From Mobula hypostoma (taxonomy: Eukaryota), in NCBI RefSeq assembly GCF_963921235.1, contig NC_086097.1, forward strand, positions 53,322,001-53,386,000: a stretch of 64,000 nucleotides of DNA. The letters run 5' to 3'. The notes under the pieces were generated by a model. That model worked only from the letters and a program-made list of their open reading frames with translations. It made no database searches and was not told where the DNA came from. Below are positions 1-64,000 of this stretch, in pieces. Numbering within the stretch: the stretch's first letter is position 1; the number at the start of each line of letters is the position of its first letter. The position numbers were made by a program, and so were the translations under genes.

Positions 1-930
1 TGACCTGGATGAAAATGTAGATAGTTGGATTAGTAAATTTGCAGATGATATGAAGATCGGTGATGTTGTCGATAGCGTAGAAGACTGGTAAAGAACACAG
101 TGGGATAGAGATCAGTTGTGGATATGGGCAGAGGAATGGCAGATGGAGTTTAACCCAGACAAATGTGAAGGTAGGTCAAAAGGAGACAGTACACTGTTCA
201 GGGCAAGACTGAACAGTGTTGATGAGTAGAGGGTTCTTGAGGTCCAAGTTCGTAGGTCCCAGAAAGTGGCTACACCAGTTGATATGGTGGTTAAGAAGGC
301 ATATGGCATGCCTACCTTTATTACTCCAAGGCACTGAGTTCAAAAGTCAGGAAGTTATATTGTAGCTTTATAAAATTCTAGTTAGGCCACATCTGGTGTA
401 TTGCATACAGTTCCGGTCACCCATGATCAGAAGGATGTTGAGGCTTTAGAGAGGGTGCAGAAGAGGTTTACCAGGATGCTACCTGGATTAGAGGACAAAT
501 GCTATAATGAAAGGTTGGACAAATTTGGATTGTTTTCTCTGGAATAGCAGAGGCTGAGGGGAGATCAGATAGAGGTTTAAGAGGTTATGAGAGGCATAGA
601 TAGAGTGGACAAACAACATCTTTTCCCCAACGGTTGAAATGTCTAATACCAGAAGGCAAACATTTAAGCTGAGGGGGTGGTTTCAAAGGAGATGTGAGAG
701 GCAAGTTTAAACATAGAGTGGTGCGTGCCTGGAAGGTGCTGCCTGGGGTGCTGGTAGAGGCAGAAACATTAGAGACTAATAAGAGTAGTTTAGGTAGGCA
801 CATGAATGTGAGGACAATGGAGGAATATGGATGTTGTGTTTAGATATTCATTTGATTACTAATTTCATTGGTTCGGTACAACATAGTGGGCCAAAGGGCC
901 TGTTCTTGTGCTGTACAGTTCTTCATTCTA
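1..930 (+). mobile_element. CR1-clade LINE 3' fragment (HER1-like)
   Basis: 'aaatttgcagatgat' (KFADD) RT motif, [12 protein letters not shown] region and CR1 tail gggcc..gggcctgttc.tgtgctgta. Confidence 0.9.
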
Positions 931-1824
931 AAACTTTTCTCCACATCAGGAAGCAGACAAGAAGGACAAAGATTTAAGATAATGGTTAGGATAATGGGAA
1001 AGAGATTCCAAAGGGAACTCTCCTCCCCGCCTCCAAGAGAGTGGCATGCAGCTGGTATGCACTGCCAAAGAGTTTGATTGAGAGAGGGGTGAGGATTGCT
1101 GATAGCATTTGTGTAACCCCTAGATGAGAACTTGAATCACTTAGGCATAGAAGAATGTGGACCAAGTGCTGGAAGACAGAATGCCACCAAAGAGTTGCCG
1201 TTGCTCAGCATGGGTGTGTCGGCCCGAATGGTTCACATCCATGCAGTATGTCTTTATGACTTCAACACTAAAACAAGTTCATAAACTAGCAAGGATCTGT
1301 TCATTAACACTGGAAAGTATTGCCGGAATTACACACACATAAGAATGACAAATAGCTGCGCTGCTGTAATCTGTAACCTTTCCTGAACAGGAAGTGACTT
1401 GCACTGTTAGGCATGTTTTACCTCTCAGCAGCAGTATTCCTGGAGGAAGCAGCAAATTTGGCTGCCAGAGCTTTTCCTGTGTAATATGCAATCCTGACCA
1501 TAATAGCTTTAAGATTTCCCATCCCCCAATAGCGACCACTAAAGTATTTCAGGATTAACCTTCTCAAACGTAAAGAAAACTCTCAATGACCTGCTGCTGT
1601 TTTTCCTCACTGCATTAATATCTATTCAGCTGTGTAGTTAATTTGCAACAGAGTACTTTTAGCTTGCTACCTCCTTGAAAGATAGATTGTGGGAAGGAGG
1701 TAGGGGGCTACAAGAAGGCTATTTTAAAATCAGAAGTTGTTGAACAGCTTGTATGTAAAGTGGTTCAATTTGTACATGGGATAGATTCACAGGATATCAT
1801 CAGAACCCAGTGCATGCAAGTATG

Positions 1825-1963
1825 ACGAAGGGTCCTGACGAAGGGTCTCAACCCGAAACGTCGACTGTACCTCTTCCTAGAGATGCTGCCTGGTCTGCTG
1901 CGTTCACCAGCAACTATGATGTGTGTTGCTTGAATTTCCAGCATCTGCAGAATTCCTCGTGTT
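1825..1963 (+). mobile_element. Short Penelope-like 3' terminal insert
   Basis: Homologous to the 3' ends of longer GIY-YIG copies; 14-bp TSD TGCATGCAA(G/T)TATG at 1811-1824 and 1964-1977. Confidence 0.85.
1831..1866 (+). ncRNA. Minimal type-I hammerhead ribozyme motif (Penelope-like associated)
   Basis: GGTC-CTGACGA-A-GGGT-ctca-ACCC-GAAA-CG-TC-GACT. Confidence 0.75.
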
Positions 1964-4186
1964 TGCATGCAATTATGTATAGGCAAGTCAATATAAAGAC
2001 TTTCCTAAAAATTTGGTAAAAATGATCAAAAATCTCAAACTCATTAAAACCTCACCAAGGAGCAAGTGAGTAAATGGTGTTCATAATAGTACGTATGTAT
2101 TGTGGCTTGTAAACTAGTTTTGATAGATACATTGACCATGGGGAATATAAATAAATCACAACAGCTTATGCTTACAAATTAATGTACTAAAAATAAGACC
2201 CAGAGCACAGGAAGCAAGCTTTGTTTAGAAACTACACAGCATATGAATCAAAAAGTTAGAACTACCATAATATATCTGATTCATGAATTTAAAAGGCACT
2301 TTAAGAGAGCTGCAGTAATTTTGTTCCCTGAGAACGGCAATAACTTTTAAGTCATCTCGGGATTGGTTAGATACTCATGAACATGAACAAAATGCTGCTC
2401 TGATAACCACAAAAACCTCCAGGTTTACAGGCAGATGGAAGTTATGATCTGAAAATGAGTAAGATTATCCAAGAAAGGAAATGAAAACTAGCATCTATTA
2501 TCCTATCAATGTAATAACTTTGTAATGCATTTGTAATAGCCACACCACTTAATTGCAGGCTCGATTTTACCACAAAAATGCACCAAAAAACATAAAAATT
2601 TCTGTTTAAATGATGGTAGAAAACATCCTATGTTTCTCTCTCTCACTTTGATCAAGGCACATGTATGATTCTCTCCATTTCCAAATTGGAAACAGGACAA
2701 GGAAACAAGCAAGTTGAAATGTACTGCTACTTGTGCCTTTAGATTACTATACTAATACACCTGAAATGGTCTCTTGTATTAACTACAAAAGTACAAGAGG
2801 TAAAGGAAAGAGGAAGTAATTTGTACTTTAAGGATCAGATTTAAAAGTAAAATTGTTAGAGAGACAACTCACTTAGTACCCATATTAAAAACATGTCATT
2901 TTGTATATCTCCATAAATATTTGAACTGTATCTACAGTTCACAAAACCCGTAAACAGTTCAATAGCCCAGCAGATACATTAATGAAAAGCTCAAGCTGTT
3001 TTATATTTCGGACAAAATGCAACTGCAGCTCAGTTGGGTCAGGTACTTACACCTGGCCTCCAGGCAGGCTCTAAGTTAACTGACTGGCCTCTCAGGGATG
3101 TGGTGCCTACTGGAGTAACCTAAGTTTCCATGGCAACTACAATACTCTTCTTTGTACCAAGATCTTAAAACATCTGGCTGAAATTTAAATACACAAGGTG
3201 AATGAAAAAATTCTGCACAGCAAGTGCCCTTGCCGAAGAAATAGAGCAGTGTTCAAATAGATTATTGGGTAGTACTTTGAACAATTCTTTATAATCTTCT
3301 TTAGAATGCTTTTCCATTTCACTGCATTCTGTTAACCTTTCATATGGTGATTCTGGTTGAAAGCACTCCATTCAAGCCACACAATGACAAACCAAATCAC
3401 CTTTAATAGCATGGCCTCTAGCTGGAGAACACAATAATAATGTCACATGTCTAAAGTAGTTATTATGTAAAGCAAAAAAAATCTCAAACTGGTTCCCTCA
3501 ATGAATGAAAAAAAATCAGGCAAATCAATCCTCACACCATTGTACAAATGGGATTAAATGTACCAAAAAGAATCACCAAATACAAATGGGATTAAGTGTG
3601 CTAAACAGAACTGGATTTCTGAGCCACTAACTGAATCAACGTTGTTCTCTTTCCACAATTCAGACATTGCGTAGGTATGAACTCAATCACAGGACATAGG
3701 AGTGTTGTAGCACAACCTTGGCCACTCCATTATTCACATACATCAATAAAACCCCACATGCTAATTGTGTCCCAAAACCTTTACTCCAAATAAAATATGT
3801 AGACATATAATGAAGCACCTCTGAAGTGATGGACAACTAGGACAGGACTGGCTTCAGAAGTTCAGGAGGCCTTTACCCACGAACACTGGAAACACCAGGC
3901 AAGGGGAAATGTACCTAGCAAGGGATGTTTTGAGCTTAGCAACAAAATTAGAGTCAAACCACTTACATATTTTTATTGTGAAATTCATTGTGAGACAAGA
4001 CAACAGACTATCAGGAAGAACCTAGGTGATCAAAAGATCAAACCTGGACTGAAAGTTAAAGCCCAATATTCAACATTTCCTCAGAAAATGCTCTTCACTG
4101 AACTTTTCCTCCCTCTTCTATAATAGGGAAACAATTTCAAAACGGGAATGGAAAGGAATGGAAAGAAAAAGGGTACAAAGTCCAAC

Positions 4187-4484
4187 ACTATAACCATCAG
4201 GCTCCCGAACCGGTTTGGATACCTTCACTCACCACAACTCTGAACTGATTTCACAACCTACAGACCCACTTTTAAGGACCCTGTAACTCATGTTCTCAGT
4301 ATTTTTTTAATTTACACAATTTATCTTGTTTTGCAGGCTGATTGGTTGCCATTCTTTATATATTTTCATAAATTTTATTGCATTTCTTTATTTTCCTGTA
4401 AATGCCTGCAAAAAATTAAAGATCAAGGTAGAATATGGTGACATATACAGTATGTACTTCAATATAAATTTGACTGACTTTGAC
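4187..4484 (+). mobile_element. Rex1/Babar 3' UTR fragment
   Basis: Homologous to 58710-59052 and to the reverse complement of 42095-42400. Confidence 0.7.
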
Positions 4485-4894
4485 ATAGTGCCATACCACA
4501 CATAAGAGTCACTATGGGACCAAATGGGTTCATCTGCAGGGGTTCCCAATCTGGAGGTCCAATGCTGGGAACCCCTGCCTCATATCTAGTGCCTTGACCT
4601 TTTGAGTCAATAAGTATGCTGCAGGCAGTGGAAAGCCAGACCAAACAGGTGATTTAGTGGCATCTCTTGTAGTCCTGGAGAGAAGTCTAATCTCCAATAA
4701 GCCTCTTGATCTGTCACTATAGATTCAAGTCCCAGTCCAAAAAGTAGAAACACATTTTAGGTGGTCACTATGCCAAGTTCACATGCTTGTGTATTCTGTG
4801 GTAAATTTAATCATAGATCTCTAGTTTCAGCAAGTTCTAAAAGGGGACAATTTGCACATCCCTTGGATGGCTACGCTGGCATTAGGGATTGATA

Positions 4895-5157
4895 AAGGAA
4901 AGGTACATCGCATCCGGAGTTTCTCCGGTTAGCAGACGATTTCCCTCCACGCCTCTCTGACGTAGTAGGGAACCGTGTATGAGGCCATTTACAGCAGTGG
5001 TTTGCCTTTGCCTTTTGCCAGGTGAGCTTCCAAAGAGATCACCAGCTTGTAACCCAGCATGGATGGAAAGCATGCAGGGGAGCCAGCTGGCTGGATTTGA
5101 ACCCGGACCTTTCGTCCCGAAGTCCGACGCTGATGCCACTATGCCACCAGCCGGGTC
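4895..5157 (-). mobile_element. tRNA-derived SINE (tRNA-Arg(TCG)-like head)
   Basis: A box TGGCATAGTGG, B box GGTTCAAATCC, loop CTTCGG; TSD TAGGGAT(T/G)GATA at 4883-4894 and 5158-5169. Confidence 0.88.
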
Positions 5158-5635
5158 TAGGGATGGATATGATCAGGAAATGCAGTGATAAACTGTACAA
5201 TTCAATTGACCATCAATGTACTAGAAGACCACAACTATGTGCAGAACCACTAATTTTTTTGGAATCGAAATTGAGAAAGGACAACCCTGCTTCATAAGAT
5301 GTCTTCAGTCAGTATCGAGCCAGATGCATTCAGATTTTCAAACTGAGGTGGCTCAATAAGATAGCAATGCAACCAAAATTGAAAAGGATTTTCTACCAAA
5401 GACATGTGTTTTCCCACACCTCATTTTTGCTTTGATTCGACAAAAGAAACCCAAAGGGAATTTAATGATTAAGTGGCAACAATTCCTCTCACCTACCTGC
5501 CCCACCACGCTTCAACAAAAGCCACATATCCTACTCACTGAAACATCTTATAGAGGAAAAAGATGCATCGATTATAGCAGACTAAGATTAGCTCATGGCA
5601 ACTTCTGCTTGATTTTTATTTTTTTTTAATTGTAG

Positions 5636-5984
5636 AGATAAGATGTTGATAGGCATTGATCATGTGGATAATCAGAGGCTTTTTCCCAGGGCTGAAATGG
5701 CTGCCACAAGAGGGCACAGGTTTAAGGTGCTTGGGAGTATGTACAGAGGAGATGTTGGGGGTAAGTTTTTTACTCAGAGAGTGGTGAGTGCGTGGAATGG
5801 GCTGCCGGCAACGGTGGTGGAGGCGGAAACAATAGGGTTTTTGAAGAGATTTTTGGATAGGTACATGGAGCTTAGAAAAATAGGGGGCTATGGGTAACCC
5901 TAGTAATTTCTAAGGTAGGGACATGTTCGGCACAACTTTGTGGACTGAAGGGCCTGTACTGTGCTGCAGGGTTTCTGTGTTTCT
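5636..5984 (+). mobile_element. CR1-clade LINE 3' end
   Basis: QRLFPRAEMAATRGHRFKVLG..FFTQRVVSAWNGLP; close to 46085-46436. Confidence 0.9.
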
Positions 5985-5985
5985 A

Positions 5986-6222
5986 GATACAGCATGGTGA
6001 CAGGCCCTTCCAGCCCAATGAGCTGCGCTGCCGATCAAACTCACGTGACCAAATAACCTCCCAACACACGCCCTTGGAATGTGGAAGGAAACTGGAGCAC
6101 CCAGAGGAAACCCATGCAGTCACAGGCAGAAGATACAAATTCCTTACAGACGGTGGCGGGAACTGAGCTGGGGCCACTGGCGCTGCAAGAGCGTCACGCT
6201 AACCAGTATGCTACCGCGCCAC
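5986..6222 (-). mobile_element. HE1-like V-SINE
   Basis: tRNA-like head, V-domain GGGTTTCCTCTGGGTGCTCCAGTTTCCTTCCACATTCCAA and CR1-like tail. Confidence 0.8.
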
Positions 6223-8694
6223 CCATAACCTCTCATAACCATCCATAAATTCCCGTAACTTCTCTCAGATCAACCAGAGCCTACATTGCAGCCTCGATAC
6301 ATAGCCCAGTCCCAATTTGAATTTACTTCTCCACTATAATCCATTCTCTTGATTCCCAGTTACTGTCAATTTGCCCAAACCTTCATCTCCCCACTTCAGC
6401 TTCTCTTGGAAGATAAAATTAAACATCATCACCTGCACACTGTGCGGCAATCCCAACATCACTTTCCTCTCTGAGCAATACAGCAACACTTAGATACTCC
6501 AACACCTTTGGGACTTGGTCGAGCTGGACTAGCAGATTTTCTGGAGGTTTGGATGCTATTCATACCCAAGAATATTTTTATCTTTACATATTACAAAGCA
6601 GTATAATAAATTTTCTAGTGAATATGGGAAGTCAAGTCAAGCACTCTGAATCCCAACTCCAGCTACAAACTTACCCAATGTTCCTGACTCCTGGTACTTT
6701 AGACCCCAATCCTGGCCTGCAGTGATCCTTGGACCCTGGATACATACCCAACTTGTACTCTGAAGCCTCTGACTCACATTGAAAGCTAACAAGTGGCACA
6801 GATGACAGACCTTTAGAACTTTTGAACATTCAGATGCCAGACAATTAAGGTATTATTGGTCCCAGTATAGTAACCCCAAGATGGCTGAGTTTTTGGCTTC
6901 CTGTTATCTGACTATTTCAACAGTCTCTTCCTGCATTACCATTCTGCACGCAGTCTCTCACTTCTCCCAACACAAAACAATTCCCCCTCAAATGCCTTGC
7001 ATTACTTTTAGTTCTCCGGAGTTATCCAGATAAAAACTTGCAACTAAAGTGAAGATCAATAGTAAAGAAATTCAAGAATACATAAATTCAGTAAAGTATC
7101 TAAAACAATATACAAATTAACCTCACAGCAAAAAGCAAAGGGACTCAAAAGACAAAGTAATGTCCTAACATTAAGTATTGTGAAACGGCACCATGCTCTT
7201 CTCACGCAGACAAATGCATTTCAAGGCATTCTACTGAGCTATAATGACCCCTAACAGATCAAATTTCAACTGCCCGCTTGAAATCAACAGAATATTCACG
7301 GCACTTTGTATGGAGACATTACTAGTTTGCTGAATTTCTAGGCATACTTCTTTGATGCAGACATCATAAACAAAATTATTTTATGCATTGCTCCCTTTCA
7401 TATTAAATTAATCTTTTATTACTGCATATTTAATTGGAATCAAGATCATATTTTCCATTCAGAATTCCTTTACTTTTAAAAATGTGTTCTCAAAGCTAAA
7501 CTCATCTACTTGCCAGTTATAAATCAAAAATTTAACTGTCTAATCCTATGATAACCCATTTGTTTTCAAATGATTCACAAAATATACCCAAAAAAGGACA
7601 GTCCACCACTACTTTGAGCATTGATTTATACAAGCCTTGTATTCATTTAACGCACTAAGGTTGCCCTGTTAATAAAGAGGTTACCCATGTTGCCCCATAC
7701 TCAGTCTGCTGGCTTGAAGTTTGAATCCAACTTCTACAAACACTTCTTCCATGCTCGTCCAACTTGCCTTCTGGTTCTTTAACGCAAGAGATTGCGTAGA
7801 TGCTGGAAATCCAGAGTCGCTAACACACACGCAATTCTGGAGGCAGAAATGATGGAAAGGTGCCATTCGGGCTGAGACCTTTCATCAGGGCAGACTAAGC
7901 TGAAGGGATCTGGGAGGATGCAACACAAGACAGGCTACTGACTGCCGTGTGGCAACAGTCTCTCTGTTATGATTCCCAATTAATCTTCCATCAATTGCAT
8001 GTACTGAGGTGTTGTAAAGATACAAGTTGCATAAGGACATCAATAACCACAATCTCCATCTTCCTTTTACAAATGGTTACTCAGACATCCCTCCACAATG
8101 CTTGGCTCTTCACCTTCACATCATAAATGCTAACACCCATTTGAAGCAACAGAAATTCTTAACACATCACGTAATATAAAACACACTTGCAAACTGACTT
8201 CTAAAACATCCTTTGCATCCAAAATGCTTAACATACACTCTGGCCACATTATTCTGTACATGTGCTCGTTAATGCAAATATCTAATCAGCCAATCATGTG
8301 GCAGCAACTTAATGTATGAAAGCAAGCAGACATGATTAAGAACTTCAATTGCTATTCAGATCAAACATCACAATGGAGAAGAAATGTGATCTACGTGACT
8401 TTGACCATGGTGCCAGACAAGATGGTTTGAGAATCTCAGAAACTGCTGACCTCCTGGGATTTTCACATACAACAGTCTCTAGAGTTTACAGAGAATTATA
8501 TGAAAAAAGATGTTTAAAATCCAGTGAGTGGTAGTTCTGTGGGTGAAAGTGCTTTTTTAATGAGAGAAGCCAGAGGAGAAAGGCCAGACTGGTTCAGGTT
8601 GACAGAAAGACAACAGTTACTCAAACAATAATGAGTTACAACAGTGGTGTGCAGAAGATCATCTCTGAATGCACAACACATTGAACCTTGAAGT

Positions 8695-8933
8695 AACACA
8701 CACAAAAAATGCTGGTGGAAAGTAGCAGGCCAGGCAGCATCTCTAGGAAGAGGTACAATCGACGTTTCAGGTCAAGACCCTTCGTCAGGACTAACCGAAA
8801 GAAGAGATAGTAAGAGATTTGAAAGCGGGAGGGGGAAGGGGAGATCCGAAATGATAGGAGAAAACAGGAGGGGAAGGGATAGAGCTAGGAGCTGGAAAGT
8901 TGATTGGCAAAAGGGATACAAGGCTGGAGAAGG
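8695..8933 (-). mobile_element. Penelope-like 3' fragment inserted in a Tc1 relic
   Basis: TSD GAAC(C/T)TTGAAGT at 8683-8694 and 8934-8945; same family as 12899-13440. Confidence 0.85.
8757..8792 (-). ncRNA. Minimal type-I hammerhead ribozyme motif
   Basis: Reverse complement AGTC-CTGACGA-A-GGGT-cttg-ACCT-GAAA-CG-TC-GATT. Confidence 0.7.
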
Positions 8934-9269
8934 GAACTTTGAAGTGGATGGGTTACAGCAGCAGAAAACCACAAACATGCACTCAGTGGCCACTTTATTA
9001 GGTGCAGGAGATAGCTAATAAAGTGGCCACTGATTGGACTTATCAGATGTCAGCCTATCATTTGGGACTTCCATTATTAGTACACAGTAGCTACAGTGCT
9101 AATCATCTTAAGATATTCCACAATAGACAGCTCTATTTCTGATGGAGAACAATTCACATCTTGTAGTTTTAATTAAAAAGGATAGTTGTTTCTCCACAAC
9201 CAAAGAGAAACATATTAATGCCCAATACTTTACAGAAACTTATCTGTGACAGCCCTTTGTAAATGCATG

Positions 9270-9592
9270 CCCATGATAATCACAATCATAATAACTTACA
9301 GAAATCAATAAGTGGAAAACACCAGAAATATGTCAAATTAAAAGAGGAAATTGAAAGACTATGGAACATGAACAGAGTATACATTGTACCAATAGTAATA
9401 TCTACAACTGGTATCACCCCAAAGTCACCAAATAGCATTAAACAATTAAGCCTACACAGCAATATTTATGTAAATCTCCAGAAAATGCTAAACTCCACTA
9501 GAATAGTCTAAAAGTTCCTATCATTTTAGAAATGAGTGTGCTTGGCTATGTCTGTACCTCAGGTTTTACCAGCTTGAGCTGAGAATGAATGA
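9270..9592 (+). mobile_element. R4/Dong-like non-LTR element 3' fragment (restriction-like endonuclease)
   Basis: KHQKYVKLKEEIERLWNMNRVYIVPIVISTTGI (K..KY..L..E+..LW....+VP+V+...G pattern). Confidence 0.7.
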
Positions 9593-9595
9593 ATT

Positions 9596-12250
9596 AAAAT
9601 AATATCTTTATAGCATGAGCGCTTTTCATGCAGATGTAGTTCAGGGTGCTTTATAACGGGATAAAAATACAAACATGAAAATAAAATAAAAATAACAAAT
9701 ATTAAAATAAATGACAAAACGATGTTAGATGAATAGGTTAAATAAATAGGTTTTGAGCTGGCATTTAAAAGTGTCAGCCAAGTCTGCATCCCTTTTAGCT
9801 TTTGGAGCATAGTTCAAAAAAGCTGACCTGCCAATTATATTTTGAGGGAGCTTGTTGAAGTGTAAGAGACCAGTGGAAGCAGATCTGAAATGTCGATCAG
9901 GATTATAAAATGAAAATGATTCTGTGATGTACTCTGGTCCCAGACCATTAACAGCTTTAAAAACACGCAAGAGAACTTTAAAATCAATTCTAAAACAGAG
10001 AGGTCAATGCAGAGTAGCTAATGAGAGTGATATGTTCCTTCATCCTGGTTTAAAAGTTTAGCAACGGCATTCTGAATCAGTTGAAGTTTGTCAGTAGACT
10101 GCATTGGAAGGGCAGTAAAAAGTACATTGCGGTAATCTAGTCTATTTGATACAAAAGTGTGAATCATATGTTAATTTCTGATGCTGAAGAACTTCATTTC
10201 ATATAGCTAGAGTGTCAAAGACTTTTGACCAGAACTGTATTTGTCAATGTGGAGCAAACAGCGAGTTTGTAAATCTCGCAGGAGCAAAGGATGTTGGAAA
10301 TGGCGAGGATGAAGCACAACAGGAGGGGTGTGGGACAGGCAGCAGGGAAGGAATGCCAGGGCAAGGGGTGGTGTGGGTGTAGAAACACCCAGTCCTGAGA
10401 CACCAGGTAAGGTCACTTGATTCCAAACAATTGGTTTATTGATCATTATAGAATGTTTCTCTGGTGCTTTCTGCTTACTCCCCTCCCTTTCCCCTTTTCT
10501 GAACCATGATTCTCCTATCCCTGCCCCCTTCGCACTCTCAGTTCACAATGGAGACCCATAACAAAATCAGGTTTATCATCACTCGCATGTCATAAAATTT
10601 GTTTTTTTTTTGCAGCAGTACAGAGCAATACATAAAACCACTACAGTATCGTGTAATATTTAAGTGTAGAAATGCTACTCTGATCACTTTCTATATGTGG
10701 GATTTAAAATTCAAATCAGAATCAAAGATAACACCCAGGCTTGTTACTTCTGATTTTACAAGGGGATTCCAATCCCCAAGTTTATCAAGGAGTTAATCTC
10801 TTTTGGTTTTGGGACCAACCAAAAGTATTTCAATTTTATCTTCATTTAGTTTTAGGAAATTATTGTTCATCAACTTGTTTACTGCAGCCATACTCGAAGT
10901 CAGAGAAGATTGGGTGTTATCATCATTGAGCTGAATCGAGATATACAGCTGTGTGTCATCTGCAGAACTGTGGAAATCAAGTTTATGCTCTCTAATGATG
11001 TCTCCTAAGGGGAGTATGTACAAGGAGAAATCAGCAACATCAAAAAGTACATATCTCTTAGAAGATTGGTTTCCAAGCCAGACAAGAAAAAAAATTCTCT
11101 CCAAGATACATGAGCAAACTAATTAAGGGCACCATCAGAGAGGCTAACCCAGTTTCAAGGCAATCTAGTAGAATGTTGTGGTCAATCGGTTGAAGGCAGC
11201 TCTTAGATCTAGACTCTATCGGCGTCAGTGCTGAGCCAAAGGTCGTTGACAATTCTGATAAGGGCTTTCTCCGTGCTGTGGTTTGCTCTAAAGTCTGACT
11301 GAAACTTTTCTAGAATATTGCTCTCATTCAGAAAGCTATTGAGTTGGTTGAAAGTGATTTTCTCAAGAACCTTGAGCAGGAAGGAAAGATTTGATACAGG
11401 GCTGTAGCTAACTATCAAGGTTTGGCTTTTTAAGTAGGGGTTTGACAGCCGCAGTTTTGAAGTCAACTGGAAAAACTCCAGTTTCAAGGGAGGTGTTAAT
11501 AATTTACTGAACAGGATTGAAAACACTATTAAAAGAGCCCTTAAAAAGTGTGGTAGGGACAGGATAGAGACAGCAAGTAGATGGCTTACTCATTGTTACA
11601 ATTTTATAGAGTTTGGAATCAGAAATACTAATAATTTTGACATGGTTGCCCTTTTTAAGAGGTTGGCTGTAGAGGTTACCTGTATATGTAGCTAATGGAA
11701 GCAATTTTGTTAATAAAAAGGATTGCAATTTCCTTGGATTTTGTGGAATTATATGCCTTGACTGAAGACATTTTATGTTGGGACAGGGTTCAACACTTGG
11801 TTTATATTTGAGAACATTATTCTTGAATTGGCATTATTCTCTGTAATAATCTCTGAAAAATAGGCTCTTCTTGCAGAGCATATGGCAGATTTAATGGACC
11901 CTAGTTTTTTCTTGTCCAGTTTTCCTCCATTTTCTCTCAACTAGTCAGCATGATCTTGAGTTCGGGGATATAATGTTTAATCATGGTGACGTTTTACTAA
12001 GTGATTTCTTAATCATTACCATATTACACAGTCAGTGGGGAGCAAATTAAAGGAATTAGTTTACACTGAATCTGTCATGCTGCAACTTTTATGCTTGAAG
12101 ATTAAACCTCCCATACATCTCGTGCACGTGTTGCTATTCATCCCAAATCTCACTATGAAAATCATATGTAACCACCTTCCCACCTCCCTGTCAATTATAT
12201 TAAAAAAATGTTTGGGATTTAGGGAAGTCTTCACCTGCCAATTGTGATTA
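9596..12250 (-). mobile_element. L2-clade LINE relic
   Basis: PVSNLSFLLKVLEKI..FQSDFRANHSTEKAL..; [25 protein letters not shown]; tail KCQLKTYLF. Confidence 0.85.
10200..10650 (+). mobile_element. Non-autonomous repeat (Tc1/mariner-like end) nested in L2
   Basis: Homologous to 33685-33945. Confidence 0.65.
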
Positions 12251-12898
12251 TCACCAAAACAAGGTAATTGATCACCTTTTATCAGCACACCTTAATACAA
12301 GGACAAACTGGTAAGAATTTCCTCTCCTCAAGAGAGTTTCAAACCTTCAATTACAGAACAGTAACACACAATAAAATGCTTGTGAAAGACAGATTATAAA
12401 TGCATTATCTACCTTCTTCCAGTGGTAGGTGTTGGGACCACTTCTTTTTGTGCTGTATATAAATTATTTAGATGATGGAATAGATGGGTTTGTTGCCCAG
12501 TTTGCAGATGATACAAAGATTGATGGAGGGGCAGGTAGTATTGAGGAAACAGGTAGGATGAAGAAGGACTTAGATTAGGAGAATGGGCAAGAAAGTGGCA
12601 AATGAAATACAATGTTGGAAAATGCATGGTCATGCACTTTGGTAGCAGAAATAAATGTGTGGGCTATTTTCTAAACAGGAAGAAAATCCAAAAATCTGGG
12701 ATGCAAAGGATCTTGGGAGTCCTTGTGCAGAACACCCTGAAGGTTAACTTACAGGGTGAGTCATTGGTGAGGGAGGCAAATACCACGTTAGCATCCATTT
12801 CAAGAGGTGTAGAATACAAGAGCAAGGATGTGATGCTGAGACTTTATAAGGCACTGTGAGGCCTCACCTTGAGTATTGTGAACAGCTTTGGGACCCCA

Positions 12899-13440
12899 CA
12901 CATCAAAGCTGCTGGCGGACGCAGCAGGCCAGGCAGCAGCTCTAGGAAGAGGTACAGTCGACGTTTCGGGCCGAGACCCTTCGTCAGGACTAACTGAAAG
13001 AAGAGCTAGTAAGAGATTTGAAAGTGGAAGGGGGAGGGGGAGATCTGAAATGACAGGAGAAGACAGGAGGGGGAGGGATGGAGCCAAGAGCTGGACAGGA
13101 GGCCCAGGGAGAAGGAAAAGGGGGGGGGGGACCCAGAGGATAGGCAAGGGGTATAGTCAGAGGGACAGAGGAAGAGAAAGGAGAGAGAGAGAAAGAATGT
13201 GTGTATATAAATAATGGATGGGGTACAGGGGGAGGGAGGTGGGGCATTAGTGGAAGTTAGAGAGGTCAACGTTCATGCCATCAGGTTGGAGGCTACCCAG
13301 ACGGAATATAAGGTGTTGTTCCTCCAACCTGAGTGTGGCCTCATCTTTACAGTAGAGGAGGCTGTGGATAGACATGTCAGAATGGGAATGGGATGTAGAA
13401 CTAAAATGTGTGGCCACTTCCGCTAATGCCCCACCTCCCC
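12899..13440 (-). mobile_element. Penelope-like element 3' part nested in CR1
   Basis: VATHFSSTSHSHSDMSIHSLLYCKDEATLRLEEQHLIFRLGSLQPDGMN (GIY-YIG C-terminus) plus hammerhead-bearing 3' region. Confidence 0.88.
12956..12991 (-). ncRNA. Minimal type-I hammerhead ribozyme motif
   Basis: Reverse complement AGTC-CTGACGA-A-GGGT-ctcg-GCCC-GAAA-CG-TC-GACT. Confidence 0.78.
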
Positions 13441-14128
13441 CTGTGGAGGCCAGGTTGTTGGGTGTACTTAAGGCAGAGATTAATAGGTTCTTGATTGGAC
13501 AAGACATCAAAGGTTACAGGGCGAAGGCCAGGAACTGGGGTTGAGAAGGAGAAAAAAAAAGGATCAGCCATGATTGAATGGTGGAGCAGACTCAACGGGC
13601 CAGACGGCTTAATTCTGCTCTTGTGTCTTACCGTCTAAATATAAGCACCAAGATTATCAACTTGCTTGTGGAATTTTACTGAACAAAATTTAAATTTAAA
13701 ATATGGATTTTTATGAATTTTGGGAGAATTCTGATTTTATCATTGTATCATCCTACCATGTGACAAAAACTCAAAATTTACATATAAGCACACACATATA
13801 TAATAAGACTGATTGTACGTATATTAAAGTGACAGTGTAGGTGATGTGGTGGGGTGCTTATTATAGATTGAACGAAACATAACGAATTTTACATTTTTCG
13901 ATGAACTTCAGCAAGGCTTACTCAGCTCCCGACTGGCAGCAATTCAGCAGAAAGGAACATTGGAGTTTGGCTCAACCTTCTGAAATTCCTTCGCTGCACA
14001 GCCAACGCATCATCTGGTCTAAACTGTAACCCATACAAGGCATCGTGCAATCGCACCGTCGATAATATCCATAATGTGTCTTTTGGCAAAAATCAGAGAT
14101 GGCACTCCCCACCAGGATCAGAACTCAC

Positions 14129-14285
14129 CAAGTTTCTCCACCAGTTTAAGCATCACTCCGCCTATGTGCACTTCCCCGGTGACTCGGAGGGGAACATCGC
14201 GATTCAGATCGGTCACAAGAACATTCAGCTCCCACGTCCCGTCAGCGTAACAGCCATCAGGCATCCGAATACCGTCCAGAGCCAT
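14129..14285 (-). CDS. FERMT2: FERMT2 (kindlin-2) first coding exon
   Basis: MALDGIRMPDGCYADGTWELNVLVTDLNRDVPLRVTGEVHIGGVMLKLVEKL; acceptor cag 9 nt before the ATG (exon starts 14294), donor gtgagt; 157 coding bp; lies next to DDHD1 as in other vertebrates. Confidence 0.97.
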
Positions 14286-14439
14286 TCCGTTTAACTGCAA
14301 CAAAATAACGGCAAAACATTTACGCCCCTTGATAACAAACTTTAAAACTGTTAGAGTAGTGCAATAAACCAAGAATATTATTCATCTTCTCAGAGCACAT
14401 AATCTGGTTGTAAAATTGTGTTTTACTTCAACATTAAAT

Positions 14440-15560
14440 GCAATTCGTACGAGTCAAAGAATTAAAGATCTTTGCGCGTACATAGCTCGCCTTCCCTTTT
14501 CTCCTTATTCCGTTATAAGGAGACGCGGCGGCACTGCTGACCTGTTGGAATGGTTTTCCCCTCCGTTAAACACACTTGAAAACAAAATGGGGCTCAGAAG
14601 TCTTTGGTTGTCCCACTCCTGTAGCGTGAGAAATCCATGGGGGACCCGGGATACAAAGTGGCGCTTCCCAAACGGACTTCGCAATTCCCAATCTGAGATT
14701 GATTAAAACACTGCTCGTTAAATGTGGATCCCGCTTGGGTAGGGTCAGCAAAGAAAAGCCCTGGATAAAATAAAACGTTTGGCTGTTTTCGGACGTGTTT
14801 CCCGCTGAACAGGCGACCTTTGGAGTTGGATCAGATTAGACCCTTTTCCGCCCGTCAAAGGACAAGAGTACCAACCCTCCCCCTCTACACACACACACAC
14901 ACACGAAACGTCCATCGCTTGATTCCTGGGATCTGGCCGCCTGCAGCTCCCGAAGCCGACGAGCGTGGGCAGAGATGGAGCGGGGCGGCTGCTCGGCAGC
15001 AACAGTTATTCCAGGGAAAATACCGCGAAAAAGAAAATTACCTCAGAGAATCCACTGAAGTAATGTTGAGGGTAACCCACAATGAAACTAATTCACCGTT
15101 TTCCCACAGTGTCCGCCTTCAGAAGAAAAGGAAAGCCGCTTAAGTGTCCACACAGCTGGCTGCTTCCCTGCCGGACGCTATAATGGAGTCGTGCCTGGGC
15201 TCTGCTGGACTTCAACGTCACTCTCGGCAGCTCACAGTCCGCCGCCCATGGCTGCCCTCAGCCGTCGTCCAGACCCAGAGACGGTCGATTCCCTGCCGGC
15301 CCTACAAACCCAGTCCCTCCGCTGTGTCCGGCCCGATTGCATGCAGCGCCGCCTGAAAACGCGAACAATGAAGCCGAGCCTCCGCTGCCTTTTATGGAAA
15401 TGGGAAAGAAGCAGCGCCGCACATCCGGGCGCTGAGCTCCAGGGATACACAAGGACGGCATTCCCGTTAGCATCGGCCGTCGCGTACGGGCGGCTTCAAG
15501 CCAACACAATGGAATGGAGTCTCATTACATATTTTTCCAAGTATACCGAAGTCGCATTTT
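14440..15560. promoter_or_regulatory. CpG island / FERMT2 promoter and probable non-coding first exon
   Basis: The only long CpG-rich unique stretch in a CpG-depleted window, just upstream of the FERMT2 ATG exon; best minus-strand donor is GAG|gtaatt at 15042, alternative ACT|gtgagc near 15236. Confidence 0.75.
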
Positions 15561-16337
15561 TCCGAACAAATTGTGTAATTTCCAACTCATAAATTGTCAC
15601 ACGCTTGATTGGAAGCTTGTAGATTCCATATTACGTTATACATTATAAACAGATTGATTAATCTCATAAAAATGACTTCATCTCTATTTTAGCTTTAAGC
15701 GAAAATACAGAATTATGCGACAACATACTTTACTTGATTACTTGATGGAGCTCAGAGTAAAACATACCGAAGGGCTTTTCAAGAACGTTAGGCAAAGTTT
15801 GACGTCGAACCACACGAGGAGACATTGGGACTAGTGACCAAAAGGCTTTATCATCTGAGGAGACGTAAGGATTGGAAGTTGCCTTCATGCAGCATATTTT
15901 TTGACGAAGGAAGTGTCAACGACATTAAAGTCAATTACTTTGCCTATGTTGTTTCCAACATTAAAACAAATATGTGCATAGAAAGCTTCCACGGCACCAA
16001 GTGTTGAAAACCAAACTGTCCCTTCATTTAGATGTTGGAGGAATAAATGTTTCACAGGCGTCATTGGTAGTTTTATTATTTTCCAAGTAATGTCATTGAA
16101 TCATTAACAAGAGTGGGGAGGTCTGCTATTAACAGACAGTATTTGTAACATTAAAACATTCCTCAGTACTGCATTAGAATGTCAACCTGGATTAATGTGT
16201 TCCAGTCCATGGAGAGGGACATAAATCATTTACCTGGCTCAAAGCTAAATATTCTGCCAACCAAGCCATGACTGACATCCAAGTTTAAAGCTGAGGATGT
16301 CAAAGGTACAGCTGGTCATTGTGGTACAAATAAGATT

Positions 16338-17022
16338 TGTGAGTCTGTCGTGGTCATCTATTGTATCCGGTGCTCTCGGTGCGGCCTCCTCTACGTCGGT
16401 GAAACCTGATGCAGATTGAGGGACCGCTTCATCGAGCACCTCCGCTCCGTCCACCACAACAGACAGGATCTCCCAGTAGCCACCCACTTCAACTCTGCTT
16501 GCCACTCCCATTCAGATATGTCCATACATGGCCTCCTCTACTGCCATGATGAGGCTAAACAGATTGGAGGAACAACACCTCATATACCGTCTAGGTAGTC
16601 TCCAGCCCCTTGGTATGAACATAGAATTCTCCAACTTCCAGTAATTCCCTCCCCCTCCCTTCCTCTATCCCTATTTCACTCTGCCCCCTCCCCCAGCTGC
16701 CTATCATCTCCCTCATGGTTCCGCCTCCTTCTACAACCCATTGTGTTTTCCCCTATTCCTTCTTCACCTTTCCTGCCTATCACCCTGCTTCCCCTCCCCC
16801 ACCCCTTTATCTTTCCCCTTACTGGTTTTTCACCTGGAACCTACCAGCCTTCTCTCCCCACCTTCTTTATAGGGCCTCTGCCCCTTCCATCTTCAGTCCT
16901 GACGAAGGGTTCCGGCCCGAAACGTTGACTGATCGTTTCCACGGATGCTGCCCGACCTGCTGAGTTCCTCCAGCGTGTTGTGAGTGTTGCTTTGACCCCA
17001 GTATCTGCAGAGTATTTTGTGC
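16338..17022 (+). mobile_element. Penelope-like element 3' part
   Basis: Decayed GIY-YIG frame (C-x-R-C-G-L-L-Y-V-G-E-T...VATHFNS); TSD ATAAGATT at 16330-16337 and 17023-17030. Confidence 0.9.
16893..16932 (+). ncRNA. Minimal type-I hammerhead ribozyme motif (GUU triplet)
   Basis: TCAGTC-CTGACGA-A-GGGT-tccg-GCCC-GAAA-CG-TT-GACTGA. Confidence 0.72.
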
Positions 17023-18587
17023 ATAAGATTATAGATATGCATAAGGCCAAGATTAGAGGAATACAAATTGCTAGGCAAATGACACTGATAGTTTTGCACT
17101 CAATTGCAAAAAAAAAGCATCAATAATTTCAAGCAGTTATTTGCACTTTGATTTCCTGACTTTTTTTGAATAATTCCCAGACAGTGCATGGGTTCAGTGA
17201 CCAATTCCATATGCCATAACCCTACCCAAGCATCCCAGCATGAATAAATAAATGAATAAATGATGAAATAAAACTGGCAGAACTGTTATGTTCTTCAACC
17301 CCAAGCATCGCGTTCTCCTCCTACACTCTCAAGCAGAGTTCTAGTTACAGAATTGTAATTATGCCCAATATAATGAATATTACATTCATTAGCTCCTTTG
17401 GTGAATGCTTGGCCATAAAGGAAATTTGACATAAAGCAGAAACTATTCCGATCCAACAATTCCAAGAAGATATTTGAAAAGTAATGTAGACAGCAATAAT
17501 AATCTCACAGAGGCATGTAAAATGACATTGCCAATCATGACCAGGATCCTGGCCATCAGGTAAAACCACCCACCGTGTATAACAGTCAAACTGTGTTTAC
17601 AATCATGCATCCACCATAAACTAGAGAGACATTTGCAGGCCCTTATTTAAAAAGCATAGCGTTCAGGCAGACATCCCTGAGACAATTTTATTTTTGCGAA
17701 CCTTAATATGGATGATAATATTGTGTCTTTTTTAGTTACCATGTGGAGTTATTGGATACCATTTCCTACCAATAATCGGTTTTATATGGTTGAAATTCCA
17801 GTCCGAGTTATTAGCTTGTCTTTTGCTCTATATTTTTAGCTATTACATTATATTAATAAAAGCACAAAAGTTTTGTACATCTATAAAATGTAAGTTAAAA
17901 TATAATTTTTTTGATTGTATTATAAGTTAAATACATGATTAAGTTTTCCGGGGTTGCACAAAACAACTACTTGGGCTAATTTATTAACTGCAAAGAGAAC
18001 ATTTATAATTTTAGTTTATTTGCAGTAACATAGACATAGACAGCCCCTTAGCAGAACATCATACCCGACTCAAGTGATTACAGCAAAAAACACATGTGGA
18101 AGAATATTACAAATTCTGTTGAATGGGAAAGGTTTTCTTCATAGCATTTTAGATTGTGTATTAAAATAGTGTTTATTCCAAGCATTTCTGAATGGATTGG
18201 CTAGAACTTACAAGTCCTTTTTTTCTATTACTTAGGTAAAAGTTCACACAAAGCTTACAAAATTGAATTAGAACTTTGTAATTTATTCTGAAAACATTTA
18301 AGAGTTACATATTTGTTTAAAAACTATTCAAACAGAATTATGAGTTTTAATTATACATTTTGCAATACTTCATTTAAAAACTTAGTCATTAGTAAAATAT
18401 ATCTCCTAAAAGTAATAATAAATTTTAGAATGCTTGCTTTTCAGAAATCAATGCATCAGATATCATGGATCAATTTATGGAACTTAGGGTCAATTATTAA
18501 TATGTATCGTAAGTCTATTTTGAAGACAACGAAGGCATAATAGTAATAATGTCTTAATCAGTAATAATTTGTCTTAATAGTAATAAT

Positions 18588-19095
18588 CAGTCAATGGCCT
18601 CCTCTACTGCCATGCCCAGATAGGAGTAACACCTTATATTCCCTCTGGGTAGCCTCCAACCTGATGGCATGAACATTGATTTCTTAAACTTCCAGTAATG
18701 CACCCCCCCATCACCATTTCCCATTCCCATTTCCCTTCCTCACTTTACTTACCCATCGCCTCCATTTGGTGCTCCTCCCCCTTCCCTTTCTTCTATGGCC
18801 TTCAGTCCTCTCCTATCAGATTCTCCCTTCTCCAGCCCTTTATCTCTTTCGTCAGTTGACTTCCCAGCTTTTTACGTCACCCTCCCCCATCACCCACTAC
18901 CTTGTATTTCTTTCTCCCCTCCCCCCACCTTCTTAGCTGACTTCTCATCTTTTTTCTCCAGACCTAATGAAGGGTCTCGGCCGAAACATTAACTGTTCAC
19001 TCTTTTCCATAGATACTGCCTGGCCTGCTGATTTCCTCCAGCATTTTGTGTGTGTTGCTTGGATTCCCAGCACCTGCAGATTTTTTTTTGTTTGT
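18588..19095 (+). mobile_element. Penelope-like 3' fragment (older)
   Basis: Same GIY-YIG tail and pyrimidine-rich UTR; decayed hammerhead CTAATGA...GAAA near 18964. Confidence 0.8.
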
Positions 19096-19412
19096 AATGA
19101 TTTGTGTTGCCTATCAGTTCTTCATAGATGTATTTAATGAGTTTGCATGGAAAAATGAAAATAAACTGACAATCTCATAATGGAAGGAAGTAGTCTACCA
19201 TGAACCAGAGGGACAAAACATGTGATCAATTGTTCTACTTGGCAAACTTAATTTCCTACTGGACTGGATACCCACTCACTCATTGGCAAACTGACCACTT
19301 TTTTAGAACAACACTTATGAAATTACAAAGATTAGAAAAACAAAAGTATAATCACAACTATTGTAAAACATTTTTCAGAAACATATAATCAACAAAAAAG
19401 GGTTCCAAAACT

Positions 19413-20810
19413 CTGTTGGAGTTGTCTAGTGTATTTTGTGCACCCATTGCATTGATGAGACATCACATAAATTGTGGGACTGCTTTGTCAAGCACCTCCA
19501 CATCATCCAGCAAAAGCAGTATTTCCCAGTGGCCAACAATTTTAATTCCTATCCTTATTTCTGTTCTGACATGTTGGTCCATGGACTCTTCCTCTGCCTT
19601 GATGAGACTACTCTCAGGGTGGAGGAGAAGCACCTCATATTCCTTGTAGGTGGCCTCCAACATCAGCTCAAGTAGGCTGAAATGGACTCCCCTTCCCTTT
19701 GATTCTGCTTATGAAACCTTAAGCTTTCTGCAATCAACAATGGTTTTGATTCTGAATGTTCCTGCATTGCATTCACAATATCAGCAAATCTCATTTTGTC
19801 TGGTTTGGTTGGAGCAGTTAAACTTCTACGCAAACTATATACCTTTTCACCTATTGCACACATCAATACTGGCACTCATTTTTCATCTGCTATTTCATTT
19901 GCTTGAAAATACTGCTCAATTCATTCAGTATACATCATCCAGTTGTTGGTTGTGCAATTGAACACGTCTATCTTTCCGATGTAGCCAGCCATTTCTGCTT
20001 TTATTTACTTATTATCATCATCATCATCATCTGGTACTCACTGGTTATTCATTATGAACCTATGCTGTATTCATTGCTTGTTACTTCATCAGTGCTCTGC
20101 CTTTTTAAAAAAAAACTTGAACACCTCTCTCCCCTTCCAAAGAAAAAAGTGTTTCAACGTATAAGTAATGGTCATGGGTTTGTTTTAAAATGTTCCTGTC
20201 ACTACTGTATGTTTTGTAACTTCAGAAACTATTTGAAAGAAGAAAAAAAACACAGGAGCCAGGATATACGTCCATTTAGGTTTTTGCCCCCTTTTTTTCA
20301 GTGAGGTGCTCACACATGATGTGGTAGCTTAATGACATATGCCATTCATGTACTTTTTATATATAACCCATAATGAGTTATGAAAACAAAGAAAGAATGC
20401 TTAATCAAATATATTAACAATATTCTTGAAATATTAAATACACTCCACTTCCCTCTTCTTCTATTCTCCTCTCTGGCCTCTTCCCTCTGCTCTTTACCTG
20501 CCTATCATCACCCCCTGGTGCCCCTCTTTCTCCTATGGTCCACTCTCCTGTCAGAATCCTTCTTCTCCAGCCCTTTACCTTTCCCACCCACCTGATTTCA
20601 CCTATCACCTTTTAGCTTGTCCTCCTTCTGCTCCCCCCAACTTTTTATTATGGTATCTTTGCCCTCCTTTTCCAGTCCTGATGAAGTATCTCAGCCTGAA
20701 ACATTGACTGTTTATTCATTTTCATAGATGCTGCCTGACCTGCTGTGTTTCTGCAACTTTTTGTGTGTGTTTCTCTGGATTTCCAACATCTGCAGAATCT
20801 CTTGTGTTTA
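19413..20810 (+). mobile_element. Penelope-like fragment split by a Gypsy-type insertion
   Basis: GIY-YIG-like sequence at 19413-19660 resumes as the 3' UTR at about 20445-20810. Confidence 0.72.
19661..20444 (-). mobile_element. Ty3/Gypsy-like gag fragment plus probable LTR
   Basis: AIGEKVYSLRRSLTAPTKP...FADIV...EH...KPLLIAE...RFHKQNQREGESISAY resembles Gypsy gag; adjacent AT-rich segment about 20206-20444 could be the LTR. Confidence 0.7.
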
Positions 20811-21524
20811 AGATAGAGTGCATATTGCCTTGTAGAGTAAGTAGCATAGGTGTACGTTTTAAGATGCTATATACATTTTAAAGACTTATTTCAAGAACAG
20901 TCATTGATCCCACAGAGTAAATGTTTCACTCATCATTTAAGATTAAATATGAAATTGGTGAAACAATTAAATAGCCCTTATTTTGGTTAATAATCTACAC
21001 TTTTGTTTGGTGCCCATGAAAACTGATTATTATGGTTTTTTCAAATATTGAATGGTGTACATCAGACATTTAATTTTAGAACAAAAGTTTAATTTACAGT
21101 TGTGCCATTTATTTCAGAGAATAACATTTGTAATTAGCTTTTTCATAATAATTCAGTTAAGTGGCTACATTCATTTTAGATCAAATGTTGCCATCTTCTG
21201 GAGTATTGTATATTTGCAAGGTTTTGATAATATCCTCCAGTTCCTTTCTCTGCCCACCTTGTAACCTCATCTCATGAGAGACTAGTGTGTCTGCTTTAGA
21301 ATTCTGGTGTTGGGCATACGGATGAGATGGTCTGCGAAGGGGGCTGACAGAGAGTATAACCACAGTTGGAAAGCTGGGGTTATTGTCCTGGGAGAGGATT
21401 AATGTTGGTTTACTTATTCTTCCAGTGAATTTGATAAATTATGCAGTGACAGTATATTTGACTGCTGAGTTACCTATTAAAGCAGTCCTGGTCGCAGAAG
21501 CATATGGAAATCAGGAATCACCAC

Positions 21525-21910
21525 TGTCTAGGAAACTGAGTTTTGAGTTCCATGGAGAGCATTCTAATTGGTTGCATCATTGTTTGCTATGGAGGGGGCG
21601 CTGCACAGGACCAAAAAAAAAGCTGCAGAGGGTTGGAAACTCAATCAGCTCCATCATGAGAATTAGCCTCCCAAACATTGAGAATATCTTCAAACGGTGA
21701 TGCCTCAAAAAGGTGACATCATCGTAAAGGACACTCATCACCCAGGACAGGTCCTCTTCTTATTACTACTAGAGAGGAGGAAATGGAGCCTGAAGACACA
21801 CACTTAATGCTTTAGGAAGAGCTTCTCCCCCTCTGCCATCAGATCTCTGAATGGACAATGAACGAACTCATGAACACTACCTCACTATTTCTGCTATCTT
21901 TTTGATGAGT
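21525..21910 (+). mobile_element. Rex1/Babar 3' fragment
   Basis: ggagagcattctaattggttgcatc..KKLQRV..LPNIENIFKR. Confidence 0.75.
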
Positions 21911-22057
21911 CTTACATATTGAAAGTAATATTTTCCTAAGGTCTCCTTCTGAACCTTTACAAAACTGGAAATGGTCAGAAAGGTTTTATCATGCTTTTGT
22001 CTTTGCTCAACAATTGAGTAATGGATAGTTGGAGATTAAAATATTTATTGAAAATAA

Positions 22058-22540
22058 ACACAAGATACTAGAGGAACTCAGTAGAACAGGCAGCATCCAT
22101 GGAAAGGAATAAGCAGCCAAGATCCTTCAATATTACAGGAAAGGAAGGGGGAAGAAGCCAAATTAAGGTAGGGGCAGGGAAGAAGTACAAATTGGCAAGT
22201 GATAGATGAAACTAGGTGAGAGGAAGGTGGATTGGTGGGTGGGGGGTGGGATGAAGTGAGAAGCTGGGAGGTGACAGGTGAACAAGTAAAGGCTCAAGAA
22301 GGAATCTGATAGGAGAGGAAGGTAGACCATGGGAGGAAGATGGGCACCAGATGGAGATGACAGACAGGGAGAAGAGAAGGTGTAAGATGGGAGCCAGAAT
22401 GGGGAGTAGTAAAAGAGAAAAGTGTACGACGAAAGAAATTACCGTAAGTTACAGAAATTGATGTTCATGCTAACCTGATGGAATACGAGATGTTGCTCCT
22501 CCACCCTGTAAGTTGTTTCATCGTGGCAGTAGAGGAGATC
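22058..22540 (-). mobile_element. Penelope-like 3' fragment (old)
   Basis: Reverse complement of the same family (gaggaactcag..ggcagcatc; tgttgctcctcca..). Confidence 0.75.
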
Positions 22541-23679
22541 TCAATGAGAGATGTAATCAATCAGGCCCAGGACTGCAATAATCAAAGTCAATAGTTAACA
22601 AAAATAAAAAGACAAAAGAAAACCATCAGGCGATGTGCTCGCACTCCCAATAAAAGGGTCAATTCTCAGAGATCATTGAGTGAGGATAAGGGGGAAGAGC
22701 AACACATTCTCACTGGCAACACCAAACCAGCAATGCGCATTACTACATACAAAACTCTTAGCCACACCAAATTATGTTAGCCTCACAAATTTCATTATTC
22801 CAGAATTGAACATGTAATTTGGATCACAATTTTGGATTTTTTGATCTAATCTGATTAAAGCAATTAAATAATTACCAATAAGTACCACTCAGTTCTTGAA
22901 TTAGGTAGGATAGGGAACTGATTCATTTACAGACGTTAAGAGTCTGACAAGGAACAAGCATGGCGGGAGATTTTTCCCTCATTTACCAACATGTTAAAAT
23001 TAGATTTGAGGAATTTGATAGGATTATTCCTTTCCTTGTATTCTTCCACAAAGAAACTTGGGAAGTTTGGAATTTGAGGTAGCTTAAATGTTTTTGCACC
23101 ACATTGAACCTGTTTGGAAATATTGCTGATCTTTCGTTTGAATTTTTCTTTTAAAATTTTTATTGCAGTGCAAAATAAAATAGTGGGCATTCCAACATGA
23201 TAGTAACAAATTTAATTCATTACATAACTTGCTGACAGACCTATACCCTAGGGTTTCTTAAACACCATGTTTAATCATAAAAGGAAACTCTTGTGCAATT
23301 TTCAGGCACTTTTTGAAATTTGTTGGGTTCCAAACTCATAGAAGGCACAGAAGATGACATTTATTTAAAGTCTGATGCACATTTTGAATTGAGATGAGCG
23401 AAATTAAGGACTCTAAATTATAAAGATTTATTTAAATCAAGAACATTTAGCATCCTGTGCTAAATGAACCATTATTTTGAGAAGCATTCCTTCTCAATTG
23501 CCAATTACTGCAGATTTGTAAATAGAAATTATGAAGCAGCCATTGTAACAGTTCAAGACTGTATTTAAGGCATTGAGTTTTCTGAAACCCAATTGTTTTA
23601 TGTCTTTGCAAAGTTAAAACAGATGTAAACTACTAAATTACAAAGCTTTTGCATCTATAAGTTATCAACATTGAAATCC

Positions 23680-24380
23680 AGAGGATTATAAGGGATCTGG
23701 GAGTTCAGATACATAATTCCCTGAAAGTGGCGTCACAGGTAGACGGGGTTGTAAAGAAGGCTTTTGGCATCCTGGCATTCATAAATCAAAGTATTGAGTA
23801 TAGGAGTTTAGACGTTATGGTGAGGTTGTATAAGGCATTGGTGAGGCCAACTTCGAAGTATTATGTGCGGTTCTGGTCACCTAACTATATGAAGGATATC
23901 AGTAAGATTGAAAGAGTGCAGAGAAGATTTACTAGGATGTTGCCTGGGTCTTCAGGAGTTGAGTTACAGGGAAAGATTGAACAGGTTAGGACTTTATTCC
24001 TCGGAGCATAGAATGAGGGTAGCTTTGACAGAGGTTTACAAAATTATGAGGGGTATAGAGAGTAAATGTGAGTAGGCTCTTTCCACTTAGATTAGGAGAG
24101 ATAAATATGAGAGGACATGGCTTTAGGGTGAAAGGGGAAAGGTTTAGGGGGAACTTCTTCAGTCAGAGAGTGGTGGGAGTGTGGAATGAGCTGCCATCTG
24201 ACGTGGTAAATGCGGGCTCACTCTTAAGTTTTAAGAATAAATTGGATAGATACATGGATGGGAGAGGTCTGGAAGGTTATGGACTGGATACAGGTCAATG
24301 GGACCAGCAGAATAAAGTTTCGGCACAGACTAGAAGGGCCGAATGCCTGTTTTCTGTGCTGTAGTGTTCTATGGCTCTAA
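23680..24380 (+). mobile_element. CR1 LINE 3' fragment
   Basis: [47 protein letters not shown]. Confidence 0.92.
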
Positions 24381-24957
24381 GTTTGAAATCTTTTAAATTT
24401 TATAGCATAACATGCAAAATTGTATGCTATGCAAAATAATTTAAATGAGAAAAAAATAGCATTTAATGCACTTTTTCCAAAGATCACTAGAATGTTTCAA
24501 ATTTTCAGTACTTACATAAAGGAACCCAGATATGCTAGGTACCATCCAGTGACACAAGATGTACGTTTGGATACCACTTCTACTAAATTTAGTTGTGCAT
24601 GTATGGCCCACAGATGGCACAGGCCAGTCACGCAGCAGAAGATTTTCACAACAAATGCAAAGTGTCTTCAACAGAATGTAAAAAGGCACCTATAGTGTCT
24701 GAAAAGTTAAGGCCGTAAAGTTTGGAGCTTGGAAGTCCCACAAGTAGATCCCCTTGCCGTTTCTTCAGCAGTATACCTTGGTCCAATCATGATGTCACCC
24801 ATTATGACCACCCCACAAAACACTTACCATCCAAGTATGACCCTGAGCTGACCCAACATGCGAAGTTTGGAGGAAGATGCAGTGTAGTAAGCTGTGTAAA
24901 CATCCCCCCAACCCTCACGCACAAAACAACCGCTGTACGTTGCCAGGCTGAGCTGTC

Positions 24958-25250
24958 TCATCACCATCATCATCCAGTGTCAAGCCCAGTTTGAGCTTTG
25001 GCTGCCATGGCCCACACACTCCTGTTTCGGGTCAAGTGGATCAATTCATTGGAATTCATTTCCAGTTCTCTGGCTGCTGTCTCCATCATCATTTGTCTTT
25101 GTCTTCCTTTTGCTTTCTTCCCTTCAATCTTTTCCATAATTACCTTGCATTCTAACTCCTCTTTCCTAATCACATGTCCAATGAAGTCACATTGCCTTTT
25201 CATGATCTCATACATTATTTCTCTTTTTGTGCTTGCTCAACTATCTATCT
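24958..25250 (-). mobile_element. RTE (BovB-like) LINE 3' end
   Basis: KRQCDFIGHVIRKEELE..KIEGKKAKGRQR..W; (GAT)n-type tail. Confidence 0.82.
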
Positions 25251-25373
25251 CAACTTAAAATGATTGCCCTTGATCCAATCAGCAGCGTTTTGAAATGTAA
25301 GGAAAAATAATTTTTAGCTGCAACATATTTGAGATTATAATCAAACACATTGCTATATAAAACCTCCAGGGCA

Positions 25374-25379
25374 TTTATT
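25374..25379 (-). terminator. Candidate DDHD1 polyadenylation signal
   Basis: AATAAA on the minus strand about 625 nt after the stop, in AU-rich unique sequence with GU-rich sequence downstream; a second AATAAA lies at 25861-25866. Confidence 0.5.
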
Positions 25380-26002
25380 GACTGTAAAATAAAACAAGAA
25401 ACACAGAAAATGACAATGTGGTGCCTCCTGTACTATACAATAGCACAGTGTAGTTGTTTCAGCTTATATATATTTATACATGACCCAGTAAACAAGTGAA
25501 AAATATTAGAGATATATTAATAAAATTATAAGCACCAAAATACATTTTGTACTTCAAATGTGTAAACAGTTCATTATTAACTATACTGCCTAGATGTGAG
25601 ACAAGTACTGGAGGGTGGAACTATAAGTAGAAACTTCAACATTCAGAGTGGATTATGCTTTTAGTACAAAACAATTTTTCAATTATATGTAGTTTGCACA
25701 TTCAAAACAAATACAATCAAGCTTAAAATTATAAATTCCACCATAGTGTTAGTCTCAAACCCAGATGATTATAAACTTATGCATTTTACACATCTGAAAT
25801 ACAGTGAATAGGGACAAACTGAACAATTGGAAAGTTTTTAAACTTATCTAGTTCGAGTATTTTATTTAGAAATTGGTCTTCCAGTATTAACGTGGATCCT
25901 AAAAATAATTAAATAAAAACAAAAATAAAAACAAACAGAAATGTAATTCTTAGTTTTCATTGCACTTTAACAGCAGTTCCATTATTAATTCCATACAGAT
26001 TC

Positions 26003-26202
26003 TCATTTGTACGGTTTCTCCTTAAAATCGGTGGTTTCTGAGTGGTCTTCATTTCCAGGTGGTCTCTGGGTGTACAAAAATGAGAGAAGGAAAAGAGCGA
26101 CGTCTAGAGATGACCAATATGAGGTGTGTGATGTCACTGCAGACCAGTACCTACTTTCTACAAGGCCTTCCCGCAGTTCAAAGTCAAGGCGATGTTCTAA
26201 CT
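26003..26202 (-). CDS. DDHD1: DDHD1 last coding exon
   Basis: cag acceptor; ELEHRLDFELREGLVESRYWSAVTSHTSYWSSLDVALFLLSFLYTQRPPGNEDHSETTDFKEKPYK then TGA at 26005-26003. Confidence 0.97.
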
Positions 26203-26961
26203 CTGGTAGAGAAATAAAAGCACTGTCAAGACTTTAAAATTTTCAAGCAAAATATTCAATAGAAATTTTAGGTTAAGCTGACGTAATTTCCTTTGTTGTA
26301 AATACATGCTCATAATGTTCTCAGTTATACTTCGAGGACAGCTATAATTGAAGGACCAAGAGGAAAGTGTTTAAAGTGAACAATCAACCCTGCAGACTTT
26401 TCCATAATCATGGGTTGCACTTACTCCACCAGATGGTTCCCCTGAAAATTTCCTTTCTCTTCCTTTTTCTCTCCAATATCTCCCTGTACCACCTAACCCC
26501 CAAAGAACTGACTCTGGGTGCACGTTTAAACAGCATGGACTGATAGCTATCTTAATGGTGTAGAATATCACAAACAAGTCCAGTCTGTAATTATCAGATG
26601 AGCTGATAAAAGCACACACAGAAAGAAGTAAATTGTCCGAAAATCAAAATACTCGTTATTTTCCACTTAAGGATTCATAGAGGTCAGTGGTAGAGCCCCA
26701 ACTGTTGACCTGAAACCTATTACTTCAAAGACTAAATGGGTGAGAGAGGAGTGTGTGGAGGGAGGGTTGTGAGGGTATGGTGATTATTGGGGGAAGGACA
26801 TTCTGGAGGGGGACATCCAACCAGATCTTTATGATGCTGATGTCATTAATTCCTGATGTTATTTATATGATACAGTAGGGTCTTTCTCACTAAACCATCC
26901 AAAATTACACTATTATTCCACATTGCAGGAAGCACTATATTAAATCATTTTGTGTTTTCTT

Positions 26962-27191
26962 GGGGGGGGAGGGGGAGGAGAGGAGAGGAGGGGGAGGAGA
27001 GGAGAGGAGGGGGGGAGAGGAGGGGGGGGAGAGGAGGGGGGGAGAGGAGGGGGGGGAGAGGAGTGGGGGGAGAGGAGGGGGGGAGAGGAGGGGGGGAGAG
27101 GAGGGGGGGAGAGGAGGGGGGGGGAGAGGAGGGGGGGGAGAGGAGGGGGGGGAGAGGAGGGGGGGGAGAGGAGGGGGGGGAGACGAGGGGA
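26962..27191 (+). repeat. Polypurine GGAGAGGAG(G)n tandem repeat
   Basis: About 230 bp of almost pure G/A with a 13-15 bp unit. Confidence 0.95.
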
Positions 27192-27684
27192 TTATTTATC
27201 CCCAGGCAGCAACAAAGCTCCCTGGGCACATTCTAAATGAAGCAAATGGAAGACACACGATCAAGGACAAGGAGTGGAGGCAGTTACAAAGTTTGTGGCA
27301 AAGAGCAGTACTCAGAATATTTAAGAAGGCAGAATGCAGTTATCCAGTCTTCCTATTTGTTCCTCACTACATGGCCCTATCCAGATGTAAAACTGCAGGT
27401 AGTATAATATAAGTCCTTCTCATTTATATTCTTCCCTCCTGTAAACCTCCTCTAGTATCTGGCCAGGAAGTCCCAGCGGCCTGGGGAAGCCGATCAGAAA
27501 GGCAGCCAAAGGGAAGGTTTAAAATAAATCAAAAGAGAAAACTGCAAGTGCTGGAAATCGGAGATGAAAACCGGAAATTGTGGAGATAATCAGTAGATCA
27601 TTGGAGAATGGAAATCAGAAAACATTTCAGGTTAATGGCCTGATGAAAGATCATCAGATAATTAAGTAGAAACAACAACACAGC

Positions 27685-28600
27685 TTTAGGATAATGAAAT
27701 AGCAGCAGGGGAGTAAGCCATCCAACCTTTCAAGTTTTCTTCTCTATTTAACTGATCTTCTGCCTTGGTGCCATTTTCCAGCGCCATCCCTATATTACCC
27801 TTAGTACCCAGGAATCTATTGATCTGTGATTTGAATGAGCAGTACCATTGAGTCTCTATAACCCTCTGGGGTAGTGAATTCCAAAAGGACATCTCCTTGG
27901 TAAAGAAATTTTTCCTCATCTCCGTCCTAAGTTGTATTCTGAAGTTGTGCTCTTCGGTCCTATTCTCCTCAGCCAGAGGAAACATACTCCCAGTCAAGCT
28001 CTTCTAAGACTTCTGTGTATTTTTATAAGATTTCCTCCCTTCCTTTCTAAACTTGAGAGAAGAAAGTTCCAAAATTGTACACAACAGTCCACGCGTTGTC
28101 TCGCCAAGGCCCTATACAATTACATTAATGCACTTTATTCAAATCCTCTCATGTTACCAGTCTTTTTTTTTAAAATCGGTGTGTTTTGTGATTTGTGCAC
28201 CAGTACATCTAGGTCCTTTGAAAATAAACACGACCCAAATCTCTCACCATTTAATAAATACTCTATTTTCTGTTCAATGCCTCAAAGTGGATGATCTCAC
28301 ATTATATCCATGTACTTAGTCAACTTGCCTATATCACCTTGAAGCTTTTTTTAAAAAAAAAACATCTTCCTCAATTCTCACAATTTCACCTAATGTATTA
28401 CTGTCAACAAACTTGGATATAGGACTTTAATAAATATAGTGTGAAAACGGATACCCAACCACCCATCGCTCTGGTCCCCAATAGCCACAGTTTTCTATTT
28501 TTTCCTTTTTGACCAATGACTAACTCACTATCAATGTTAACATCTTATTTCCAATTCCACATGTTGTTATGCTGCTAATCAATCTCCGTAACAAGACCTT
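27685..28600 (-). mobile_element. Decayed CR1 LINE
   Basis: MRKNFFTK..FWNSLPQRV on the minus strand. Confidence 0.75.
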
Positions 28601-29334
28601 ATCAAATGTTTTATTTATTTATCTTTCCTGAGCTGAAGATAACCCAACCTTTCATTAACTGGCACCTCAGATAGCCAGGTTTTGTGCATTGCTGATACCA
28701 CCTAAAGACAGGATCTATACTTGGAGAGTTACCTGTGATGAATAGACCTATAGTCAGAGCATGTAGAAAGGGTAACCCAGATGCCAGATCCATGGATGCC
28801 AACCAACTCCCACCAGAGTGATTAAAAATCAACTGCCAATAATTCACAATTGCTTTAAATGGTGCAATAAATGGTCTTTCCTGCAAAACACTGCACTTCA
28901 GAAAATCACAAGATCTGCAAATTAAGCAATTGCACATTTAAGCAATGTCAGTTAGCTTCCGTTTCGCCAAAATTGACATTTTAAACCTTATTCTTTCAGA
29001 ACCTCAATTTAATGTAACTGAAATACAAGATAAAATTAGGCTAGTTTAGTAATTAGCACTGATTCTTAGAGTCCAATAATTATCATTTCATCATTCTATG
29101 CCAGACAAAAGCAAATGTTTCCAGATGCTTTAAACATACTCCGCAGTGAAGGAATATAAAATATTATTGGGAGGCTTCAGCATGACCTACAAAGGTAGTC
29201 CATTACTGCAGATATAATTTACACAGCAAGACTTGAGCAAAATACCTCTGCTGCAATGTCCTCTATTCAGTTTCTCATTTCAGTTTTGTGTTAAAAGTTG
29301 TTCCTTTCTCTAATCTGTACTGACAAGGTTCAGA

Positions 29335-29730
29335 CTTCGTTCCATGGAATGTAGAAGTTTGAGGGGAGATTTGACAGAGGTATACAAAATCTTGAGAGCT
29401 ATAGATAGGATAAATGCAAGCAAGGTGTTTTCCACTGAGGCTAGAAATAAGAGGTCATGGGTTAAGGGTGAAAGGTAAAATGTTTCAGGAGAACGTGAAA
29501 GGGAACTACTTCAATCAGAGGGTGGTGAGAGTGTGGAATGAGCTGCCAGCACAATAGGAGGATGCCAGTTCGATTTCAACATTGAAGAGAAATTTGGATA
29601 GGTACATGGATGGGAGGGGCATGGAGGGATATGGGCTGGGTGCAGGTCGATGGGGCTAGGCAGATAAATAGTTCAGCATGGACTGGATGGGCCTAAGGGC
29701 CTGTTTCTGTGGTGTACTTTTCTATGAGCT
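29335..29730 (+). mobile_element. CR1 LINE 3' end
   Basis: Homologous to 24000-24380 including the tail. Confidence 0.85.
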
Positions 29731-30086
29731 ATTTCTCCAAGTGCTGGAAAAGGAGCAGCATAAGGGGAACACCTCCATACCGTGCAAACCTAACAGGCAA
29801 ATTGCACTGGAGAACAAATGGTAATTCATGTCCAGAAGTGCCTAGTTGTCGTTCCAAAATCCCAGGAAAGCGACAAGGGAATTATTGTCACACAACACTA
29901 ATGAAAACCACCTAACACTGAATAAAATGCAGAATTCTGATTTTAAAAATATGTATTGTTTGCAAATTTGTTACGATTATAGAAAAAAGTAATTTAACTA
30001 CCAATTCATTAAATACAATTTAAAACTTTGGAGGAACAATCTTTGCAATTACTTTTATTTTACAAAACATGCATTCATTTACTAAC

Positions 30087-30275
30087 CTGCACCCAACAAA
30101 AGACCAGAGTCATTACGTGACAGTATCTTTGGACTAAATGGAACTTCAAGAGGCTTCTTTTCTTCATCACTTACTTCTTTCACATCTTCACCGACTGTAC
30201 TAATATTCACTGAGGGAGTTCGCGAGAACCTTGCAAACAATATTCCACCAATACCTTTTCCTATATGTGCAGCTC
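30087..30275 (-). CDS. DDHD1: DDHD1 coding exon (about exon 11)
   Basis: 189 bp, tag/gttagt, phase 1-1; GAAHIGKGIGGILFARFSRTPSVNISTVGEDVKEVSDEEKKPLEVPFSPKILSRNDSGLLLGA. Confidence 0.92.
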
Positions 30276-30991
30276 CTAAAAGTAGTACAAAAAGTAAAAA
30301 TCAGTTCATGATAGCAGTAGTCTTAATTTCTGAAAGAGGCATAAAATCTTATAAACCAGTTCTACCTGATTTTAAGACACTATGGCTCATCTTTTTTAAA
30401 CAAGAGATAGTAACATTTTCATAATATGTAGCTGTTTGAATTCAAGGAGGGATTTGGGGTTATATAGATTTTAAGGCCTCAAACTCGGTGAGGAGAGGGG
30501 TGTGTGAGAGTGTGAGTGTGAGTGTGTGTGTGAGAGAGAGAGATCATGCACTTTGATATAGAATGTAAGAAATTGAAGTATTTGGTGTTTCTTTACAACT
30601 GCAATGCAAAATCATATTTTCTAAGTTTTACTTAGAAAGCAGTGAGTGCCTTCTGAAAAATACCCTAATCAATAAGTTTCATTGCTGCTTTGCATATCTA
30701 TTTGAATGTTGTTAAAAAAATTTGCAAATACATTACTGGAGGTTAACATACAGTTACAGTGAACAACTACAAGGCAAAGGACACATTGGACTTTACTGCA
30801 AGATGATTTGAGAACATTAGTGAAGACCTCTAGCTCCAATGTTTTAGGGCCTGATTATACTGTATGTGTATTATTGTACAGTGAACTGTTATTCCTACCC
30901 AAGGAAGCATATATTTCCAGTAGAGGGATGAAAAAAAAGGTTCACCAGTCTGGATCCCAGGATTTGGAGATGGGCAGGAGTAATAATGGTT

Positions 30992-31573
30992 GGTGGCATC
31001 CATTAGTCTCACAAGACCATTGATCTGCGCCTGGAAATGGTTTCCCAGGGTGCAGGCCTGGGCAAGGTTGTAAGGAAGACCGGCAGTTGCCCATGCAGCA
31101 AGTCTCCCCTCTCCATGACACTGATGTTGTTCAAGGGAAGGGCAAGGGCAAGGGCCGATACAGCTTGGCACTAGTGCCATTGCAGGAGTTGCCAGAACGA
31201 GGTTGAAGGCAATGTCGGACTGCCTTAGGGACTCCAGCTCTGAATTTCTCCTCAGGGTTTACTCCCGAAGCCTTTTCCATAAGGCAGGGGAGGTTTGAAA
31301 TCTGAGTTTTCCCTCTCTTAGATGGACTGCCTTCCCAGGCTGACGAGTTTCACCTACCCGAAGCACTGGTTTTAAGGCGCCAGGACCCGCCTTCGCCCCT
31401 TCTCCTGTCAGTAGAAACAGTTCCGCCGGGCTTAGAGGCTAAGCCACACGAGAAGGCCAGGAGTTGGGCTTGGTTGTCAGAGGCTATTTGAGGTGCATGC
31501 CACGAGGAGCACTTTTAGATAGTGGGAGCTTGTCCCCATTACCACTCCTCGGTTTGACAACCTTGGAACCTAC
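30992..31573 (-). mobile_element. Full-length non-coding non-autonomous retroelement, probably RTE-derived
   Basis: Perfect 12-bp TSD GTAATAATGGTT at 30980-30991 and 31574-31585; internal GGAAGGCAGTCCATCTAAGAGAGGGAAAACTC resembles RTE 5' UTRs; no credible ORF. Confidence 0.7.
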
Positions 31574-32533
31574 GTAATAATGGTTACGTAGGGAGAAATT
31601 GAGTAGACTAAGCTTATTTCTCTCTCCCTCATTAGGAGAATGAAAGGTGGTCTCATTGAAACGATGGGACGACAGGGGACATGCAGGAATGCCTTTTCCC
31701 TTCAGAGAACGGCAAAGTGCAGAAACGAGCCTTTTCAGCCCATTTCATCCATGCCCAGCCAACATGCTGGCTTTAGGTCTGTATTCCTCTGATATCTTAT
31801 GCTTCTGCAAGTACTTCTCACCCGATATTCCCAGAGAGTAATATGCTCATGAATCGTTTGCCCCATTCCCATCAGGAAAAAGGCTACACAGCATCTACAA
31901 CAGGACTACTAGACTCATGAACAGTTACTTCCCCTAAGTCACTCAAGTTGATCAACATGTCCAGCCCACCAATCCCCATAGCTAGTGTTGGTTATGTATG
32001 TATAATCAGTCTGTGCATAAAACTTGCACATTGTGTTTTATAGGATCACTTTTATACTTAATGTGTTTCTTATGCTTAGTGGTTTTTTTTTGTGCTGTTT
32101 TAGATCTGGAGTAACAATAATTTCACCCTCCTTTACACTTACGTACTGAAGAATGACAATAAATAATCTGGAATCTTAGAAAGGTCAAGTTTTTTTTTAA
32201 CAACACAAACATTCAAATAGATATGTAAAGCAGCAGTAAAACTTGCTGATTTACAGCATTTTCCAGAAGACACTCACGGTCTTTACTAGTTGGTAAAAAC
32301 TTGGAAAACATTGATTTTGGATTGCAGTTGTGATGATACTCATCTGCAATTTCTCCACAGAAAGTAAGTAGGCTGTCAATGAAGTTTTCTCTCCAAGTAG
32401 CATAATCTATTTCAAAATTCTAATAAAACAATATTTCGATTTACTGCTGTTTAAAATCAGACAGAATAATCACACTACAGTACTTGTGTTTCTGGGCTCA
32501 TTCTTCGGAACAGAGTTCAGTTTGCGAACAACA

Positions 32534-32547
32534 CTGCCACCTTGTGG
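32534..32547 (-). promoter_or_regulatory. Candidate CTCF site
   Basis: Reverse complement CCACAAGGTGGCAG closely matches the CTCF core and sits in unique intronic sequence. Confidence 0.4.
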
Positions 32548-33684
32548 TTCAAAAGTAGGATCAAAAGTCAAGGAACAGTTAGCATTAAGAGTGCTTAAAA
32601 TTTGAAAAACAATGCTTTTCTCCCTAACCTCTGCCCTACAACCTTATCTGAACTCTTATCACTTTCAGATTCATACACAACTTGCTTCATCTACCCAGCC
32701 CCACCCCTCCTTCACTATTTTACTATTGAGTGGTTATTCCTTTATCCAGCTAGTCACTTAACATTTGTAAAATACTCCTGAAACTACCTCTAGTAGCTCA
32801 CTGGGCCCCCAAACATTCAGGAACTCTCCTCAGAAGTCCACTCTGTGAGCAGAATGTCTGGTTCAAAGTCTGAGATACCACCATCTTGTCACTAGTGCCC
32901 AAATGAAAGATGTTTTGAATTTGATGCTCAAATTCCCTTTAAAGGGTGCAGGTATGATGCAAATGGCCAAATCATGTTTCAAATGATGCCTGCAATTAAT
33001 TGTCAAAATTCTGCAACTTGGCACATCCTAACTGCCTGAGGTTCTGTATGATTCAGACACACACACACACACCATGCAGTAGCAACACCAGACCATACCA
33101 GTGTGTAGTTTACTGAAGTTCAAGGCCACTGACTTTAACATGTAACAGAATGGTAAATACAGCAAAACTTGTGGCTCAACTATTTATTATAAAAATTAGA
33201 TGTAAACAATTTGTCAAACAGATTAAAGCAGCCGATCTTCAGAAAAAACACAATGCCATTTCAAGCTAACATATAAAGTTCCTGTTTTGAATTTTTCAAG
33301 TTTTATCAGTAGCCACACCTCTTTAGGAAGAGTAAAGCTACTCATTTAATTTTAGTTACAGTGATTGAGGATGAAGCCTCTAATACCTTATGGGTGGAAA
33401 CCGACAGCAATCAATACACCTGATATTCAAAGTTTTTCACCAAAAGCACTATTGACTTGCCTAGATAACTGCAAATCCTAACTTTATCCAGGTCAATCTG
33501 CCTGATCAGCACTTCGTTCACCTTTCTAAATACTTATTCCTTTCACTACTGGTGCATCATGTTTATAAGGCAGAGCATCTAACAAAAGGCCTTGCAGTTA
33601 CTCACCTAGGAAATTATGACCAGCAAACCCAAGAAACTTACCACCTTTATCACCAAGGAGGACACAGGAAACAGGCCTAAAGAA

Positions 33685-33945
33685 TACTGTGCAAAAATCT
33701 TAGGCACATGCATATAGCTAAGGTGCCTAAGTCTTTTGCACAGTACTGTATTTGTCAACGTGGAGCGGAGAGCGAGTTTATAAATCTGGTGGGAACCAAA
33801 GGTGTTGGGAACAGCGAGGGTGGAGCACCACGGGAGGGGTGTTGGCAGGTGGCAGGGAAGGAGTACCAGGGTCAGATGGAGACACAGCCAGCCCTGAGAC
33901 ACCCAGCAAAACAATTTCAAACAATTGGTTTATTGATTACAGAAT
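33685..33945 (+). mobile_element. Non-autonomous repeat starting with a Tc1-like TIR hairpin
   Basis: TACTGTGCAAAAATCTTAGGCAC..GTGCCTAAGTCTTTTGCACAGTA inverted repeat, then a body shared with 10230-10450. Confidence 0.7.
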
Positions 33946-34375
33946 TTCAAGATCCATTTTATTCCTTATGCTGTGTGCATTCAAATACAACACTCTCAGT
34001 CCAGTATTTGTTGCTTTCTGTTTTAACTGCACCACGCCTCTATTGCCCTGTAACTCATGCCACTGCCTGTTCTTTCTAAAATCTCTGTCGCACGCTATCT
34101 TTGATTTATTTGTTTTCCCCTTCCTCAGCCCTATCACTCCGGTTCCCATCTCCCTGTCAAATTAGTTTAAACCCTCCCTAACAGCTCCATTAAATGTGCC
34201 TGCTAGGATATTGGACCCCTTTGGGTTCAGGTGTAACCTGTCCTTTTGGTACAGGTCGTACTTCCCCCAGAAGAGGCCCCAATGATGCAAGAATTTGAAT
34301 CCCTGCCCCCCACATCAGTTTCTCAGCCACACATTAATACACCCAATCATGCTATTCTTGCACTCGCTAGCACGT
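33945..34375 (-). mobile_element. CR1 ORF1/ORF2-junction fragment
   Basis: GLRVLYLNAHSIRNK endonuclease start. Confidence 0.75.
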
Positions 34376-34974
34376 GCAAGAATAGAATGTTTATGAGCTG
34401 GCCTTTTAGGGCAGCTTGTGGTTGAGCCCATTAGTTGAAAGGCAATTCTGGATTGGGTATTGTGCTAATGAATCACATATGATGAGGGAGCTCAAGGTAA
34501 TGGAACCCTTGGAAGAGAGTTATTGTTATTCCTCTCCACACCTTGTGGTGCATCAGGTGGCAACCTTGCTGATTCTTCAGCATTTTTGTCTGTTTCTTAC
34601 GCGGCTGAGTTGAAGGTGCCAGCCCGATCTGAACCTGAAACCACTCGCCTCCAAGTCTGGTGCTGATGCCACTGCACCATGACCTGGATCAACATGTTAG
34701 TATCGTGTGGAGGCTTGTGTGCTTCAAGAACTCCATCAGGCAATCCCAACTCAGGGCCACCGATGTTGGAATGGTTGTGGACAAGATGCCAGATGAAGAT
34801 TGATCCAACCCCAGCTCCTGAATGGACAGACTGGTGCCTGTCCCTCCTGGGCCACACTTTATCACAACGATTGACAAAAATGAATTGGAAGTATGAAGAG
34901 AAAAATCGCCTGCCATATGAAACAAAAAAGTAGCAGTAATCATCATATAATAGAATTCACCCTGCAGTTGAAAG

Positions 34975-37272
34975 GGAGAAGCTAAAGTCCAATGTATAAG
35001 TATTACAGTGGATTAAAAAGAATTAAAGAGGCACGAGAGAGGAACTGGCTAAAGCTGGTTGGAAGGGGGCACTAGCAGGGATGATGACAGAACAGCAATG
35101 GCTGGAAGGCAGAGGATTGGGAAGCTTTTAAAAACCAACAGAAGGCAATAAAAAAGAAATTAAATATGAAGATAAGCCAACCAATAACATAAACGAAGAT
35201 GCCAGAAGTTTTTTCAGATGTATCAAGAGTAAAAGAGGAGGGTGTGGATATCAGACCACTGGAAAATGACAGTGAAGAGGTAGGAATGGGGGACAATGAA
35301 ATGGTGGATGTACTTCATAAGTATTTTGTGTCAGTATTCACTGTGGAAGACACTGGCAGTACGCCAGAAATTTCAAAGCGTCGGGGAGCAGAATTGAGTG
35401 TAGTTTCTATTACTAAGGAGAATGTGCTTGGGAAGCTGAAAGCTCTGAAGGCAGATAAGTCACCTGGACCAGATGGACTACACCACAGGATTCTGAAAGA
35501 GGTAGCTGAAGAGATTGTGGAGGCATTAATAATGATCTTTGAAGAATCCTTTAATGGTTCTGGAGGGCTGGACATTTTGAAATGTCACTCCACTTTTCAA
35601 GAAGGGAGAGAGGCAGAAGAAAGGAAATTATAAGTTTAAATGACTTAGGTCAGCGGTCTCCAATGTCCGGGCCACGGATCGATACTGGGCCGCGAAGCAT
35701 GCAGTGGTACAGCGGTAGCCAGGACGCACCCAGCACATCTTTAAGAAAAAAGCCAAAATAAACAAGCTAATTAACTAGGTGCCTCCCATCATGTAAATGT
35801 CGGCCCAGATCAGAGGCAATTGCTGATTTCGACTCTAATCTGGGCTGACATTTACGTGCTGGGCGGCACCTATTTAATTAGCTTATTTATTTTGGCTTTT
35901 TTCTTAAAGATGTGCTGGGTGCATCCCGGCTACCGCTGCACCCCTGCATGCTTCGCGGCCCGGAGGTTGGGGACCACTGACTTAGGTGGTTGGGAAGATT
36001 TTGGAGTCCATTATTAAGGATGAGGTTTTGGGGTACTTAGAACATTTGATAAAATAGGGCTATAGTGAGCATGGTTTAGTTAAGGAAATTTTTGCCTGAT
36101 AAACCTGTTGGAATTCTTTGAGGAAAATACAAGCAGGATAGACAAAGGAGAATCAGTGGATGTTGTTCACTTGGATTTTCAGAAGGCCTTAGACCACGCA
36201 CCGCACACAAGGCTACTTAACAAAGTAAGAACGCATGGTATTACAGGAATGGCAGCAGCATGTATAGAAGGTTTGGCTGATTGGCAGGAGGCAAAGAGTG
36301 GGAATAAAGGGAGCCTTTTCTGGTTGGCTGCCAGTGACTACTGGTATTCTACAAGGGTCTGTATTAGGATTGATTCTTTTTAGGTTATACGTCAATGACT
36401 TGGATGATGGAATTGATGGTTTTGTTGCAAAATTTGCAGAAGATATGAAGATAGGTGGAGGGGCAGGTAGGTTCGAGGAAGTAGAGAGGTTACAGAAGGA
36501 CTTAGATACATTAGGAGAATAGGCAAAGAAGTGGCAGATGGAATACAGAATCAGGAAGTGTATGTTCATGCACTTTGGTAGAAGGAATAAACCTGTAGAC
36601 TATTTTCTAAATGGGGGAAAAATTCAAAAATCAGCGGTGAAAAGGGTCCTTGTGCAGGATTCCCTAAAGGTTAATTTGCAAGCTGAGTCACTGGTAAGGA
36701 AAGCAAATGTAATGTTAACATTCATTTCAAGAGGACTAGAATATAAAAGCTGAAGCTTTATAAGGCATTGGTCAGATGACTCAGAGTATTGAGAGAAGTT
36801 GTGGGCCCCCTATCTTTTGAAAGGGGTACTGAGATTGGAGAGAGTCCAGAGGAGATACACAAAAATGATTCCAGAAATGAAAGGGTTGACATATGAGGAG
36901 CAATTGATGGCACTGGACCAGTCATGGCTGTAGTTTTGAAGAATGAGGGGGCATCTCATCGAATATTGAAAGGCCTAGATAGAGTGGATGTGGAGAGGGT
37001 GTTTCCTATTCTGGGAGAGCCTAGGGCTCAGAGATGGGGAGGAATTTCTTTAGCCAGAGAGCAGTGAATCTATGGAATCCATTGCCACAAACTGCTGTGG
37101 AGGCCATGTCACTCGGTATATTAAAGCAGAGGTTGCTAGGTTCTTGATTAGTCAGGGTATCAAATGATTTGGGGAGAAAGCAGGAGAATGGGGTTGAGAA
37201 GGATAATGGAATGGTGGAGAAGACTTGATGGACTGAATGGCCTAATTCTACTGTTGTGACTTGTGGTCTTAT
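34975..37272 (+). mobile_element. CR1 LINE ORF2 relic interrupted by a MITE
   Basis: KSPGPDGLH, LDFQKA, GILQGSVLG, KFAED motifs with frameshifts; CR1 tail near 37230-37270. Confidence 0.92.
35651..35979. mobile_element. hAT-family (Charlie-like) palindromic MITE
   Basis: Terminal inverted repeats CAGCGGTCTCCAA / TTGGGGACCACTG; perfect 8-bp TSD ACTTAGGT at 35643-35650 and 35980-35987. Confidence 0.93.
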
Positions 37273-37466
37273 GGGGGAAAGACTAGGCTCTCAAGGGCAA
37301 TTCTGAAAGAATAATGAATGCAGACCTCACCGACATTGCTTACATCTTGCAAAATTAAATAAAAATGGTGCTTGCAATAAACATCTCAAGATCAACTATG
37401 TACACCCATTTTGGTACACTTCATTCTCTACAGTTACTTTAAACAAACATGCTTTGAATACCTCAC

Positions 37467-37740
37467 CCATTATACTTGCTTTTCCTAGGCTGGTTATTGA
37501 TTCCCCATAGTTTCGGCGAGGCATTACCGGCGAGGTACTTGGACTTGGTATGGTTTCCATTTCTGCATTTGAGGTAGTTGTGGAAGGAGCCGGTGAGGGA
37601 TTCTGTGACTCTTTGGCAGGCTTGATGAAGGTTGGCTTTATGTCATCGTACTTTGTTAAGACTGGTGTGTTGTACCAATGTATCTGTAATGGTGCAATAT
37701 TACTATAATGCTTCAGGATCAGTGGTTCTAGTCGATAGGC
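37467..37740 (-). CDS. DDHD1: DDHD1 coding exon (about exon 10)
   Basis: 274 bp, tag/gtgagg; AYRLEPLILKHYSNIAPLQIHWYNTP...PSPSTSPVMPRRNYGESITSLGKASIM. Confidence 0.96.
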
Positions 37741-38494
37741 CTACAAGCAAATGAAGATTCATCATTCATTTTTGTGAAGCACAATATATTGTGGAATAAC
37801 TGTCTATGCATGAATAGTTAAGAAATTAAATGCTTTATCTAAGGACACAACAAATTGGAACTGCAGTACGGTATCTGGTCCTTCGAGCCCATTCCACTTT
37901 TCATCTAGATTATGGTGGGCCTTCAATCTCAGCACCATTTTCTAGCCTTATCACCTGGTTTTCTGAACAAGCAGAAATCTATTGACCTCTATTCTGATTG
38001 AACTACATAGCCCTGAGTGAAGGAAGTTTTCCTCACCTCATTCCCAAGTTGCTTACTCTTTATTTGCGAACAGTGCCTGTGATCCTAGGACTCTACAGTC
38101 TGTGGAAACATCCTCCCTGCATCCCTACCTGTCAAGCCTTTTATCAGTTTTGCAAATTTTAGTCATAGATTTATGAAGCACAGAAAGTGGTTCTTAAGCT
38201 CACCTTGTCCAAGTCTAACTATCAAATATCCATTGACACTATGATCAACTCTCATTCTTCTAAACTCAAGAAAATAGTTTCAGTGTCTCCTCACTCAGCA
38301 AATTCGCCACCCTGGAACCAATCTAATGAATTTTTACTGCACCTTCTCAATGGCAAATAAAAAGCAGAGGAATCTGGGATTATAACTGTGAATCATTGAC
38401 AATTGCACAAAATGTTAGAAGTACTCAGCAGTCAGGCAGCATCTGTAGAGAGAGCGACACAGAGTTACATTTCAAATGAAAGATCCTTCTGATC

Positions 38495-38985
38495 ACATCC
38501 TAGGAAGGATGTGAAGGTGTTAGAGAGCATCCAGAAAAGATTTACGAGAATGGTTCTTGTAATGAGGGTCTACAAAGATAGATTGCACATGCTAGGACAA
38601 TTATCTTGGAAGAAATAGATGGTAAAAGATTTAATAGAAGTATATAAACTGATGAAGGATTTGAACAGTGTGGATAGTGGGAGGCTGTGGTGGGTAGGTT
38701 GATCTAGAAATCACAAGTTTTAAATAAAGAGATGGGAATTAAGAGTGGCTTGAGAGAAAGCATTTTTATGCAATGGATGTTTGGAATCTAGAATGTGTCC
38801 TCTGGAAATGTGATGGAGGCAGGCTCCATTCTGGTCTTCAGGAAAAAAAAATCAATGAACATGTGGAAATCTACTGACAAGTTTGCAAAGCCATGGGGAA
38901 AAAGGCCAAGGGTTGGAAGTAGAGAATTGGCATGGATACAATGGGGCCAAACTGTGTCCTTCTGAGCTATAACTATTCTATGAAT
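38495..38985 (+). mobile_element. Old CR1 3' fragment
   Basis: aggaaggatgtgaaggtgttagagagcatccagaaaagatttac and a decayed CR1 tail. Confidence 0.7.
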
Positions 38986-39273
38986 TTAAGAACAAGATCC
39001 ATTCATGAAAGTCAGATATATAACTAGCAGTTCTGCACATGCTCAAGGGATTTGTTTCACCATATGGATCATTATATCTCTTTGTTCCTCTCTAAAACTC
39101 TTGTATTTAACCATGTGTCACTATCAAGATTATTGTGAAGGCCTGGCAGAATATTACTTCTTGACTAGGAAGGAGAAAGAAAAACAGGATATCCATTTCT
39201 TGTGTTGTTCCAATGATTACACGAAATTACAATCAAAGCAAAGGCATACTATATAAATGGAATGGGAACTCAC

Positions 39274-39423
39274 CACAGGGTCGGTTGGGTGAAATATATT
39301 GTATAACCGGCCACATATACTTTTTGGTAGAATGTGATCCTGTTGACCACTATTTTGAGGACGGAGGCCACGGAGTGCCAGAAAAACTGCTAAGGGGGAT
39401 CCCATGCAGAAAAAATTTTCAAC
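39274..39423 (-). CDS. DDHD1: DDHD1 coding exon (about exon 9), start of the DDHD domain
   Basis: 150 bp, cag/gtgagt; VENFFCMGSPLAVFLALRGLRPQNSGQQDHILPKSICGRLYNIFHPTDPV. Confidence 0.97.
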
Positions 39424-40919
39424 CTGCAATAAAGAGTTTCTGAATGTTACAAACAGAATCTCTCCTCATAATGCAGAAAGAAGCCATTTCTGAATTTGCA
39501 GATGACACTGAAAAATCCCTTTAGTTCCAACCTCACGCTACTCAATTCTCTCACTGGTCACTTATTATTGAAGTAAGTTATGGTGTAGCACTGGCTTGTC
39601 TTTAAAATGTGGGTGAACATCAGACCCCCATTCAGATACCAATGCAGATTCCACACCAGAAGCACTGCAAGTCAGAATTGAACACAGGTTGCTGGTACTG
39701 CAGGGTTCACTTCCTGGAAACTGTAACTGCAAGCATTCTGGACTGGAATGAGAATACAAGTGTTTTTATTTCCTCATTATTTGAATGGCTATGTTAATGA
39801 ACATATTAATGAATATATACTGAATAACACCTTGCCCAATTCAAGTGAGGCCACACGAGAAATAGAAACTGGAGTAGAAATTGGAACCTAATTTTAAACA
39901 TTTAAGATAAAATGACGATTATTTTCAAGGGCAAACCTCAGGTATCTCAGGAATCAGAGAGAATTATCCAGTCTGAAATTAAGTTAGCTGTAATGCGGTT
40001 TTCCATCGGAACCACTAATTCAACAGTTCAGGAAGTGCAAGTAACTACTGGGCATGTAAAATGCCAGTTCAGCTCCTTCTTATGCACACCATGTTGGACC
40101 TTCCAGGATTTTCCTGAACCACAATCATGCCTATTCCTGTATTTCTCTTAATAGCATGACACAAGACAACAGTGAGTGTCAACTAGAAACTTTAATCAAG
40201 TGCAGTGGAAGAATGTAAAGCTTTAGTGACAAATAGCGAAATCATTAAAAATGATTCCAGTTTTAATTGTGTCTGCAACTGTTAACGGATATGGAAAATT
40301 GTCTTCATTGTGCTATAGCTATAGTGGTTATTGCTTAGCTTCCCATTTTTAATTGTTTTGTGTTAAAATACTTGTTTTTGTTTTACTGCGGTGCCCAGGG
40401 AATGGAAAAAAAATACTTGCTGCAGTTAATTAAACTCAAGAATGTTTGCAGATGCAGTTTCTAGGAAATGAATCCTGAATTGTGACTTCCTAATTAAATT
40501 TCGTTATGCCATTGTTTTCAAATTGACAAATTGCGGCAAATTGACACAGCTGGTATAGCTGCTGTCCCACAGCTCAAGCAATCTGTGTTCAATTCTGACT
40601 TGTGGTGCTGCCCGTTAGAAATTTGCTTATTTACATCTGCATCAGTTTCTCTTTGGGGGTCTGTTTTTCACCCATGTCTCAGAGACATGCAATTAATTAC
40701 AGCAGCCTTAAGCTCAAATCAGCAAAACTAAATGGATGATTGAAGTCATTTTTGCAGTCTTAACACAAACTATCAACAAGCTAACAATGGTATGATACAG
40801 AGAGACTTTATACCAGTCACCGAAATATAGCCATGCTTAACTTTAAAACAAAACTTGTTGACAAAAAAAGATGCCAGCTCACAAAGTCCGTTATTCAAAT
40901 TATAAATCACTAGACTCAC

Positions 40920-40995
40920 CTTAAATTTCAAGGCAGGTAATTTGAGTGGCGCTGAAGCTTTCACTTGCAGTAATTTGTGCTCTAATTGTTTTAAT
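40920..40995 (-). CDS. DDHD1: DDHD1 coding exon (about exon 8)
   Basis: 76 bp, cag/gtgagt; LKQLEHKLLQVKASAPLKLPALKFK; phase 2 to 0 as required. Confidence 0.93.
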
Positions 40996-42094
40996 CTGTG
41001 AAATTATATTTTAATATCAATGGATGCCCAAATAGAAACACACTGCAAATATTTATGCTTTGCTATTAAATCAAACTCCCTAGAAGTTCTTCAAATTGTT
41101 GTTCTTTGCTGTCAATAGATATCAATAAAATATGGCTACAGTTGCAGCTATATCCATTTCTTAGAAATATGTTCAAGTTCGTAACAAATGTGGTATAATA
41201 ATTATTGTATTTAAACAGTTCAGCATATATAAAAACCTACAGATCCCTCTCTTAGTCTTCCTGGCATCATACATGCAAAATCATATCACATTAGTGGCAA
41301 GATTTGCAAAAATTACTCACACAGCAAACTCATTTTGTCACTGGAAAGTACATATAATTTTCTCAATGTGTTTAACTTTATGTCATAATACATTTCCTAG
41401 AAGCTGTTCCATTACCCATGTTAAGCTGTCTGGTTCATGGTTAAATGATTTACATTTTCTTGCTCTTTGAATTAAAGCATTACAGTGACAAATTACCAAT
41501 CTTTTGATATAATTTTCCTATGCAAGGAAACGTGGAAATCTTGCTCCAAGTCTCTTATTCTCTCCCCAAATAATCTTAACATTCATTCTATCAGAATCCT
41601 GTAGTTCTTCTGTTAACATTTTAATCCTGCTTCCTAAACTATAATTATCCCAATTTATTTGCCATCTTCCCCTGTTGAATTCTTCCACTCTAATGAAAAA
41701 CAGAGTTATAAACTCATATATATCTCAGGCATTTCTGCAACCTCCATGTAAAGATTCCTTGTCCTCAGTTGGCCCTTCTTAAGTACTAATTATTTTGTTT
41801 TTGTAAACAATATATTCTTTGAGGTTCCTATTTCAGGAGAATCTGGAATATCAATTATACTCTCCCTTCTGAGACAGAGGGTTTAAGTCCTAGTCCAGAG
41901 AATTGAGCACAAAATCGAGACTGACACCAGTGCATCACTGAGTGAATGCTATCCACTGATGACCTCTCCATTGAGGCAAAATGTGTAAGGAATCAAATAC
42001 CATCTCTAGTAAACTTGAATTCCCATCACTGTATTTCAAGCACTGGTCTATTCACGGCTAACATTTTTTGCTTGAACCACTTCCCAAAACAGAT

Positions 42095-42920
42095 CAAAGT
42101 TCAGAATAAATTTATTATCAAAGTGCATATGCACCAAATACTACCTTGAGATTCATTTTCTTGTATGCATTTACAGGAAAAAGATACTACAAAAAACTAG
42201 ACCTAAACAGAAAACTGACAAACTAACGTGCAGAAGATAAATTGCAAAAATAATACTGAGAACAGGAGTTGAAAAGAGTCCTTGAAAGTGAGCCTGTAGG
42301 TCATAAAATCAGTTCAGAATAGTGGTAAGTGAACTTACCCACAGCACTTCTGGAGCCGGATGCTTGAAGGGTATTAACTGTTTGAGAACCTGGTATTGAG
42401 AGATCTAAGGCTTCTGTAACTCCTGCCCGATGAGACAGCGAGAAGAGAGCACGGCCTAGATGATGGGGGCCTTTGCTGATGGATGCTGCTTTCTTGTGGC
42501 AGTGTTCCATATAAATGTACTCAATGATGGAGAGGGCTTTGCCTGTGATGGACTGGGCTGTATCTACTACTTTCTGCAGTCTGTTTCTATGCCAGACCAT
42601 GATGCAACCAGTTAATGCACTCTCCACTGCACATCTACAGAAGTTTGTCAGTTTTTGGTGATTACCAAATCTACAGAACTTCTAAGAAAATAGAGGCTTT
42701 GTCGTGTCTTCTTTGTGATGACTCTTATGTACTAGACCTAGGACAGGTCTTCCAATATGTTAACAGCAAATAATTTAAAGTTGCTGACCCTCTGCACCTG
42801 CAATCTCCTGATGAGGACTGGCTCATGGACTTCTAGCGTTTTTCCGCATGTAGTTGATAATCAGCTCTTTGATTTTGCTGACATTGAGTGCGAGGATGTT
42901 GTTGTAGCACCACTCAAAAG
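42095..42920 (-). mobile_element. Rex1/Babar LINE 3' fragment
   Basis: ESALTGCIMVW..LQKVVDTAQSITG..; homologous to 47690-48480. Confidence 0.85.
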
Positions 42921-43590
42921 ATGAGCTGAGCATTTACTTTGTTGCTGTTTATGAAGTTTGCTGCTTGCTGATTGGCTGCCATATTTTCATCAATGCGATG
43001 GCAACTACAATGCTAAAAGACTTCAGTTGTTGGCAACACCTTTGGGACATCCAGGCTTTATTAAGTTCTCCTCTTCTTTTGTTGTTTGGCAAAAAGATAA
43101 TCTGCTGATCAGTACCTTCCAGACTGATGCCAATAATGAAGGCAAACAGCAGAGTTGTCAAGATCATGCAGATTACCTCAAATGTATCAAATTAGCAAAA
43201 TCCTAAATTGCACTGACACAATTTTTCAAAGTATTTACATTCTTTGGAAAACATAGCTGTCAGTTTTGTGCTATGTAGTTTATAAACACTTTTCCTTGGC
43301 TTTACTTGGTAAAAAGCAAAACATAAATTTAATGAATAATAAAAAAAATTGTTCCTGCAATGTCTTTTTTTGTACTCTGATCATCTCACGTGCATCCAGG
43401 CTAAGCAAACATGAGAAAGCACATTTTCCAACTGCATTATCCAATATAAACCATATTCAAAGCCATAAGTGCCAATGATTTTTACTTTACTTATTACTAA
43501 CATTTGCCAATCTAGAATGTCAACACACCTAACATTGATAAATCATAACTTTTCCACAATTCTAGCCATCAACCATTTAGAAGTCCTTAC

Positions 43591-43850
43591 CGTTGCTTAG
43601 TCTTGAGAATATCATCCAGAAGTTCACGTTCCTCAAAACTCATGGAACTTTCTGCTCTCTCTTCTTCCTCATGGACCATTTTATCATAAAACCTCACTGG
43701 ATACCATCCAGTCATAATATCATAAGTGATTACACAACCTAAAGAGTGGGCTACTATTGAGACTTTCCCACCTTGGACTTCAAAGTCTGGGTTTCGAGAA
43801 CAAAACAGCTCATATAATCGATTTAGCTCCTGCTGTAGACCTTTTACAAT
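43591..43850 (-). CDS. DDHD1: DDHD1 coding exon (about exon 7) with the catalytic lipase serine
   Basis: 260 bp, cag/gtaagg; IVKGLQQELNRLYELFCSRNPDFEVQGGKVSIVAHSLGCVITYDIMTGW...KTKQR; AHSLG lipase box. Confidence 0.97.
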
Positions 43851-43945
43851 CTGGTAGGGGACAAAAAAAAACATAAATGATCTGTCTACTCTTCATTAAT
43901 CACGTTTTGTGCAAATTATACAAATACAATGAGACCCACATTATC

Positions 43946-44091
43946 CCCCTCCCCCTCCAACTTTCAAATCCCTTACTCACTCTTCCTTCAGTTAGTCCTG
44001 ACGAAGGGTCTCGGCCTGAAACGTCGACTGCACCTCTTCCTACAGATGCTGCCTGGCCTGCTGCGTTCACCAGCAACTTTGATGTATGTTG
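43946..44091 (+). mobile_element. Short Penelope-like 3' insert
   Basis: Perfect 11-bp TSD CCCACATTATC at 43935-43945 and 44092-44102. Confidence 0.88.
43994..44029 (+). ncRNA. Minimal type-I hammerhead ribozyme motif
   Basis: AGTC-CTGACGA-A-GGGT-ctcg-GCCT-GAAA-CG-TC-GACT. Confidence 0.7.
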
Positions 44092-44329
44092 CCCACATTA
44101 TCAACATTCATTTAATTCTATACTAGTGTAAATACGCTAACTCCGAATGATATGCTGCTGTTCATCAATTCCAGATGTAGTATTATGTTAAAAAAGCATG
44201 CAGCTATTTAATTTAATATGGAATTATAACTGGATATGAAAATGTAAATGATATTCCTAATCCAATAGATTTCATATACAAATTTTAAAATACACTATAA
44301 TTCAATAATAGATTGGGTGGTACAACTCA

Positions 44330-46436
44330 CCTTGTAATAGCATTGGAGAGGGATAGGAACAGACAAGTTAGGAAAGCGTTTAATTGGAGTAAGGGGAAAT
44401 ATGAAGCTCTCAGGCAGGAACTTGGAACCATAAATTGGGAACAGATGTTCTCAGGGAAATGTATGGCAGAAATGTGGCAAATGTTCAGGGGATATTTGCA
44501 TGAAGTTCTGCATAGGTATGTTCCAATGAGACAGGGAAAGGATTGTAGGGTACAGGAACTGTGGTATACAAAGGCTGTTGAAAATCTAGTCAAGAAGAAA
44601 AGGTTACTTAAGGTTCAAAAAGCTAGGTAATGATAGAGATCTAGAGGATCATAAGGCTAGCAGAAAGGAGCTTAAGAATGAAATTAAGAGAGCCAGAAGG
44701 GGCCATGAGAAGGCCTTGGCAGGCAGGATTAAGGAAAATCCCAAGACATTCTATAAGTATGTGAAGAGCAAGAGGATAAGAAGTGAGAGAATAGGACCAA
44801 TCAAGTGTGACAGTGGACAAGTGTGTATGGAACCAGAGGAGACAGCAGAGGTACTTAATGAATATTTTGCTTCAGTATTCACTACGAAAAAGGATCTTGG
44901 CGATTGTAGGGATGACTTAAGGTGGACTGAAAAGCTTGAGCATATAGATATTAAGGAAGAGGATGTGCTTTTGGAAAGCATCAAGATAGCTAAGTCACCG
45001 GGACCAGACGAGATGTACCCCAGGCTACTGTGGGAAGCGAGGGAGGAGATTGCTGGGCCTCTGGCGATGATCTTTGCATCATCAATGGGGATGGGAGAGG
45101 TTTTGGAGGATTGGAGGGTTGCAGATTTTGTTCCCTTATTCAAGAAAGGGAGTAGAAATAGCCAAGGAAATTATAGACCAGTGAGTCTTACTACAGTGGT
45201 TGGTAAGTTGATGGAAAAGACCCTGAGAGGCAGGATTTAAAAACATTTGGACAGACATAATATGAGTAGGAATAGTCAGCATGGCGTGCCTTATGAGCCT
45301 GATTGAATTCTTTGAGGATGTGTAGTGTATATGGATTTCAGCAAGGCATTTGATACCCCATGCAAAGCTTATTGAAAAAGTAAGGAAGCATGGGATCCAA
45401 GGGGACATTGCTTTGTGGATTCAGAATTGGCGTCCACAGAAGGCAAAGAGTGGTTGTAGATGGGTCATATTCTGCATGGAGGTCGGTGACCAGTGGTGTG
45501 CCTCAGGGATCTGTTCTGGGACTCCTTCTCTTTGTGATTTTTATAAATGACCTAGATGAGAAAGTGGAGGGATGGGTTAGCAAATTTGCTGATGACACAA
45601 AGGTTGAGGGTTTTGTGGATAGTTTGGAGGGCTGTCAGAAGTTACAGCGGGACATCGATAGGATGCAAAACTGGGCTGAGAAGTGGCAGATGGAGTTCAA
45701 CCTAGATAAGTATGAGGTGGTTCATTTTGGTAGGTCAAATATGATGGCAGAATTTAGCATTAATGGTAAGACTCTTGGCAGTGTGGAGGATCAGAGGGAT
45801 CTTGGAGGTCCGAATCCATAGGATGCTCAAAGCAACTGTGCAGGCTGACTCTGTGGTTAAGAAGGCATACGGTGTATTGACCTTCACTGACCCCACTTGG
45901 AGTACTGTGCTCAGTTCTGGTCGCCTCACTACAGGAAGGATGTGGAAAATAGACAGGGTACAGAGGAGATTTACAAGGATGCTGCCAGGATTGGGGAGCA
46001 TGCCTTATGAAAATAGGTTGAGTGAACTCGGCCTTTTCTCCTTGGAGCGACGGAGGATGAGAGGTGACCTGACAGGTGAGTAAGACGATGAGAGTCATTG
46101 ATCGTGTGGATAGTCAGAGGCTTTTTCCCAGGGCTGAAATGGCTAACATGAGAGGGCACAGTTTTAAGGTGCTTGGAAGTAGGTACAGAGGGGATGTCAG
46201 GGGTAAGTTGCTTGTTTTTTTCCGCAGAGAATGATGAGTGCGTGGAATGGGCTGCTGGTGACGGTGGTGGAGGCGGATATTATAGGGTCTTTAGAGAGAC
46301 ACCTGGACTGGTACATGGAGCTTAGAAAAATAGAGGGCTATGGGTAACCCTAGGCAATTTCTAAAGTAAGTACATGTTCGGCACAGCATTGTGGGCTGAA
46401 GGACCTGTATTGTGCTGTAGGTTTTCTACGTTTCTA
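44330..46436 (+). mobile_element. CR1 LINE ORF2 relic (about 2.1 kb)
   Basis: KSPGPDEMYPR, NYRPVSLT, SGVPQGSVLG, KFADDTK motifs with indels; complete 3' tail. Confidence 0.95.
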
Positions 46437-46439
46437 ATT

Positions 46440-46666
46440 TGTAGAACTCGTGCCTTGCAATGCCAGAGACTGGAATTAAATTAAGACCATGAATAATGTG
46501 TGCGGTTGGCATGGTTTCCTTGTGACCACATGCTCCAGTTTTCTAATGCACCTCAAGTCATGACGACTGGCAGGTTAATTGGTTATTGTAATTGCTCCTA
46601 GTGTGTAGGTGAGTGGCAAGGACAGCGAGCCAAAGGGCCCATTTCCACACTGTACATCTCTATGAC
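46440..46666 (+). mobile_element. Decayed V-SINE
   Basis: atggtttcc..tgctccagttttct..gttaattgg..tgtaattgctcctagtgtgtaggtgagtgg. Confidence 0.65.
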
Positions 46667-47624
46667 CAATCTTGGTCAACTGTTGATTAACTGGAACCAA
46701 CACAACAGCATATTTTTGTGCACTTATCGGCAGACTCAAATTACATCAATAAGCAGATGTAAGATACAGCCTAATAGCTAGTTCCTGTTCAGACAGAGCT
46801 CAAATATTTATCCTCAGAGTTAACAGATCCAAAAATTCTGAATATTATTTTCCTCTAGCTAATGTGTTTTAATAAGCTTAATTCAGTCCATTAAATGACT
46901 ACTGCAGGCAAAATAGGTTTGTTTTAGCAACTGATGTTAGAGAAATTTAAATACACATGCTGTCTGGTTGTTCTTGGGCGCTACAAGAATGAAGAATTGT
47001 ATGGCATTACCAATTTAAAGTCGAGGATTACTGACAGCATAGAAAGCAAACAGACTTAAATCCAACCCAAATCCTATTAACTTCCTAATCAACAGGTCTT
47101 ATCCCTACTTATATCCTTGCACAATGAAACTTTAATTCCATCCATCTTTTCTGTGTGCAGGTTGTCTCAATAAATCAAGACTGACTTAAAACTTGAGTCA
47201 CTACACTTGAATTCTGTTATTATAGCTGTAAGACATCTATCTTCCAGCCTGAACAACAGCAGTTTCCATTGTTTTTTAATACTCACTCTACGCTTGTAAA
47301 ATTGTAGGAAGGCTTCTGGAGATTCAAAGGGTTCAAAGTACATTTATAATTATTAAGGCCAATATTATTATAAATATACACAAATGTATGCAAACTAAAC
47401 TAGCATAATTGATTTATTTGATGTCAAGGTGCAGTTATTTTTCAAAAGTATTTTTAACATCCAAGTTTTATTGCCAGAAAAGCAAAGACGTTTAATTTAA
47501 AAGTTCCAACATATTTTGATCACTGCTTTTCTATAGGTTAGGTGTCTGTCATTGCTGTAGAGAAAAGGCTGTGCTTGCTTTGGAACTGGACCCCCCCCAC
47601 CCCGTACCTCCCCTCCCACCCCCC

Positions 47625-47629
<5 letters not shown>

Positions 47630-47667
<38 letters not shown>
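47630..47667 (+). repeat. (CA)n microsatellite
   Basis: About 19 uninterrupted AC units. Confidence 0.95.
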
Positions 47668-47669
<2 letters not shown>

Positions 47670-47685
47670 AACCACGCAGACATGC

Positions 47686-49800
47686 TCAAAGTTCAAAGTA
47701 AAACTTATTACCAGAATACATACATATCACCACATACAACTTTGAGATTTTTTCTTTGCAGGCATACTTAGCAAATCTATAGAATAACTGTAAACATCAG
47801 GAACTGTTACCTGTAAACAAACTGTGCAAATGCAGATATAAATAGATAGCAATAAATAATGAGCATGAAATAACAATATAACAGAGTCCTTAAATGAGTG
47901 TAGCTATCCCCTTTTGTTCAAGAGCCTAATGGTTGAGGGGTAGTAACTGTTCTTGAATCTGGTGGTGCAAGTCCTGAGGCACCTGTACCTTCTACCTGAT
48001 GGCACCAGTGAGAGAAGAACATTGCCTGGGTGGTCAGGATCTTTGATGATGGAAGCTGCTTTTCTCCAGCACCATTTCATGTAGGTGTGTTCAATGGTTG
48101 GGAAAGTTTTACCTCCTTGGGTAGGATTTTTCATTCAAAGGCATTGGTGTTCCCATACCAGGCTGTAATGCAGCCAGTCAGCACACTTTCCATCACACAT
48201 CTATAGAAGTTTACCAAGGTTTCAATGACATGCCAAACCTCCACAGACTCTTGAGGAAGTCGAGGTGCTGTCGTACTTTCATTGCAATAATATTTATATG
48301 ATAAGTCCAGGACAGGTCCTCTGAGACAGTGACACCCAAGAATTTAAAGTTGGTGACCCTCTCCCACCTCCAATCCTCTGATAATTACAGGCTCATGGAC
48401 CTCTGGTTTCCCTCTCCTGAAGTCTACAAGTCTTAGTCTTATTGACAATAAGTGAGAGGTTGTTGTTATTACACCACTCAGCCAAATTTTCAATCTCTCT
48501 CCTGAATGCTGATTCATCACCCCCTTTGATACAGCCCACAACAGTGGTGTTGTCGGTAAACTTGTATATGGTATTGGAGCTGTACTCAGCCACACAGTCA
48601 TAGGTGTAAAGTGAGTGGAGCAGGGGGCTACGTACTCATCCCTGTGGTGCTCTTGTGCTGGTGGAGATTGTGAAGGAGATGTTTTTGCCAATCCAAACTG
48701 ACTGGGGTCTACAAGTGAGGAAACCCAGCATCCAGTTGCACAAGGGGGTATTGAGGCCCAGATCTTGGAGCTTACTGATTAGTTTTGAGGGGTTACTGGT
48801 GTTAAATGCCAAGCTGTAAATCGATAAAGAACATCCTAGTATATGTACCTTTGCTGTCCAGGTGTTCCAGGGTTGTGTGAGGAACCAATGAGACAGCATC
48901 TGCTGTAGTCCTGTTGGTTTGGTAGGCAAATTGGAGCGGATCCAAGTCACCTTTCGCATAGGAGCTGATATGTTTCAGCACTAACCTCTCAAAACACTTC
49001 ATCAATGTGTATGTTAGTGACACTGGGTGATAGTCATTCAGAGAAGTTACCACACTCTTCTTGGGCACCGGTCTGATTGAAGCCGGCTTGAAGCAGGTGG
49101 GTACCACACATTGCTGGAGCAAGAGATTGAAGCTATCTGTGAATACATCAGCCATTTGGTCAGCACAGGTCTTCAGTACTAAGCCAGGTACTCTGTTCAG
49201 ACTGGATGCTTTCCCTGGATTCACCACCTTGAAGGCAGCCTGCACGTCATCTTCAGATACTGAGACCAAAGGATCATCAGGAGACATGGAGATGTGTGAT
49301 GATTCCTCCCTGTTCTGGTGACCAAAGTGAGCATAGAAGGCATTGAGTTCATCTGGAAGCGAAGCTCTGCTGTCCCCTCTGTTGCAAGATTTAGCTTTGT
49401 ATCAGGTTATGTCATTCAAACCCTGCCAAAGCTGTCGAGCATCTCTCGTTGATTCCAGTCTAGTCTGGAATCTCCACTTTGCCCGAGAGATGCTTTCCGG
49501 AGATCATACCTGCACCTCTTGTAGCATTCTTGATCTCCAGACTTGAATGCCTCTGACCTGGCTCTCAGCAGGTTTCAGATTTCATTGCTCATCCAGAGTT
49601 TCTGATTGGGGGAAACACTGAATGATTTTGTGTAACACACTCATCCACAGCTGTTTTAATAAGTCTGTAACCACCTTGGTGTAGTCATTCAGGTCCTCAG
49701 ATGAGTTTTGAACAAGGCCCAGTCGACTGATTCAATGCAATCCTGTAACTATTCCTCAGCCTCCCGCGACCACCTCTTGGTTGTCTTAATTTCTGGAGTC
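47686..49800 (-). mobile_element. Rex1/Babar LINE relic (about 2.1 kb)
   Basis: [60 protein letters not shown]; tail TTRFKNSYYPSTIRLLN. Confidence 0.9.
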
Positions 49801-50239
49801 TTTCTCTTTAGGTTCTATCTGTATGCAGATAGGAGTACAGACAAATGATCCGACTTGCCAAAATGGACCTGTATTTCCCACCAGAGCTCTAGCCTTATAT
49901 CTTCCTAGCCTCATACAACCCAAAAGTAGCACTGTCCACACAGTCTCATGGGTCTGGCTTGCTCTTCTTTCAGTAAACATGCTTCTTCTCTCCCCCCCCC
50001 CCCCACTTACAACTGTGACACCTTTGATACGTTGACAGTTTCCAATTTCTTGGTCCCAACTGGCTCATCTTTACCATGGAATTACAATCCCTCCACATAG
50101 CTCCATCCCACTCCACGATGCTCCTGGGGCTCTTTGCTTCTTCCTTGGTGAAGTCCAACTGGATCCCCTTTACCAACATATTCAATATCTGGCTGAACTC
50201 TTTCTGACAATGAGCAACTTCTACTTCAGTTCTATTTAG

Positions 50240-50895
50240 TAGGAGGGGAGGAGAAGATGGCGGTGCGACGCAGCCCGTGCGGCCGCTCTGAATGGATATT
50301 GTATTTGTTAAGTAGGGGCCGTACACAATCCTGATTTGATGGAGATGGATGTGAGAAGCATGGAGGAACATCTGGAGAAACTTCTGAAATGCCTGCTTCG
50401 CTGCTGCTGCTACTGTGTGATCGAGAATCTCTGGAGGGGAAGGCCCCAAATCCTCAGCTTTGCCTATTGCCGGGGTCAAAGCGCTCGGCAGAGATGGTGC
50501 TTGGTGTTGGGAGCTCGAAGTTTTCGGACGGACTCAGAGTCGGACTGTGGTCGGGTGCTTCCAGGATGCTGCATCGGCAAGTTTGCGGCGCTGGAAGCTC
50601 ATGGCAGGGAGAGTTTCTCCCTTCTACCGTCTGCGTGAGATGATGGGACTTTCGAGAGACTTTGAGACTTTTTTAAAAACCGTGCCCATGGTCTGTTCTT
50701 CATCAAATTACGATATTGTTTTGCACTGTTGGAACTGTGTTACAATTATGTGGTTCTCGTCAGTTTTTTTTGAAGTCTTGGTTTGTTTTGTGTTTCTGTG
50801 ATATCATTCTGGAGGAACAAATTGTATCATTTCTTAATGCATGCATTACTAAATGGCAATAAAGGAGGACTGCGTGTCCTCATAATCTATTCTGA
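50240..50895 (+). mobile_element. Relatively young CpG-retaining interspersed repeat, unclassified (likely non-autonomous LINE derivative)
   Basis: Starts with AAGATGGCGG, retains CpGs, ends with a T-rich stretch, AATAAA and a short aatct-type tail. Confidence 0.55.
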
Positions 50896-50899
50896 TCTA

Positions 50900-51630
50900 C
50901 ATGAAAAGTGTAGCCTCAGGAACTCACATGGGCTCAACTTATGTTCATTTATTTGTAGGAAATATGAAACAATCTTCATTTTGGTCCAAATTGATGATTG
51001 TCCTGTTGCTGCTTCCTGTATTGGTACAGCCCTCATGTTTGCTCTCAGTAAGAACACTATTCCATTCTCCCACTTCCTTTGTCTCTGTTCTAATAATGTC
51101 ACTTCTCCCTCAACTATGGCTTCCCCACTGCATATTTCACAGAGATTTCAACTATAACTAAATTATTTCTCACACGTATGTTCACATCCTTTCCGTTCTC
51201 TGCTTGGACAGAGCACAGGGTAGAGCTGCTCTGTTCCTCGCTTTTCACCATATTTAATAGAATATTCTTCACAATTTCTGCCATCTTCAATGCAATTCCA
51301 CTACCAGACATCCTCCCCGTCCTCTCAAAGCAACATTCTGAAAAAAACCGTTCACTTCGTGACTTCCTGTTCTAATCTTCAATCTCTAGCCATTGCCCTT
51401 CCCATGGCACTTTCCAAACAACTACAGGAGATACACTACCTGTTCTTTTACCACCATCTTGCCAGATGGTCTTTTCAGGTGAAAGAGTAATGAATAGCAC
51501 TTTTTCCAATCTAATGTAGATCAACAACGGAGAAACCAAATGCTGATTGGGTAATGGTTCTGCAGAGAACCCATGGTCAGTTTGTAGGGGTTATCCTGAG
51601 CTGCCTTTTACTTTAATTGTCCATCCCCTT
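50900..51630 (+). mobile_element. Highly decayed Penelope-like fragment
   Basis: RT-like 'VASGTHMGSTYVHLFVG' (compare GxxMGPxYACLFVG) and colinearity with 56157-57090. Confidence 0.6.
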
Positions 51631-53237
51631 TTCTGATACTGGTTGCTGATGTATCAGTTAAATGAGATCAATGCTGACCAGCTTTAAGCTGCTTGAGCAA
51701 TCGATCACATTGAAGAGAGCAATTAGAAAGGGAAAAAAAAGTGCATTTTCTTTTAAAACACTTAATGAAGCACTGAAATTAAAACTGAAACATTGAGCAG
51801 ATAATGAAACATCATAAAAATATCTTTTATTAAATGTGAGGGAATTACAATCCACATTAAAAAGGATAGTACTAATTTTATGCAGATTTGTTCAGCATGT
51901 CTTAGTGCTTCTCTGGTAAGGCAGCCTCTTTAGTATGGAGCATAATCTGCTTTCATTCCAATTTTGTAGGTTCTGAATTTACTGATGTGGCCAATGTAGG
52001 AACAGCAGATTCCTCTACACATGGGACAGATTGTGTCTAACAGGGCACATCAGTGGGGTAGGTTGTTAGGTGAGCACAGAGGATGCTGTTTATGATGGGC
52101 TTCTGTATGCTCCCGATGAACGGGGTCAGTTTACCAGACTATTCTGAAAGCTCCTTCTTCACTTTGAGAGATTATGGAGCCAGAGATTCACATGAGTAAG
52201 AGGAGGCTTTGAGCACATTCATGAATCTTGGAATAGAGTCTATTTCAGGAATCTATCATTGGGCAATCGAATGACATGGCCCACTAAGCTAATTGATTAT
52301 AATTGTGGATGTGAGCCCGAGGAAGGACAGTGATGTCAGTCCACTCATCTTCAGTGAAATGAGAGGATCTCCTGGAGAGAGAGTTGACAGTATCCTTCAA
52401 GTGTCTTGAGGTCTCATTTGGACCTCATGGAATGTACAAATACCCATGCAGGATTTCCCCAATTTATCTTTTTACAACACCCCATCCCTTCAAAGTATAT
52501 TCCAACATTCAATTTGGCTTTGCATGTATTTGCCATATCCACATTCTAAATTCCTTCAGTGTGCAAGGACACACAGGTTGCTCTGTGCAACAGCATTCTG
52601 AAGCCTCTCTTCAACTTCAGCAAAAATTTTCAAGTGAATAATCTTACTCTTTCACATAATACCCCCATGTACCTTGTCAATATCTTTCATTCATGCTAAT
52701 TCTATATATTTCCTTTGATTCTTTTGCATAGGGCCATGAAACAACAAAATGTTTAAGTGGCTAAATCACTGGCAACCACCATGACTTTCACTATACAATT
52801 CGGCATTGTAAATATCAATGATTTTGTCTTGTTTACTCTAAACTAATCCCTACTTGGCATTAAAGACAAACTTTACTTAAATAATATGGTCTAGAAATAA
52901 GTTTATTCTTAGTATTTTTTGCCTGTATACAGCATTTTTACTTAAATGAGCAATCAAATTTGAAAGCGGTTTGCTGCATGATTACACTTGAAATGCAGAA
53001 CCAATTGTGCCTCTAAGATATCCATCTAATTTCATCTGCAACTGTTCATAATCTCTTCTGCTGAACTGATACTTCAAAGACCTCAAAACCATGACTGAGA
53101 CAGATCCTACTGCAAATTCCAGCACTGAATGGTCTACCTCCAAACATAATGCCCATAACTGACTTCCTTATTCCTGGAAGTAACTCGCAGTACAATAATT
53201 TTAATACTTATTTTGGCTTAATGAAAGGGTTAACACC

Positions 53238-53640
53238 TGAGAAGCATTTGATGTCTCTGGGCCTAGAGTGTAATAGAATGGGTTGGGGGGAGGATTTCAT
53301 TGAAACCTATTGAATACTGAAAGGCCTAATAGAGTAGACGTGCAGAGGATGTTCCCTTTAATGGGGAATTCTAGGACCAAAGCATTAGAAGAGAGATAGG
53401 AGGAATTTCCTGAGCCAAAGGGTAGCGAATCTGTGGAATTCATTGCTACAGGTGAGTAGTGGAAGCCAAGTTATTATGTATATTTAAAAGGAGGCTGATA
53501 GGTTCTTGACTAGTGAGGGCACCAGAAGTTATGGGGAGGGGACAGGAGAATAGGATTGAGGGGGATAATAAATCAGTCATGATGGTGGAGCAGACCCCTG
53601 GACTTGAATGGCTTAATTCTGTTCCTATGTATTACGGTCT
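53238..53640 (+). mobile_element. CR1 3' fragment
   Basis: Homologous to 36880-37272. Confidence 0.8.
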
Positions 53641-53732
53641 AATATTAACTTAAACCACTGTATTACTTGTAGATAATACCCATTTAAATTCATGCACTTA
53701 CATACTTGAAAGAAAACCACAAACCGACGTAC

Positions 53733-53839
53733 CTCATCCCTGTAAAGGGGGCTAGTATAATACATAATGTCCATGGCACTGCTGTTTAACATGTCTCGAA
53801 GCCCACGTACTTTATCTGGGGTAATAGATTCAACTGTAT
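53733..53839 (-). CDS. DDHD1: DDHD1 coding exon (about exon 6)
   Basis: 107 bp, cag/gtacgt; DTVESITPDKVRGLRDMLNSSAMDIMYYTSPLYRDE. Confidence 0.97.
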
Positions 53840-55337
53840 CTGGAAATACAAAAGTTAACATATAGACATTTGAACAATTAAACGAAATGTTTCAAAGGAA
53901 ATTTGAATCTACAGTCCTGTTGCAATATCATATCCATAATCAGGAATTCTTACTGTGTATAACACCATAGTAATAACAGTCTTCTGTTTCCTGTTCAAAA
54001 GCCTGCTTTTCATGTGTGCTACAAGTAAATGAGGGGTGACAGGGTAGGAGAATGAAACAATCAAGTCTTGTGATGACAGGCTTATTTGGTTTTTTTGTAA
54101 TTGTATTCTTTTTGTACAATTTATGCTTAACCTGCTTTTTTTCTTATGAATGTTGTATTTACGATGCTACGTGTCTGTGATGCTGCTGCATTTTGAATCA
54201 GCGCATGCATGTATGTGTACATATGACAATACAATTTACTTTGACTTTGTCATTTAACATGCAGGAGCTGAACTTGTGACTTTAATTTCCTTTCCTGTGG
54301 GAAAAACATTTTAAAATAAGTTACAGACCATTTGATAATATGTGGAGCTACCCGAGTATTGGACCAATATTTACCCTTTGTATCAAGCTATCAATTTCCT
54401 TGCAACCAGTTTTAAGTAGATAGGAACAGTTTGTAGTAGCCAATTTTATGCAAAACATTTTTGCCTAAGATGTTCCTTTAACATCTATACTTTAGCACCC
54501 ATAGCAATAATCACCTTCTGTTTCTTGTCCAATGTGCATATTTTGTAATAATAAAGAATGTTCATATCAGCTATGTTCCCACTCACATAATTCAGCCATT
54601 ATTCTTCTAAGCTCTGATAATTATCACTGGGTAAAATAAATTATATAATTATTACTTCTAATAACAAACTGCATCTGAAACAAGATCCACAAGCTCTGAA
54701 CTGTATTGTCACTTTAGGCTTCAACTCAGAGGTCGTTACTACAATCTCATTAAGTAAGACTTTAATTGTGCACACAGACCAGATTGGAATTATTATTACA
54801 GCAACACAGGACTCAGACCTTATATTTGGGGCAAGATATTAAATAGCCAGTTGTAAAATATTACATGATAATACTATTTTAAAGGGAGCAGGGAAGTTTT
54901 CATTTAAAATTTTTATGGGATTCCAGCCAAAATTTATTCTTCAATCATCATTACCTTTCAGCTTGTGGAAGCTTGCTGGTGAAATTGACCCTTTCAACCA
55001 AGTTTACTGCCAATGTCAGATGAGATTTAACTTTCAAAGTTTCACAAAATGGAGAGACATAGACTTGAATGTGAATGAAGCAGAAAATTAAACCGCAGGA
55101 GTATCAAATGGGTTACAATGAAATAATCCGGTGAGCGTGACAGACTAGAGGGAGTGGCTTAGGTGGATGAACAATCTTGAATTCCCTACATTATTTTAAA
55201 TTTATTTCTAATATGTGTCAGAAATAGAAATGTTTTTCAATACTATCCACATAAGTACCTAATATACAAATTTTTAGTTCAACCAAGATCCGCAAGAAGC
55301 CATCAACCAAATAGTACTCTTGTTTACTTTTAATTAC

Positions 55338-55450
55338 CCCCATCCAGGCTGAGCTTCGATCTCCACTCCACAGGTAGAAACTCAACATATTCCAAATTGC
55401 TGGCATAAGGAAAGTGTTTCTCTTCAACTTTCCTTGCAGCTTCACGCATC
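55338..55450 (-). CDS. DDHD1: DDHD1 coding exon (about exon 5)
   Basis: 113 bp, tag/gtaatt; MMREAARKVEEKHFPYASNLEYVEFLPVEWRSKLSLDG; phases fit both neighbours. Confidence 0.96.
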
Positions 55451-55871
55451 CTACCAAATATAACAGAAAATCTGTGTTATTATGAATTTTAAAAAGTGAA
55501 AGCATATAGGAGACAAGTCATACCATCAAAATATTTAATTTCTTTCTTTTGTCTTTGACATGTTTGGCAAAAAAAATAACTGAATTATATTTGACATAAC
55601 ATTGTCATCACTAACTTCACATCAATATAAATCTTTATCATGCACTGTATAAGGGTTGTGCGTACATTATTTGAATTAATCATGTTTCATTTGCATACCA
55701 AGTTCAGAAACCTGATGGAACTTTATTGAAGTTGAATTTAAAGAAAATTAACTTTTGCCCATTTATTTTTCTATTTAATACATGTAATCTGATTGCCATT
55801 AATCATGATTTTCTGCAGAATATAAAGATTCTTAATAAGACAAAAAAAAAAGCAAAATAATACTTCTGAAG

Positions 55872-56128
55872 ACCTGGCTGGTGGCATAGTGGCATCAGTG
55901 CCGGACTTCGGGATGAAAGGTTCCAGGTTCGAATCCAGCCGGCTCCCCTGCACACTTTCCATCTGTGCTGGGTTACAAGCTGATGATCTCTTTGGAAACT
56001 CACCCGGCAAAAGGTAATGGCAAACCACTGCTGTAACTTGCCTCGTACATGGTTCCCCACTACGTTAGAGAGGCGTGGAGGGAAACCGCCCACTAACTGG
56101 AGAAACTCCGGATACGACGTAAAAAGAA
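55872..56128 (+). mobile_element. tRNA-derived SINE, second copy
   Basis: Full-length homolog of 4895-5157; B box GGTTCGAATCC; TSD ACTTC(T/C)GAAG at 55862-55871 and 56129-56138. Confidence 0.88.
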
Positions 56129-56156
56129 ACTTCCGAAGGTAGTGGCCTAGAAGCCT

Positions 56157-57090
56157 AATGGCTGTTTCATTTCTTGTCCTTACCTACCACCTCATCAGCT
56201 TCCGCATCCAACACATTATCCTCCACAACTTCCACCATCTCCAAAGGGATCCTACTACTCAACAAACCTTTACCACCACCGCCCCCCCACCACTTTCTGC
56301 AGGGATCACTCCCTCTTCGATTCCCTTGTCCATCCATTCATTCCTCCCCATTAATCTCCCTCCCAGTACTTATCCCTGCAAGTGGCCAAGTGCCTGCCCA
56401 TACACCTGCTCCCTCATCTCCATTCAGGGCCCCAGGCAATCCTTTCAGGTGAGGCAACACTTCACTTGCAGATCTGCTGGAGTTGTCGATGGTGTCCAGT
56501 GCTCCTGATGAGCCACCTCTATATTGTTGAGACCCTGTGTAAATCGGGGGACCGCTTCATTGAGCACCTCCGCACCATCAGCCATAAGCGAGACTTCCTG
56601 GTGGCCAAACATTTTAATTCTGATTCTTTTTATGACATGTCGGTCCTTGGCCTCCTCCTGTGCCAAGATGAGGCTACCCTCAGGATGGAGGAGTAACACC
56701 TTATAATCTGTCTGGGTAGCCTCTAACCTGATGGCATGATATCTCCTTCTGGTTAACAAATTCCCTCCCCTCCACCTTCCTCTATTCTCTATTCTGACCT
56801 TTTATCTCTTTACACCTGCTTATTACTTCCCCTGGGTCCCCTCCTCCTTCCCTTTCTCCTTTCATCCACTCTCCTCTCCTATCAGGTTCTTACTTATCCA
56901 GCCCTTGACCTTTCCCACCAACCTGGCTTCACCTATCACCTTCCCCTCCCCCCATCTTTTTATTCTTGTATCTTCCCCTTTCTTTCTCAGTCCTAAGGAA
57001 GGGTCTCGGCCCGAAAAATCAACTATCTGTTCACTTCCAAAGATGCTGCTTGACCTGCTGAGTTCCTTCAGCACTTTGTGTGTATTGCTT
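56157..57090 (+). mobile_element. Penelope-like element 3' part
   Basis: LVLTYH..QHIILHNFHHLQRDPTT..IQGPRQSFQVRQHFTC..; decayed hammerhead near 56989-57024. Confidence 0.88.
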
Positions 57091-57297
57091 CATGTAGCTA
57101 ATAAGTTAGTTTCAGTGCTCAGAAAAAAAATCAAGGAGATGAAATAATATCCAATGTCAAAGACTATTTCTTGGAAGCACCACAATCCTTGCTGCTTGAT
57201 GGCATTGATTGTCCACTTTCATGCAACCACCATTTTCCACCAAAATACTTCAAGTAACCAATTAATCTGGATTGTTGATCAAAGACAAGTAGGAATA

Positions 57298-57434
57298 CCG
57301 AGACCCTGATGAAGGGTCTTGGCCCGAAACGTCGACTGTACCTCTTCCTATAGATGCTGCCTGGCCTGCTGCGTTCACCAGCAATTTTTACGTGTGTTGC
57401 TTAAAATTCCAGCATCTGCAGATTTCCTCGTGCT
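57298..57434 (+). mobile_element. Short Penelope-like 3' terminal insert
   Basis: TSD TAGGAATA at 57290-57297 and 57435-57442; near-identical in extent to 1825-1963. Confidence 0.85.
57302..57337 (+). ncRNA. Hammerhead core with the 5' arm of helix I replaced
   Basis: CTGATGA-A-GGGT-cttg-GCCC-GAAA-CG-TC-GACT, preceded by GACC instead of AGTC. Confidence 0.55.
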
Positions 57435-58419
57435 TAGGAATATATTCAGCTATTAATTTCCTTTATATCTGTACCCTTCAAAAAAGATTTTACATTGCTA
57501 TGAAAATCATTCTGCAAAGCCAAATTAAGGATTATCTTAAGCCTATCATTAAAGCTGGAGGTGAATTTTCAGTAAATAGATTCTTGCTTAAAATTAGTAT
57601 GAAATGTGAGGAAAAAATGCTTTAAGTATCCAGGAAATGGAGAAATAAAAATAGAAAATGTTAGATATTCCCAGCTGGCATGACAACATATGTGTGAGAA
57701 AAATATTTCAGGTTGATGATCCTTCATTAAGAAATAGGCATTTTAGTGTCACAACCCTACTATTCACTGACCTGGAATTAAAACAATGGTAAGAAAGTAT
57801 AGCCCTGACCAAAACGTTGACTGTACTTTTCCCCCCACAGATGCTGAGTTCCTCCAGCATTTTGTGTGTTACTCGGATTTCCAACATCTGTAGGTTTTCT
57901 CGTGTTTAAGAAAGTATAGACTCAGTTCATCAATCAAGATGGGTATTGGTTTATTATTGACATGTGTACCAAGATACAGTGAAAAGCTTGTCTTGTGTAC
58001 TACTCCCACAGATCAAACCATTATAGCTAGAATAACATAAACAATAACATTGCAGAAAAAAGTGCAAAAGATTCTGAAAGAGGGCAGTGGAGGTAAATGA
58101 TCATAACAAAGTAGACTGAGAGACCAAGAGTCTGCTTCACTTCACAAGGTCTGTTCAAGAGTCTGACAGAAGCGTTAAGAGTTAAGACAGAAGCTGTCCT
58201 TGATCCTGGTTGTATGTGCTCTTACGGTTTTGTATCCTCTGTCCAATGGGAGAGGGAAGAAGAAAGAATGTTGGGGGGGGGAGGAGAGAGAAGAGGAGCG
58301 GTGTCTTTAATTATGCTGGCTGCTTTACTGAGGCAGCAGGAAGTATATAATGAAGTAGATAGGGCCCAGGGCATCACAGGTAAAATCCTTCCTGCCATCG
58401 AGCACATGTAGTTGTTTAA

Positions 58420-58700
58420 GGATACAGCACAAAGTATGCCCTTTTGGCCTTTCAAGCCACACTGCCCCTGCAAACCCCCAACACACCAATTAACCCCGAC
58501 CTAATGTCAGGAGAATTTACAGTGATCAATTACCCTACTCAGTACATCTTTGGATTATGGGAGGAAACTGGAGTACTCGAGGAAACCCATGTAACTAGGG
58601 GTAGGATGTATAGAAACTCCTTACAGGATGGCCACGGGACTGAACTCCAAACTCTGGAATGGCCCAAGCTGTAACAGCACTGCGTTAATCACTACATCCC
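58420..58700 (-). mobile_element. HE1-like V-SINE
   Basis: Homologous to 5986-6222. Confidence 0.75.
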
Positions 58701-58704
58701 CTTT

Positions 58705-59052
58705 CTCACACACCACCAGGTTCAGGAACAGTAAAAACCCCTCAACCATCGGGCTCTTGATAACATCCTTCAGCTTCACTTGCCCCATCACTGAACTGTT
58801 CCCACAAACTACGGACTCAGTTTCAAGGACTCTTCATCTCATGTTCTCAGTGTTTACTGGTTATTTTTTCTCTTTTGTAGTTGCAGAGTTTGCTCTCCTT
58901 TGCACTTTGGTTGTTTGTCGTCCTGCTGGGTGTGGTCTTTCACTGATTCTATTGTGTTTCTGGATTTACAGTGCATGCCCAAAAGAAAATGAATCTCAGG
59001 GTTGGATATGGTGACATATATTACTTTGATAATAAATTTACTTTGAACTTGA
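58705..59052 (+). mobile_element. Rex1/Babar 3' end
   Basis: HTTRFRNS..PSTIGLL followed by the UTR ending aataaatttactttgaacttga. Confidence 0.75.
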
Positions 59053-59153
59053 GAAGAGTCTATTTATCAGAATACTGATGAAAGAACAAGCTGGACCAGG
59101 ACAGCTTACTACATCATGGCAGTCATGCCAGTTAGGGACTTGGGCTATATTGT

Positions 59154-59925
59154 CCATTATCTATATTGTCCATCTCCACTGATCTCCCACCTGGCACTTA
59201 TCCCTGTAAGTGTAAGTGCTACACCTGTCCCTACACCTCATCTATTGCACCATTCAGGGCCCCAAACAGTCCTTCCAGGTGAAACAACACTTCACTTGGA
59301 GTCTGTTGGGGTCATCTATTGCATCCGGTGTGGCCTCCTCTACATCGGTGAAACCCGACGCAGATTGGGGGACCGCTTCGAGCACCTCCACTCTGTCCGC
59401 CACAACAGACAGAATCTCCCGGTAGCCACCCACTTCAACTCTGCTTCCCATTCCCATTCAGATATGTCCATACATGGCCTCCTCTACTGCCATGATGAGG
59501 CTAAACTCAGGTTGGAGGAGCAACACCTCATATACCGTCTAGGTAGTCTCCAGCCCTTTGGTATGAACATAGAATTCTTCAACTTCCGGTAATTCCCTCC
59601 CCCTCCCTTCCCTATCCCTATTTCACTCTGCCCCCTCCCCCAGCTCCCTCATGGTTCCGCCTCCTTCTTCTACTACCCATTGTTTTCAGGGCTATGACGT
59701 CAATGCTTCCCCTCCCCCAACCCTTTGTCTTTCAAATTACTGATCTTTCAACTGACGTTACAAGCATTCTTCAAATCCTTCCCCATCTTTCATTCTTCAG
59801 TCCTGATGAAGGGTTCCGGCCCGAAACGTCGACTCATCATTTCTGACTGATGCTGCCCGACCTGCTGAGTTCATCCAGCGTACTGAAAGTGTTGCTTTGA
59901 TCTTTTACAGCATCTGCAGATTATT
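59154..59925 (+). mobile_element. Penelope-like element 3' part with GIY-YIG endonuclease remnant
   Basis: GVIYCIRCGLLYIGETRRRLGDRFEHL...VATHFNS...LEEQHLIYRLGSLQPFGMNIEF; 14-bp TSD TTGGGCTATATTGT at 59140-59153 and 59926-59939. Confidence 0.92.
59799..59834 (+). ncRNA. Minimal type-I hammerhead ribozyme motif
   Basis: AGTC-CTGATGA-A-GGGT-tccg-GCCC-GAAA-CG-TC-GACT. Confidence 0.78.
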
Positions 59926-61698
59926 TTGGGCTATATTGTTTTTTTTCCCCCTTTGTGACTGGACATTTTTCTGAGATTATGCTATGAATTTATGCTATGT
60001 GCTTTATGTGCAGTGCGCTCTGTGCTGTTGGTAATGTGTTTTGCATATTGGCCTCAGAGGAACACTTTGTTGTTTGGCTACATACCTGTATGGTTGATTG
60101 ATAATTAACCTTGAACTTGAAGCACAGCTAAAACAGCAGGAACAGAACAAACCCTAAATTAACAACCCTTCAACCCCATCGAGCACTCCTACCCCTCCTG
60201 TGGCATCCTGCAGGTTGGCCTCATCAACCATGTCGCAGATGTGAAGTGGAAGCTAGTCATCCTCAAAGCAGAAGGACCAGCAGGGTGAAAGGTGGTGGTC
60301 ACAAGTGGATCTGGATTATTTACGAAAAGGGGTATGCCATCTTCATGACTACGCTACTGCAGCAATTGAACAGAATTGCTAAGAAATTATTTTCACGAGG
60401 GGAAAAAGAGTGATCTTTGAAGTTACATAATGTAAGAAAAGCAAATTTATTTGCTTTTGCTTTAAGTTGTCATGCAGGATTTAAATGTCCGCTAATTGTT
60501 GCAGTTAAAAAAAGCGCTGTACATTAGACCAAGATTAAAAACATTGTACACTTGAACAAGAAAATGAAAAGCTAATGACAAACAAAAGCTTAAAAATCCA
60601 TTCTTGTATATAAAAAAAAAGGAAGTGAAATTTAACATATACAATGCCAGAGAAGAGTTAGCAGAAAAATTAGGGTTAACAATTTCCCTATTTAATGCAG
60701 GGCTACATTACCAGGTGCTTCACAGACATAGAAATAAAAATGAGATTAAATTCACACGAAGGAATGCAATTAGATTGGCAATTCAAAATTTTATTCTTTA
60801 ATCTAGCTTTAACGCACGAGGAGGAGAAGAGGTGGAGTAACTTAGAAAGGGATTTCAGAAAATGGGGCCTATGTTGCCGAGAGCATATCCTTCAAAGGCA
60901 ACGTCCGATTTGGACTGGTTACAAAGCCAAAGAATCAGGAATGCAGTGTTCTCACTTAATTGCAAATCTGAAGGCAGTAGAGAAATAGAGAGTGAAATAG
61001 AGATTAGGAAGGCACTGAGTCATGACTCTAACAGTGCTGATTTGGAAGCTTCTGAGGCCAGTGAGCGAAAAATGTGATGATTTGTTGATGGCAAGGATAG
61101 ATGCCATCAGATTTTTTGTTTTTAGAACATTAATATTGGGCAGAATGGGCATAAAAAGCCATTAGAAAAATACTAAAACTATAGAATATACAGGCAACAC
61201 AAAGATGAATTAGAGTTTTGGCAGTAGAGAAGATGACTGCTAGCATTAGTAGCAACATAGTTTAACAAAAAGCTTACAAAAAAGCCTATAAAATGCACAA
61301 AAATTAAGAACTAAAAATATCAAATAGATAAAAGAAAAGGAGATGGATCAACCATAAAAAAAAATCAAATGATGAAATAAAAAAAAGAGAAATTTTTGTA
61401 GCAGATTTCTGAACACTAGGGAGTCTCTATTTTGATACATGCCACCATAACAGAAAGTGGTTCCTTATGGTATGCTATTGAATTAAACAGATTAAACTTG
61501 TAAACACTGATTCCTTCAGAAACAATAAACAACCAGTGAGCAAACTCATATGCACAATACTGAAATAAATTTACAATAAACTTCCAAGGTGGCCATTTGT
61601 CAGTTTTGCATGTTATAAATTATAATGTGATTATAATTTCCTCTGAAATAGTTTATTTCTTCATAAACTGTGGGTGAAATGATGAAGAAGGTACTTAC

Positions 61699-61846
61699 AT
61701 GCCCGTGTTTTTAATAATACGACCTTGGTCCATTTTTTGCCCTATTCCATGTACAACAAAGACTATGTGGGTGGGGATTGGAGGTTTGTCTTCCAGTGAT
61801 GATTCTTCTACATATCCTCTATGAAGTCTTGTCCCACTACTTGACG
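61699..61846 (-). CDS. DDHD1: DDHD1 coding exon (about exon 4)
   Basis: 148 bp, cag/gtaagt; ASSSGTRLHRGYVEESSLEDKPPIPTHIVFVVHGIGQKMDQGRIIKNTG, includes the HGIG motif. Confidence 0.97.
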
Positions 61847-63297
61847 CTGCATTAACAAAAGCAACAGTATGAATGGAATTGTAGGTATACCTATAACTTT
61901 GGTATTAAAAAGCGAGCGAATAAAAATTTCAGGCAGGCTCATTCTACAAGCTGAAAAACTATTTAATACTTTGCCACTATAAGTTTACTTTTCAAATTAG
62001 ATGCAAGAATATGCAATACTCAAAGAATTTGTAGCAATCACTTAAAAGAAATGTATTAATTCAATTTCCTCCCCCTCCCCACAGTCTTTTAATTCTGGAA
62101 TGTCTCTAACATTTCCCTACCATCATGTATAGAACTTAAATTAAAATGGGTTTAATAGCAAGCTTGGCAGCTTTAGATGGCTTTATGATAGCCAGCAATA
62201 TATATTGACTGTATTTAAACGGTTATGGCAAAAGGAAGTTACTTCATTCCCACTTTATTATCTTCAATTTCTCTTAAACTAAGTGGCTTTAGATATCATG
62301 CCAATAAATCTAAAATTGCTAAACACAAGGGATTCTACAGATGCTGGAAATCCAGAAAAGTACATACAAAATCCTGGACAATTTCAACACATCAAGTAGC
62401 ATCTATGGAAAGGAATAAACAGCTGACATTTTGGTCTGGGATCCTCCATCAGGATACCTTTTGTGCACACAATCCTCACGATTTTTAATCTATAATCATT
62501 AGAGACCACAAGGGATTAAGCTTCCAAGTTGTATCGCTCCAATTTACCAGTCTGGCCATTAATTCCATTTGACAGAACCAATAGTGAACTGCTCCACCGC
62601 TTCTTTGAATTGTTGAGACCTAACAACATGTTTTTTAGTCAAAGCAGAACAGTCTCGAGTCAGCTTCTGTTATGCGGAGAAACTATTCTGGAGAGTTTTC
62701 TGATGCCAAATTCTTCACCATGACTCAGCCATCTGTGATAGCTACAAGTCAGCCGCCTATTATAGCTATAACCCAGCTGCTGAGTGTGGCAAACTGCTTT
62801 TCATAAATTTTCACAGTATCAGTGGAAAAGGCAGAAATAATATTTTAAAAGTACAACAGATTGTTAACCTTACAGATTGATTTTATAACCATTACAGAAT
62901 TCCATTCCCCCTACACCTCCCCCCCCCCCCATTTCAGCAGTTTTAATAATTTGGGAAATGAAATTAACATTATATAATGCAAGAATTCTAAACTTAACAC
63001 CAAACAATGGCTTACAATTTTTTTTTGTGAAAGATTACATTAGTAACAATGTTGACTGTATTACACAAGTCATCTTGATCAAATTTGCAGATGTGGAAGA
63101 TAAAAAGAACGTGAGTGCACAATTTTGGAAGCAATTTGTGAGTCAGAATCACGATGGGTTTTTGACCATAAAGGTACACAGTAGATCAAATTTTTCAATA
63201 AAAATTTGACTGGTATCTTACTGATGCTAGGAATCTGTTTATTCTGAAACTAGTTTAAAAAAAAGTACTACCACCCCACAGGTCAAGGCTTACACTT

Positions 63298-63445
63298 CAA
63301 GACATAGGAGCAGAATTAGGCCATCTAGCCCATCAGGTCTGCTCTGCCATTCAATATGTTTGAGTTATTTTTCCCCCTTAACCCTGCCTCTCCTGCAACC
63401 TTTGACACCCTTATTACAAAACCGATTAACCTACGCTTAACCCAT
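63298..63445 (-). mobile_element. CR1 3' tail fragment
   Basis: aagacataggagcagaattaggccat..cccatc = reverse complement of the CR1 tail. Confidence 0.75.
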
Positions 63446-63841
63446 AAGGAAATAAGAGCAAACAGACTTTAGTGCAATTGACCAGCCTCATCTGCTGGTC
63501 AGGGAAGAAGGGGGATGCCTTACAGTGGTGAACCAGTCACTCATTCTGTGAAAACACAGAAAATTGAAAGGACCAGGAACAAGGAAAATAAAAGGCAACT
63601 TTGGACCTACCACAGCTGAACTCATCATTTGCTTGTCTGTTCACAGGGAGGTTGTGCAAATAACTGGGCAGGAGTAAAATAGATGTGTGCTTACTGAAAG
63701 TAAAGAATTATCCTAAAATTTCACTTTGAATCATTTGCTTCATTTAAGGATTGTAAAACTTATACTTTTACATGCACTCTTACATTGAGCTGCTCACAAT
63801 TAAGATACTGACATTCAGCAATTATTTTAATCATGCTGTAC

Positions 63842-63970
63842 CTTTGGAAAATCCCAATTTCTGGGTAACTGTCCTTGCAATTTTCGATGTGGTTGCATCA
63901 CTGTACAAATAAACTTCATCCACGCTATACCAGTCCACATGGTTGCGACTCAGCTTTAAGCTGTGTATGG
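63842..63970 (-). CDS. DDHD1: DDHD1 coding exon (most 5' exon in window, about human exon 3)
   Basis: 129 bp, cag/gtacag boundaries; translates (A)IHSLKLSRNHVDWYSVDEVYLYSDATTSKIARTVTQKLGFSK, recognisable DDHD1 sequence. Confidence 0.96.
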
Positions 63971-64000
63971 CTGCAACCGATAGACATTTCAAACATTAAT

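Follow-up and report, generated by a model that had tools for sequence, protein, structure and literature searches.

Minimal hammerhead ribozymes (min-HHRs) have been described from metazoan Penelope-like elements (PLEs), including Xena, Poseidon and Neptune in fish (Cervera and De la Peña, 2014; PMC4209133); the accessible portion of that paper also places the end of a Drosophila Penelope intron at a pyrimidine-CAG before helix I. According to its available description, Anolis Poseidon is the only element whose Penelope protein has been examined in vitro; cleavage needed the protein there, and insertion needed no cleavage (PMC11167929). The motif that recurs in the window (the whole 64-kb stretch of DNA analysed here) shares with the metazoan PLE min-HHRs, as presented in the accessible portion of PMC4209133, the CUGANGA and GAAA boxes, a short helix I, the extra base between positions 9 and 10.1, a palindromic 15.2–16.2 with no loop 3, the location in the pLTR, and a distribution mostly as single dispersed motifs with some opposed pairs. 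All four min-HHR traits of Cervera and De la Peña (2014) are present, save that the commonest young subfamily has G.U as pair 10.1–11.1. This kind of motif was already described in 2014, and only the abundance and the boundaries of the copies stand out.

The motif is very probably a minimal hammerhead of type I, carried by the pLTR of a Penelope-like retrotransposon, and the window contains 5′-truncated copies that are likely inactive leftovers; the identity had been proposed in the earlier note and agrees with the pLTR position and with the associated RT/GIY-YIG ORF. That note had listed seven core-intact loci: core and both helices were found at six of them, whereas the locus at 57302 lacks the 5′ strand of helix I. 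The pattern it had given matched exactly at four loci. The first, at 12956–12991 (− strand), lies 3′ of a GIY-YIG C-terminal remnant (13253–13378), and the second, at 16895–16930 (+), with a GUU triplet and from subfamily B, is 3′ of a GIY-YIG remnant at 16338–16635. The third, at 43994–44029 (+), belongs to young subfamily A, and its copy (43944–44092; 97% to the tandem element L241, see below) is antisense in an intron of the host gene DDHD1b, ~120 nt from an exon; the gene occupies 26006–63995 (−), with 10 coding exons in the window, and extends past it. The fourth, at 59799–59834 (+), is ~210 nt after the stop of a GIY-YIG remnant, and the 3′ end of a Penelope-like ORF (linker end plus GIY-YIG domain), 68–74% identical to intact L241, spans 59168–59592 (+). 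Two further motifs have an intact core: that at 1831–1866 (+) begins with GGTC, in a copy whose 5′ truncation is at −31 relative to the cleavage site, with a 13-bp duplication ahead of it and pLTR to ~1967, and that at 8757–8792 (−), whose outer helix I pair is G.U, is inside a pLTR remnant (8682–8899). At 57305–57337 (+), the core is likewise intact, but the copy has its 5′ end at −29, after a short inverted piece, and a predicted hairpin would hide the core.

Searches with nhmmer revealed 16 copies of the motif-bearing repeat in the window and none in the reversed sample. The four decayed copies claimed near 7865, 18961, 20674 and 56989 are indeed present, in a decayed pLTR copy at 7775–7891 (−) and in older copies at 18594–19098 (+), 20673–20816 (+; pLTR, with helix II and the ACGU palindrome broken) and 56173–57092 (+; with a GIY-YIG remnant). 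In addition, nhmmer found a pLTR copy truncated inside the hammerhead (57807–57914, +) and decayed pLTR copies, absent from the earlier list, at 22054–22129, 27537–27635, 38405–38489 and 62317–62454 (all −). Rfam at gathering score gave no matches in the window, and hammerhead models at E ≤ 10 gave none in 43700–44300. We found no second hammerhead family, as the 30 descriptor matches in 1.544 Mb were all of one family, with one match in the reversed control.

An intact relative, L241, is a young tandem array elsewhere in the genome, whose three hammerheads are separated by 3516 and 3514 nt and whose units are identical at 3508 of 3516 positions. Its 1043-aa open frame has DKG, YIDD, a CKRNKCYTC linker and GIY-YIG at residues 448, 689, 910 and 946, respectively; the matches of the protein to Pfam RVT_1 and GIY-YIG were both below the curated cut-offs. 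The hammerhead is located 200–300 nt after the stop of the RT plus GIY-YIG ORF and, in tandem arrays, ~125 nt ahead of the next ORF. Traits of EN+ Penelope elements are present, namely a single ORF with RT, a CX2-5CxxC linker and GIY-YIG at the C-terminus, together with tandem pLTRs, an inverted 5′ partner and a 30–40 nt tail; we presume that the element belongs to Neptune rather than to Nematis. Separately, in four contig sets of presumed RNA origin compared with L241, depth tracked genomic copy number; such contigs show neither ends nor strand, and the sets were given no weight in either direction.

The core boxes CUGANGA, GAAA and UH were invariant in the 16 rows of an alignment of six window and 10 distant motifs, except for U16.1 (15/16), with 93.8% of the cells paired and double changes in six of the eight pairs. 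Covariation among these mutually related rows, with motif bounds set by the analyst, was 0.78, versus 0.28 after shuffling (0/500) and no more than 0.13 after sliding. Relatives ~50% identical in protein have the same core with covarying helices, and in metagenome relatives matched to the ORF end the motif was 104–157 nt downstream in 10 of the 26 loci, five of these 26 having <130 nt of flank. The extra A after A9, already noticed in the first reading, occurs in 16/16 aligned rows and 217/230 copies, and pair 10.1–11.1 is always kept (14 G-C and two G.U in the 16 rows), being G.U in the commonest young subfamily; in the oldest class, U2.1-A1.1 replaces C-G in 8 of 11 copies. As had also been proposed, a palindromic ACGU replaces helix III, its CG showing symmetric CpG decay: among 290 copies, the ratio TG:CA at 15.2/16.2 was 63:65, which indicates neutral decay of a master CG. 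The corresponding ratios were 104:8 at N7/G8 and 123:57 at 11.1/G12, and the variants of helix II among copies are largely CpG decay, as suspected earlier. In the master lineages N7 varies but G8 does not, with G8, G12 and the CG palindrome being kept, and position 17 remains C or U.

As 5′-truncated pLTR insertions, the scattered copies are likely to be decaying leftovers and not working ribozymes. Mismatches in their core (104/1246, 8.4%) are as frequent as in the helices (9.3%, p 0.37) and less so than downstream (11.3%, p 0.002), a difference that may be due to ascertainment or weak selection; judging from these rates, after insertion the core appears to decay neutrally, like its flanks. 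The 34-nt pattern has 62,740 exact matches in the source genome (one per 55 kb) and none when reversed, so the motif is not a chance occurrence; intact copies number 60,000–85,000, relics of the repeat are roughly 800,000, and the subfamilies span about 5–26% divergence. The earlier estimate of about one core-intact motif per 9 kb as a genome load is therefore overstated, because genome-wide there is one intact copy per ~41–55 kb; the window holds four exact matches versus 1.16 expected (Poisson p 0.03). Nor do we retain the large ribozyme load derived from it, since the dispersed copies show neutral decay and no partner in tandem, and their predicted fold is an inactive rod. Such a load would have intact copies in host pre-mRNAs pairing in trans with each other or with element transcripts and cutting host RNA, with sense intronic copies being purged. 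We consider this improbable. Apart from the number of intact copies, it would fit a same-strand copy within 4 kb for 215 of 355 copies, and the orientation in the coding span of DDHD1b, where 3/3 core-intact copies are antisense and 6/6 sense copies are decayed; nevertheless, this is one gene (n = 14) with no statistical weight, and other signals can bias orientation. Besides, the core decays as fast as the helices, cleavage by the published min-HHRs, dimers included, was weak in the experiments given in the accessible portion of PMC4209133, and none of the Anolis RNA reads considered in the available text of PMC11167929 ends at the cleavage site. The scattered copies are most likely harmless relics.

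A lone 48-nt piece is predicted to adopt an inactive rod, with pair probabilities of 0.82–1.0, in which G5-A6-N7-G8 would pair with C15.2-G16.2-U16.1-C17, and a strand-swapped dimer of the 43994 motif lies ~13 kcal/mol above two rods by nearest-neighbour energies, which also argues against cleavage in trans. A 191-nt context is predicted to fold otherwise, with neither helix I nor helix II, and the full rod is not predicted for relatives with A at N7 or for the L322 locus.

Relative to the cleavage site, the 3′ ends of young copies (64 of 72, the eight matched to reference C being left out) fall into two groups, at ~+65 and ~+102, which delimit a 37-nt tail. The 5′ ends are spread continuously between +44 and −2219, reaching into the ORF, and a hot spot of junctions lies at the foot of helix I, from −32 to −30: junctions per copy were 1.8% at −41, 4.2% at −35, 18.6% at −32 and 5.9% at −30, so that junctions at −30 are fewer than at −32, and 0.2, 1.4, 0.4 and 0.3% at −2, 0, +1 and +3. 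No clear peak of run-off ends marks the cleavage site, and hence the templates would be mostly uncut. Position 0 has 4–7 times the junctions of the positions next to it (in raw numbers, 235 as compared with 31, 64 and 87 at −2, +1 and +3), but inversions, with helix I or GAC microhomology at the joint, account for most of them. Scored by eye, the first 100 junctions listed for position 0 included 57 CAG|GACT, five TAG and 19 CGA/CAA/TGA, CAG|GACT corresponding to the reverse complement of the 5′ strand of helix I and CGA/CAA/TGA to that of the helix II strand; likewise, 17 of 20 picked loci were inversions and three joined host DNA. We therefore rejected this excess as evidence of cleavage, although part of it could conceivably come from run-off at a cut end and a subsequent jump. 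Splicing onto a pyrimidine-CAG before helix I was not supported, as the letters upstream of −32/−30 are heterogeneous and reveal no common exon, and as −30 has fewer junctions than −32. A cap-G signature at −33 (52 G and 48 A in 100 junctions scored by eye) was dropped, being confounded by inversions.

Our reading of these observations is as follows. In the full element, strand exchange would take place between two hammerheads that lie 3.5 kb from each other on a single tandem transcript; ACGU would pair with ACGU, helix I would form between both copies, and the exchanged pair would cut after GUC, likely only when helped by the element's protein, since the lone copy is predicted to form an inactive rod. 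Reverse transcription would start at two sites, +65 and +102, on mostly uncut RNA, cross the hammerhead and, in many cases, stop at the foot of helix I on the 5′ side, most likely since the RNA template would have a 5′ end at this point. It is possible that the first bases of helix I hold a defined 5′ end of the template, as a start site or a protected end, and that the template is copied uncut, the hammerhead serving as a 5′ boundary module, self-inhibited and switched by protein, and not as template-making scissors. If so, tens of thousands of fossil junctions would map the RNA template at base resolution, and the source genome would make the role of the PLE hammerhead directly testable.

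A rather unlikely alternative is that the motif serves the element's protein mainly as a fold or boundary and is retained for that, cleavage being marginal or vestigial. Copies do read through the cut site and pile up at the 5′ edge, the 60 nt downstream match the core in conservation across subfamilies, Naiads proliferate without a hammerhead, and hammerhead mutants had no effect on the insertion of Anolis Poseidon in vitro, according to the available text of PMC11167929. Yet the catalytic set (C3, U4, G5, A6, G8, A9 and G12-A15.1) is invariant across distant elements while N7 and the helices vary, position 17 is restricted to C or U in master lineages, and the same text describes cleavage of the Anolis motif with protein. 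It is very improbable that the short copies constitute a retrozyme or SINE-like family of a non-autonomous kind, replicating via its own short or circular RNA. Most copies are 100–200 nt long, with a defined 5′ edge near −32, and retrozymes are known to derive from pLTRs; still, circles would put junctions at the cleavage site, the 5′ ends run continuously into the ORF, and short and ORF-bearing copies carry the same subfamily variants. Short non-coding tandem hammerhead units were not found in the window, and the tandem found elsewhere is a 3.5-kb coding unit.

A close parallel is Anolis carolinensis Poseidon PAc (Frangieh, 2024; PMC11167929), which in its available description also has two sites of RT start, on either side of a 30–40 nt tail, the same hammerhead at the pLTR-ORF junction and an uncut RNA template. 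Here, in contrast, the hammerhead precedes the start of the ORF, the CxxC linker is of the Neptune/Nematis type, and 5′ junctions have a hot spot at helix I, for which the accessible text on PAc has no description; this hot spot, with no clear peak at the cut site, is where to look for the role of the hammerhead. The accessible portion of Craig (2021; PMC8557442) gives for Neptune/Nematis EN+ PLEs the same C-terminal GIY-YIG and CX2-5CxxC linker, partial tandems, an inverted 5′-truncated partner and an optional tail; 101 of 355 copies here have an opposed copy within 150 bp. Non-LTR retrozymes (bioRxiv 2026.07.22.740005), from what is available of the preprint, have the same type-I hammerhead, are derived from pLTRs and are present in one chondrichthyan, but they are short non-coding tandem units, whereas we found dispersed truncations of a coding 3.5-kb unit. 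Our literature search for the motif in cartilaginous fish found no paper, and the supplements of Cervera and De la Peña (2014) and of the 2026 preprint may list shark or ray motifs. What the source genome contributes is the scale and a clean natural experiment, comprising a young intact tandem element, >60,000 near-identical motifs, a range of subfamily divergences and a sharp 5′ hot spot. Compared with the min-HHRs in the accessible portion of PMC4209133, there are 62,740 exact motifs here versus ~4,000 in coelacanth and 9,000 in Xenopus, counted by a different method; the copies are highly uniform, whereas the published ones are variable, and they have a helix II of only 4 bp, with G.U at 10.1–11.1 in the youngest subfamily.

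The earlier note had named seven hammerhead loci (1831+, 8757−, 12956−, 16893+, 43994+, 57302+ and 59799+), and the motif was indeed present at all of them, with an exact match at four and with six of the seven passing a core-plus-helix test. Counting positions from the predicted cleavage site (G1.1 is 0, negative towards 5′), the copy at 1831 begins at −31, after a 13-bp duplication; the outer pair of helix I is G·U at 8757, and the copy at 57302 is without the 5′ strand of this helix. A profile built from natural copies detected the family 16 times in the window and had no match in the reversed sample, and an Rfam search found no hammerhead match in the window. The rate of about one core-intact motif per 9 kb does not extend to the genome (3.48 Gb), which contains 62,740 matches of the exact 34-nt pattern (one per 55 kb; reversed control, 0), while a 1.28 Mb sample of 11 regions outside the window yielded 306 copies, 142 spanning the motif and 31 of these intact (one per 41 kb). 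The window is above the genome average, with four exact motifs vs. 1.16 expected. If the sample is typical, the genome would harbor some 800,000 relics.

Remnants of a GIY-YIG domain lie 200–300 nt 5′ of the motif in five window copies; one of these remnants and an N-terminal piece were used as queries to recover long frames in the genome. Locus L241 (G000:C2:157227501–157237500, in the searched genome G000) contains a very young head-to-tail array of a Penelope-like element (1456–8520, minus strand), with three hammerheads spaced by 3516 and 3514 nt and a unit identity of 3508/3516; the array is a ready-made test substrate. One unit retains an intact open frame of 1043 aa, whose product carries DKG and YIDD, a CKRNKCYTC linker and GVIY...YIG; its Pfam RT and GIY-YIG matches fall under the curated cut-offs, and the closest named homolog of the element protein is from Chiloscyllium (71%). 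The layout of the element is that described for Neptune/Nematis-type elements (PMC8557442).

Among 80 metagenome loci with relatives (protein identity 33–66%), 26 extend to the ORF end, and in 10 of these the motif occurs 104–157 nt downstream; a strict descriptor produced seven matches in 270 kb vs. 0.05 per strand in shuffles. Positions C3, U4, G5, A6, G8, A9, the extra A and G12–A15.1 are invariant in six window and ten distant motifs, and both sides change in 6/8 helix pairs of the same 16 motifs, in an alignment of related rows with motif bounds set by the analyst.

After insertion, conversely, the motif decays neutrally. Non-CpG mismatches to the class majority in motif-spanning copies amount to 8.4% in the core (104/1246), 9.3% in the helices (p 0.37 against the core) and 11.3% downstream (p 0.002), and the small advantage of the core over the downstream region may be due to ascertainment. 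CpG decay is symmetric at 15.2/16.2 (63:65) and loop II (67:60). The skewed ratios at N7/G8 (TG 104 vs. CA 8) and 11.1/G12 (123 vs. 57) indicate that masters altered the free partner and left the catalytic G unaltered. In the oldest class, the first helix I pair is U-A in 8 of 11 copies. A structured segment 3′ of the hammerhead (+20 to +100; window 44040–44130, all copies) shows the same degree of conservation between subfamilies as the core does, and is likely the protein-binding and RT-start region.

The window sits in gene DDHD1b (minus strand), with one exon 96% identical to a protein from the stingray Hemitrygon, the best match, so that a ray is the likely source of the genome; ten coding exons map to 26006–63995 and three more lie beyond the window end, up to 27 kb away. 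Of the 14 copies in the coding span, the three core-intact ones are all antisense and the six sense ones are all decayed, a skew that, with 14 copies being too few for a verdict, is a lead on host load. The last DDHD1b intron contains a purine-rich tandem repeat (16 copies of a 14-nt unit, 26962–27190). An inverted repeat at 35687–35961 (129-nt arms, 91% complementary, around a spacer of 17 nt) adjoins a CR1-like remnant, and other LINE remnants, which we take to be CR1/L2-like, occur at 44301–46279, 35193–36750, 23661–24364, 48636–49401 and 10793–11833, with RVT_1 matches at 45384–45818, 48805–49401 and 11212–11589. A second dispersed repeat of around 250 nt (88–92% alike) appears in opposite orientations at 4904–5158 and 55870–56121.

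Helix III cannot close within one strand. The predicted monomer of 48-nt pieces is a rod, with G5-A6-N7-G8 paired with the cleavage triplet region; for copy 43994 the strand-swapped dimer lies about 13 kcal/mol above two rods, in predicted energies that ignore tertiary contacts, and in a 191-nt context a different, also inactive, predicted fold wins. These folds agree with the weak dimer activity reported for minimal hammerheads (PMC4209133) and with the Poseidon element of Anolis carolinensis, whose cleavage is protein-dependent and whose insertion persisted in hammerhead mutants (PMC11167929). We infer that the motif studied here cleaves.

Copy ends indicate that templates were mostly uncut and that RT often halted at the foot of helix I, on its 5′ side. 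Of 39 copies extending to −29, 14 terminate between −29 and −37, at 4.0% per base vs. 0.5–0.7% on either side. Genome-wide junction patterns, each with three forced mismatches, bear out this hot spot: we counted 227 junctions at −41, 760 at −35, 1416 at −32 and 935 at −30, vs. 31 at −2, 235 at 0, 64 at +1 and 87 at +3. Per copy, with denominators from 14–44 sample copies, these are 1.8, 4.2, 18.6 and 5.9%, and 0.2, 1.4, 0.4 and 0.3%, respectively; the −32 and −30 patterns also pick up older subfamilies, and chance matches shift −31 and −30 junctions into the −32 count. Jumps from a cut end may underlie position 0 junctions, in about 1% of copies at most, the excess there consisting mostly of inversions joined at helix I or by GAC microhomology. 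For the RT stop, the simplest reading is an RNA template with its 5′ end at the helix I foot, where the local TCAGT resembles an initiator. Alternatively, a paired second RNA could block RT there, or the cDNA could snap back through helix I; splicing to a shared exon was not supported by the −32 and −30 patterns. Self-priming at inverted junctions has already been discussed for rotifer elements. Many −32 junctions carry short templated hammerhead pieces (e.g., ACGA before AGTCC), which suggests repeated template jumps at the helix I edge.

The 3′ ends of 64 young copies of subfamily A cluster near +65 and +102, the two-start, 37-nt tail pattern of the Anolis element, explained there by internal RT initiation (PMC11167929). 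Among the papers listed in literature searches, none dealt with the motif in rays; supplements may contain ray motifs. Cervera & De la Pena (PMC4209133) already described the motif and its location, its spread on truncated copies, and the dimer model; with a descriptor they counted about 4,000 in coelacanth and about 9,000 in Xenopus, whereas our count used the exact 34-nt pattern. The minimal hammerhead of this genome is thus a further case of the kind of Penelope-like ribozyme described in that work.
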